A stretch of 64,000 bases of DNA from Isurus oxyrinchus (lineage: Eukaryota), in contig JANJGN010000021.1 in assembly GCA_026770705.1 (NCBI GenBank), forward strand, positions 88,908,001-88,972,000, given 5' to 3'. Shown in pieces: positions 1 to 64,000 of the stretch (position 1 is its first letter; every line of letters begins with the position of its first letter). The notes under the pieces were generated by a model, which was given only the letters and a program-made list of their open reading frames with translations, searched no databases and was not told where the DNA came from. Position numbers and translations under genes: made by a program.

Positions 1-479
1 TTATTTATTCTTTCTCATAATGTGGGCGTCGCTGGCTAGGCCAGCGACTGTTGAGCACCCCTCATTTCCCCTGAGAAGGTGGTGGTGAGCTGCCTTCTTG
101 ATCCACTGCAGTCCACATGGTGTAGGTACATCCACAGTGCTGTTAGGAGGGAGTTGAAGGATTTTGACCCAGTGACAGTGAAGGAACAGCGATACAATTG
201 CAAGTCAGGATAGTGGCTGGCTTAGAGGGGAGTTTGCAGGCCATGCTTGTAGGCCAGGGAATTCCTCATCTCTATTTAAATGGGAGACGCCTTATTTTGA
301 AACTGTGCCCCCAGTTCTAGATTCTAAAGTAAGAGTAACATCCTCTCAGCCTCTACCCCATCAATTCACCTCAGAGTCTTAAAGGTTTCAATAAGATGGT
401 CTCCCTAACAATTATCATGGTGCCTTAAGAGTACTTACACTATTGATCATTGGCCTTAACTTTCTGTAGTGAGTTCAAT

Positions 480-1497
480 TTTTCTTTTATTCATTCATGG
501 TATGTGGGCTTCGCTGGCTGGACCAGCATTTATTGCCCATCCCTAGTTGCCCTTGAGAAGGTGGTGGTGAGCTGCCTTCTTGAACTGCTGCAGTCCATGT
601 GGTGTAGGTACACCCACAGTGCTGTTAGGGAAGGAGTTCAGGATTTTGATCCAGCGTTAGTGAAGGAACAGCGATGTGTTTCCAAGTCAGGATGGTGAGT
701 GACTTGGAGGGGAACTTCCTGGTAGTGATGTTGCCATCCATCTCCTGCCCTTGTCCTTCTAGATGGTAATGGTCATGGGTTTGGAAGTTTCTGTCTAAGG
801 AGCCTTGGTGAATTCCTGCAGTGCATCTTGTAGATGGTACACACTGCTGCTACTCTATGTTCGTGGTGGAGGGAATGAATGTTTGTGGATGGGATGCCAA
901 TCAAGTGGGCTGCTTTGTACTGGATGGTGTCAAGCTTCTTGAGTGTTGTGGGAGCTGCACTCATCCAGGCGAGTGGAGAGTATTCCATCACACTAATGGC
1001 TTGTGCCTTGTCGATAATGGACAGGCTTTGGGGAGTCAGAAGGTGGGTTACTCATCGCAGGATTCCTCGTCTCTGACCTGCTGTTGTAGCCACAGTTTGT
1101 ATGGCTAGTCCAGTTCAATTTCTGTTCAATGGTAACCTCCAGGATGTTAATAGTGGGCGATTCAGTGATGGTAATGCCATTGAACATCAAGCGGCAAGGG
1201 TTGATTTCTTTCTTGTTGGAGATGGTCAGTGCCTGACACTTGTGTGGCACGAATGTAACTTGCAACTTGTCACCACAAGCCTGGATATTATCCAGGTCTT
1301 GCTGCATTTGGATATGGACTCCTTCAGTAACTGTCGTGTCACGAATGGTGCTAAACATTGTGCAATTATCAGTGAACATCCCGACTTCTGACCTTATGAT
1401 GGAAGGAAGGTTATTGATGAAGCAGCTGAAGATGGTTGGGCCGAGAACACTACCCTGAGGAACTCCTGCATTGATGTCCTGGAGCTGAGATGATTGA
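480..1497 (-). mobile_element. 5'-truncated non-LTR retrotransposon of the CR1/L2 superclade (same family at 1-242, 16536-16680, 29085-29620, 42660-42868 plus 46453-46650, 56360-56580)
   Basis: RT C-terminal ORFs 993..1379 and 773..991 (MEYSPLAW...LDTIQYKAAHLIG). Shared 3' tail GGGCAATAAATGCTGGCC...CCCACATCCCATGAATGA. Confidence 0.85.
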
Positions 1498-3428
1498 TTA
1501 ATTAATGTGCAAAAGCAGCAATTTCACGAAGCTCATGGTGAAGTTAAATGTGCGGTGCTGTTTTCACAAGGAATGGACATAATCAACACAACAAAAATGC
1601 TGTGCATTATGCACACACCATTACTTTTCCAGCATAATATGAGTTATCAACTGTTCTATTTCCCCCTCAGATGCAGACCTACTGCTGAGCATTTACTGCT
1701 TTTGTTTCAGATTTCCAGCATTTGCTTCTTGTTTCTTTCCCAATTGTTTATTAACTCTTTTAGAGTCAACCAAATGAAGTAAATCAACAAAATGAGGGAT
1801 AAAGTAAACACAGCCCCTAAATTCAGATAGCTGTAAAACCAAAAGCAAGGTTTAAGGAAAACTTACAATCATTTATTCCCCTGACATTGTTTGGTATGGT
1901 GTCAATAAGTGTTCTTCCCTTTTGTGACTTGGGCCTATTTGTCCTCAGGAGCTGCAGCAGGGAGCTTTTTGGGCCACACATAGGACAGAATTTTATGGTC
2001 CTCTGCTGGCCATTCTGCAGGGGAGGGGTGTCCTTAAAAATTCCCAGCTGGCCTTCCCCATCCCCGCTCCCAATCTGCCTGAAGTTTTATGGGGAGGCAG
2101 GTGAGGCCTAGGTCGACCTGTCTGCCTTCACCCTAATTGAAGCCCTTAAGTGGCTAATTAAGGCCTGCTTCCGCAATTTTGAAGCTGACAGGAAGAGTCA
2201 GGGACATTCTCCTCCCCAGGACCTCTCCACCTTTCCCCAGTTTCTGCAGTGGCCACTGCTCCCGGTGGCGCTGCTGGGATGACAGAGGTAGTTGCAAGTG
2301 TGAGGGGCGGAAGTCCCACCCAGAAGGAAAAAACTGTAAAAGAGTGGGAAATAAGAATACTGGTCCCAACTGTTTTTTCCTTCTGGGCCTCTCGAGCAAG
2401 GCTGCTGACATCAGCGGAGATGTGTTCCCCAGTAACTTTCTCGGTGGCGGGGCCCTGCTACCTGAAAATTCCTGCCTCTAGAATTTAGATCAATTGACAG
2501 ATTCAAACACATTCAAAGCAAACAGATCTTGTCCTTTTGCCTTCCACTGAAGGGAGAATTGTTTTTTCTGAACCTCCAAGCCCACAATCATTACATGAAA
2601 AGTGGCAAATGGCACTTCAGATGGCATCCAAGTGGCAGGATGGACTGGGTGTACAGGGGGAAGATGAGGCATGGGATGGACAAAATGAACAAACAGGAGG
2701 TTCCAGGACAGAGTGGGTGTGCAGAGGTGGTTCCCGGGTTGTGAGATGGACTAAATATATAGAATCATGGAAAGGTCACAGCACAGGAGGAGGTCATTCA
2801 GCCCAATGTCACTCAGCAGGGACAACTCAGTCAGTCCCGCTCCCCCACACTTTCCCCAAGAGCCCTGCAGATTTTACTTTCTACGCAGGTGCTCATCCAC
2901 AATTTTGAAAGCCACATACCAGAATCCGACGCTACACTCCGGCATAAATCGCCTATGATTTTCTGAAACATTATTCTGCAGGCTCCACGTTTTACAGGCA
3001 TCCAGCATTCTTCTTCCAGCCTCACGCTGAACCTTACATAGGTGGCTTGTGGTGCAGTGTGGGTGGGGGGGGGGTGGGGGGGGGGGGGGGGGGGGGCGTG
3101 GGGTGGGGGGTGCGGTGGAGAGAGGGATGGAGCTGGCCCTGCTATCTTTCACATAGAATTACTTGCATACAACCTTACAGTGCAGAAACAGGCTTTTCCA
3201 CCACACTGTTTATGGTCTAAGCGAGCTTCCTCCTATCTCTACTCTGCCTTAGTCTATCAGCATATCCTTCTATTCCCTTCTGTTTCATTTGTTTATCTAG
3301 CTTTCCTAGAAGTACATCTCTCCTATCTGCCTCAACCAATCCATATGGTAGCAACTTCTGCATTCTCACTGCCATCTGATAAGGAAGTTTCTCCTGTATC
3401 CCTTATTGGGTTTTATTTATTATTATAA

Positions 3429-4012
3429 GAACATAAGAAATAGGAGCAGGAATAGGCCATTCGGCCCCTCAAGTCTGCTCCGCCATTCAATAAGGTCATG
3501 GCTGATCTGCCCCAGGCCTCAACTCCTCTTTTGTTCCAGCCTCCTCCTCATAGCCCTCAACTCCCTGATACTTCAAAACTCTAAATACCTCCTCTTTAAA
3601 TACTTTCATTGATCTAGCCTCCACAACTCTGTGGGGTGGAGAATTCCAGACATTCACTGCCCGCTGAGAGCAGAAATTCCTTCGCATCTCAGTTTTGATT
3701 CCCCCCACTAGCAGAAACATCTTCTCCACACCTCCCCTGTCAAGCCCCCTCACTATTACATAGAAACTAGGAGCAGGAGTAGACCATTCGGCCCTTCGAG
3801 CCTGCTCCGCCATTCATTATGATCATGGCTGATCATCCAACTCAATAGCCTGCTCCCGATTTCTCCCCATATCCTTGGATCCCTTTCGCCCCCAAGAGTC
3901 ATATCTAACTCCTTCTTGAAAACATACAATGTTTTGGTCTCAACTACTTTCTGTGGTAGCGAATTCCACAGGCTCACCACCCTCTGGGTGAAGAAATTTC
4001 TCCTCATCTCAG
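3429..4012 (-). mobile_element. Two tandem CR1 3' ends (other CR1 3' fragments near 255-400, 5255-5435, 30230-30480, 40850-41250, 57240-57450)
   Basis: MRRNFFTQRVVSLWNSLP C-terminus and a 3' UTR shared with 17265-17435 and 42869-43120. Confidence 0.85.
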
Positions 4013-4482
4013 TTTAGTATACAGTTATATTGTTATATTCAACTCTGGGTCAATTCATAAAAATAAGAAATCCTGAGGGGGTATAAGGGTAGCAGATGTA
4101 ATATCGCCCATTTCATACTGTATCCAAAAGGTACATTCCCCCCAAGCCCCGCCATTGAAATTGAACATTACTAAAATTTGCTACAATTTTCCACATCAAA
4201 AGGGAATACAGTAGTAGTGGGATTTGTTACAATTTTAGAAAATAAAATGACTGCATGAAAGACTGAGCCGCCGTGACTGTAAACTTTGGTATACTGAATG
4301 TATCTGTTGATTTAACCTGTTTGAAAACCAGAGACGGCCTCGCATCACTTTAAGTGCAGCTACTGGGAGCTCAGGAACATCCTGCGTCAGAAACTCCTGC
4401 TCTTTCTGCCAACTGAACTGCGATCAAGTCTGCAGACAGTGTACAACGAAAGCCGACAGTCCATGTTACATCGCTCCGGATT

Positions 4483-4721
4483 TTTATTCCCACTGGTCAA
4501 TGGGGAGGGAGGCAGCTGACTTGCTGTCACCTGATCATCGTGCAAAGCAGAGGCCTACCCCCAGTATTGGCAGGATCATGGCCAAAGGGGTCCCAACACG
4601 GTGGGGCCTTTCTGAGGAGCCTCAAGGCTCAGTGCTATTAACACATGAATGTGCTCCATGGGCAGCAGGGATCCTTTCACTGGATCTTCTCAGGATCCCT
4701 GATTGCATTCGGTACTTTATT
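4483..4721 (-). terminator. Candidate polyadenylation signals (AATAAA on minus strand at 4721-4716 and 4488-4483)
   Basis: TTTATT on the plus strand about 170 and 400 nt past the stop codon. Usage cannot be shown from sequence. Confidence 0.35.
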
Positions 4722-4889
4722 GCACATCAGTGTGTCCCAAAAAAGGCCTTTCACTGGATCTGCATAAGGCCCTGTAAAGCTGCATTGGCTTCATGGCCAT
4801 TAATGTCACCCCACAGCCGACTGTCCATCTCTTCCTGTCGAGCATGGATGTCGATCCAGTTCCCTTTCAAACCCTGAAACTCAGGCCCT

Positions 4890-5036
4890 TCAGCTGCAGT
4901 CCGCTTTCTGCGCAAAAGCATATACGGTCTCTTGAGGTTGCTCTTGTGTGAGAGGTCCTGGAGCCAGTGGGTTTCTTGGCTCAGTCCAATGTAGAAGGGA
5001 GTATACGGGCTCACTGTTCGATGTCGGTTCCTCATT
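4890..5036 (-). CDS. Single-IgV receptor gene, exon 5 (last coding): tail with two tyrosine motifs (NEEPTSNSEPVYSLLHWTEPRNPLAPGPLTQEQPQETVYAFAQKADCS*)
   Basis: Acceptor TCTTTTCTGTTCTGTGCAG, phase 0, 48 codons then TGA at 4892-4890. Contains YxxL and TxY motifs typical of immunoreceptor tails. Confidence 0.87.
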   Translation of the reverse strand, partial: NEEPTSNSEPVYSLLHWTEPRNPLAPGPLTQEQPQETVYAFAQKADCS

Positions 5037-6129
5037 CTGCACAGAACAGAAAAGACTAGCTTTCAACAAATGTGAAAAATTTTAAAAAGCTGAGAAAGAA
5101 AACCATTGAAAATACACAACGGGCCAGTCAGCATCTACAGGAAGAAAGAGAGCTCCCTATTTAAGTTAATGTTTTCTCTTTCAGAAACTCTAATGTGGAA
5201 ACCTTTACGATGAGCATATGTGAAATGGCACAGCCTTTGGCTGCCTGTGCCTGTAAGGAACATTTGGGTCAGCACAAGGCCATTCAGCCCCAGGGTCTGC
5301 TCTCCCATTCAGTGAGATGGCTAATCTGTACTTCAACTCCATTTACCTGCCTTTGCTCCATATTCCTCCATAACCTTACACAACAAAGATCCCTCCATCT
5401 CAGTCTTGAAAACCCCAATTGACCTCAGCATCCTGTTTTACAAAGACTTTGGCTGAGATAAATATTGGCCAGGTCACTGGGTAGAACTGCCCTGCTCTTT
5501 TTCAAAGTAGTGCTATTGTAAAACAGGTTACTTGCTCATTATCATATTGAAGCTTGCTTTGCATCAATTGGTTGCTGCGTTTCCTACATTACAACAGTGA
5601 ACATACTGTAACTCCTGACACTGCTTGAAAGTCTTATTTGCACCTGCACAAAGAAGGTGGTGATATCATCAAATAGTATCAGAGTTACAAGCTCATTCTC
5701 AATAGGGATCAGTTAACAGAAACATTTGCTATTCAAAGCTTTCTGTCAGAACAAAGACCATTAGGCAGCTTCCATGATGAGACAGTGCGGGGGAAGCTCA
5801 CGTCACACCTCCAAAAGTAACGCAGGAGATTCTTCAAGCAACTGCAATAGCCTGCTGAAAGCAGATATAGGGAGTCGGAATAAGGATCTGCAATTGGAGA
5901 TAGAGCGAGATTTTTTTTTAGTTAGAGAAATTGAAAGTCTAAGAGGGAGTTGAGGTCTGTCCTTGCCGGCACCAGTTTCAAGATTAATTTGGTTTCATTC
6001 CAAAATTTGTTTGCTATTGGTTTTTAAATAGCTTCCTTACTTCATTATTTATTTTTAAATGTAATTCCAGTGCACTTTTATGTCTTCCAGTAGTGCCATT
6101 CAGAATCACTGAATTAGAAATCCAGAGAC

Positions 6130-6224
6130 AAAAACACCTGGAAAAACTCAGCAGGTGCTGAGTTTTTCCAGGTATTTTTGTTTTTGTTTCTGATTTCCAT
6201 CATCCGCAGTATTTTGCTTTTATT
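6130..6224. mobile_element. Short fold-back Penelope-derived insertion inside a SINE
   Basis: Hairpin CCTGGAAAAACTCAGCA-GG-TGCTGAGTTTTTCCAGG. 16-bp TSD TTAG(A/T)AATCCAGAGAC at 6114-6129 and 6225-6240. Confidence 0.75.
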
Positions 6225-6466
6225 TTAGTAATCCAGAGACTCTGGCTAATAATCTCAGGGCACTGGTTCAATTCCTGCCACATTAGCTGGTGAAATTTAA
6301 ATTCAGTTTATTAATAAATTATTCAGGCAGCCTTTGTTCCCTCTCTGAGAGATAGATGGATGTAATATTAAGAAACCAATACCTTCAAGAGAAAATTGTA
6401 TAAAATTGACAAGCAAAACAAATTTTGCAAAAAGTAAATATTCGTGATGCATCAGATCTAATACTG

Positions 6467-7371
6467 TGTTACAAAAGTATAATAATTTTCATAATATTAT
6501 GCTGGTTTATTATAAAGTAGGTTATGGGTGTGAGTGTAGATGGTTCTGTCTGTGTGAGTTAATTACTTTGGAGTCTGGTAGATTGCAAGCTTGAAATTAT
6601 CTAAAGAAGTTAGGTGTAGAAGTGCACTTGAAATGCTGATGAGTAAACATGGATGCTGTCTTAGCAAATAAGGTGTGGTGGAAGTTTCCATCTTTAGACA
6701 AGTGAAGGAGTTGTTTGGATTTCAAAAGGATATTAGGATGTTTACAACTTGCCAGATAAGCAAGGCCAAGCTGTGTGTTTATTTTTCCCAAAGGTTACTG
6801 ACAATATTGGCAACATGAAAGTTTTTATACTATGGGAACAGTGCATTTCCAAAGACATATGGAACAAAGGAATTTACAGATTTGAGAGAGAGAAACATAT
6901 GTAAAAGAGGATGAAAGGCTATGTTGTGGGGGGTGGCATGTAAGATCTATCAGGAATATGTGAAACAGCCTTTGGGAAGCCTCCTGCTATTTATGCCAGT
7001 AAAGTTGGAGAAAAGCCTTTAGGAATTCCACTGTCAAGTGGATACTGTGGTAACTTGCTGGCTTGCTCTTTAAACTTAAAATCTATTTTTGACTGTTGCC
7101 TTAAAGAGGGTGTGTAATTGGGAGTCAGGTTAGTTAGGAACTTTAGGATGTGTTATAGTATTAACTAATTGTAGTCTTATGCATGTGCTTAAAATCTTTT
7201 CTTTTGTTAATAAATACTTTAATTTTTAAATCTCTGAAGGTGGACTCAGTACTTCTGAATTCAGTGCACACATCTCATAATAAGTGCAAATTGCAAAACT
7301 GTTGTGACAGCGGGCCACGTTTCCTTGTGGATTTGGTCCACCTGGCACACAGCACCTGCCACGTCATAACA
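6467..7371 (+). mobile_element. Solo LTR in intron 4 of the receptor gene
   Basis: TGTTA...TAACA termini, flanks ACTG/TCTG (4-bp TSD, one mismatch), AATAAA near 7209, about 905 bp. Confidence 0.6.
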
Positions 7372-7457
7372 TCTGTGACGACAATCGGCAAAATTTATGT
7401 TGCCTATTTTTTTTTTTGGTAAGAATCTCGACTCATGATAACCCATTCCCTTCTTAC

Positions 7458-7537
7458 CTCAGCCAAGTCCTGCATCCTTCCTGCAATAGGCTGAACAGAT
7501 GTTTCCATGAGAACTGAATCCTGTTGTGGCTGATGAC
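7458..7537 (-). CDS. Single-IgV receptor gene, exon 4: proximal cytoplasmic tail (GHQPQQDSVLMETSVQPIAGRMQDLAE)
   Basis: Acceptor TGTTTTACTTCAG, donor GAG|GTAAG, 80 nt, phase 1-0, open frame, lies in non-repetitive sequence. Confidence 0.85.
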
Positions 7538-8734
7538 CTGAAGTAAAACATTCACACAGGAACAGAATTGCTTGTATCATGTGTGAATAATTAAATGTAG
7601 TGTTATTTAAAACATGATAAAAACACCTCTACCTAAAGAGACAGCAGAAAGAACTTATTAATGCTTTTTCATTGGTCACCACAAGCTCCAATTTTGTATT
7701 TAGTAATTCGACTTATTCTAATTTCATCACCATGGAGATCAATAGTTAGCAACTGCTGGTAATGGCACAAATAAATGTTCCATGTCCAGTAGTCATTCAA
7801 ATCAATGGTTTGCATTCTATTTGTCATTTCAAACAGTAGTTCACATCCAATAATTGTGCAAATCAATCATTTACGTCCAGTAGTCATGTAAATCAATGGT
7901 TCATACCTATTTTGCTTGAAGGTTAAAGTCTCTCCTGGACTAACAGATAGAAAACTATCTTACCATAAAAGTGTTCATTCCCCTAGTATCGGAAACAATC
8001 ATTTCAAGGCTTATTTCTTTACAACTCACTCCCACTACTGATAAACCTGAGCTACAACCCATCAGCCTATCACTGAATGTCATCTCACACCAAAGTATAT
8101 CAGATGGTAAAATGACATAGACTGCAAACTACAATGGTAGCTAACGTGTAATAGATCTGCGTACACGTATCTGGTCCCTGCATTCACCATTCAACATCAA
8201 TCTACTCTCGGGCCATCATCCGAACCCTTCCTCCTTTCTCTATAGGTGTCATTTTGGAAAGAGAGGCCTCAATCCTGCCTCGAGACACTCAGAGTTAAAT
8301 GGGGTGGGGAGAAGCGTATACAGAGGAACACATATCAGGTAATCATCTGAAGTTGGAGTGGAAGATAGGGGGATGATGTGGGCAGTACAAAAATTGAGAG
8401 TCCCTCATTACTCACCCAATGAGCTGAGTACCTTTTCCAGAATGATAGTTTAGCAGTTGGCTCATTCAGTGACCTGACTAAAGGTCATACTTTAAACTGA
8501 TTTGAGACTAACTGCCCAGTATAAACCCGGTCCGATTTTCCTTAACATTGAACTCAGTAAAAGTGAGGATTGGGCAGCTGGTCATTTCAAAATGACACAT
8601 CTTAGTCTTTCATCCATAGTTAAAATTTACCACCTATTAAACTAACTGGAGCCATGATCAGGCCTTTTCACCTTTCCTGTTTGCTAATAGTCATACACTG
8701 TTGTAAATTCTGATCAGCAAGAGTAGCCACATAC

Positions 8735-8893
8735 CTCTGTATTGCTTGATCATTAACAAGTACAAGCAGGTGAGAATGATGAGAATAATGGGACACACAA
8801 CAGAGACACTGATATATATATATATATCCGGACTCTTCTGCGTAGAGTTTGTCTGCGTTGACTCTGGAGTACTTGGGGCAGGAGTCTCACTCT
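8735..8893 (-). CDS. Single-IgV receptor gene, exon 3: P/S/T stalk and TM helix (ESETPAPSTPESTQTNSTQKSPDIYIYISVSVVCPIILIILTCLYLLMIKQYR)
   Basis: Acceptor TGTTTTGTTACAG, donor G|GTATG, 159 nt, phase 1-1, open frame. About 26 hydrophobic residues followed by the basic stop-transfer KQYR. Confidence 0.9.
8812..8827. repeat. (AT)8 microsatellite inside coding exon 3
   Basis: ATATATATATATATAT within the codons for DIYIYI at the TM start. Confidence 0.9.
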
Positions 8894-10054
8894 CTGTAAC
8901 AAAACATTTAGGTTATTGGAATAATGGGGGCCAAAAAAGCCAGACTTTAAGTAGAAATTGCTATTGGTCTAATAATTGGCAATGGCATTATTTACAGTCA
9001 AAGCTAATTAACATTGGAAAATTGGAGTTAGTCTGCTTAAATAAATACGAAATAAATAAATATCATATTAAATAAATAAATAAACTGAACATGGGCAGTG
9101 ATGCAAAATGGGCAGAATCTCATTAGGCACTCATTATATGGCCTTTCTCCGTATTCAGTACTATTGCCTTCAATTGCACCCCCTCCAGTGCCTTGATATC
9201 CTATTTTACGAAGTGTTTGCAGTTCTTCAAGTCAAGATTCTATACAAGTTTAACATAAATTCTCTGCTTTTCAATTATATCCGCCACCCCACCCCAGGGC
9301 TGTATTTGCTTTTTTAAAACCTTATTAAACTGTGCCATGAGCCCGAGTAACCTATGTATCTGTACTCAAAGCCCATCTATTCCTTCACCCCATTTGGACA
9401 ATTATTTTCCAAGCAGCAGGTGTTTTCCTTAATATTAATAACACTCCCACAAGGTGGCATCTGTTACCTATGCTGAAGTTTATTTGCGCATTATACACAC
9501 ATTCTGCAAGTGTTCATTAGTGTCTTCCTGTATTTACTTAGTGTTCCCTGTATTAACAGGAGAACAGCAGGTGGTCCAAAAGCACAACAGAAATACAGAA
9601 GTGACAGATGGAGAGAGACAGTTAGACCTGTCAGAGCACCACAAGTTCCGACAAGACAGTGGAGATAAAACGGTGGCAGAGAGAAAGCGAGCACTAAGGG
9701 AACAGTGAAACATCTGAAACACAGTGGGCATAAAACAGTGGCAAAGAGAGGGAGGGGGGGAGAGAGAGAAAAAAAAGCACTGCGTAAACAGTCGGAAGTC
9801 TGAGAGCAGGGATAAAGCAGCAGCAGTGGAAAGCGAGAACATTGCGAGAATAGCAGGACGTGCAAGACAACAGCAGGGATAAAACAGTGCCAGAGAAAGG
9901 GAGCACTGTGAGAACAGTGGGAGGCCACAGGACAGCAAGTGGGTAATTGGTTGGTGAACTCTTAAGTTCTTTTTCTGTAACTGAGCAGTGGCTTAAACGA
10001 GGACAGGAAAACTACAAAGTGCTGTATTAAATTTAAACACTGTATTAAATACTG

Positions 10055-11345
10055 ACATGTCCTCCTTCTTCCTTAACCGAGGTTTTCCACCCACAGTCGT
10101 TGACAGGGCCCTCAACCGTGTCCGGCCCATCTCCTGCGCATCCGCCCTCACGCCTTCTCCTCCCTCCCAGAAACATGATAGGGTCCCCCTTGTCCTCACT
10201 TATCACCCCACCAGCCTCCGCATTCAAAGGATCATCCTCCGCTATTTCCGCCAACTCCAGCATGATGCCACCACCAAACACATCTTCCCTTCACCCCCCT
10301 TATCGGCATTCCGTAGGGATCGCTCCCTCCGGGCCACCCTGGTCCACTCCTCCATTAACCCCTACTCCTCAACCCCCTCCTATGGCACCACCCCATGCCC
10401 ACGCAAAAGATGCAACACCTGCCCCTTCACTTCCTCTCTCCTCACCGTCCAAGGGCCCAAACATTCCTTTCAAGTGAAGCAGCATTTCACTTGCATTTCC
10501 CCCAACTTAGTCTACTGCATTCGTTGCTCCCAATGTGGTCTCCTCTACATTGGAGAGACCAAACGTAAACTGGGCGACAGCTTTGCAGAACACCTGCGGT
10601 CTGTCCGCAAGAATGACCCAAACCTCCCTGTCGCTTGCCATTTTAACACTCCACCCTGCTCTCTTGCCCACATGTCTGTCCTTGGCTTGCTGCATTGTTC
10701 CAGTGAAGCCCAACGCAAACTGGAGGAACAACACCTCATCTTCCGACTAGGCACCTTACAGCCTTCCGGTCTGAATATTGAATTCAACAACTTTAGGTCG
10801 TGAGCTCCCTCCCCCATCCCCACCCCCTTTCTGTTTCCCCCCTTTTCCCTTTTTTTTCCCTATAAATTATATAGATTTTTCTTTTCCCACCTATTTCCAT
10901 TATTTTTAAATATTTTAAAATCTTTTATGTTCCCCCCACCCCCACTAGAGCTGTACCTTGAGTGCCCTACCATCCATTCTTAATTAGCACATTCGTTTAG
11001 ATAATATCACCAACTTTAACTTTAACACCTATGTGTTCTTTTGTACCATTGTCGCTGACATCTTTTGATGATCTGCTTCTATCACTGCTTGTTTGTCTAC
11101 ACAAGCACCTCTGTCTCTCTCTCTCTCTCCGCCCCCCCCCCCCCCCCCCCCCCCCGCCCCCACATCTCTCTCTCTCTCTATCTCTCCGCCCCCCACACAC
11201 ACACCTTAAACCAGCTTATATTTCAACTCTTTCTTGGACTCGAAATCAAGTTCTGTCGAAGGGTCATGAGGACTCGAAACGTCAACTCTTTTCTTCTCCG
11301 CCGATGCTGCCAGACCTGCTGAGTTTTTCCAGGTAATTCTGTTTT
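10055..11345 (+). mobile_element. Penelope-like retroelement, 5'-truncated, with open C-terminal GIY-YIG endonuclease ORF (10057..10803)
   Basis: NLVYCIRCSQCGLLYIGETKRKLGDSFAEH matches the Penelope GIY-YIG. 14-bp TSD TGTATTAAATACTG at 10041-10054 and 11346-11359. Confidence 0.92.
11249..11287 (+). ncRNA. Minimal type I hammerhead ribozyme motif in the Penelope terminal repeat
   Basis: AGUU-CUGUCGA-A-GGGUC(AUGAG)GACUC-GAAA-C-GUC-AACU: stem I AGUU/AACU, stem II, GUC triplet, loop-less palindromic stem III. Core is the variant CUGUCGA rather than CUGANGA. Confidence 0.6.
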
Positions 11346-12269
11346 TGTATTAAATACTGGTGCTGTTTAACAGGTATGACACATTCACTACCCATGAGGA
11401 CAAGGAGAAAGACGGCAGCGAACACAACCACAGTGCTGTCCAGTGGGGGAGAATGCAAGAGCAGAATAGAAATGTGGCATTAAGAGGGAACTCTACAATT
11501 TTGCGAATACATAGCGACCTCTGCAGCCAAGAATGTGAATCCCAGAGGAAAAGTAAGCGCAAAGAAAAAATATAGTAAAAGCAATTCTGGACAACGGTTG
11601 ACAATACTGCCCATCACACTTTGCAATGAAATGATGTGGAAAGAGGAATCAGCTCTTTTGCAGTTTTTTTCCTAAAATAACGAGATCCCAAAACAACCGA
11701 CAAAATGAAACTAAAAAAATGCTGGAAGTACTTGGCATGTCAAGGCAGCATCCGTGGAGAAAAATAGAGTTAACTGCGTGAATTTTACAGTTGGAAATTG
11801 GGATCACTCCCCCCACCTCTCCCCACCCCCACCCCAACAAACCCCTGCCCTGATGTTGCCGCTTGCACACTAACCCAGTGTCATCATGCCGGTCTCCGAT
11901 AATACAGAAGTTCACCGGGCGCCGAGATTGGCAGCCCGCCTGCTGTTTTAAAAAGTGAACTAAAGGCCATTTCACCTCCTTAACGAGCCAAAAGACTCAT
12001 ATTTTACATTGCCCACCCCTATTTTTGGATGGGAAAAATATTCGAAAGGAGTCACACCAGGTATGAGGAGGCAATGCCGAGGAGGATAAACGGGCTGCAA
12101 AACTGGGACTAAGGCTGACTTTAGCAGCAGAGTCTGCTCGAGAAGATGCTTGGATTTGCTGGTGTTGCGAGTTACTTTATTCATCACTTTGAACCTTCGC
12201 TGGGAGAGATTTGTCAGGTTGCCCAGAGATAGGCGGAAAGTGAGTTTCCTGCGGCCCAGTATTGGACCC

Positions 12270-13400
12270 AGAGATCGGGCATTGTACATTTTGGGAGGAG
12301 GCTCCTCCTCCAGTGAGGAGGAGAGAAGGAAAAGATGAAGGAAATCTTTCTTCAAGGACAGGTGCACCATGCGGTCCAGGAAGCTGTGGAACCTGCTGCT
12401 GGGAAAGGACCTGCAGAGAGAAGACAACAGCAGCAGGCAGGCAGAGGTAGCTGAAGGCACTAGACTGCCAACATAGGTATACCGGCAAAGGATGACATAC
12501 TTCCAAATGCCAGAGCACCAGTGCCTGAGGCTGTCTCTCTCCGGGGAGCAGGGGGGATAATCACATCACCATGTGACATGCTGTCTGAGGAAATTGCCTC
12601 AAATTGTGTTATTGGGCACCCCATGCCTCAGGCATTGAAAGTCACAATGGCCCTGATGGTTTTTGCCTCAGGGTCTTTCTGAAGGCCATTGTGGGATACC
12701 ACAGCCAGTGACCCATCAGGTTTCCCACATGCCATGAGTTCACTTCACTTAGCAATGACAACCTCAGTCAGGCGCACAGAGCCTGAGACTTTGGTAACAC
12801 TGCAGGGTTTCCAAAGGTGCAAGGGCTAATAGATTGCACGTGTGGCATTTGAAGCACCATCAAGACAGCCGAGGGCATTAATAAACAGAAAAGGCTTCCA
12901 TTCCATCAATGTGCAGCTTTTATGTGACCAGAGGGAATGGATGGTGAGGGTGTGCACGCTATCCTGGAAGCAGACATGATGCCCACTTGGTGAGACACTC
13001 CCAGGTGCCAGGGATGTTCTGTGTACCAGAACATTTGGGTGGCTGGCTCCGTGGTTACAAAGGATACTCCCTGAAGAGGAGTCTAATGACCCCAGTCCGA
13101 AGTCCATGCATTGTGCAGGAGAGGAGGTACAATGAGAGCCTAGCTTCCACCAGGGGCATCACTGAGCAGACCACTACACTGCTCAAACCAAGCTTTTGAT
13201 GTTAGGACCGGTCAGGTGGCGCTCTTCAATACTCTCCTACTCAACTCTCACTCATGGTCGTGGCCTGCTGTGCCTTGCACAATCTGGAACTCCAGAGAGG
13301 GGAAGCCCTTGTAGAAGAGGATTTAATGGAGCGAGCCCTGTCCTCTGGCGAGGAGTCTGAGGATGAATCTGAAGATAAGGAAGATGAGTAACGTCAGCCA
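12270..13400 (+). pseudogene. HARBI1-like DDE transposase, frameshifted with stops
   Basis: Motifs read across frames: GHPMPQALKVTMALMVFASGSF, GFPKVQGLIDCT, INRKGFHSINVQLLCD, GWLRGYKGYSLKRSLMTPVRSP, ERRYNESLASTRGITEQ, DRSGGALQY. Confidence 0.85.
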
Positions 13401-13749
13401 GCTGAGCAAGCTGGTGCGCAGGACTCTTTAGATGCCAGGGTGACGTGAAATTTGCTAAAAATGCAGATTTAATGAGCATTCTGTAATTTGATCTTTGCCA
13501 CCACAGTGGGGCCGCCTGTGCATGTGCCAATGCAGGGGTGCCAAATGAGGCCGATCAGAGAGGCCCACATGAGCACAAACTCCCTTAGCAGAATGTAGCC
13601 AATCCAAGTCAAAACTAATACATCACAAACGTGAAACATTAATGAAGCCAGAGACACAAGTACAAAGAACAATTATTTATTCACAAAAGGAATCAAGAAC
13701 TATCAGACCAAACAAAACCAAGTAATCACCTCGTGGACCCCATGTGTGA

Positions 13750-15930
13750 CTAATGTGGTGTTTTTCTGGGTGCTACCTCATGGTGCTCCACCCTCGACGC
13801 CAGCTCTCCTGGAGTCAGGCTGCTGACCCTCATGCCCCTTTGATTGGGATGACCTTTGGCAAGCGGCCTCTGGTCGCCTGAGGTTGTGAGGGCCCCCGGT
13901 GTGGTGGGAGCCTCCTGCACAGAGGCTGGGGTCTCAGATGCTGCCATGGCACTCTGAGGCATTGCGTCAATGGGCAGAGGGACAGGGAAGAGGCTGACCC
14001 CATCAGAAGTGCCCCGAGAGGTGACTCCCAACGGCAGCAGCAGCTACTCATCCTCTGCCGTGAGGCTGCTTCGGTCCTCCCTGCCTTAGCGGGAGGAACC
14101 AGGGCCCGGATGTGACTCCAGGGCTCCTCGTCCTCTCCGGCTCTGGGCGCAGGAGCTCAGGGACAAGGCAATGCAGTGTAGGTCACAATGCATATCCCAT
14201 CAGTAAGCTGCTGGGGTTGGGCCTCCATGACAGTTGCCAGTCTTTCGGTGCAGGAAGCCATGCATTATAAAGGACGGGCGATCACAGAGCAATTGGTCTG
14301 GATGGACTCCTCCATGCCAGCGTGCGCCACCCCCTCTGGAACAGCTGCCACATCCCCATGCACCTCATGCTGTAGGTCCAGCACTTGCTACCTGACGGCT
14401 CACTCCAGAGGCTTGTCATCAGCTCTTTGAGTCACCTCCAGCACTCCCGAGTGCCAGTGGCCAGCTTTGCCTCAGTCCCCGACAGCTGGTCTTGTGACTG
14501 TGATGTGTCCTCACCTGTGCGTGAATCCCTCAGAGCCAGCCCACTGGGGCGCAGGTATCTGCACTGGTGCTAGGTCGGAGCAAGAATATGAGGCTGTGCC
14601 CTCTGAGGCTTCTCATCCTCAGAGGTTAACTTTGGCCCATTGAGGCTGTGGGTCACAGCTGCCAACATTTCACCTGTGGGGGAAACAAGCAAGGAGCATG
14701 AAGGGCACCATCGTTGTTTGAGATGACTTCAGAGAGAGGCACGCTTCCTAAAGACACACACTGGCAACACTGGGAGACGGTAACCAAGATCTCAACCTCA
14801 GCCCCTTCAACACTGAGACAGGACATATTCCTTCCCAAATTCTGCAAGCCTCTAAAGTCCAAACCCATCAATGCCAATGCCACACCACATTCCCCAGCTC
14901 GCTCCGCAGTCCCCTATCCCACATCCCAGCTCCTTCAGCCCTGTCCTTGCAGGAGAGCACTAGATGTATTTGAACATCACCACCCCTTGGCCTCCAACCC
15001 GGCCTTGCCCAGCACTGAGACTCTGCTGGTTCACTGCCAGCTCCAGCTCCAGAGGGGCGAAAACTGCCAGGGTGGGTTTACCACCTCCAGTCCTCTGCCT
15101 CTCTCAGGCCTTTGAGTCACCTCCAGCGCTACTGAGTGCCAGAGTGCAGCTCTATCTCAGTCCCCAACAGCTGGTCTTGTGACTGTGATGTGCTCTCACC
15201 AGTGTCCTTTCCTCCTGTAAATAAAAAGGGACATTGTAATGAGTCTGCTGTGGGGGAATCATGCTTTCAATTGTGGGGCCAACATGTCGACAGCCAACAA
15301 TTCCTCAACTAACTAAATGTGCTGCAGTTCATACATCCCACAAACCCACAGCCCCACTCCCGCTTCACACCCCGTTTTGTACTTGGCTAAGACAATAGGC
15401 AATCCCACACTTGCCTCACATCACACCCTCACGCCCTTCCATATCGGTCCATCTGTAAAATGCTTACACACTCATGCTGGCAGATAATAGGCCATTAAGG
15501 TTTTTATGGCACAGCAGCCATGCCCTGTGGACAACCCCATAGCCACTCACTAGCTCTGCCAACTCTGTCCGGCTGCTTTGGTCTGACCGGGAGGTCTCTT
15601 CTGCCCATCAGCAAGCATGAGGACCTCCCACTGATCACTCACGGCCTGGAGGAGGACTCACTGGGAATCATCAAACCATGGGGGTCATCCTTGGTCTGGG
15701 CTCCTCAACAGTTGCTCTCTCCATTCTCGCTGTCATATGGTAGCCTTACCACCCCTGAAGAGGCAAAGAGAGTTAAAGGGTTAAATTTGAGTATTTTCCT
15801 AAACACTTACTATTCTTAAGGGGAATGTGACAGGTATCTAAAATGTTCTTTCCTCCTTGGCAAGGGTCCCAAGTCTTAGACAGTTGACACAATAATTACT
15901 AAATTTAAAAACAAATTCTTACCTGCTGCT
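13750..15930 (-). pseudogene. Decayed second Harbinger gene (putative Myb/SANT-like partner, spliced)
   Basis: Convergent to the transposase, low-complexity P/S/A-rich ORF remnants (13750..14031), donor CAG|GTAAG near 15923. The SANT domain itself was not recognised. Confidence 0.5.
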
Positions 15931-16959
15931 GATCCAATAATTCAATGGAACTGAAAGTCTTCTTAGTCCATATTTCTGCCTCCAGGCCATTAACCAACCC
16001 ATGCAAAAGTGCCTTTAAATGGGTGACTGTGACCGACATTCGGTTCACAGCCTGACCCCTCTCTGCCCAGACATCCTGCCCTGGATCCCTGATTGGGCGC
16101 ACTGCCCACCCTTCCCTTACCTAGCTGGCCAGCTTCCTGCCCGGCAGCCATTAATCAGCCGCAAGAAGCTTTACTCAGTGTCTTATATAGGGGGGAGAGG
16201 CTGAATTGTGCACAGCAGGGTCAGGCTCCCACCAAAAGCTTAAAATTCACCCCAACACTTCAGGTCGAGATGACCTTTCATCACGCAAATCATGGTTTAA
16301 ATGCAGGATATCATTCAGTATTGTATTTTTAAAAGAAGCTTCATAGGGCAGTTTGGTTTTTCAATATAATAGACTATATTGACCATCCCCTGAAAAAGGG
16401 CATAAAGGGTTGACCACACTGGAGGCCTGCATTGCAGTTGAAGGAAGGAGATGACATTAATTGCCAGAGGGAAATCTCAAAGAGGGAGACAGACAGATCA
16501 TCAGGAAAATAATCTATAACCACAGTTGACCACTTCTTTTTTATTCATTCATGGGATGTGGGCATCACTGGCTAGGCCAGCATTTATTACCCATCCCTAA
16601 TTACCCTTGAGAAGGTGGTGGTGAGCTACTTTCTTGTACACCTATAGCGCTGTTAGGAAGGGAGTTCCAGAATTTTGACCTAATCTGGTGATTGTACAAG
16701 TACAGTTAATAGCATATTTGAGCTAGATATTGGCAAAGTGTTTATTTGTTGGAAGTAAAATAACATAGATATGAGTGAAGCATCAACTTGCTAGAAGTAA
16801 AACAGCTGCTCTTTTATAATTATTTTATTTTCTCTTCTTTTCTCAAGCTGTTAAATCTCTAACTATTTTCAATGTAAAACAATGAATGGAAACATTTAAA
16901 ATGGCATCCAACTGAGAGTGGGAAAATATATTCTGCTAAAAGAACAAACGGTGTCCTTG

Positions 16960-19900
16960 TGGATGATTAAAGACATAGGGCAACATTTGAGGGTCAGGTA
17001 AGAGGTATTAAGACATAGGCAGCAGAGGCATGCAGAGGAAGACAGAATATGACTGGATTAGGTGGGAAGTGAAAAACACAATTGGAAGGCAAAGAGGAAC
17101 TATGAAGTTAAATTATCAAAGAACGTAAAGCAAAGGAGTAAAATATTTCCAGGCACAGCACTAAATAATGGATGTGATGGGAATAGGACCAATAAAAGAT
17201 AGGCAAAATAATATCACAGATAATGATAGAAAGATGGGAGAAATATGAATTATAGAATTATATAGAAACATAGAAACTAGGAGCAGGAGTAGGCCATTCG
17301 GCCCTTCGAGCCTGCTCCGCCATTCATTATGATCATGGCTGATCATCCAACTCAATAGCCTGCTCCCGCTTTCTCCCCATATCCTTGGATCCCTATTGCC
17401 CCAAGTGCTATATCTAACTCCTTCTTGAAAGCATATAGTATGAAATATAGAAATAATTATTTTGCTTTGATATTTACCAAGGAGGTAGAACAGATAGACA
17501 TGACATTGAATGATGAAATGAGCAATGGATAGGTGCAGCTAAACTAAAAAAGGAAGGTATAAACTCAAGGCGGATAAAGCCCCTGCTCTGGATAGATTGA
17601 AACCATGGTCAGGATTTACAGGATGGTGGGGTTTTCCTTCCTGCCATCCAAGAAGTCAGCGGAGAACACATCCCCACTGATACTGCCTGCCTTCCAGCCG
17701 CTTAATGCTCCAATATGTGTTAATTGGCTGGAGACACGACTTCCGCCCCTCACTCAGGTGGAAGTCCCGCTTCGGGTTGCTGCTGGCCAATTTGATGGGC
17801 CGGCAGCTCTCTAGTCCCTACAGAGTCAGAAGCTGCAGTGGACAGGGCCGGGTCTGCAAGCAGTCCCCAGAGCCTAAGTCCCGGGAGTCCAGGACCAAAC
17901 AAGTGCGTGGTTCTCAGAGCTGGGTGGGTCGGTGAGGCCCAGGGGGATGGGCAGAGGGGTGGTGGGCGTGTTGGTAGAGATGCTGGGGGGCTGGGGGGAA
18001 GGAGCCCCCACAGGGACAAGACCATTTGAGGAGAACCATCCAATGTCAAAAGGTGGACTGCTGATGGTGGCAGCCCACGCCTCCAACCATCCCCCACCCC
18101 ACCACACTATCCTGCCGCGGCCTGACCCCAATTTATTTCCCACTGCCCCTGAACTCCTCCCACCAGCCCGAAAATTGAGACTGGGCAGGAAACGACAGTT
18201 TACAGGCCTCAATTGATGCAAGGGTAGGTGAGCTAGTCTAGACCTTGCCCATCCAAGTGTAAAATTACGGAGAGGCTGGGAGCCCAGTGAGAAGGCCTTT
18301 GTAGAAATTTTACAATCACCACCCACCCTCCTGCCCTGCCCACCTAGAAACCTGCTGGCAGGGAACAGAAAATTCTGCCCCAGGTATTTTAAAAGAAACT
18401 AGGACTGAGAGAGAAAAGGCATTATTACACATATTTCATAATTCAGAGGACTGGCAGCTGGAAATGTAATTCCAATATTCATGAAGGGACAGAACATGTC
18501 CAGGGAATTATTGACCAGTCATCTTATTAGTTACAGGAAAAATAATAGAATCCCTACTAAAGGAGAGAATGAAAGAAATCTAGAAATGAACAATATAATT
18601 ATGAATAATGAATAATTATGAAATGGATTTCAAAAGGGAAAATCTTGCTCGACCAACCTTATTGAATGTTTGCAGAGGTGACAGAGAGAGTAAACAGTGT
18701 TAATGCAGTATATGTAATTTATCTGGATTTTCAAAAGCCCTTCAATAAGGAGCCCCATAATAGGCTAATGGATAAGGTCAGAGAATGTGGAGTCAGGGGA
18801 CAAGCGACAGATTGGGTTGCTAGCTGGCTCCAAGAGGAAAGCAGAGAGTGGGAGTACAGGGTAGTTATTCAGAGTGGCAGAAGGTGGGAAGTAGTGTTCC
18901 ACAAGGATCAGTCTGAGACCTCAGCTGTCACGATTTATATGAATGATTTGGACTTGGAATGAAAAACACAATTTCTAAATTCACAGATGACAGCAAGTGA
19001 GGGTGGGGGGAGGGTTGTGGCACAATCAACACTGAGGAGGATTACCACAATTTACAGGACATAAATAAACTTGCAGAATGGACAAATAATTCACAAGTAA
19101 AGTTTAACACAGCTAAGTGCAAGGTAATATATTTTGATAGGAAGAATAGGAAAATCACTTCCTACTTGGAAGGTACATGTCTAGGGGGAGTAGAGGAACA
19201 GATGAATCTTGGAGTGCATATACATCAGTAGCTAAAAGTTATTCGACAGAACAAGGCCAGCAGAAGGAGCAGTAGGCTTTGTTTCTAGGACAGAATTTGA
19301 AAAGTTATGCTAAATCTGTATCGACTCTTGAAAAAACCACATTTAGAGTACAGTGTGCAGTTCTGATCAGCATATTATTAAAAAGGGTACAGTGCCATTG
19401 GAGAGTGTGCAGAGAAGATTGATGAAGATGGTACCAGAAATGTCAGTGTGTACACATCAGAAAAGGATTGGCACGCAGGGGGCAGAATTTCACACTCCCC
19501 TGCCGGCGGCTTGGTTGATGGGGACGGGGGTGGGGGTTGTGGGAAAATTTCTCAGATGGTCTTCCCACCAGATTCCCCGCCCGCTCTGACCTCCTCGCAA
19601 TTTATACTTGGATGGGAAAGGCCTAGGCTGGCCCGCCCGCCTGTCCTTGTCCCAATTAAAACACTTAAGTGGCAAATTATTGACCATGTAAGGGCCATTT
19701 CCCGGCCAGCCTCAATTTTCAGGAGAAGTTCAGGGGCAGGGGCAAAACCTGAGAGTGAACTGTGTTCAGGTCTCAGGTGGGAAGGTTGTGGGTGGTGGGA
19801 AGTGGGGTGGGGGCAGGACCCCCTTTTTAACATCGGGCACCCCTCCCCAGAAGGTGTGGCTCTTCACTCCCTAACAGCCTCTCCACCAACACCTCCAACC

Positions 19901-20590
19901 TCTCTGCCTACCACCACCACACCACCCTCACCCCCGGGACACAGAAGATGGGGACAGCTTGCAGTCCCAGTCCTATCCACTGCTTCTTCTGGCGCCACTG
20001 AGACAGGAGAGCTACCGGCCAATCTGATTGGCCAGCAGTTCTCTGAGGTGGAACTTTCTCCTGAATGAATGGCAGAAGTCCCACCTCCAGCAAATTAACG
20101 TTTCTTGGAGCGTGAAATGGCTGTGGGCCAGGCAGTATCAATGGGGGTGTATTTTCCCCTGACTCCTCTGACAGCGGGAAGGGAAACCCCACCATCCAAA
20201 AAACCCTGGAAAGGGTCTCTTTCTCTTGAAAAGTGAGGGCTTGATGGGTGACCTAATAAGAGGCACTTAAACTTACGAAAGGTTAAAGTGGGCACAGTGA
20301 GGAGGTTTCCTCTTGTGGGAAAACAGCATATCTAGAGGCCATCCATGTAAGATAGCCACCAAGAAACCCGACAGGGAATTCAGAAGAAACACCTTTACCA
20401 AAAGAGCAGTGAGAACATGATACTTGCTACTACAGGGTGTGATTGAAGCAAAGATGCATTTAAGAGGAAGTCAGGAAAACATATGAGGGAGAAGGGAATA
20501 GATGGTTACGATGATAGATTTAAGTAAGGAAAAATGGGAGGAGGTTCAAGTGGAGCATAAATACCAGCATAGACAGGTTGGGCTGAATTA
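16960..20590 (+). mobile_element. Old CR1 LINE interrupted by a CR1 3' end (about 17265-17435) and two MITEs
   Basis: ORF 18666..18962 (VIYLDFQKPFNK...HNRL) with colinear RT remnants on both sides of the insertions. Confidence 0.8.
17626..18381. mobile_element. Non-autonomous MITE, probably Harbinger-derived (related copies at about 1981-2480, 19479-20200, 20800-21560, 41527-42450)
   Basis: GG(G/T)CAG(A/G)ATTT...AAAATTCTGCCC-type ends, shared internal CCAATC(T/A)GATTGGCC and CCCTTAAGTGG motifs, no coding capacity, interrupts a CR1. Confidence 0.65.
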
Positions 20591-21559
20591 TCATCCACGT
20601 ATTTTGAACTTGTACTTCAAATCATTTATGCAAATTGAGAATCGCCGTGGTCCCAGCACAGGTCCTTGTTGAACATCACTTCCCACCTTTTGCCAGTTCA
20701 GGTAACTAGTTTTAGCTCCCTACTCTTGATTTCCTGTTCGGTAGCCAACTTGCTGAAAATTTGGTGACTTGTCCTCCCTACTGTTGAAAGAGTCATTGTA
20801 AACCTTGTCCTCACTTGAGACGGGCCTTCCCCACCCCAAGCTGAGTTTTACAGGCGGTTGGGGGTGCCATGTACTGCTTGCCCACCCCCAGAGGGAAAGC
20901 CAATCAGAATCAACTGACATCACCCCGCAACCACAACGCGTTCTGGATGGCCTGAATGAGGTGAGGGGCGGATTCCTGCCCCTCAGTGAGAGGAAGTCCG
21001 GTCTTCGTGAGCTGCCAGCCAATCAGATCTGGCCGGAAATGAGTAGTGGGTGGTGCTGGGACTGCAAGATTCTTCACAAAGAAGAGGACATGGATCCCAG
21101 TGACAGGTAAATACTGGGTTTTGGGTGGGGAAGGATCGGGGAGTGTAGGGAGGGATGCAAGGGGTGTAGGAGTTGGGTTTTGAAGGCCAGGCGGGGAGGC
21201 ACAAAGAAGAGTACAATCATAGTGGGAGGGATGCCAATCCCACCCCCCCTCATGGGCAAAGGGTACCCCCAAAGAAGGTCACCCACTTTCACCAAAACTG
21301 GTGATGAAATGGCATTCCCACCATAGTTAATCTTCCGCTGGCCAGCCTATTATGGTGGTGGAGCTGGGCTTTGACCCTTAAGGACCCTATAATTGGGCAG
21401 TTGAGGGCCTCAGTAGCCCTCAGGGCAGGCAGCCTAGCAGGTGCCCTTACCCACCACCCGTATTATGGGGAGCAGGTTGGGGGTCAGTGGGAAGGCCGTG
21501 GGCTAGCCAGCCGACCTATTTTACATGACCGGCCCCCAACGCCCTCACTCTGCCTAAAA

Positions 21560-22524
21560 CACACCACAGAATCACAGGATTGTGATGGTATAGAAGGAGG
21601 CCATTTGGCCCATCGTGTCTGCCCCGGCTTTCTCAGCATTTTAACTAAGTGCCAATCTCCTGCCATTTCCCTGTAATCCTGCACGTTGTTTCTATTTAAA
21701 TAGTCATCCAATGCTCTCTTGAATGCCACAATTGGACCTGCCTCCACTATACTTCCGGGCAGTGCATTCCAAAGCCTAACTACTCACTGTGTGAAAAAGG
21801 TTTTTCTCACCTCACATTAGCTTTTTTTGCAAAACACTTGAAAACTGTGCCCTCTGGTTCTTGATCCGTTTACGAGCGGGAACAGTTGCTGCCTAAAACT
21901 CTGTCCAGACCCCTTATGATTTTGCCAACTTCTATCAAGTCTCCTCTTAGTCTTCTCCTCACCAAGGAAAACAGTCCCAACTTCTCCAATCTTTCCTCAT
22001 AACTGAAGTGTGTCATCCCTGAGACCATTCTCGTAAACCTATTCTGCACTCTCTCCAAAGCGTTCACACCCTTCCTATAGCGTGGCACCCAGAACTGTAC
22101 ATAGTATCCCAGTTGAGGTCTAAGGAGTGTCTTATATAAGTTCATCAAAACATCCCTGTTCTTGCATTCTATGCCCCTATTAATGAAGCCTAGAATACTG
22201 TATGCTTTAGAAACAGCTCTCTCCACCTGTCCTGCCACCTTTAATGACTTATGTACATATACATCCAGATCTCTCTGCTCCTGTGCACCCTTTACAATAG
22301 TATCCTTTATTTTATACAGTCTCTCCATGTTCTTTGTGCCAGTGTATCACCTCACATTTCTCCGCATTTGAACTTCATCTGCCACCTATCTACCCACTCC
22401 ACCAATGTGTCAATATTCTTTTGAAGTTCTACACTATCCTCCTCACAGTTTACAATTCTCCCAAGATTTGAGTCGTCCGCAAACTTTGAAATTGTCCCCT
22501 GCACACAAAGATCTAAATTATTTA

Positions 22525-22566
<42 letters not shown>

Positions 22567-25290
22567 GAAAAGCAAGGGTCCCAATACTGACCCATGGGAA
22601 ACTCCACTACAAACCTTCCTCCAGCCCGAAAAATACCCATTACCATTACTCTCCGTTTCCTCTCCCTCAGCCAATTTTGTATCCATGTTGTTACTGTCCC
22701 TTTTATTACATGACTTCCAAGCCTGTTGTGTGGCACTGTATCGAATGCCTTTTGGAAGTCCATATACACCACATCAAGGTCTTGCCCTCATCAACCATCT
22801 CTGTTACCTCTTCGAAAAACTCCAGGAAGCTACTTAGACATGATTTTCCTTTAACAAATACATGCTGACTGTTCTGAATCAATCCATTTTTCCATGTGGC
22901 TATTAATTCTATCCCGAATAATTGTTTCCAGGCGTTTCCCCACCACCGAGGTTAAACTGACTCGTCTCTAATTTCAGGGCAGATCTTTATCATCTTTTTT
23001 GAACAAGGGTGTAATGTTCGCAATCCTCCAGTCCTCCGGCACCTCCCCCAGATCCAGGGAAAATTGAAAGATTGTCAGTGCCTCTACAATTTCCACACTC
23101 ACTTCCTTCACATTCTTGGATGCATCTCATCCTTTCCCGCTGCCTTGTCAATTTTAAGCACCAACAGATTCATTACGTTTACAGCACAGAAGGAGGCCAT
23201 TCGGCCCATCAGGTCCACACCAGTCAACAAAGATCTGACTACACTAATCCCATTTTCCAGTGCTTGGCCCTTAGCCCTGGAGGCTATGGAGCCCCCTCTG
23301 AGGGGCTGGAGGCTATGGCAATGCAAGTGAATATCTAAATACTTCTTAATGTTATGAGAGCTTCTGACTCAACCATCCTTTCAGGCAATGAGTTCCAGCT
23401 CCCACCACCCTCTGGGTGAAAAAGTTTCTCCTCAACTCCCCTCTTAGCCTTCTACCTCTTACCTTTAATCTATGCCCCCTGGTTATTGACCCCTCTACTA
23501 ATGGAAGAAGTGCCTTCCTATCCTAATTCTGCCCCTCATAATCTTATGAACCTCTGTCAGATCCCCTCTCAACCTTCACTGCTCCAAGAAAATAACCCCA
23601 GCCTATCCAATCTTTCCTCATAGCTCGGAGGACGTAATGTTGCAATCCTCCTGTCCTCCAGCACCTCCTCCAAATCCAGGGAACATTGAAAGACGTCCCT
23701 CTGCAATTTCCACTCTCACTTCCTTCAATATTCTTGGATGCACTTCATCCAGTCTGGTGTCTTATTAACTTTCAGTACCGACAGCTTATCCAATAACTCA
23801 TCAATTTTAAATCCTCTAGGGACTGTGTTTCCTCTGTCACCATGGCCTGGGCAGCATCTACCTCATAGGTAAAGACAGAGGCAAAGTATCTACTTAACAC
23901 CTCAGTCATTCCTCTTGCCTCTATCTGTAAATCCCCTTTATGGTCTCTAATCGACCCAATTCCTCCTTTTACCACCCTTTTACTATTGATATGCTTGTAA
24001 AATACTTTGGGATTTCCTGTTATGTTAGCTGCCAGTCTTCTTTCTTAATCCCTCTTCGCTTCTCGTATTTGCTTTTTCACATCCCTTCCGAACCTTCCGT
24101 ATTCAGCTTGGTTCTTGATTGTATTTGCTACCTGACGCCTGTTGTAAGCACACTTTTTCTTCTTTAACTTAATTTCTATCTCCTTAACTGTGCCTGAACC
24201 ATCTCCTCTTTTGTCCCGCCAACCTTTGGTTCCAGTCTATCCGGCCCTGCTCTGTCCTTGCCCCACTGAAGTCCGCTTTCCACCAGTTGATTATTCTTAC
24301 TCTGGATTGACCAATGTCATTTTCCACCATCATCCTAAACCTTATGGTACAATGATCACTCTCCCCTAAACGTCCCCTAAACGTCCCCTAAACGTCCCCC
24401 CACTGTCACTTGATCTACTTGGCCCACCTCATTCCCAAGAAGCAGGTCTAGCAGTGCCTCCATTCTTGTTGGAGTGGACCATACTGCTGTAGGAAATCCT
24501 CCTGAACACAATCTAGGAACGCTTGTCTCTCACTGCCCCTTACACTAACACTATCCCAGTCTATATCCGGGTTATTTAAGTCCCCCATTATAATTGCTCT
24601 AAGATGTTTACACCTCTCTGTAATTGCCTTGCAGATTTGTCCCTCTATATCCTTCCCACTAGCTGGTGGTCTATACATTACACCGAGCAATGGAATTGCA
24701 GCCTTCCTATTCCCTAGCTCTATCCAAATCGATTCTGTCCTTGAATCCTCTGACATATCCTCTTTCTCCAGTACTGCAATAATCTCCTTGGCCAAAAACG
24801 CCACCCCTCCCCCTTTTTTCCCTTTCTCTTCTTTTCTGAACACCTTGTAACCAGGAATATTTAACACCCAGATCTGACCTTCCTTAAGCCTCTGTTGTCG
24901 CCACAACATCAGAATCCCAAAAGGCAAGCTGTGCCTGTAACTCCCCAATGTTATTAACTATACTACGTGCATTCACATACATGCAATGTAACCCTGATTT
25001 AGGCTCTACTATTCTCTATTTTGGTGCTATCTGCCTCTCCCAACATTCTGTGCACCTTGGTATTACTTTTTAATGTTCTCTCCTGGTTCCCACACCCCTG
25101 CTGAGTTAGTTTAAACTCTCCCCAACAGCACTCGCACAATGGCCCACAAGGAACTCAGTTCCGGCTCTGTTCAGGTACAACCCGTCTGGCTTGTACAGGT
25201 ACCATCTCCTCCAGAGCCAGTCCCAGGGTCCCAGGAATCTAAAGACCTCCCTCCTGCACCATCTTTCCAACCACACATTCATCTGTCTTA
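21560..25290 (-). mobile_element. Decayed CR1 LINE(s) with a nested CR1 3' end at about 23170-23625
   Basis: ORFs 21870..22328, 22563..22772 (YMDFQKAFD), 23772..23975 and 24448..24948 (APE). Confidence 0.88.
22520..22563. repeat. (TA)n microsatellite in CR1
   Basis: Direct reading. Confidence 0.9.
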
Positions 25291-25439
25291 TTCTGCACCC
25301 CCCCCCCCAACTATTTCATCCGGCAGGGTGGAGGGGGGGGATGGGTGGGGGATTAAAACCCTCCGAGGGGCTGATCTGTGGTCCAAGCTGTGGTAAGGAA
25401 GTGGTGACCAGTGTCCAGACTGCATCCAGTCACCAAGGA

Positions 25440-25842
25440 GAGGGGCCAGGGGGTGGAGGACAGGATTCGTAGGGAGGGGGAAGGGGATGGGGGTGAGGGG
25501 GGATGTGGAGAGGGGTTGATGGGGGAATAGGGGAGGGGGTGGGGGTAAAGGGGAGAGGGGGAGGGGGAGGGGGTGGGGGAGAGGGGAAGGGGATAGGGAT
25601 GGGGGATGGGGAGGGGCAGGGGGATGAGGGGCAGGGGGATGGGGAAGGGGATGGGAAGAGGAGGAGGGGGTGGGGGATGGGGGAGGAGAGGATGTGGGAG
25701 GGGGAGAGGGGGAGAGGAGTAGAGGGGGGATCGGGGAGGGGGATGGGGCATGGGGGGATTGGAGGAGGGGAGGGGGAGGGGGATGTGGATGGGGGGAGGG
25801 GGATGCGGGTGGGGGGATGGGAGGAGAGGGGGCATGGGGGAA
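25440..25842 (+). repeat. About 400-bp G-rich polypurine low-complexity tract
   Basis: Almost exclusively G runs separated by A/AT. Source of the poly-Pro and poly-Gly ORFs. Confidence 0.9.
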
Positions 25843-26065
25843 AGACACCCTCGGAATTTGACCCCAACCTCTCTCCCCATCCCCCACCCACAAACCCGGC
25901 CACAGGGGAACGTTATTTCTACCCCACATCTTCTGACCTTCTTCATAAGATACCCGGCACCTTATTGAAAGCCTTTAGGAAATTTAAATCGTTTGAGATG
26001 GATAAACTAATTCTCCCGTATCCCACTCCTTAAAGGGGTTTAATGGACAGATTGTGAACTCTTAC

Positions 26066-26458
26066 CTGTCTGGTTATAGACGGTTAAAGTCACATTGTCT
26101 TCCCTGGTTGTATTCTCACCAGCAGCGTAAACAGATATCATATAGACGCCGCTGTCACTGGGCTGTAAATCCCGCAGCAACAAGGATCCATTCCCCGGGT
26201 AGAGGTGAACTCGGTGCCGGTAGGAAAGAGCGGTCTCCGTGCGATCTGAACAGTTATAACCGGGTCTGTCAGGGTGTCGGGAGCAGCTTGATCGGGTCAG
26301 CGTCACAAATGGGGTTTCTCTGGGGAATAGACGCCACTGCATCTTTAAAACGGAGTAGGGTGTGAGTGTGGAGTAGGAGACAGGGAGAAGGACAGACTGG
26401 GTCACGGTCCCGTTCAATTCTCTCTGCTGGACCCTCACAGTAACACCGCTTCCAGAGG
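26066..26458 (-). CDS. Single-IgV receptor gene, exon 2: Ig V-set domain of CD2/SLAM/CEACAM-N/HEPACAM type, no B-F disulfide
   Basis: Acceptor TTTTATTTTGTTGCAG, donor G|GTAAG, 393 nt, phase 1-1. V-set hallmarks: NGTVTQSVLLP, C-strand W (MQW), YRHRVHLYPGNGSLLLRDLQPSDSGVY, VTLTV. Overlaps ORF 26040..26498. Confidence 0.93.
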
Positions 26459-27184
26459 CTGCAACAAAATAAAAAACAACAATAAAATGAGTTTCCATTC
26501 ACATGGAGACACGGTTGACCCGTCAGTAAGTTAAATTCTCCGCCGAAGAGAAATAGAGGCGCGACCTGAGACAATCGGAAATTCAGACAGCGGCTGCGGA
26601 GAGTCCGCGAGTCAGTCGCCCTTTCAGCTGTTGCTCCTGAGATATGACAGAAAGTCCAGCATTGGAACAGGAAGGCGAGAGAGAATACACAATAAGCCCA
26701 CCCACACCCCCCCAACCACCACCACCCACCCCACCCCCCCCCCCCCCGCCCCCCCCCCCCCCCCTCCACACACACAGACACACACACACACACACACACA
26801 GGAATAATATTGCAATCACTTGTAAAATCTGAGCTGTGGGAACAGGAGATGAGTTGATGGTAGAACCGAAAAAGGCAGGAGGCAGAATCACTGAAGTCAA
26901 TGGCATTTTCAGGACATTGGGATGGATCTTGACTTTGTGTAATTCTGTTACAGTGATCTAAAACCGGTGCCAGCCAGCGAGAGGGCGGTCCGTTCACAGC
27001 TCTCCCAATCCGAAATCCCCTTGAAATCCAGTCAGTTAAGCGAGCTGCCAACTCGCCATACCATGCACAAAACCAAGATCTGTGTATCTGTGAATGTCTC
27101 AATTCTCCACTTATACATCATGCGCCTGCTGCACCTACCATTTCTGACATTTAACAATCTCCTGTACTTCGCCTCGTAGTTTCT

Positions 27185-28850
27185 TAGAACCATAGAAATG
27201 TTACGGGTTCAAAAAGGCGGCCATTCAGCCCATCGTGTCTGTGCCGGCCAAAAAGAGAAAAAAGAAACTAGCCGCTCGTTTTAATCTCATTTTCAGCACT
27301 TGCTCCGTAGCCTTGCGGGTTACAGCACTTTAGATGCAGATCCAGATACCTTTTAAATGACGAGCGTTTCAGCCTCAACGACCAACTTAGGCAGTGAATT
27401 CCAGATGCCAACCGCCTTCTGGGTGAAAAAGGTTTTCCTCATGTCCCTTTTAATCCTTCTATCAATCACCTTATATCTATGCCTCCTGGTAGACCCATCA
27501 GCTAAGAGAAACAAATTTTTCCTGTCTAGCAGCTCTAGACCCCCCAATTTTGTACACCTCAATTAAGTAACCCCTTAGCCTCCTCTGCTCTAAGGAGAAC
27601 AACCCTAGCCTATCCAATCTCACCACATAGCTGCAATTTTCAAGCCCTAGCATAATTCTTGTAAATCTCCTCTGCACTCTCTCCAGACCAATGATGTCCT
27701 TCTCGTAATGTGGTGCCCAGAACTGTACACAAATTTCCAGCTGTGGCCTAATCAGTGTTTATATAGAGTTCCATCATTACATCCCTGCATTTGTATTCAA
27801 TACCTCAACCAATAAAGGAAAGCATTCCATATACTTTCTTGACCACCTTTTCCATCTGTCCTGTCACCTTCAAGGACCTGTGTTCATGCATTCCAAGGTC
27901 TCTGACTTCCTCAATTCCTCTCAATAACTTCCTGTTTATTGAGTATTCCCTTGCTTTGTTGGCCCTCCCCAAGGGCATTACCTCATACTTTTCCTAACTG
28001 AATTCCATTTGTCACTTCTCCACCCACTCAACCAAACCATTGATACATTGTGGATTGACAGCTCTCCTATTCACTATCAGCTACATGGCTAATTGTTGTG
28101 TCACTCCAAATTTCCAATAATGCCTCCCACATTTAAGTTTAAATCATTAATACAAACAAAAAACACCAAGGACCCCAGCACTGAGCCCTGTGGAACACCA
28201 CTGGAAACTGTTTTCCATTCGCAAAAACATCCATCGACCATTATCCTTTGTTTCCTGTCACTGAGCCAATTTTGGATCCAACCTGACACCTTCTCCTGTA
28301 TCCCATGAGATACCATCAGATGCTTCTGGATAACCAGGGGGCTCTAGATTTGGCAGTCCCACCCTTTTCCTTTGTGCAGACATGTCTACACTGTGCTCTT
28401 AGAATCTCGCCTTTGAATGCCTCACACTGATTTCTTTTGACAAAGTTTCCCCTTCTAATCGCTGTATCCAGTCCACTCTCGCCAGCTCACCTCTCGGCTT
28501 TGTAAAATATGCCATCCACCAATTTAGAACTTTTACTCCTGTTTTATCTTTGTCCTTTTCCATAATGAAGCTAAACCTATTATATTATGGTCACTATCTC
28601 CAAAATGGTCACCCACTGCTACTTCATCCATTTGCCCAGCTTCATTTCCTAAGACTAAATCTAGAATTGCGCTCCCTCTTGTTGGGCTTGTTACTTGCTG
28701 GGTAAAAAATTTCTCTTGAATGTAGTTCAAGAATTTTGCACCCCCTGTGCCCTTCACACTGGTCGTATCCCAATTAATATTAGGGTAGTTGAAGTCCCCA
28801 ACAATTACTGCCCTATTGCTTTTGTTCCTCTGAGTCCCTTCCACAATTTG
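27185..28850 (-). mobile_element. Decayed CR1 LINE (RT 3' part and APE fragment)
   Basis: ORFs 27353..27562, 28101..28316 (SGVPQGSVLG) and 28533..28844 (VGDFNYP, ILDLVL). Confidence 0.85.
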
Positions 28851-31547
28851 GGGGTCGATAGCACACTTCTAGCTGTGTGGCTGCTCCTTATTTATTTCTG
28901 AGCTCAACCCTTAAGGCCTCTTGTTTTCCCCTGTATGTGGTTATTGTGCATTTTTCCACTTTTCTCTTGTTTTATCCCTTTTTAAATTGTTTTATCACCT
29001 TGAATATATTTCTGTTTTGAGGCAGAGTCCTTTCTTCCATTCTTGGGATCTGAGTATTTATTGCTAACCTCCAGTTGTCTGAAGATTTTTTTCATAATCA
29101 TTCACGGGATGTGGGCTTCACTGGCTGGGCCAGCATTTATTGCCCATCCCTAGTTGTCCTTGAGAAGGTGATGGTGAGCTGCCTTCTTGAACTGCTGCAG
29201 TCCCTGTGGTATAGGTACATCCACAGGGCTGTTAGGGAGGGAGCTCCAGGATTTTGACCCAATGACAGTGAAGCAATGGTGATATTTTTCCAAGTCAGGG
29301 TGGTGAGTGACTTGGGAAGGGAACTTCCAGTTGGTGGTGTTCCCATATATCTGCTGCTCTTGTCCTTCTAGATGGTAGTGATCGTGGGTTGGAATGTGCT
29401 GTCTAAGGAGCCTTGGTGAATTCCTGCAGTGCATTTTTTAGATGGTACACACTGGTGCTACAGTGCATCGGTGGTGGAGGGAGTGAATGTTTGTGGATAT
29501 GGCGCTAATCAAGTGGGTTGCTTTGTCCTGAATGATGTCAAGTTTCTTGAGTGTTGTTAGAGCTGCACTCATCCAGGCAAGTGGGGAGTATTCCATCACA
29601 CTCCTGACTTGTGCCTTGAGTACTAGTGGTTTGAGATTTGATACAGTTGAGTGGCTTCAGGGGAAAGTTAAGGATAAAGCCTGTTATTGGAGTGATGTAT
29701 AACCTAGACAGGAATTCGTGAACCAGTCAGGTTTCTAATGACAACCTAACAACTTCGTGGCGACTAGTACTGGTACTTTTGATTTCCACCTTTTGAAATT
29801 AAATTCAAACTCTCAAACTGCCATGGTGAGATTTAAACTCACATCCTCTGACTTGTTAACCCACACCTTTAGAAGCAGCAAACCAGTAACACAACCACTC
29901 GCTATGCTACCTACTCCTCTGCACGCACAGGTCCAACTGGCTTGTGTTCTCTCCACAGAAGTTTGGAACTGTCTTCCATAAAAAAAAAGCAATTGATGCT
30001 TGATCAATTGTAGATTTTAAATCTGAAATTATGTTTCTGTTATCCAAAGGTTTTAAGGGCATGGGGCAATGTTGCAAATCAGCTATGAACTCATTGAATG
30101 TCAAAACAGGTGTGAGAGTCCAAAGGGCCTCTTCCTGTCATAATGTTCCAATGTTTTCTGCTCTTGTGTCCGATTTTCTGTGCCTGTTTCCTTTTTCCTT
30201 TTTGTCCACTTTTGCGGGAAGAGTAGAAAAGCAGTACGCTATTTAAATGGAGAGAGATTGCAGAGCTCGGTGGTACAGAGGGATTCTGGTACAGCAAGCG
30301 ATCAGGAGAGCAAATGGAATGTTAGCATTTATTGCAAAGGGAATGGAATATAAAGGTAGGGAAGTTTTACTGTAGCTGTTAATGTTATGGTTATGGGGGG
30401 AGGTGGGTACGGGCAGGCAGGGAAGTGGAGTTGAGACCACAGTGAGATCAGCCACAATCTTATTGAATTCCTATGTTCATCCGAAATTTCAGTTTCAGCT
30501 AACAGTCATGACTCGCTAAATTTTGCAGACTGAGCTCCCCAATCATTGTAATCATGACACTGGAAAGAGAGACTGAAGAAAATCTTCCCACTTGTGTGTT
30601 AGTAATATTATAAATACAGTGGGGACATTCCCTCCAATCTTTGTTCATTAGACCTTTAAATTCATTAAAGACATGAAGCTATCTGGAGATTGATATACAT
30701 TAATAACAATTATAAATCTGAATTACAGTTGATAGTATAACATGGAAACCCTTACTATATCCCTATGCCATTTTGTATATTCCAGTGGAAACATTAATGC
30801 ATTTAAAAATAAAAGGATTAATGGTTATGGTAAAAGCAGCTTGAGTACACGGGAAGATCCCAATATTGAAGGAGTTAGCTGTCTAGTCATTCAAGCCATA
30901 TGATTTAGATCATTGATGGCTGTACCTCAACTCCATTTACCTGCTCTTGATTCACATTCCTTAATGCCCTTTAATGAATAAAAGTCAGCCCATTTCATTC
31001 TTGAAAAGTTCAATTGACTGAACATCCCATAGCATCTTAAGGGAGAGTGTTACAGGTTTTCACTACTCTTTGCGTGAAAATGTGCTTCATGATTTCACTT
31101 CTAAATAGCCTAATTAATTTTAAGCTTATGTTCTGTATTTCCGCATTAGAGGAAATATTTATTCATTTCTATCTGACCTGTCTAATCCATTTGTCAAGTT
31201 AAACATTCCATTAGATCACCCCTCAGCTGTCTAAGCTGAAGGGAATACAACTCAAATTTCTGCATTTTTTTCTAATGATTTTTTGTACCTTGCACTAATC
31301 TTTAGTGATTTACTTATAATGGACACCAGGAGCTCTTTTCTGAAGGTAATGGATGACTTAACTCAAGGAAGGTAGAACTTGAATTTGTATAGCTCCTTTC
31401 ACAACTTTGGGACAACCCAAATTGCGCTAGTTTGAAATCACAAAACACTGCAACTATCCGAAAGAATAAGGTAGTAAAAATGTACAATTTATTCCCTCCA
31501 CACATTCTGAAATATTTTGTGGACAGAACAGCCATCGTTACACTTCT

Positions 31548-31779
31548 GCAAAAGCAAAGAACTGTGGATGCTGGAAATCCAAAACAGAAACAAAAGTACC
31601 TGGAAAAACTCAGCAGGTCTGGCAGCATCTATGGAGAGGAGCACAGTTAACGTTTCGAGTCCGAATGACCCTTCAACAGAACTCTCTGCTGAAGGGTCAT
31701 TCCGACTCGAAACGTTAACTGTGCTCCTCTCCGGAGATGCTGCCAGACCTGCTGAGTTTTTCCAGGTACTTTTGTTTCT
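31548..31779. mobile_element. Fold-back Penelope-derived element with about 95-bp inverted arms and hammerhead motifs on both strands
   Basis: Near-perfect inverted repeat centred near 31682. TSD GTTACA(C/T)TTCT at 31537-31547 and 31780-31790. Confidence 0.82.
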
Positions 31780-32617
31780 GTTACATTTCTCTGGTGAGTT
31801 TAATTAGCATTTAATATGAAAATTCACCAAATTCTTAAAAATAACGGGGAAGCCAAGGAAAAAAATGCTGATGTGAGAACACCAATCTTTCATTCAAGTG
31901 TATCAATGCGGCAGTGAGTCCCACAATCTCATCACACTGTATAAAAAAAATTACTCCAAAATTCTTTATTTGATCTGTTAGTGGATATCTTAAATTTATG
32001 GCCCATTGTCCTTGGAGGTACCAACAAGTTAGGAATGGTTTCTCCACACCCATGCTTTTGAAACCTCTTCATAGTTCTTTTGAAAGAAACGAGGTCCACG
32101 AACACAATGTTTTCTTGCAGTTCTAAATCTTGTTCACCATGATCATTGCTACTAAACAGCAGCAAACCACTATGTGTTACATTGTATCATGATATTGCTA
32201 AATAGTTTTGAAAACAAGCGATTACTTATTCCATTTTAAACATTTAAGATGGGGAGCGGATGTTTTGATTGTGATGTGCATCAAGGAGCTTTCTGGCTGA
32301 TTAGCACATTAATAATGTGTCTGTTGTTTGCACATTAATTTTTTCTGTAATTCTGGCTTGTGTTACCCTTTGCCTTTTTTTCTATTTTTTGTTATATCTA
32401 CCCAAACCCCTTTTATTCCTCCAATAGAGGTTGAATATAGAGTGTTCCAGATCTCCTCTAACCTCTGCGTACAAACATATTTCCTGATTTCACTCCTGAA
32501 AAGCCTATCTCTATTTTTAAGCTCATACTACTTGTTCTGCAGTCCTGCGCCAGAGGAAATAGTTTCTCTACCAATCCCTTGACGATCTTAAACACCTCAA
32601 TTAGATTACCCTTCATT

Positions 32618-32775
32618 TAAATAAAAGCCTGCAGATGCTGGAAATCTAAAATAAAAACATCAAGTTCTAGAAACACTCAGCAGGTCTGGCAGCATCTTGT
32701 GGGGAGAGAAGCAGAGTTAAAATTTCTAGCCAAATATGACTCTTCAGTTCTGAAGTAGAGTCACATTTGACCTCA
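32618..32775. mobile_element. Older Penelope terminal-repeat fragment (similar fragments near 1670-1730, 5095-5190, 11700-11774/16257-16285, 51180-51285, 54590-54730, 55300-55440, 61722-61810)
   Basis: Shares the GATGCTGGAAATCT...CTCAGCAGGTCTGGCAGCATC motif. TSDs not clear. Confidence 0.6.
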
Positions 32776-33289
32776 ATTTATATGACTCCTCTCACATTCT
32801 CAGGATAGGCCAACTCCCATTAATTTGGGGTCACAAAATACCTGCATTTTCAAAGAGTAAGGCTGTGAGAATTTACACTTAGATGCTTTTATTTCCTTTG
32901 TGTGCACCAAAAGTTTTTGTCTACAGAACAACAATGACTGCACTTCAGAAATGGTAATTGTAGCAAATACCACAAGCAGCTTCTCCACAAACTACAAATA
33001 AAAAAAACCTTGCATTTATACAATGCCTTACAGAACTCCAAGATGTTCAAAAGTGCTTTACAGCCAATAAAACAATCTTTGAAGTGCACTCACTGTTGTC
33101 ATTGTAGGAAATCCATCAGTCAATTTACATGCAGTAAGATCCCACAGTTAGGAATGTTGGCTGAGAGATAATTGGGGTGTTTAAAACCGTAAAGCGATTG
33201 GTAGAGAAATTATTTCCCCTGGTGAGGGCTATCAGTGAAATCTCCCCGGCACTTGAACCTGGCTGGTTTCCAATATTTTACACACCATA

Positions 33290-33750
33290 AGCTTGAGGTC
33301 ATCCAAAACTCTGCTGCCTCTGTCTTAACTTCCAACGAGTCTGGTTCCCCTTTTACCCCTGTTCTCGCTGATCTGTATTGGCTCCCAGTCAAGAGATTTT
33401 AAAACTCTCATCCTTGTTTTCAAATCCCTCCATGGCCTTGCCCCTCCCTATCTGTGTAACGTCCTCCAGCTCCACAATCCTGCGCTCCTCTAACTCTGGC
33501 CCCTTGTGTATCCCCAATTATAATTGCCTCACCAGCCTCAGTTGCCTTAGCTCCAAGCTTTGGAATTCCCTCCCTACCTCATTTTCCTTCTTTAAGACCA
33601 TTCTCAAACCATACCTATCTGACCAAGGTCATCTGACCTTATATCTCCTTATGCGGCTCAGTGTCATACTTTTTTTTATAATGCTCCTTGAGACATTTTG
33701 AGAAGTTTCATTATGTTCAGGGGGCTATATAAATATAAGTTATTTTTGTT
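33290..33750 (+). mobile_element. L2-type LINE 3' fragment (second copy at about 37670-38150)
   Basis: LEVIQNSAA...PFTPVLADL.WLPV-like RT tail and TGGAATTCCCTCCC motif. Confidence 0.65.
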
Positions 33751-34945
33751 GCACTTCAGATATTGACATAGGATCTTTTGCATTCATGTGAAAGAGCAGT
33801 CCAGGCCTTGGTTTGACATCTTGTGCAAAAGATGATGCAGAACTGAAGTGTCAGTCTAGGTTTTGTGCTGGAGTCCTGGAGTGAGACTTGTCAGAGACAA
33901 ATGTATTATCAACTAAAAAAAATCTAAGTGACCTCCTTGACTTTCCTAGATGTTGGCTCGGATACTGCAAAATCCTCGGCTTTATTTCTGAATATTTCCT
34001 CAGGATTGGTTCTTAGCTCCACTTGAAGAGATAGAGGAAGCCTCCGCATTGTAGCAATCCCTCAGTGCTGAAACATCAGCCTAGATCGTGTGATCAAATC
34101 CCGAGTGAATCCATTGCAGACTGGCACATTCCAAGGTCCAGGACTACATGCTGAGGGATGCACTAAAGCTGCCACAGAGGTGCAATGGGGAAAAGGTCAC
34201 TTTCAGCTAACATACACTGAGGGGGGTGGGGGGGGGGGGGCGGAAGGGGGGTGAAAAATGTGCATGCCTGACATTATAAATATCAAGAGTACTGAAATTG
34301 TATTAAGGGACCCCGACGAGGAACATGCTGTGTGGAGAAGAGTTGAATTCAATTGCAGCTCCTGTAATTTTTCAATTTGAAATGTTTTTGCCCTCAGGCT
34401 GCATGCCTGACATGAAATGTGCACTGTGAATATCAAGAGTAATACAATCATATAGAGGCACATAGGAATGGAGCATGCTATGCGGAGACAAATTGAATTT
34501 GATTGCACTTATCTGCAATTTTCAAGTGGAAATGCTTTGTAAATGTACTTATGTAAATGTTATGAAGAAAGTACATCTTTGCGAAAAGAATCCACAGTCT
34601 TCCTAGGTAAAGCCAATTCTTCCAACTGATCCAAGTTGACATTTTATACAACACAAGAACATCTGACACATCATTAAAGGTCAGTTAAATTATTGTTAAA
34701 TCCCAGCCATAGTTAGAGGTTTAGGTGAGACACAGTGTCGAACGCTAACTTGAAGGCAGATAGTGACGGGGAATCTCCCTTGATCACGGACTGAATGAGA
34801 ATGAAGATGTGAAGAATCAGTTGAGTTTCATTCGCTGAAAATCAGTGAGCGATGGAACCCCAGCATCAGGTCAACACAGTTACACAGGCTGGCAACCCAG
34901 AAATAGCACATTTACAGTAACTGTTGTGAAAGAAACTTAACTTAC

Positions 34946-35018
34946 CGGAGAGGGAAATGAAGTAGCTGGAGAGGAGGAAAATATTGGTGAATTGAAAGCG
35001 ATGTATAGCCCTGCACAT
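34946..35018 (-). CDS. Single-IgV receptor gene, coding exon 1 (signal peptide MCRAIHRFQFTNIFLLSSYFISLS)
   Basis: ATG at 35018 has A at -3 and lies in a CpG-rich patch. 24 codons with a hydrophobic core plus 1 nt, then G|GTAAG donor (phase 1) matching the phase-1 acceptor of the V exon. Confidence 0.85.
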
Positions 35019-35360
35019 AGTGAGCTCCGGATACCCACTGCCCCGATATCACAGCGAAGCGGCCCCGAATGAGACAGGAGGGAAGCGTTTCTCATGTGAT
35101 TCTCTGTTTTCAGCGGAAGTGACCAGATCAGTCACTGCATTATGCCGAAAATCACAGGTTTAAACTGGAGAGTGAGAGAGACAGAGTGAGAAATACAATC
35201 AGCGCGGGCTTTTGAAACAGAAATTGAGGGCGAGGTGGCATTATTGATCGGTACCGCCTGATTTCCGTGCGGGGTTTATCTTTCAGTTCCTATATGCGTG
35301 ACATAGCAACTTCCCGTCACAGCTAGCCGGTTAATACACACACTCGAAGCCACTTGCGTG
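35019..35360 (-). promoter_or_regulatory. CpG-rich putative promoter / 5' UTR of the receptor gene with ETS-type site
   Basis: Local CpG enrichment in an otherwise CpG-poor window, directly upstream of the ATG. AGCGGAAGTG (ETS consensus) at 35112-35121. No obvious TATA box. Confidence 0.55.
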
Positions 35361-35818
35361 GGTGCAGTTATACATAGGCTCCAATCCAGGCAAAGACTTA
35401 AGGGGGAGGAAAAAAACCTGGCAAGTAAATTTTTGCTTACACGTATGACTTAAAACATTGTGCCACTGATTTTCGACTCCTGCTCGCTGCTATAAAGTTA
35501 AACCTCAGCTCAGAACAGTTGATAAGAGAAAGACAGGGTAAGCTTTGAAAGGGTTTCCCACCACTCCTGCAGTTGGAAACTGTCCTAATATCCTTGGTGC
35601 CCACTTAGGAGGCAAACCAGGCTTCAGTTTCAAGTCTCACCCAAAAGAGTGCATCCCTGACAGTGCTGCACTCTGTGAGCCTCTCTCCCTTACACGTAAC
35701 CTTCTCGCTGTCCGAGGGCTGCTAATCGTGGCTCTTGACATGGTTATCATGTAGGGTAAGATGAGGGGGCCAGGCCCTTAGAGCTATCCAAACCAGTGTG
35801 AGGATTGAAGCTGGGCTA

Positions 35819-35994
35819 GAAGCAAAATACTGCGCATACTGGAAATCTGAAACAAAAACAGAAAATGCTTGACAAAAACACTCAGCAGGTCTGACAGCAT
35901 CTGTGGAGAGAGCTCTGAAGAAAAGGTCGTACAGACTCAAAACGTTAACTCTGTTTCTCTCTCCACAGATGACGCTGTCAGACCTGCTGAGTTT
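35819..35994. mobile_element. Short fold-back Penelope-derived insertion upstream of the receptor promoter
   Basis: Inverted CTCAGCAGGTCTGACAGC / GCTGTCAGACCTGCTGAG. Perfect 14-bp TSD TTGAAGCTGGGCTA at 35805-35818 and 35995-36008. Confidence 0.8.
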
Positions 35995-38900
35995 TTGAAG
36001 CTGGGCTATTGCCTTCATTTCTGCACCACGACCTGGCCATTCAACCAACTGAGCTGCACTGAATTGCAGGCTGGCTGAGGGGCCCAGTTTCCTTTTGAAT
36101 CGACCAGGAATATCAATGCAATCCGATGGGATTGATTGAACCAGCGCAAGAGAATCAGCAATTTTAAACGCGGGTTATCCTCAAAGCCACATACGCTGGT
36201 GATTTCTAAAAAAAAAATGTCACTTCAAGGCGCAAATTGAACTACTGAACTAGCAACACCCACTGGTCAATAGAGCAAGATTCTGCCGTTTGGAAGGCTT
36301 TTCAAATTGTTCTCTTTGTTCCCTGGCACGGAGGCACGCTTTAGTAGTCTTTTCTTACATTCTAATGTATTTAATATACTAAGAAACTGACAGATATACA
36401 CCAATAAAACTAGTTTAGTATAGACTTTTAAAGCCATTTCCAGCAATTTTAAAATCAGGTGGAGGACTGACAGACTTATTAAAAAGGCTTATTTTTACTA
36501 ATTAAATCCGTTCTCAACTCAACTAATTGAAATGCACCGGGCCACCACTTTTGAATACATCAAGGAACACTTTCCATAACAGAAAGGAATAAAACTAAAC
36601 AATTACATGCTATTGCACTGCCTAAATGCACTGGTTCATAGTAGAAGTACGTTGGTGATTATGTAAACAATTTTTAACTGGAATTTAAACTGTTAACCAA
36701 CAGAATTTCTAGGGCATATTGGCACAAATTCCCAGTTATGCTCAAAATGGAAAGCCTGCCCATTGTGTTCAAGTCCCTGGAGTGCGAAGCATTTTGGGGA
36801 GTCCAGGGATGACGAAAAGTGATTTAGAAATGCAAAATTTTGTTTAGCTCTGAATCTGATGTTTGGCCTTTTAAAGCAGGTTGTCAATCATGTTTTAGCG
36901 CTTTTAGTAAGACGTGTTAGAATATGAAAGGCGCTGATCTCCATGAAGAAACTAAGCATGATATGGTAGTTTGGAAGCACAATTATGTGGTTGTTGTTTC
37001 TTTTAGCAAAACAGTTCAGCTTTCAAAGACAGCAAATGGGGTTCGGGAACAGATGCAGCAAAATACACAATACAAGTTAAAGCCAAAATTAGCTTATAGA
37101 AGTGTGCAACTGGCAGATACTATTGTTAATGTGCTAATCATTTAGACAATACCTTAACATGCATCACAACCAAAACCTTCACCCACACCCCAGCCTCAAT
37201 GCCTAATATTTAATAAGTAATCAGTTATCTTCAAAACCATTTGGTGATATGCAACACAGGTGGTGGTTTCCCACTTTTTAATAGCAATTATCATGTAAAT
37301 GAAATTTAAAACTGTCAGAAATTATTTTGTCAGGGTCCTGTATAAAAACTATGAAGGAATTCAACAGGATGCAAGTGGAAAAACTGTTCCCATTTGTTGA
37401 TAACTCCAGAATCAAGAGGCATAAATACAAGGCAGCCACTAACAAATCAAATAAAGAATTTTGTGCAAAGAAATTATTCCTGAGTGATGTGGTTGTGAAA
37501 CTCGTTGCCACATGAACTGGTTGAAGTAGATTGAATTGGTGCACTTAAAAGGAGGCTTGATGGTTGCATTTTCACATTAAATACCCATTAAAATCCCCAC
37601 AGAAAGTTAAGTCTACCAAATTTCATCTCCTAAATACGCTTTTAACAACAGGATAATTGTTTTCTGCCTTCTGTAAACTTGAAGTCATCCAAAACACTCC
37701 ATTACACCATTTTGTAACTTGCATCAAGTCTCATTTATCCATTACTCTCATACTCCTGGTTAAGCAATGCCTCAATTTTAAAATTGTCTTCCTAATTTTC
37801 ATATCCATCTGTGGCCCCACCACTCCCTCATTCAACAAACTCTTCCAGCCCTCCAGGCCTCCGAGGCACTTGCTATTCTCGATTCTGACCTCTTGAACAT
37901 CCCTGATTTTAATTGCTCCACCATTGGTGGTCATGCCTTCAGCTGCCAAGACCCTAAGTTCTGGAACTGCTTCCCTGAACAGCTCTGCCTCTCTTTCTCC
38001 CTTTCCTCCTTAAACTCTTGCTAACATTTACCTTCTTTGATCAAATTCTGTGTGTAGCTTAGTGACAATTTTCTTTTTGATCCTCACTCTCATGAAACAC
38101 CTTGGGTCATTTTGCTAAATTAATGGTGCTATTTAAATGCAATTTAGTTGTTAATATCTTGATCAGAAAGTGAACAGTTTAAACTGTGGAGTCATTTTCC
38201 TGAAATTTGTGAGTTGTTGAAGATTTTAAAACTTCAAATTTTAAATTTTCAGTTTTGTTCTCACTTTTCCATTCAGTCTCTTATTTTCTTTCTATGATCC
38301 AATTTTACCTTCTCTCTCATTATTTCTCTGCCAGTACCTGATTTGGCTCTAATTCATTGTCCTTCTCCATCCCTCCTCAGTTTACATCTTAATCCTAAAA
38401 TCTTAATGATTAAGACTGCAACATAAGAATCTATCTGGACTGCTGCAACCAATTAGCTCTATTACTTTCTTAACATCCAGAATTATAATTGTGCTTTCTC
38501 TCTAAAGTATGATACTTTTCTGCATTTTAGCATATTTTATTTGACTGTTGGGCCCATTGTACATTCAACCCTAAACATCCTATTACCCTCACCGCATCAT
38601 TATCAGCTTAAATTTCCAGGAAGTTGCAAAAAGCTTTCAACTTAATGGTGCAAGATACCTATCATTTGATATTACATGAACTAGGAGGTACAAAAATAAC
38701 TGCTGGAAGGGGAAGTATTGATGAGTTAAAAATAGGTTTATTTCCGTAACATAGCTCAATGACTCAGACATTGCATTAAAAAACAATCAGAATCCAATAC
38801 TTGGATTTCTGCATTAACAGAGTGACTGAGTGCAGTGTCAAAAGGGTTAACATTGTAGCTAAATCAGTTACAGCACACTTTTGAGTGATGGTGTAAAACA

Positions 38901-39608
38901 CACCATAATGAATTTGCCTCCTACAATACACCCGCACGACTTTCCTTTACTTTAAAGTCAATAGAAGCAAAAATTAAATGGTGTATAATGGGCGGTCGAC
39001 TCAATATTGTCCATCTTACACTCTCTCTCAAAGTTAAAATTGCCACAAAGATTTTCTGAGGAGGTAAGTCTGATGAGTTCCTGTTATTTTTTTCTATGTT
39101 TAGTGTCGTGGTCTGGGTGTCACTAGCAAGGCTGAACCTTATTGCCCGTTTCTAGGCCAGTCCTGAAAGCATTTAGGAGGTAATCACGTTGGAACTGGGG
39201 TCACGTACAGGTCATACATGTGAGGAGGACAGCTTTCCCTTTCTAGTTAGACCAGTTGCATTCCCCATTTTACAGGCTATTTTATTTCTTGGTTGCTATG
39301 AGTTTTCTCCCGTTTCCTTTGTTCTGCTCTTTTTAAAAGTGATACCGTCTGTCATATCAGTTCTGAGGAATGGTCTTATTCATTGTTGGAATCCTTATTT
39401 GTCCTAGATGGTTTGATACAAGTAAATCAATCCTTGTTGGTGTTGGACTGATGTCACTTAGGCCAGACTGAGTAAAGGAAATTAGTGCACTGCTTGGCTT
39501 TTTATGATAATCTAATTGATCTAATGCACTATTGCTGACTTTTGATTCTGAACATACTAAGACGAATTCAAATTCTCAACCTGCTCTCGTGGTGTTTGAA
39601 CTCGTGTT

Positions 39609-39748
39609 GAAAACAAAGAAAACTGCGGATGCTGGAAATCTAAAACAAAAACAGAATAAGGGTCATGAGGACTCGAAACGTCAACTCTTTTCTCCTCCGC
39701 CGATGCTGCCAGACCTACTGAGTTTTTCCAGGTAATTCTGTTTTTGTT
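39609..39748. mobile_element. Short Penelope-derived insertion inside a SINE
   Basis: 3' part is almost identical to 11260-11345. Perfect 14-bp TSD TTTGAACTCGTGTT at 39595-39608 and 39749-39762. Confidence 0.8.
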
Positions 39749-39779
39749 TTTGAACTCGTGTTCCCTGGATTAAAGAAAG

Positions 39780-40110
39780 AAAGATTTGCATTTATGTAGC
39801 TCCGTTCATGAAGTCCAGACAGCACAAGGCACTTTACAGCTAATTTAAACACTTGTGAAGCTGTTGTAACATAGGAAACAAAGCAGCCAATTTACGCACG
39901 CAAGGTTCAACAAACAGATAATGAGCGGAGAAACCCTTTTAGTGCTGGTGCTTGAGGGATAACAGTGGCCAGGCCACCAGGGGGAATTTAATTGCTCTTT
40001 TTCAAAGTAGTGTCACCTGAGAAGGCAGCTAAAACATCTAACCTTAAAGAAGACCCCTCTGCACTGGAAGTGTCAGTGTAAAATTTGTTCTCAAGTCCTT
40101 GGAGTGGGCT
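39780..40110 (-). mobile_element. Deu-domain-type (SacSINE1-like) SINE (copies at about 33005-33170/33760-33900, 40560-40830, 46650-46775, 5440-5605, 54000-54345)
   Basis: Recurrent TTGCATTTAT...CTTTACAGC...GTCACTGTTGTAA.GTAGGAAA...GCAGCCAATTT motif. Family name is from recall only. Confidence 0.55.
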
Positions 40111-42868
40111 CAGTCCCCTCCTGGCTGTGGTAGCTTATGGATGCGTGCTTTCTTGCCTGGCTCCTCGCTTGATGTGGCATGGTGCCCTTCAAGTTACATA
40201 ATCAATCATCTTTCCCTAATGGATAGAGAATGCCTATAGTCCTTCATGGACTGTGGCTAATTACTTATCTTGGAGCCAGACTTAAACGTTCTGAGCCAAG
40301 ATTGACACCTCCCACTATTCTAAAGGCAGCAACATTACATGACCGTACACTTTTAATGATTTAAAACAGTTACTCCATTGGAGTTTAGAGCTCATTGTTG
40401 ACGTGTAGTGTTTGCATGCTGCAGCCTTCGTTGGAGCACCAATAACCACAGCAGGAGCCACAGACTGCTTCCTGTGTACAGCCGCTTTATGCAGCCCACT
40501 GTCTAAGTGTGAAAACCCCAGTCACCTCACTGCTCTTATACCTCATGCAGATCCTCTGTAAAGCCCTCAGCAAGGGTATTGTTTTTAGTGGGACGGTACC
40601 AGCTGCTCACCATGCCTGGGGTGAGACCAAAGACATGTCTGCTCTCTCAGGCGGGTTAAAAGATCTCACTGCTTTATTTGGAAGGAGAGATTGGAGGTTC
40701 CTCCAGTCAGTATTTATCCCTCAACCAATGTTATCAAAAGCAGCTTAATTAGTCACATTTCGCTGATTTTTGTGGAAGCTTGCTGTGCAGTGAATTTGCT
40801 GCTGTGCTTCCTAAGTCATAGCAATGACTATTTGTATTTTTGTATTCTCTAATGTTTGGAAGAATGAAAGGTGATCCCCCATTGAAGTGTATAGAATTCT
40901 TACAGGGCTTGGGAGGGTAGATGCAGGAAGGGTGTTTCCCCTGGGTCGGTTGGGGGGGGTGGCGGTGTCTAGAAGCAGTTAGAATAACAGGTAGGCCATT
41001 TAGGACTGAGATGAGGAGGATTTTCTTCAGTCAGCGAGTAGTGAATCTTTGGAATTCTTCACGCCAGAGGGCTGTGGGAGCTCAGTCATTGAGTATGTTG
41101 AAAGCAAAGGTCAATAGATTTCTAGATACCAATGACATCAAGGGATGTGGAGATGGCATTGAGGTAAAAGATCAACCATGATCTAGTGAAATGGTGGAGC
41201 AGGTTCCAGAGGCCGAATGGCCTACTTCTGCTCCTCTCCTGCTATGTTGCTGTTACACTTCTACAGTACTTAACTGGCTGCGAGATGGTTTGGGACGACC
41301 TGAGTTCATGAAAGGTGCTATAGATATTTTCCTTTTCTGAGTGAGAAGAACGCCTGCTTAGAATACTTTACTTAGTGCTGGCTGAATATTACCTTGTTGA
41401 GGGGGGTTTCTTAACTCCTATATCTCAATTTTACACATCATGAAAATGATTCTTGAAAAAGTATTTTTCAGCAGTTATTGGAGCTGGGACCTCCAAATGT
41501 TGCAAAATCAGCTGCTAAACCGTAATGGCCGGAATTTTACACTTGCCCAGTGTGAGATGGCAAGGCACTGCAGCAGTGAGCTGCAACCTCCCCGCAGGTA
41601 TTTTAACCACAGTAAGAGGCATTAGGTGATTCACTGCCATGGGTTAATTGAAGACCTTAGGAGGCTAATTAATGGAGAGGCGGCAGCATTGTGCTATTGT
41701 CACTAGACTGGTATTCCAGAGATCCAGGGTAATGTTCTGGGTTTGAATCCTACCACAGCAGATGGTGAAGTTTGAATTCAATAAAAATCCAGAATTAACC
41801 TGGCTGACCATGAAACCCTTGCTGATTGTCATAAAAAAAACCCATCTGGTTCACTAATGACCTTTTAGGGAAGGAAATCTGCCATCCTTACCTGGTCTGG
41901 CCTACATGTGACTCCAGACTTTTAACTGCGCTTGTTCAGAGGGCATTTAGGAATGGGCTCAAGTTTTATAATACTTAATTTAGTGCTGGCTGAATATTAC
42001 CTAGTTAAGAAGGATTTTTTTATTTCATCGGGATAAATAAAAATAATCCCACTGCGTCTGGGATCTTTCTTGCAGTGTGGGAACCCAGTGCTAATTGTCC
42101 AGGGAAAAGCTGGCAGTGTCGTGGATGGGTTATGTTGGGCACTCTATGTCCATCAGAGGCCACCCCCCCCCCCCCCCCCCCCGACCCCCCCCTCCCTCCC
42201 GACACACCTCCTTTCACAATTGCCCTTTACCTCTGCCCACTCTGACCTCAAACCCATCCCATCCTTTCACTGGGACCTGCCACCCTGGCACCAGTGAGAT
42301 GCCAGTCTTGTTGCCACCCAGGCTCCATGCCTCCTCTGCCTGCAGTCCCAGCAGTGGCCACCACCTCCAGCAGCGCTGCTTGCCCTAGAGCATTTCCGGC
42401 CACTTGATTGGCTATCAGCTCTCGGAGGCAGGACCTCTATCAAAGTAAATTTGACACCGAGCCACATTTAGGTAAAGTCATAGAGGTCTACAGCACAGAA
42501 AAAGGCCCTTCGGCCCATTGAGTCTGTGCCAGTCAAACAGTACCGAACTATCCTGATCCCATTTTCCAGCACTAGGCCCATAGCCTTGTTTGCCATGGCA
42601 TCGCAAGATATTGGAGAAGGTGACCAAAGGCTTGGCCAAAGGTGGTTTTAAGGAATGTTTTCAAAGAAAGAATTTTTTTCTATTCTTTCATGGGGCATGT
42701 GTGTCTCCGGCAAGGTCTTCATTTATTGCCATCCCTAATTGCCCCTGAGAAGGTGATGGTGAGCTGCTTTCCTCAACCGCTGCAGTCTGTGTGGTGTAGG
42801 TACACCCACAGTGCTGTTAGGGAGGGAGTTCCAGGATTTTGACCCAGCGACAGTGAAGGAACAGTGAT

Positions 42869-45800
42869 ATAGAAACATAGAAAATAGGAGCAGGAGTAGG
42901 CCCTTCGAGCCTGCTCCACCATTCATTATGATCATGGTTGATCAGCCAACTCAATAACCTGCTCCCACTTTCTCTCCATATTCTTAGATCCCTTTCGCCC
43001 AAAGAGCCATATCAAACTCCTTCTTGAAAACATACAATGTTTTGGCCTCAACTGCTTTCTGTGGTAGTGAATTCCACAGGCTCACCACTCTCTGGGTGAA
43101 GAAATTTCTCCTCATTTCAGTCCTAAATGGTCTATTCTTCATCCTCAGAATGTGACCCCTGGTTCTGGACTCTCGCACCATCAGGAACATCCTTCCTGCA
43201 TTTACCCTGCCTAATCCTGTTAGAATTTTATAGGTTTCTATCAGATCCCCCCCTCACTTTTCTGAACTCCAGTGAACATAATCCTAACCGACTCACTCTC
43301 TCCTCAGATGTCAGTCCCACCATCCCAGGAATCAGTCTGGTAAACCTTCGCTGCACTCTCTCTGTAGCAAGAACATCCTTCAGATAAGGAGACCAAAACT
43401 CCACACAATATTCCAAGTGTGGTTTCAGCAAGGGCCCATATAATTGCAGCAAGATATCCCTGCTCCTGGACTCGAATCCTCGTTATGAAGGCCAACATAC
43501 CATTTGCCTTCTTTACCACTTATTGCACCTGCATGCTTACCTTTGGCAACTGGTGTATGAGGACACCCAGGTCTCTTTGCACATTCCTGTCTCTCAATTT
43601 ATAGCCATTCAGATAATAATCTGCCTTCCTGTTTTTGTTACCAAAGTGGATAACCTCACATTTATCCACGTAATTCATTTGCCATGCATTTGCCCACTCA
43701 CTTGGCTTGTCCAAATCACACTGAAGCATCCTCCTCACAGCTCACCCTCCCACTCAGCTTTGTGTCATCTGCAAATTTGGAGATATCACATTTAATTCCC
43801 TCATCTAAATCATTAATATATACTGTGAATAGCTGGGGTCCCAGCACCGATCTCTACTGTACCCCACAAGTCACTACCTGCCATTTGGAAAAAGGCCCAT
43901 TTATTCCTACTCTTTCTTTCCTGTCTGCCTACCAGTTTTCTATCCATCTCAATACACTACCCCCAATCTCGTGCTTTAATTTTACATGCTAATGTCTTTT
44001 GTGGGACTTTGTCAAAAACCTTCTGAAAGTCCAAATAAACCACATCTACTGGCTCCCCCTCATCAACTCTACTAGGTACATTCTCGAAAAAATTCCAGTA
44101 GATCTGTCAAATATTATTTCCCTTTCGTAAATCCATGCTGACTCTATCTGATTCTGCCACTGTTTTCCAAGTGCTCAGCTATTAAATCTTCTTTAATGGA
44201 CTCTAGAATTTTCCCCACTACCAATGCCAGACAGACTGGTCTATAATTCCCTGTTTTCTCTCTGCCTTCTTTTTTAAATAGTGGGGTTACATTAGCTACC
44301 CTCCAATCTATAGGAACTGTTCCAGAGTCTATAGAATCTTGGAAGATGACCACCAATACATTCACCATTTCTTGGGCCACTTCCTTAAATACTCTGGGAT
44401 GTAGATTATCAGGACCTGGAGATTCATCGGCCTTCAATCCCATCAATTTCTCCAGCGCCATTTCCCTAATACTGATTTCTTTCTGTTCCTCCCTCTCACT
44501 AACCCTTGTGTTCCTGAACATTTCTGGTCTGTTATTTGTGTCCTCCTTTGTGAAGACAGAACCAAAGTATGTATTTAGTTGGTCGGCTATTTCTTTGTTC
44601 CCCATTATAAATTCCCCTGTTTCTGACTGTAAGGGACCTACATTTGTCTTCATCAATCTTTTTCTCTTCACATAACTATAGAAACTTTTACAGTCAGTTT
44701 TTATGTTCCCCGCAAGCTTACTCTCATACTCTATTTTCCCCTTCTTAATCAATCCCTTGGTCCTCCTTTGCTGAATTCTAAAGTGCTCCCAATCCTCAGG
44801 TCTGTTGTTTTTTGTGGCCAATTTATATGCCTCTTCCTTGGATCTAATACTATCTCTAATTTCCCTATAAGCCATGGTTTGGTCGCCTTTCCTATTTTAC
44901 TTTTGCACCAGACAGGAATAAACAATTGTTGGAGTTCACCCGTGCGCTCTTTGAACATTTGTCATTGCCTATCCGCCATCATCCCTTTAAGTAATGTTTC
45001 CCAATCCATCATGGCCAACTCACACCTCATACCATCATAGTTTCCTTTATTAAGATTCAGGACTCTAGTCTCAGAATCAACTACATCACTCTCCATCTTG
45101 ATGAGGAATTCTATCATATTATGGTCAATCATCCCCAAGAGGCCTCGCACAACTAGGTTGCCAATTATTCCTTTCCCATTACACAATACCCAGACTTGGA
45201 TGGCCTGTTCTCTAGTTGGTTCTTCAATGTATTGTCCAGAAAACCATCTCATATACACTCCAGGAATTCCTCCTCTATGGTATTGTTACTAATTGGACTT
45301 GCCCAATCTATATGCAGATTAAAGTCACCCATAATTACAGACGTTCCTTTATTGCATGAGTCTCTAATTTCCTGTTTAATGCCATTCCCAACATCACCAC
45401 TACAGTTTGGGGATCTATATACAACTCCCACTAACGTTTTATGCCACTTAGTGTTTCTCAGCTCTACCCATACAGATTCCAAATCGTTGGAGCTAATATC
45501 TTTCCTCACTCATTCATTAATTTCCTCTTTAATCAGCAATGCAAATCCGCCCCTATTTCCTTTTTGTCTGTCCTTCCTAAAAACTGAATACCCCTGAACC
45601 TTCAGTTCCCATCCCTGGTCATCCTGCAGCCATGTCTCCGTAATCCTGACTATATCATACCTGTTTACATCTATTTGCATGGTTAATTCATCCACTTTAT
45701 TGTGAATGCTCCTTGCGTTAAGGCACAAAGCCTTAAGGCTTGTCTTTTTAACATTACTTGTCCCGTTCCCACTATTTTTCACTGAGGACCTGTTTGATTC

Positions 45801-46452
45801 TTGCCCTTGATTTCTCTACCTATCACTTTTCTTATTCCCCTTTCTGTCTTTTGTTCCTGACCTTGATTCCCCCTCCTCTGACTCCTTGCATAGGTTCCCA
45901 TCCCCCTGCCATTTCAGTTTAAACCCTCCCCAATTACTCTAGCAATTATTCCCCCGGGGACATCAGTCCCGGTCCTGCCCAGGTGTAACCCGCCTAGTTT
46001 GGACTGGTCCCACCACCCCCAGAACTGATTCCAATGTCCCAGGAATCTGAAACCCTCCACCTCACACCATCTTTTCAGGCACGTATTCATCCGATACATC
46101 CTGCTATTTCTACTCTGACTAGCACATGGCACTGATAGTAATCCTGAGATCACTATCTTTGAGGTCCTACTTTTCAACTTACTTCCTAACTCCCTATAGT
46201 CTGCTTTTAGGACTTCATCTCTTTTTTTAGCTATGTCGTTTGTACCAAAATGTACCACGGCCACTGGCTGTTCACCCTTAGAATATCCTTTAGCCGCTCT
46301 GAGACATCCTTGACCCTAGCACCAGGGAGGCAACATACCATTCTGGAGTTTCGTTTGCGGCCACAGAAATGCCTCTCAACCCCCGCTTTTTCAACTCCCG
46401 GCTCCTCTTGCGCTCCTCTTCAAGTGCCGACTCCACTCATGCTCCTCTTCCT
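42869..46452 (-). mobile_element. Near-full-length CR1 LINE (ORF1 SGNH-esterase remnant, ORF2 AP endonuclease and RT, disrupted), nested in another LINE
   Basis: VVHFGTNDI...IVISGLL...GLHL (45914..46264). LCLNARSI, ITETWL, VIMGDFN (APE). SPGPDNLHPRV, ANVTPLFKK, GNYRPV, HLEYCVEFWSP (RT region). TTTCTATG-type 3' tail. Splits the LINE at 42660-42868 / 46453-46650. Confidence 0.92.
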
Positions 46453-49020
46453 GTTTCCAAGTCAGGATGGTGAGTGGCTTGGAGGGGAACTTGCAGGTGG
46501 TAGTGTTCCCTTGTATCTGCCACCCTTGTCCTTCTAAATAGTAGAGGTTGTATATTTGAAAGGTGGTGTCGAAGGAGGCTTGGAGAGTTACTGCAGTGTA
46601 TCCTGCATGCAGTGCACACTGCTGCCAATTTACCTCGGTGGGTGGAGGGATTGAATGCATTTGAACAGCACCTTTTATGACTTCAGATGCCCTATGATGT
46701 TTTGCAGCCAATGAAGTACATTTGAAACATAGTTACTGTTGTAACGTAGGAAACGTGGCAGCTAGTCTGAACACAGGAGAGAGAGGTTAAAGAGTAGATG
46801 TTATGGGGTGAGTTTTTTAGGGTCTTGATGGCTGATGGCATGGCTGCTAATTATAAGGCATCTGAAATAGAGAGGTGGTTGTTGCAAAGAACTGGGCTGC
46901 ACAATTCATTGTTCTGCTTGTCTACCTTGCAGTTTCCTGTTCTGTAGAGTTGGACTAATGTCCATGGCCATTACTTCAGTGGTTTAGTGGACAGGAAGCC
47001 ACACATAAGAACAAAATAGGCTTTATTGTAATCAGGCCTTCACTGAGACAGCTTGAGCATGTAAGCCAAAGAGATCTTCTAAAATATACTCACTCAGCGG
47101 AAACCCAAAGTGATGAGCAGCTTCTCGTTGGTTTTCTGATAAAATAAAATGCAAATTATGAGAAAAGCATCCCAATTTCTCATGCTGGAAAGTAGCTGAT
47201 TGGAACTCGATGGGACAAATTTGGGTTTCAGGAAATTTCAATCTTAAGCAGCACAATGTGCTGAACAATATTGGCAGCTATTTGTTTTAAATATAAGTTG
47301 TGAATATTCAGATATTTAGAGGTTTTTAATGATCAGAAGGTTATTCGGTGTTTAAATACCTTATGGGAATGCCAAAAAAATGTAACAAAATGACTTAGAT
47401 GCAATTTACAACAGAATGATTTTCATTTTGAAAAGCTTAACCCAAATGATAGGGGGCTGGTTAAGTTGGCTAAATAGTTAACGTGTGGCTCCGATGTGTG
47501 TCCAACAGCATGGGGCTTGGTTTCCCCACACTGGTGAAGGTAGACTTGGGGACTCCTCCTCACCCAATAGGCAGAGAAAAAAAAAATCACAGCCTATGTA
47601 CATGGTTCAGCAAATGATCATCAGGGGCCTGCGTTTGGGCAGAGAACTGATGATAGTAATGATGTACCAAAACACTGCAAGTGATAAGAAAGACAGCCAC
47701 TGAAGTAGGTGAGCTATATGGTGACTTTTTTATTGGGGCTACTTAAACTGCTGGCCAGGCAGGAACACCAGAGGATCACCTGGCAGGCCAGTTTTATACC
47801 CGATCCACTATTATTCTTCAGCATGGCTAGGACTAAATGCTGGTACTCCTTGACACTGTGAGATGACCTTCACCATGCTGACTGCAGAACTTCAAGAAGG
47901 TGGCCCCGCTCAACGATGGATAATAAATGCCAATCTTGCCAGTGACACCCACATCACAAAAAAGAATTTTAAATGGAAGAAACTACAATGTGCACGTGCT
48001 TGAGTGTTACTTTATTCTTTCTAAAGGTTGCTGTGGGTTCACTATACTTCCTGTGAGACTACACAGGAAGTTAATCAAATGTTTCTGTCCATGGCCTGAA
48101 TCAAGATTCCCCTAGCCTTTTGGCCACTATGTAGCATGATGCCAGCATATGTTATCCATCATATTGTCTAGGACTCCAACTTAATGACATAGAATAAGCA
48201 TAAAATGGCATAGAACATAAAGCACAGTAACAGGCCATTTGGCCCGACTAATCTCTACTGTTGTTTATACCTTACAAGGGTCTCCTCCCATTCCACCTAC
48301 CTCATCTCAGTCTTTTGGATATTCTCCCTTTCCACTTTCCCTCATGGTTTGTCTAGTTTCCTTTTGAGAGCATCTAAGTTCTTTGCCCCGGCTGCTTCTT
48401 ATAGTGGTAGCGAGTTCCACTTCGAGTGAAGAAATTTCTCCTTATTTCCCTAATGGATGTATTAATAACTATCCTGCAACTATGGTCCCTAGTTTTGGAT
48501 CCCCTCACAAGTGGTAACTTTCTCTCCACATCTACCCTGCACAACCAAATCATAATTTTCTAGTCCCATATTGGACGTCTAGATCTTCTCTTTTCTCCAG
48601 AAGAAAGCCCAATCTGTTCAATCTTTCGGTTAGCTGTAACCTTTCAGTTCTGGTACCATCCTTGTAAATGTTTGCATTTTCCCCAGTGCTATTAAGTCCT
48701 TTTTATAGTATGAAGACCCAAATTACACACAGTGCAGCCTGACCAAGGTCCTAAATAAGTTTGACATCATTCTTCTGAATTCTGCATTTCTAGAAATAAA
48801 GCCTAGTGCTTTATTATTTTTAATTGCTTTGCAGGCCTGAGATGCTGTTTTTAATACATTATACACATGCATCCCTATATCACTGTGCTCTCTATCTCAT
48901 TCAGTTTATTATTCCTTCAGGTGTAGGCAATGGTTCTACTTGTCCTACCAAAGTGCTTTATGTTATGTTTATCTGAATCTGAATAACTGCTAATCATTAG
49001 TATCTGCTTTAAATGTTTTA

Positions 49021-49899
49021 TTGCTGAGAAAAGAGACATGCTACCTAAGATTTTCATCTTGCACTCGTCACGATAGCTTGCAAGAAGTTACAAAACTGTA
49101 ACGGGAACAACAATTTATACTGCATTATAAGAGAGTGCTGATTGGTGGGCAATTTGATTCTGATTGGTGGAGGCCCTGGGAATGAACCAGGCAATGATTA
49201 TTCCCTAAGCTTTTGTTTAGATGAAAAAGGTGCAAAATGTGCACATGTTCACATGCACATTATATAGGCCATACGTCCTAACGACTGGTGGATCTCATCA
49301 AGCAGCACATCCCTTCAGCTGTTCTCAACAGGTAGATTACTAACCGTACCCAACCAGCCTGTGCTTGCAAAACTCAAAATATTGTCCGACAAGAGATGTG
49401 ATTCTGTGATAGGACAGCCCCTGCTAAACAATCCTGATTGTGCTAATAATTACACAGAAAAAGAATGTAAGATTATCAGTCAGGCTCACAGTATGGCTCA
49501 TTTATGCATTTTAGGAGCCACATATATTCACACACGGGGCCCTGTCCTTTGCAGACAGAAGGATCATGTGCACACTTTGTACCTTTCTCATCTAAACAAA
49601 AGCTTAGGGACCAGTCATTTCTGGTTCATTCTCCAGGGCAATGCATTGACAATCAGAGTTGACCTGCCCAGTTTGAATTTGAACAAAGCTGGGCAGCTAA
49701 CTGCATCATGCTGCATTCTCCATGGCAGCGCCTCCATCAGTCAGAGTCCACTTGCCAACCAATCAGCCCTCTCTTCCTATGCAGGATAAATTAAAGTTTG
49801 GTAATTGCTTGTGAGCTGTCCTGATGAATGCAAGACGAAATCTTAGATAGCGGGCCTCTTTTCTCAGCAATACTCAAGTTCTGTACTACTAAATGACTA
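49021..49899 (+). mobile_element. Second Penelope family: truncated copy with an inverted terminal duplication of about 230 bp and a GIY-YIG C-terminal remnant
   Basis: ORF 49361..49789 (DSVIGQPLLNNPDCANNY...LCRQK) resembles a Penelope endonuclease C-terminus. Inverted ends TTGCTGAGAAAAGAG / CTCTTTTCTCAGCAA. 13-bp TSD TTTAAAT(G/C)TTTTA at 49008-49020 and 49900-49912. Confidence 0.78.
49815..49851 (+). ncRNA. Degenerate minimal hammerhead ribozyme motif
   Basis: GCUGUC-CUGAUGA-AUGCAAGAC-GAAA-UCUUA-GAUAGC: 6-bp stem I (one GU pair), canonical CUGAUGA and GAAA cores, damaged stems II and III. Confidence 0.5.
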
Positions 49900-52429
49900 T
49901 TTAAATCTTTTAATTACTTAGTTATCCATTCAGCCATTCGTTCCCTGCCTCATAACCTTTGTCATGAGCTGACCATGCTTCATCTTACCAAAAGCTTTCT
50001 GAAAATCCAAGTTTATGACACCTCCTGCATTACGCTTGTCTAATATTTCCATTAACTCTTCAAAGAATTCTTTCAGTTAATAGAATCATAGAATTATACA
50101 GCACAGAAGGAGGCAGTCTGGCCCATCATGTTTGTGTTGGCAACTTGATAGAGTTATCCAATTAGCTCCACCCCCTAACTTTAGCCCTGTACATTTTTCC
50201 CTTCAAGCATATATCCAATTCAGATTTAAATTCTGTTATTGAATCTGTTTCCAACACCCTTTTAGGCAATGCATCCCCGATCACATCGTATCTGCTTCCA
50301 GTTACCCACCCTTTTTCCACTAGAAACATTTTCTAAATATTTACTTTCTCGAAACCACTCATGATTTGAACACACTATCAAATGTCCTCTTAATATTCTC
50401 TACCCTTAGGACAACAATCCTAGCTTCTCCAATTCCTCCACGTAACTGAAGTCTGTCACCCCTGAATAATTAAGCATGGCCTAGCCTTTCGGAACCTGTG
50501 CTTTTTTAAATATTATTTTCTGTCTCTAGATGCTTTTCAGCCATGTCTTTTATATATATTTCTGTATCTTTCCCATCACTGACGTAATGCTGTCTGGTCG
50601 ATAGCTCTCAGATTTTGTTCTACATTCTATTTTGTATATAGGAACAACATTACACCGGCTTATCCTTTAATGGCCCTATTCCTACTATACTTCTTATTTT
50701 CTTATGTCTGCTTCAGTTGAACAATTTTTTTTGTATTCCATGGTAATTTGAATTTGAAATCTCTCTTTGCCTTCCTAATAGTTTTATGCATTTTTAACTT
50801 TATATTTCCTTTTGTCCTCCTCTCCTTTAGCATGTAAGAACTTCTTATATCTATTTTACCTTAGCATCATTCTTCCCTCTAGATCTTCGTTCATCTACAG
50901 TATCCAAAAATTAGCTTACATATTTTTGGCTTAGTGGAATACATTTGTCCTGAATCCTATCGATTACACTTTTAAAGATACCTCACTATTTTCCTGTCTC
51001 TTTTCTTTTCAAGGCTTCCTTCCAGTTTACCTCCACCCTGATTTACTCTTTTCCCATCTACTACCTTCTTCATTGTCCTAATGTCACTCTCGATGCTGAT
51101 CTTGGATTTTAAAATGTTGTCATCATTACTGCTAATATGCTCTTCTATCTCCCAACGGTCTGGAATAGTTATCAGAATGGCTGCTTTGAAGAAATGTTCT
51201 TGACCTGAAACAGTAGCTCTGTTTCTCTCTCCACAAGTACTATCTGACCTGCTGCATGTTTCCAGCACCTCCTGTTTTTATTCCAAAGCATTTTCCTTTG
51301 GTTTCAGCGATTCCTATCTTGTTGGACATTTTACACACTGGGCTGGAAAGGGGTTCTGTATATCCTGTAAAAGCTGAAATCCCTTTTCTCCTTTATCTAC
51401 TTCTACCTTCTAGTTTTTTCAGGGTAATTGAAACTTCCCATGATTAATTTTCTGCTACTCATCTTGTAGATTTGCTGACATATTTCTTTCTCCAATTCCC
51501 TTCCACAATTTGCAGACCAATTAAGGTGATGGATCTTCTTAATTTTTAACTCAGTTCATATAGAATTTGGATCTTTCTTACTGCTAGTTCCCTCCTTTCT
51601 TTCTACTAGCATTATGTATCTTTATCTAGTATAGTTTCTCTATTACTGCAACTTCCTTTTCTTCCTAAATGTGTTATAGCCAACCATTCGCTATGTGGCC
51701 ATGTTTCAGTCATCCTGACTGTGTGAAAGTTCCCTCCATAAATTAATGTCTCCAGTTCATTCATGTTATTTTAAATTCAAAGTACTTTGTTTCACCAACA
51801 GTTTAAATTGCATTTATTCTTAATTTCTCTCTTTGTTTTTGCAATTATTTTAGCTTTCTGCTCTAGTCTCTAAAGGAAGAGTGCAAAGATATGAAAATAA
51901 CAACATTGTCATCCTGTCAAACTGTTGATCGACCTGTGATTTTTCTCCCCCCGCTCTATACCGTGTCTAAGAGAAGAGTACAAAAGTATGAAAATAACAA
52001 CTTCTGCTGCTATGCCATTCTCCAGAACACTTTTAATAGCTCCCCCACAAATGCACAATTTTGGTGCTTCTGTTAAATTAAACATTCTTCTGTTTCCTCA
52101 TTAACTGCAGTTGCTAAATTCACCAATCCACAAGATTATGAGTAAAGTCTGTGAATGCTTTAGTTCTGTCAAGTCTTGCTGAGCCGCTCCAGTTTTTTTG
52201 CATCTGGCTCAAACACATTGGTGTCAAAGTAAAATCTCACATTTCAGCACTGCATATTTCCCTTGTTAACTCATGTTCTCAAAGCAATGTTGACTCTTTA
52301 AGGTAAATTGCCTTATTAATTGTTACTTTAAAATGGCCTCTTCTGCGCTCAAAAATGCTTGAAGAAAAGATGAGAGTTCATATCAACAAGGTTAGTTCAA
52401 AGAAAGGACGAATGAGGTGTGCATAGGAG

Positions 52430-52645
52430 AATGATCCCTTACTGGTTAGGGGGGGTGACAGGTATGGATAGAGGAAGAGCTTTGTATTGATTGGAGAAAT
52501 TACAGATGTGTGAAAGGGAAGGATCTGAATTGAACAGGGGGATTTACAGATGTGTGAAGGGGAGGATTTCTTACTGATTATAGAATTTTACAGATGTTGC
52601 TAGGGGAAGGGTATCTTATATGATTAGAGGGAATGAGAGATGTGC
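52430..52645 (+). repeat. Degenerate tandem repeat with a unit of about 45 bp
   Basis: TTACAGATGT recurs at about 52500, 52544 and 52588, followed by GGG(A/G)AGG. Confidence 0.6.
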
Positions 52646-53164
52646 ATTGTGGAATGGTCCCTTCTCCGATGGAAACTAATTCAAATCTATACAGCCCATT
52701 TGATCAATATTCAGTCCGAATGTTACTTGAGGTTAAGCTCTTTGCAGTTCTACAATGCGTTCACAGTTCATGGCTTCACACTATCACCTTTAGATTATGT
52801 GATAAACTGCCCCTCTTTTCATCATTTACTACTTGAGACATCGAGATCTTTATCTCTGGCTGCTACATCATGTATAACCATCAAAGACTCACAAGTGTGA
52901 TCATTTCTGATTAACTGCTTTTGTTAGTTGACTCTGTGCTTAAGTGAAAATGGTTATCTATGTTCTGGGTGAACACTTGTTGAGCTTCAGTTATTTTTTT
53001 AGTTGGGGAGCCCTTCAGCATTAAATTCAGGTAGAAGAAAAGGTCTTGCAAAAACACTTTATTCCATTTGAACAGACACAACAGTGGCATAAAGGAAAGA
53101 CATAAAGTGACTGGGAGGAAATGTAAAGCTGTAATGCAGTACTTGCATCTTTGGTATTGAGAAG

Positions 53165-53995
53165 AACATAAGAACTAAGAGCAGGAGTAGGCAACTCAGC
53201 CCCTCGAGCCTGCCCCGCTATTCATTATGATCATGGCTGATCTCATTTCGGCCTCAATTCCAATTCGCCGCCATCTCCCCATAACCTTTCATCCCATCAC
53301 TAATTAAAAATCTGTCTATCTCCTCCTCAAATTTATTCAACGTCCCGGCATCCACTGCACTCTGAGGTAGTGAATTCCACAGATTCACGACCCTTTGAGA
53401 AAAGTAACTCCTCTTCATCTTTGATTTAAATCTACCACCCCATAGCCTAAAATTATGGCCTCTCATTCTAGAATGCCCCAGAAGAGGAAACATCCACTCC
53501 ACGTCTACTTTGTCATCTTATATACCTTTAGCATCTTATATACCTCAATTAAATCTCCTCGCATCCTTCTAAACTCTAGCTAGTATAGGCCTAAACTGCT
53601 CAATCTCTCCTCATAAGACAAGCCCCGCATCTCTGGAATCAATCTAGTGAACCTCCTCTGAACCATATCCAGTGCAACTATATCCTTCCTCAAGTAAGGG
53701 GACCAAATCTGTGCACAGTACGCCAGGTGCGGTCTCACCAATGGCTTGTACACTTGCAACAACACTTCCCTATTTTTATACTCTATTCCTTTTGCAAAAA
53801 ATGCCAAAATTCCATTTGCCTTCCTTATTACCTGCTGTGCCTGCTTACTAGCTTTCAGCAATTCATGCACGAGGACACCCAGATCCCTCTGCACTGAAGC
53901 ATCCTGAAGTTTCTATCCATTGAAATAATAAGTCACCTTTTTATTCTACCGACCTAAATGGATAATCTCACATTTATCCACATTAAACTCCAATT
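53165..53995 (-). mobile_element. CR1 LINE 3' fragment
   Basis: ORFs 53254..53502 and 53580..53894 (RDLGVLV...LVRPHLAYC). Confidence 0.88.
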
Positions 53996-54123
53996 ACATA
54001 CCTTCTGGGTTCTTCATGAAGGAGAAAGTGTCAGAGACATCACTATGTGTAAATGACTGTATGTCTCAACCAACATTGCTAAAACAGTTTAGCTGGCCAT
54101 TAACCCATTACTGTTTATGGGAT

Positions 54124-54307
54124 AAAAGCAAAATACTGCAGATGTTAGAAATCTGAAACAAAAACAAAAATACCTGGAAAATCTCAGCAGGTCTGACAGC
54201 ATCCGTGGAGAGGAGGAGAGAGTTAACGTTTCGAGTCCATATGACTCTTCATCAGGTGAAGAGTCTCTCCACCCTGGTGAAGAGTCATACGGACTTGAAA
54301 TGTTAAC
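54124..54307. mobile_element. Short fold-back Penelope-derived insertion inside a Deu-type SINE
   Basis: Perfect 14-bp TSD ACTGTTTATGGGAT at 54110-54123 and 54308-54321. Minus-strand CUGAUGA-A-GAGUC(AUAUG)GACUC-GAAA-C-GUU core at 54255-54221. Confidence 0.8.
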
Positions 54308-56015
54308 ACTGTTTATGGGATCTTGCTCTGCACAAGTTATCTGCTGCGACATTTTAAAAATGGACACCGTTTGCTGTAAAAATGCTTTGGCGGCCATGAG
54401 TCACAGAAGGTCTTGGTCGGTTGCAAATGATGGGATGAGCTGTTTTCCTAGTTCAATAATTATATTCACTCTTGCTAATTATACACTCTCAGAGCCAATT
54501 TACATTAATGGTGCAAAAGAAAGCCTCCTCCTGTGGCAACAGAAATCAAAATGAGACATGACTACTTTAAACAGAAGCATGATTCTTTCAAACAAAAGCA
54601 AAATACTTCAAAAGCTGCAAACTGAAAGTAAAACAATGGTGAAAGTTCTCAGTATATCTGGTAACATCATTGGAAAGAGAAACAGAGTTAGTGCTTCAGG
54701 CTGATGACCTTCATCAGAATTGGAAAATGTTAGAATCACAGAATCATGGCAGCATAGAAGGAGATCATTCAGCCCATCTTCCTGTTCAGATAACAGTCTA
54801 ATTCCCTTTTGAATATCTTCATTGGGTATCTGGAAAAGACATTGATGTCACTGAGAAACAAAATGGGCTAAAAGCAGGTATTGCCTTATATGGCACAAGA
54901 CCAGAGCCGAAAACAGTGTAAAGAAAGAGTACACAGACACTATTGTTGCAGTTGAGCGAGTGGTTTGGTCACCTACACTGAAGGCACACATCGAGAGCTC
55001 ATCAGACTACTGATCACCAAGGTGAACTCCAGCTCGCAGGACTACTAAGTAACTAATGGGTGTGGGTGTGTACTGTTGGTTAGTGGTATTAATAAAGGTG
55101 TACCACATTTAGTGGAACAATATCTGAGTTCTTGTGTGCCATTAAAACCAAGTAGAGGCATGAACATTTAGACCTGGTAGAGGGTCTGACAAATTGAACC
55201 TGCCTCCACCACGCTCCCAGGCATAGAGATACAACAGGATTTGGCAAATTTCAGAGAAAGTAGTAGATGGGAAAGGGACAAGGGTGGAGGGGGGGTGGGG
55301 AAACAAACAGAAGATGGGTCTGGCGGAACTAGAAGAATCATTCCCAACAGCTGCCATCTGAAAAAATGAGGACAGAGATTATGACCTGAAATTGTTGAAC
55401 TCAGTGTTGAATCTGCAAGGTTGTAAGATGCCCAATTGAGAGAATCTTCTTTTCCCTTGCACCATCTTCTCTTTTGTCATTTCGCCTATCATTCGATCAC
55501 AGGCCTCCCCTTTATTTCCCCACCTTCGACACCTACTTTCACTGCCTTTGTGATTGCTTGAAAGTTGTTTCTCTTCAAAGAACTTGCTCCAGTCCTGTCG
55601 AGCTGAACCGTTTGTCTGGATTTTCTCAATGGGGGCAGGGAGGGAAGTCGGGACCTCTTTTTAAAAATTCTTTTGAGGGACATGGACATCGTTGGTAAGG
55701 CCAGTATCTGATGGGCGTCTCTCTCTAATTGCCCTTGAGAAGATGGTGGTGAGCTGTGCTCTTGAGCCATGGCAGTCAGCTTGATTATCTGTCACAATTT
55801 GGCACAACTGAGTGGTTTGCTAGGCCATTTCAGGGGGCTGTTAAGATTCAGCCACATTGCTGTGGGTCTGGAGTCACATGTAGGCCAGACCAGGTAAGGA
55901 TGGCAGGTTTTCTCCCCCGAAGGACGCTAGTGAAGCAGATGGATTTTACATCAATCAATGGTAGTTCCACGGTCACCGTTACTAAGGCTAGCTTTCAATT
56001 CCAGACTTATTAATT

Positions 56016-58450
56016 AGCTGTTTGCAGTCCCGAATCTGCCCCCAGTGGGTTAACAGTCATTGGCCCCGAGTTACATTGGTTGCTCCCTTAATTGGCTTAG
56101 GGACGTGTTTGGCAGTCAGTTAGATGGCAAGGGTGTAGGAATGGAGGGGAAACCACCCAAGTGTAGGCCTGATTTAAACTGACCACAACATGGAGGCCTG
56201 GACCTAGGGAAGGGCAGATCCTTGGTCCTCCTACATGCCATAAGGGAGTGAAAGAAGATCCTCTTCCTGGAGGGTGGCAGGAGGAAACCACCCACCCAGT
56301 CTGAGCAAGTCTGGATGGACATAGCCTGACCTCCAAGTCACCCACCCGGACTGAGCAAGTCACTCACTATCCTGACTTGGAAATATATTGGCCATTCCTT
56401 CACTGTCACTGGGTCTAAATCCTGGAACTCCCTCCCTATCATCACTGTGGGTGTACCTACACCGCATGGACTGCAGCAGTGCAAGAAAGCTGCTCACCAC
56501 CACCACCTCCTCAAGGGCAATTAGGGATGGGCAATAAATGCTGGCCTAGCCAGCGATGCCCACATCCCATGAATGATTTTTTTAAGGAAGTTGGATCCAA
56601 TGTTGGACATGGAGAAGATGGGGCATAGCGGTAATCTCACTGAACTAGTAATCCAGAGGCCCAGGCTAATGCCCTGGAGACATGGGTTCAAATCCCATTA
56701 TGGCAGCTGGTGGAATTTAAATTCAATTAATTTTTTTTAAAATCTGGAATTGTGACCATGAAATTGATCATCATAAAACCCCAACTGGTTCACTAATGCC
56801 CCTTTAAGGAAGTAAATCTGCCATCCTTAGTAGTTTGGTCTACATGTGACTCCAGTCCCACACCAACGCAGCTGACTCTTAACTGGTCTTAAGGCCAACA
56901 AATGCTGGCCTTGTCAGCGATGCCCACATCCCATGAGTGAATTTTTAAAAAAAGAGGTTCAATGGCCTGACTCACTCAGGCAAGGTGCATGCAGCCCCAA
57001 CACTCAGGTCAGACATCTGGGCATTCACCCTTCAGCAGACACATCATCTGAGAAGCCTCAATGTGCATGTTGTTCCTCAGCATGGGAGCAGTGTCTGTCC
57101 AGGTTACTTACTAACCCCTCAGCAAGGCATGTCAGTCCTGAGGACCAGCCAGCACTGAGACATGCAACTTCTAATGAATAGGAGTAGCTGACAGGGGAGG
57201 GAGGGGGTGGGGGGGGTGGTGGGCGCGGATTTTTTTCTGGAGAAATTTTTTCAACCAGAAAGAGTGGTTGAGTTAGAAACTCTCGTAACATTTAAGAAGT
57301 ATTTAGATATTCATTTGCATTTCCATAGCCTCCAGGGCTATGGGCCAGGCGCTGGAAATTGGGATTAGTGTAGTCAGATCTTTGTTGACTGGTGTGGATA
57401 TAATGGGCCGAATGGCCTCCTTCTGTGCTGTAAACATCTGTGTCTATGAGACTTTGGCCAGCAGTGTCTTATCTCTCTGTCTTTTGTCCTTGCAGGATGA
57501 CCAGTCTCGTAATGCCCAGGAGAAGACCAAGACTGGTGGAGAGGTTTCCTACGTGCAAGCAGTCACGACCCTAGGAGATGGAGGCATTGAAATAGGCAGG
57601 GTCTCAGACCAGGAGGATGTTGGTCATGGCAAGATGAGCCTTTCGTGTTGGCAATGGTGAGGAGAGAGGGCAATGTACTCATTGAGGGGGAGCTTTGTAC
57701 TCCGCCCCATTTGATAGCAGAACAAATAGTGAGTGGTGCCGGGGAAGCCTCAGCACTGCAGAGGCTCCTGCTCTCCAAGGCTAGTTTTAATGATCTCTTC
57801 TTGTGCCTCTGACAGATGCAGATGAAAAGACAGTGAGACCGTCTCCCTCACCGTCACCAGGCCAAGAGCAGCAACTGCTGAGCTCCCAAGGAGCACCACC
57901 ACTTCATACAAGCGTATCATCCGCCAGCATGCGGTGAGATAGGGTGCCACTGGGTGAGGAGCACGACACTGGCATGCTGTAGGAGTTGGGTATGCAGGGC
58001 ATAATTTTAAAATCTGCAGATGGCACAATTCCTGAGCATGACAAATTGTGAGGAAGACAGGAACATGCTTCAGGAGGACATAGACTGGTGAAATAGACAG
58101 ATACATGCTCAGGAGTGTTCATCTGGATAAAGACAAGGAAGGATGTTGCAAAACAAACGGTACAATTTCAAAGAGGATGGAGGGACAGAGAGAGCTGGGG
58201 GAAGGAGTGCACATGCACTGGAAGGTGGCAGGGCAAGTTTAGAAGGCTTATTAACAAGTATCCATATACTTGTTAATTCACAACAGGAAGTTGTGGGCAA
58301 TCCCCTTTGGGGGATGGAGGACAGAGACAGCCCTGTTCAGCTGGGCACAGATGAAGGGCCTCAGGAGTCACTGGAAAGTAAGTTCTAGCTAGACCAGCTG
58401 CACTAGACCAGCTCCCCCATGTCGGAGTTCCCTGAGGGAGTCCAGGCTCA
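56016..58450 (+). mobile_element. Further Harbinger-derived fragments interrupted by LINE/SINE insertions
   Basis: 57497 onward reads DDQSRNAQEKTKTGGEV, like exon 2 of the Myb/SANT gene at 60158. Boundaries poorly defined. Confidence 0.45.
56620..56945 (+). mobile_element. tRNA-derived SINE sharing its 3' tail with the LINE at 480-1497 (copies at about 41680-41960, 55660-56015, 6095-6320, 29640-29910, 39400-39770)
   Basis: B-box-like GGGTTCAAATCCC, body GACTCCAG, tail AAATGCTGGCCTTG...CCCACATCCCATG. Confidence 0.75.
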
Positions 58451-59039
58451 TAGATAGTGTTACGATCCCTGTAGACACTGATAACCTTTAAAAAATAAGG
58501 AATCTTCACAACGCCAGCAGAGGTAATGGATAAAATTTCACCTTTTAAGACTTTTACTGTAACAAACTAAAATCAACAAAGGTCAAACATTAATCAACAG
58601 GCAATGGACACCTCAAGCTAAAGGAAAAGAAATAAATTTCTCCTTAACTAATTTCTATTTGAGTTTCTCTCTCTATGGCAACCTGAGATCACATGGATGC
58701 TTTTTAGAACTGAGGTGTTTATCAGGAATTCACCATCCCCCTTTTCTGGCCCAAAACTTCCGGTCAGAGTCGAAACCTCTGGATGGAATCTTCGGTCTGG
58801 AATATAAGCGGGAGGCAGGAGTGGAAGCAAGGGTGGTTTCAGTTTGGGGATGGGATGACTGGTCCCCTGCAATCTCGTACCTATCAGCTCATTAGATATG
58901 CTTGCATGAGGAGCACCGCGAATCTTGTGGGCATTGGGCACCCGCACCCTTACCTCAAGGGATGAGCGGATGCCAAGATTGCAGCCAGACTTTTGGATCT
59001 CTCCACAGCTGGAGGTGTCTGAGAGCAGACAACATGTGG

Positions 59040-61320
59040 CCTCACTGTTTAGCTGTCCCTCGTTGCAGGTTCTCCTCCAAAGTGTGCGGGAAGGGCGAGG
59101 GGTCTTGCTTCCCAGGTTGGCAGCAGGAGGCACTCCCTGCCTGACCAGGGCGGCCTGGATGGAGATAGCAGTGCAGGTTAGTGCCTGCAGGTTGGCTCTG
59201 GTGTGGGACAAAGGGTGAACAATCTGCAGCCCTCCACCAGGTTAAGTGGCGCTGTGTAGTCACTGCAAAGTGACACTCATAAGGTATCAGGCAGTGCAAC
59301 TGTGCGAGTACACGGCGGGGGTGTCAGACAGGTGTTTGGGGTCCAGGCCACAGCAGCAGATGAGATGTGTCTACTGCACCATGTGGGGATCACTTCATTC
59401 TGCCAATGTTCTACCAGTTGCAGGACAGTTTGGCTGTCAAACACTTACAGGGGAGGGCTCAGGAGCTGCTGTAGGCATGCATGCTCATCAAGGTGGTCAT
59501 GCCCAGGCGAGTAGCTGTCCACATCACCTAGTGGGTCAGCTGTTGATTCATCCTCCCCACCATTACTTTGCGGGGTGGAAGGTCCAGGCACCCAAGCACT
59601 CTCACTCTCTCCAGATCACCCGTCTCTGGGTCATGCACGGTGATCTCTGCAAAGCAGATGAAGGAGGCAGCAGGTGGTTCAGCCACCAGGCCATCCAGGC
59701 CTTGAGTAAAGGAGTGCAGGCGCATAGGAACATCCGATAGCCCAGGGACAGTGCCAGGAAGCATATCAGACTCACCTCTCTGGCCTGGAAGCGTGAGCAT
59801 AACTGGCAACCGCATCCGAAACTCCATCCAGCTCAGGAAGAGGATGAATGATCTGATCCGCTCCGCCAAGGTAAGTCATCCTTCAACTCCCTCCAATATC
59901 AAACTCTCATCATGGCATCATGCACTCAAAGGGCTCCTCTCTTCATGGACCTTACTCAACCATTAGCGGGGGGACACATATCAACACTGATTGTCTCATG
60001 GAAACTTTCACATCACCACCACCTCATCTATCGTGCTGCTCACACTCCATCCTCAGCCCCTTCTGGGGGAGGGCTCACCACACACAGGGGACATGCATCT
60101 TTCCCAGACTCTGCTCCACACCTTCCCATCACCTGTTTTTCTTTTGGCTTCATCCAGGGCAAGGCTGCACACGGCAGGTGGGAAAGAGCGCAGAGCTGGG
60201 GGAGGCACGGCCGAGATAATAGCCCTCGGTAAGTTCGTGGAGGCTTTCACCGGGCTCGTTGGGGCAGAAAGGGACCACTCCTGTGGGGAAGGGGAGATTG
60301 GATAGTCTCAGAAACCAAGTACAGATCAGAGCTCCATCAGTTCATCACTTCCCGCCAATCACAGTAAGTCACATATAGGTTTATATCCCACATGCTCATT
60401 AACTGAAGCGCTGTTCTCTATCTGATAGGCACCAGCAGGTCGAAGCCCATAAGGGTGCCCATGATAAACCCCAGCCCCCAGGGCCAGGTAAAAAGAAGAA
60501 GCTCTGGAAGAAAAGTCAATGTACTCGCCCACACCCTCCACCAGTGCAGAGACACACATCTCGGTGGAGCATGGTTCTACATTAGGCTCGGGCTCACTTA
60601 CTGTGGAACACCTCACTGACACGTCCCCGCAGCAGCCGGAGGCAGGGACAGCCCATGTCTCTGGCACTCGGTGAGCTGCTGGAGACCAGCCACCCGCTCA
60701 GTCCGAGTCTGATGATGAGCCTCTGCGAGTGGCCGCCGGCTCGGTGCGGGAGATACAACAACAGGCAGAGATTCTGGCTGTCACTCAGCAGACTGGAGCG
60801 AAGGATGGAGGAGTCAGTCCGCATTCTGCCTGGTGCCATGGTGCCAACATGCCAATGCCATGAGGTCACCACGGGAAGGTTGGCAACCACCATGGGGACC
60901 TTGGCCCAGCAGTTTTTGCTGGATTCGGACTCAGCCCCAGTTCTCCATAGCCACATACCTTGGTGGGTAACCTCAAGATACGACAGAGGGACAAGGCGTC
61001 TTGACATTCGTCCAAGTACACCTTCTCCTCAAGGGGTCAGGGCAGGACCCTCGGGTGCCCACAGGAGGTTCCAAGGGTGTGCAGCCACTCAGCGACCTCT
61101 CTGCCTGTGACCCCATCCACTCCAGCTGCTCAGGCCAAGGAGGATGCATCTGCCCCTGAGTAGGAGACCCTGATCAGGCCAGGGCACTCTGGGCCTTGAG
61201 CACCAGAAGATGTCATTGCAGACATCAGGCTGAAGCAGTCAGCCCCATCCACCTCTGCTGCGGATGTTGGGGCTACACCCAGGAGTAGCAGTGGGCTTAG
61301 GAAAATTAAGAAATATTGAA
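59040..61320 (+). pseudogene. Harbinger Myb/SANT-like DNA-binding gene remnants (two SANT-like starts)
   Basis: FSCPSLQVLLQSVREGRGVLLP...TRAAWMEIAVQVS at about 59040-59200. WFSHQAIQAL...RNSIQLRKRMNDLIRSAK|GTAAG at about 59660-59870. Acceptor ending 60157, then GKAAHGRWERAQS. Confidence 0.75.
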
Positions 61321-61959
61321 ATCACTTTTGAGTCACTGGGGTGCTACCACTGTGAAAATATTGCACTGTTGTGAATACATTAGATGTTTAAGTGAATGGC
61401 TTGGTAGAGCGAAAGCCTTCTGATTATGTACATTTGAATCCTCTTATCTCAAAGTCTAGTCATCCTGTGAATAAGTCGGTGAGATTCACATTTGAAGCTC
61501 ACTGAAGAGAGATTCTGACCCTTGTGTGGTGTCAGGGCTTTTTAAAAATCTTTATTAAAAGTGTGAGATTTAAGTGCTTGGAACCCTTCTTCCTCATGAA
61601 ACACCGTTGTCTAAGGGCAGCTCAGAAGGAATAGAGGCAGTTGTGTTCCCCTAGTGGCATGCGAAAGGACAAGGCCTGGAGGAAGAGATCTCCAAACACT
61701 TCACCTCTCCTAATATTCACTCAGTTCCGTTGAAGGGTCATGAGGACTCGAAATGTCAACTCTTTTCTTCTCCACCGACCTGCTGAGATTTTCCAGGTAA
61801 TTTTGTTCCCTATTTCACTACCTGTCCTAGTTTCTCATTTTTGTGGTGACGACTGCTTCCCCAGTTTCGCCAGCCTTCTTGTTGCTGAGTGGGCTCTCAC
61901 TTCCCAGAGTGAATGCATACAGAGGACGCTGCTGACTTTCTTAGAGATCACGGCCTAGT

Positions 61960-62540
61960 GAAACATGAGGCGAGAAAGTGCAAGTGTTAATGCAGGACTA
62001 GCTCTTGATGCAACCGGTTGGACATCTCTTCAGGTGAAATGGAATAACACTGGGGGCTAGGAGAACTATGGCCATGTCCCGTCTATGACATCTGTGACCT
62101 CCTTGATGCATCTGTATGTTGTGGACTGCGAGATGTCTGCAGAGGTCCTCTGTGGATCTCTGGAATAACCCGCAGGTAAAAAATTGAGCGCAGTGGCCGC
62201 CTTTAAAGCCGTGGGTAGGGATAGCCTCCAACTCCAGGGCTTCAGGCCCTCACGAAGAATGTGGTAGATGTGAACTACCAGAGTTCAGGACAAGTGCAGA
62301 CGTGCCCTGCATTGTCTCTCACTCATTTGTAAATATAAGAGTCTCCTTCGGCAAACCCTAGGCCTGGTGAGTCTCCATTGTCTGGGGCTCTCCTCTTGAC
62401 CCTCTTGTTCTTGCTCTGGCTCCCCTTGGCCCTGGCCCTCAGGCAGGGCCTCCTCCTGGAGCTGTGCTCAGCATTGCATCTCCACCCTTCATCTCCTCCA
62501 TTGCAGTAGGACCCTCTAAAAGGCAGCATTGAGCCCTGGA
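61960..62540 (-). pseudogene. Harbinger transposase N-terminal remnant, convergent to the Myb/SANT gene
   Basis: Frameshifted ALKAATALNF...GLFQRSTEDL...ISQSTTYRCIKEVTDV matches the HARBI1 N-terminal region. Confidence 0.7.
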
Positions 62541-63689
62541 TCCATTGTTGTCTTTAACCTTCTCTCCAAATGAAAGACTGAAGGCGCGAATGATTGACAG
62601 AAGCTCACAATATGTTACCTATGGCAACTTATGCCAGAGGACATGCGCAGACTAGCGCAAAAGATGGAGGAGCCATCCAAGCTCTGCCCACTGTCAGGGC
62701 TCCAGCAGGCGAGCGCTGGGCTGCTTCCATGGAAAGGGTGATGACTGCCTTGGAGACCCAGGTCCAGGAGAAAATGCAGTGGCTGTCAAATATGCGCTTG
62801 GACTTGCATCACACTCGCAGTGCAGCAGTGGCTAGGCAAGAGGGGAATGAGGGACCTTGACCTCCCTCCAGTTGCCCCATCTCTTCAAGGAGTCAGGGAG
62901 GTCTGATCATACACCCATAGGGAGGAGGAGCGCCAGGAAGGCCAGGGATTCGTCCAGTGGTAGGAAAAGAAAGTTAATGAAGTTTTGAAGGCATGTAGGT
63001 GGTATGCATGTCCAGCCACTGCAGAGATTTTTAAATACATGTTCACTTGCACTGTTAGCAAGTTTGCTGCATTCTCATTTTGCTGCCAGCTGCCTCAATA
63101 GTCGCAGGTATTTAGGATTCCTCCATCGGATTCCGATTACGTCTAACAATCGGGACACTTGTCTCACATTGTCAGCATTGTAATCTCTGATTATTCTGAC
63201 ATAATGTTTAAGCATGGGCTGTTGTTCCTGATTGTGTGGCCTAGGCACACATCATGCAGTCCATCAGATTCCAGGCTCTGAGCTCTATGAGAATGATGCC
63301 TGTGCAGCAAAGTCATTGCATCTCCTGCTGCTGTTGTCCTAATGTGAGATGCAGGAAGGATGCAAAGAGCCCTCAAGGAGAGTTAAACAGGTGAAGTGAG
63401 TACTGTAGATGAAGAGTGAGGGTGTGAAGCGCAAGCGTAACTACGGTACAGAGAATGGAAAACCAGGGTCATTCCTGGATGTTGAGAGAATGGAGAACTG
63501 CAGATGGCCAAACAGACCTGGCTGCCCTTATTCAAAAGTATTTTCAAGCTAACCTGAGGGTGTAGTCAGCAAGTCAGGAAGCAACTGGCAAGTTGGCCTT
63601 GATTGCAAGAGAGATTTAGTGTAAGATTAAAGAGGCCTTGCTGCAATTGACTACAGCCATGGTGAGGCCTCACCTGGAATATTGTGCAT

Positions 63690-64000
63690 TGTGGAAGGGT
63701 GAGGAGAGGAGTATGTGTTGTCAGGTGGAGTTGGGTGGGCTGTCAGGCCGCAAGCTCGCCAGTTCTGGCTAGGGGAGTGTCAGGGAGGGGAGTTTGGGTC
63801 GGGAGTTGGGTGGTTGGGGCTAGTCATGTTGGGTTGGAGGGAAAACGGGGATGTCATGGTGGTCAACGGGGGTATCAGGTGGTGGAGGTTATTCAGGTCA
63901 GGTCAGGGGAATACCGGGGTTGGGGGAGCCAGGGTGTCGAGAGGGGAGTTGGGGGATGAGGAACGGGCATCAGAGGGGTGAGAGGGGAATCGGGAGGATG
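63690..64000 (+). repeat. G-rich low-complexity tract running off the window edge
   Basis: Repeated GGGG/GGTCAGG-like units. Confidence 0.6.

What the first reader, a model, noticed from the sequence alone, without database searches (positions are those of the whole stretch)
4890..35018. Complete 5-exon gene for an unassigned single-IgV immunoreceptor (283 aa), mostly invisible to the ORF track
Seen: five minus-strand exons with canonical splice sites and matching phases (1,1,1,0) join into an uninterrupted 852-nt CDS encoding leader, IgV, stalk+TM, short tail and tyrosine-motif tail. There are seven N-glycosylation sequons and no charged TM residue. Established: the disulfide-less V domain is of CD2/SLAM/CEACAM-N/HEPACAM/VSTM5 type, SLAM and HEPACAM normally add a C2 domain, and this 5-exon layout is also that of PD-1. 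Inference: a lineage-specific inhibitory or checkpoint-like receptor combining a CEACAM/SLAM-type V domain with PD-1-like architecture.
Basis: partly seen in the sequence, partly recalled or inferred. Interest (0 to 1): 0.82.

Follow-up and report, generated by a model that had tools for sequence, protein, structure and literature searches.

The report
Shark single-V ITIM-type receptor gene
This is a real, intact five-exon shark gene for a small cell-surface protein with one antibody-like domain and a tyrosine-motif tail. It is not a one-lineage novelty: the great white shark counterpart is already in RefSeq as an "uncharacterized protein", and its unnamed family extends to rays, frogs, turtles and birds.

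Summary
Five minus-strand exons (35018-34946, 26458-26066, 8893-8735, 7537-7458, 5036-4890) have canonical GT/AG sites and phases 1,1,1,0, and they add up to 852 nt. Exon 2 is a V-set Ig domain (Pfam E 1.3e-9; AF2 pLDDT 91). It lacks the B/F cysteines but has an invariant cysteine pair across the C'-C'' hairpin.

All five exons are colinear with RefSeq "uncharacterized protein LOC121291131" of Carcharodon carcharias (283 aa, about 91% identical). Assembled contigs that look like transcripts, from three studies of a species carrying that protein's variants, join exons 3-4-5 exactly at the predicted sites. The runs' RNA label is a guess.

- The gene is not lineage-specific. Orthologues occur in about 20 sharks and rays, and relatives in birds, turtles and amphibians.
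- "PD-1-like architecture" is generic.
- No named family (CEACAM, HEPACAM, SLAM/CD2, VSTM5) is clearly closest.

Most likely it is the inhibitory member of a paired-receptor family. In catshark and epaulette shark, paralogues keep about 93% identical V domains but have an Arg-containing TM and no tyrosine tail.

Two oddities stand out. This species has Pro at Y-2 of the otherwise conserved ITIM. The V domain has changed about 2.6 times faster than the introns.

Verdict: new member of a known kind, modest interest.

The parts
34946..35018 (-). Exon 1: start codon (35018-35016) and 24 codons plus 1 nt of the signal peptide; donor GTAAGT.
   Evidence: It is 24/24 identical to P0157. The leader motif (QFTNIFL..SYFIS.SASGS) is also conserved in Heterodontus and Heptranchias.
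26066..26458 (-). Exon 2: end of the leader plus the V-set Ig domain (130 full codons). It has no B/F cysteines and six N-glycosylation sequons.
   Evidence: Pfam PF07686, E 1.3e-9, 38.6 bits against a cut-off of 26. AF2 model pLDDT 91, pTM 0.84. VIA Z 16.5 to VCBP3 V domains. 113/130 identical to P0157.
26250..26285 (-). Family-specific cysteine pair, C58 (26285-26283) and C69 (26252-26250), facing each other across the C'-C'' hairpin.
   Evidence: Both are invariant in all 29 aligned shark, ray, bird and turtle sequences. In the AF2 model, strands 49-60 and 67-75 form a hairpin whose register pairs residues 58 and 69. The disulfide itself is inferred.
8735..8893 (-). Exon 3: Ser/Thr/Pro-rich stalk (one sequon), an uncharged transmembrane segment and the KQYR stop-transfer.
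   Evidence: 49/52 identical to P0157. It is present in spliced contigs of X2, X3 and X4.
7458..7537 (-). Exon 4: 80-nt membrane-proximal cytoplasmic exon (conserved QQDSV.ME...QPI.G..QDLAE segment). Its length is 2 mod 3. Skipping it would read GAA then TGA, giving a tail-less product.
   Evidence: Joints 7537|8735 and 5036|7458 are seen in contigs of three runs. The skipped form is an inference and was not observed.
4890..5036 (-). Exon 5: 48 codons plus TGA, carrying both tyrosine motifs.
   Evidence: 46/48 identical to P0157. Spliced contigs.
4992..5012 (-). Tyrosine motif 1 (E-P-V-Y-S-L-L). It reads [LIV]-x-Y-x-x-[LI], an ITIM, in almost all orthologues seen in full; two rays have Thr at Y-2 instead. 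Here Y-2 is Pro.
   Evidence: Alignment and sequences. Carcharodon and Cetorhinus have E-L-V-Y-S-L-L.
4911..4931 (-). Tyrosine motif 2 near the C-terminus (E-T-V-Y-A-F-A-Q-K). It is conserved as x-[IV]-Y-x-x-[APSV]-x-K and is not a canonical ITIM or ITSM.
3984..4889 (-). 3' UTR, at least 906 nt, running into a highly repeated element.
   Evidence: Contig X2 record 11 runs 5036 to 3984 in one piece after the spliced exons.
5037..7457 (-). Intron 4 (2421 nt, GT..AG).
   Evidence: Joint 5036|7458 in X2, X3 and X4.
7538..8734 (-). Intron 3 (1197 nt, GT..AG).
   Evidence: Joint 7535(+2)|8733(+2) in X2, X3 and X4.
8894..26065 (-). Intron 2 (17.2 kb), full of repeats and LINE or Penelope-like fragments; no Ig exon was found in it.
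   Evidence: tblastn with 11 family proteins, including multi-V ones, finds no second Ig block. Sixteen minus-strand ORFs of 92-166 aa in this intron (the proline-rich low-complexity ones were not scanned) give no Ig family in Pfam.
26459..34945 (-). Intron 1 (8.5 kb).
   Evidence: It was not tested with reads.

Best explanation
The locus is an intact gene for a 283-aa type I membrane glycoprotein. It is the orthologue of Carcharodon carcharias LOC121291131, in another lamniform shark.

The product has:
- a signal peptide;
- one V-set Ig domain without the canonical B-F disulfide, but with a family-invariant cysteine pair bridging the C'-C'' hairpin;
- a glycosylated Ser/Thr/Pro stalk;
- an uncharged TM helix;
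- a cytoplasmic tail of about 80 aa.

The gene belongs to an unnamed V-set family that annotation pipelines variously label 'uncharacterized', 'HEPACAM-like' or 'CEACAM3-like'. The family is present throughout elasmobranchs and has relatives in amphibians, turtles and birds.

Most likely mechanism (inferred):
- The V domain binds a ligand through its C-C'-C''-F-G face, where most of the differences between species lie.
- On engagement, the membrane-distal tyrosines are phosphorylated by Src-family kinases.
- The first motif, an ITIM in the orthologues, recruits SHP-1/SHP-2-type phosphatases and damps activation.
- The gene would thus be the inhibitory half of a paired-receptor system. The activating halves, seen in other sharks and a skate, share a nearly identical V domain but carry an Arg in the TM and lack the tyrosine tail.

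Shown: the gene structure, the fold, orthology, splicing of exons 3-5 in the sister species, and the existence of Arg-TM paralogues elsewhere.
Inferred: the disulfide, the ligand face, phosphatase recruitment, and the pairing in this species.

My confidence by claim: a real, intact gene that is this orthologue, about 0.9; an inhibitory paired-receptor role, about 0.5.
For: Gene structure and splice sites.

V-set domain: Pfam E 1.3e-9, above the cut-off. AF2 pLDDT 91. Z 14.5-16.5 to many V domains.

Orthology:
- P0157 (283 aa) is colinear with all five exons. Per-exon identity is 24/24, 113/130, 49/52, 24/26 and 46/48, and the split-codon residues match.
- Named orthologues occur in Cetorhinus, Mustelus, Scyliorhinus, Heterodontus, Heptranchias, Hemiscyllium, Stegostoma, Chiloscyllium, Pristis, Mobula, Narcine, Rhinoraja, Amblyraja and Hypanus.

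Transcription:
- One contig in each of X2, X3 and X4 (three studies) joins 8735|7537 and 7458|5036 and continues at least 906 nt into the 3' UTR. Its depth is 656 in X2.
- Those contigs carry exactly P0157's residues at 8846, 8826, 8806, 7490 and 4925. I checked this codon by codon.

Family hallmarks: W41, C58, C69, R82, D101, G103 and Y105 are invariant in 29 sequences.

ITIM: [LIV]xYxx[LI] in almost all orthologues seen in full.

Paired partners:
- S. canicula P0003 against P0158, and Hemiscyllium P0007 against P0006, are each about 93% identical over the V domain (my count from the printed alignments). Their TM and tail regions are unrelated.
- P0003, P0007 and the skate protein P0016 have an Arg inside the TM and no tyrosine tail.
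- Orthologous V domains of different species are only 58-74% identical. This contrast is the signature of paired receptors kept alike by gene conversion, as described for CEACAM1/3 (PMC5112662).

Fast V-domain change:
- There are 17 amino-acid differences in 130 codons against P0157. Intron and UTR contigs of the same runs differ by about 2.2% (table 8).
- My arithmetic: at least 17 changes over about 296 non-synonymous sites is about 5.7%, roughly 2.6 times the intron rate. The Poisson P is about 1e-4 to 1e-3.
- The changes cluster in the C, C', C''-D and F strands and the FG loop, while the core residues are kept.
Against: - No spliced transcript was seen in the window's own species. X1 covers introns and the unspliced E5 acceptor at low depth.
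- The kind of the runs (RNA) is a guess by the tool.
- E1|E2 and E2|E3 are not read-supported here.
- In this species the ITIM has Pro at Y-2, unique among the orthologues aligned. The second motif fits neither ITIM nor ITSM. The inhibitory output may therefore be weak or lost.
- No Arg-TM paralogue is in the window. No second C. carcharias protein appears among the homologues found. The 'paired' arrangement is therefore unproven for lamniforms.
- The rate comparison uses amino-acid differences against intron divergence, not a codon model. Gene conversion of the V exon could inflate it.
- Tissue and cell type of expression are unknown.
Confidence: 0.7

Rival explanations
1. It is a bona fide CEACAM family member, the cartilaginous-fish CEACAM1-like inhibitory founder, reduced to the N domain alone.
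For: - The N-type V domain lacks the canonical disulfide.
- The best single-domain profile matches in the PDB include CEACAM6/7/8/1 N domains, through the C''-D-E-F stretch.
- NCBI labels ray, sawshark and amphibian relatives 'CEACAM3-like'.
- The Atlas feature search lists a CEACAM19 cluster at 0.95.
- Two tyrosine motifs lie near the C-terminus. An exon of length 2 mod 3 precedes them, and skipping it would remove them, which recalls the 53-bp exon of CEACAM1 (PMC13278318).
- The literature states that CEACAMs exist in cartilaginous fish, on the basis of little skate ESTs (PMC3628338, PMC4079198).
Against: - The CEACAM matches are weak (about 20-27 bits) and no better than FAIM3, JAML or CD276.
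- Structural neighbours are not CEACAMs.
- The same family has many members in chicken, ducks, geese and quail. Zimmermann and Kammerer find no intact CEACAM gene in Galloanserae (PMC13278318). At least the sauropsid branch therefore lies outside CEACAM as those authors define it.
- The invariant C'-C'' cysteine pair does not, as far as I recall, occur in CEACAM N domains (not tested).
- Synteny with LIPE and BCL3 could not be tested.
Confidence: 0.2
2. It is a HEPACAM- or VSTM5-like adhesion molecule acting by homophilic or heterophilic contact, not an immune inhibitory receptor.
For: - Pipelines label some members 'hepatic and glial cell adhesion molecule-like' or 'HEPACAM family member 2-like'.
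- The Atlas structure search lists HEPACAM and VSTM5 clusters first, but only at TM about 0.4.
- From memory, the G-T-V-G-x-S-x-L-L and E-N-G-S-L-L-L motifs resemble the HEPACAM V domain (not tested).
Against: - There is no C2 domain, and the tail is short rather than long as I recall HEPACAM's (recollection, not tested).
- The Pfam 2B4/VSTM5-type model did not hit.
- The conserved ITIM, the Arg-TM paralogues and the fast-evolving V face are typical of immune paired receptors, not of conserved adhesion molecules.
Confidence: 0.12
3. In this species the gene is drifting towards loss of function: the ITIM is broken and the V domain is accumulating changes under relaxed constraint.
For: - Pro at Y-2 of motif 1 occurs only here.
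- In E3-E5, seven non-synonymous changes against P0157 are known and only one synonymous change was shown. One search's table lists only the best-supported differences, so other synonymous changes may be missing.
- No spliced contig was seen in X1.
Against: - The reading frame, all eight splice sites, all fold-defining residues, the seven sequons and the TM are intact.
- The Carcharodon and Cetorhinus V domains have diverged just as much from each other (12/130). The fast change is therefore a property of the gene, not of this lineage.
Confidence: 0.08
4. It is a PD-1/CD28-family checkpoint receptor.
For: The five-exon layout of leader, V, stalk/TM and two tail exons, with two tail tyrosines. 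The Atlas feature list includes PDCD1, BTLA and TIGIT clusters at 0.94.
Against: - The V domain lacks the canonical B/F cysteine pair of ordinary V domains, which PD-1 has (my recollection).
- Sharks are reported to have their own PD-1 and CD28-family genes (titles and abstracts of PMC12151841 and PMC11599192, seen).
- No named CD28-family protein appears among the best homologues listed (up to 150 per search, most of them named).
Confidence: 0.02

Closest known systems
RefSeq 'uncharacterized protein LOC121291131' (Carcharodon carcharias) and its elasmobranch orthologues (e.g. Mustelus LOC144496850, Hemiscyllium LOC132832807, S. canicula LOC119975690)
   Same: Same length (283 aa), the same five coding blocks, the same leader, V domain, TM, membrane-proximal segment and two tyrosine motifs. 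Overall identity is about 91% to Carcharodon.
   Different: A different species. There are 17 V-domain substitutions, and motif 1 has Pro instead of Leu at Y-2.
CEACAM1 / CEACAM19 (CEACAM family)
   Same: A V-type N domain without the canonical disulfide; single-V members exist (CEACAM19, and CEACAM3 from memory); an ITIM-type tail; a frame-shifting cytoplasmic exon; paired inhibitory and activating members with near-identical N domains; fast N-domain evolution (PMC5112662, PMC13278318).
   Different: Only weak sequence similarity. An invariant C'-C'' cysteine pair. Relatives are present in Galloanserae, where CEACAMs are reported absent. Synteny was not tested. The activating partners use an Arg-TM rather than a cytoplasmic ITAM.
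HEPACAM / HEPACAM2 and VSTM5
   Same: A disulfide-less V domain with similar strand motifs. The automatic names and the Atlas structure leads point here.
   Different: No C2 domain. The tail is short with tyrosine motifs, whereas HEPACAM's is long as I recall it. No significant tested match. The resemblance is partly from memory.
Classical paired receptors (SIRP-alpha/beta, Siglec-5/14, KIR L/S)
   Same: An ITIM member and a charged-TM member whose ligand-binding domains are kept about 93% identical within a species.
   Different: A different Ig subfamily. Adaptor use and the ligand are unknown. The pairing was seen in catshark, epaulette shark and skate, not yet in lamniforms.
PD-1
   Same: Single V, TM, two tail tyrosines and five exons.
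   Different: The V domain lacks the canonical B/F cysteine pair that PD-1 has (my recollection). There is no sequence relationship, and sharks are reported to have a true PD-1 (PMC12151841 abstract).

Membership tests
Immunoglobulin V-set domain (PF07686) | Profile match above the curated cut-off, and a nine-strand V fold. | tested here: met
   38.6 bits against a cut-off of 26, E 1.3e-9. AF2 pLDDT 91 with A-G strands including C' and C''. Z 14.5-16.5 to V domains.
Elasmobranch LOC121291131 orthologue group (unnamed) | Colinear five-exon product with the conserved leader, the C58/C69 pair, the E-N-G-S-L-L-L...S-D-S-G-V-Y motif, the QQDSV.ME..QPI segment and two C-terminal tyrosine motifs. | tested here: met
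   The only departure is Pro at Y-2 of motif 1.
CEACAM family | N domain without the B-F disulfide. | tested here: met
   There is no Cys at the B or F strand positions.
CEACAM family | Genomic location in the LIPE-BCL3 / CD79A-XRCC1 region. | not testable with these tools
CEACAM family | N-domain sequence closer to CEACAM N domains than to other V-sets. | tested here: inconclusive
   CEACAM7/8 at 27 bits and CEACAM6 N at 22 bits, against FAIM3 at 27.7 and JAML D1 at 23.5. Fold neighbours are not CEACAMs.
CEACAM family | Taxonomic distribution consistent with published CEACAM inventories. | tested here: not met
   Close relatives occur in chicken, duck, goose and quail. PMC13278318 reports no intact CEACAM gene in Galloanserae.
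SLAM/CD2 family | A V plus C2 ectodomain, and (for SLAMs) repeated TxYxx[VI] switch motifs. | tested here: not met
   No C2 exon. Motif 2 is T-V-Y-A-F-A and motif 1 is P-V-Y-S-L-L. The Pfam 2B4 model did not hit.
HEPACAM family | V plus C2 ectodomain with a long cytoplasmic tail (as I recall the family). | tested here: not met
   Single V, about 80-aa tail. Similarity of the V domain to true HEPACAM was not tested, because no HEPACAM sequence was available through the tools.
PD-1 / CD28 family | V domain with the canonical B-F disulfide, and family-level sequence similarity. | tested here: not met
   No B/F cysteines. No named CD28-family protein among the best homologues listed.
ITIM-bearing inhibitory receptors (functional class) | A cytoplasmic [SIVL]xYxx[IVL] motif. 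| tested here: inconclusive
   It is met in almost all orthologues seen in full (L/I/V at Y-2, L/I at Y+3). In this window Y-2 is Pro. Phosphatase binding is not testable here.
Paired receptors (functional class) | An activating counterpart with a near-identical ectodomain and a charged TM residue. | tested here: inconclusive
   It is present in S. canicula, Hemiscyllium and Leucoraja. It was not found in this window or among C. carcharias proteins.

The most novel reading that the evidence does not exclude
The gene represents an old, still unnamed gnathostome paired-receptor family. ITIM members and Arg-TM members have V domains kept alike by gene conversion and a fast-evolving ligand face. 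The family runs from elasmobranchs to amphibians, turtles and birds but is missing from mammals. It would be a CEACAM1/3- or SIRP-like arms-race system that mammalian immunology never saw. In this lamniform, the inhibitory member may have lost its canonical ITIM.
Probability: 0.35. Interest if true: 0.55.

Novelty: new member of a known kind. Interest (0 to 1): 0.3.

Why it matters
The gene itself is ordinary. It is an orthologue of RefSeq models that already exist, in a well-known class of small Ig receptors with tyrosine tails.

The modest value lies at the family level. No paper in the searchable library treats these LOC genes, and automatic names disagree between HEPACAM-like and CEACAM3-like.

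The data here suggest a conserved inhibitory/activating paired system with rapid V-domain change in cartilaginous fish. If confirmed, it would add a non-mammalian example to the question of how paired receptors arise and are maintained. It would also help delimit what really counts as a CEACAM outside mammals.

Tried and rejected
- **Joined model.** The exons were searched singly by reference, and the 91%-identical RefSeq orthologue P0157 served as the full-length proxy.
- **Synteny.** Synteny of the Carcharodon, catshark and chicken loci, and the orthologue's DNA for a codon-based dN/dS, could not be obtained.
- **Scripts.** The script machine was lost. The planned V-domain tree and the scripted rate test were not done. 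The rate estimate and Poisson figures are my hand arithmetic.
- **Reads.** I spent it on E3-E5 plus the 3' UTR, so E1|E2 and E2|E3 remain untested by reads.
- **Fold searches.** Foldseek and VIA gave only generic V-set neighbours and no family assignment.
- **PDB searches.** The single-sequence and profile searches gave weak, mixed hits.
- **Atlas.** Its searches gave leads only (VSIG10L2, TIGIT, CEACAM19, HEPACAM, VSTM5).
- **Extra Ig exon.** The search in intron 2 was negative.
- **Earlier notes.** A sequence look-up in the scan's earlier notes came back blank, which means nothing.
- **Literature.** Searches for the LOC identifiers and for elasmobranch paired V-set receptors found nothing specific.
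- **Rejected readings.** PD-1/CD28 kinship; SLAM/CD2 membership; a lineage-restricted orphan.

Full report
**Observation**

I rebuilt the model from the raw sequence. On the minus strand:
- An ATG at 35018 opens 73 nt that end at a GTAAGT donor.
- A polypyrimidine-CAG acceptor at 26458 opens a 393-nt exon ending at GTAAGA.
- The last exon starts behind ...TGTGCAG at 5036 and ends with TGA at 4890.

These three exons leave 239 nt to reach 852. I enumerated every AG..GT interval between them with the right phases. Only one pair combined a strong hydrophobic segment, good acceptors and the right total: 8893-8735 (159 nt) and 7537-7458 (80 nt). The phases are 1,1,1,0.

Each exon was searched by reference.

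**Is it a gene?**

Exon 2 matches Pfam V-set above the curated cut-off (E 1.3e-9). An AlphaFold model built on a 29-sequence alignment has pLDDT 91 and a full V-type strand set.

An exhaustive HMMER search with exon 2 found 254 proteins, 16 of them below 1e-30. Cluster look-ups and a word search with the Mustelus orthologue named them. The best full-length relatives are RefSeq 'uncharacterized protein' models of 256-305 aa from many sharks and rays. One of them is a 283-aa protein of Carcharodon carcharias, LOC121291131 (P0157).

Compared exon by exon, P0157 is 24/24, 113/130, 49/52, 24/26 and 46/48 identical to the window. The three split codons (GCC, GAG, GGT) give exactly its A, E and G. 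tblastn of P0157 and ten other family proteins against the window hits only these five blocks, in order.

The window is therefore the orthologous locus in another lamniform. It is neither Carcharodon nor Cetorhinus, whose partial protein is 118/130 identical over the V domain.

**Transcription**

In three runs from three studies (X2, X3, X4; 'organism B'), one contig each joins 8735|7537 and 7458|5036. These are the predicted sites, with GT..AG on the minus strand. The X2 contig continues to 3984, which gives a 3' UTR of at least 906 nt, and its depth in X2 is 656.

I checked the listed differences codon by codon:
- 8846 gives S to T.
- 8826 gives D to E.
- 8806 gives V to A.
- 7490 gives P to A.
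- 4925 gives V to I.

Each is the residue of P0157, so organism B is Carcharodon or something carrying the same protein.

Three cautions apply:
- The contigs stop at the E3 acceptor. One (X4 record 26) has 27 further letters that do not lie on the intron. This fits an upstream exon but does not identify it.
- X1, which is about 99.5% like the window and is presumably the window's own species, shows only low-depth, unspliced coverage.
- The tool's label 'RNA' for these runs is a guess.

Two junctions are therefore verified in the sister species. The other two rest on RefSeq colinearity and on a leader that is conserved as far as Heterodontus and Heptranchias.

**No extra Ig exon**

Multi-V relatives used as tblastn queries found no second Ig block in the window. 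Sixteen minus-strand ORFs of 92-166 aa in intron 2 gave no Ig family in Pfam; the proline-rich low-complexity ORFs were not scanned. The elasmobranch orthologue models seen in full are single-V.

**What kind of V domain is it?**

The B and F strand cysteines are absent. Instead, C58 and C69 are invariant in all 29 aligned shark, ray, bird and turtle sequences, along with W41, R82, D101, G103 and Y105. In the model these two cysteines sit opposite each other on the C'-C'' hairpin (strands 49-60 and 67-75). A hairpin disulfide is likely but inferred.

Fold searches return generic V domains: VCBP3 at Z 16.5, then VSIG4, PD-L1, MPZL1, CAR and TIGIT. None is CEACAM, CD2 or SLAM.

A family profile against PDB sequences gives only weak matches. 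CEACAM6/7/8 N domains score about 22-27 bits, level with FAIM3, JAML and CD276.

Atlas leads mention CEACAM19, HEPACAM, VSTM5 and TIGIT. Pipeline names for relatives vary between 'HEPACAM-like', 'HEPACAM2-like' and 'CEACAM3-like'.

No named family is clearly closest.

**Against filing it as a CEACAM**

The same family is abundant in chicken (LOC771657), ducks, geese, quail and pheasants. Zimmermann and Kammerer report that true bird CEACAM1 lies between LIPE and BCL3 and that no intact CEACAM gene exists in Galloanserae (PMC13278318).

The published evidence for CEACAMs in cartilaginous fish is limited to little skate ESTs (PMC3628338, PMC4079198).

From memory, the Xenopus relative P0023 lies on a chromosome-sized record whose length is that of chromosome 8. 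The Xenopus ceacam locus is on chromosome 7 (PMC5112662). I could not check this.

**Distribution**

The profile search lists elasmobranchs, many bird orders and turtles among its best 120 hits, all below 1e-54. Amphibian multi-V proteins and teleost or gar multi-V arrays follow at lower scores. No mammal appears among the proteins whose names I saw. 'Lineage-specific' is therefore wrong. One-to-one orthology outside elasmobranchs cannot be claimed either.

**The tail**

Motif 1 reads [LIV]-x-Y-x-x-[LI] in almost all orthologues seen in full. Examples are E-L-V-Y-S-L-L in Carcharodon and Cetorhinus, E-L-T-Y-S-[LF]-L in carcharhiniforms and orectolobiforms, and D-I-T-Y-T-L-L in rays. Two rays have Thr at Y-2 instead. 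Some rays duplicate the whole two-motif unit. In this window it is E-P-V-Y-S-L-L. Pro at Y-2 is unique here and outside the ITIM consensus.

Motif 2 (x-[IV]-Y-x-x-[A/P/S/V]-x-K, a few residues from the C-terminus) is conserved but is neither ITIM nor ITSM. In rays and orectolobiforms it reads Y-x-x-P.

The 80-nt exon 4 encodes a well-conserved membrane-proximal segment. Because 80 is 2 mod 3, skipping it would read GAA-TGA and give a tail-less form. That is an inference and was not observed. TM-less isoforms (E2 joined to E4) are annotated in Stegostoma, Scyliorhinus and Chiloscyllium.

**Paired partners**

S. canicula LOC119976513 (P0003) and Hemiscyllium LOC132832679 (P0007) have V domains about 93% identical to the ITIM gene of the same species (my count). 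Their TM and tail are unrelated: each has an Arg inside the TM and no tyrosine tail. The skate protein P0016 has a TM of the same kind.

Orthologous V domains between species are only 58-74% identical. High within-species and low between-species identity, combined with opposite signalling ends, is the classic paired-receptor pattern described for CEACAM1/3 and others (PMC5112662).

No such partner is in this window. No second Carcharodon protein turned up either.

**Rate of change**

Contigs of organism B on introns and the 3' UTR differ from the window by about 2.2% (for example 28/1294 and 25/1053, table 8). The V exon shows 17 amino-acid differences in 130 codons.

That is at least 17 changes over roughly 296 non-synonymous sites, or about 5.7%. 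This is about 2.6 times the intron rate. By my hand calculation, the Poisson P is about 1e-4 to 1e-3.

The differences lie in the C strand, the C-C' loop, the C' strand, the C''-D region, the F strand and the FG loop. All core residues are kept. Carcharodon and Cetorhinus differ from each other to a similar degree (12/130).

This suggests diversifying selection on the ligand face, but it is not a codon-model test. The script machine was lost before I could do more.

**Verdict**

It is not an orphan, not PD-1-like in any informative sense, and not demonstrably CEACAM- or SLAM-type.

It is the lamniform orthologue of an already annotated but unnamed elasmobranch gene. Most plausibly it is the inhibitory member of a paired V-set receptor family with relatives in amphibians and sauropsids. 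The degenerate ITIM in this species and the fast-evolving V face are the points worth following up.

Another (s1-871659) reports a related-looking Ig gene 390 kb away, which I did not test.

Noticed in passing
window 4992-5012 (-): Motif 1 has Pro at Y-2 (E-P-V-Y-S-L-L). Carcharodon, Cetorhinus and every other orthologue aligned have Leu, Ile, Val or Thr there. This could be a species-specific weakening of the ITIM, a polymorphism or an assembly error.
   Followed up: partly
window 7458-7537 (-): Exon 4 is 80 nt long (2 mod 3). Splicing E3 directly to E5 would read GAA then TGA, giving a tail-less isoform by the same logic as the 53-bp exon of CEACAM1. No such contig was seen.
   Followed up: partly
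window 34937-35095 (-): An upstream ATG at 35095 opens a 52-codon ORF in another frame that overlaps the main start codon. It could be a uORF if the 5' UTR reaches that far. The transcription start is unknown.
   Followed up: no
window 24451-24948 (-), 21870-22328 (-), 44144-44875 (-), 45914-46264 (-): LINE fragments: an endonuclease-reverse-transcriptase domain (Pfam PF14529, E 9e-7) in intron 2; a GDSL-esterase-like ORF (E 4e-6, below the cut-off) upstream of the gene; and ORFs that look like reverse-transcriptase pieces.
   Followed up: partly
window 10057-10803 (+): A 248-aa ORF in intron 2 has a weak GIY-YIG match (E 0.036). It looks like the endonuclease end of a Penelope-like element.
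   Followed up: partly
window 3397-4184 and 6155-6351: Very high contig depth in all four runs (thousands to tens of thousands) with many joints and loose ends. These are abundant, transcribed or high-copy repeats flanking the 3' UTR and inside intron 4.
   Followed up: no
window 25288-26033 and 26583-26906: Long proline-rich or Gly-rich low-complexity ORFs on both strands, and CA/GT microsatellites, directly flank the V exon.
   Followed up: no
related proteins P0003, P0007, P0016 (S. canicula, Hemiscyllium, Leucoraja): Paralogues with near-identical V domains but an Arg in the TM and no tyrosine tail. They are candidate activating partners.
   Followed up: partly
related proteins P0167, P0151, P0170 (Mobula, Rhinoraja): Ray orthologues carry a tandem duplication of the whole two-tyrosine tail unit, giving four motifs.
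   Followed up: no
This may be a neighbouring branch of the same V family, since the stork protein P0173 is my top profile hit.
   Followed up: no
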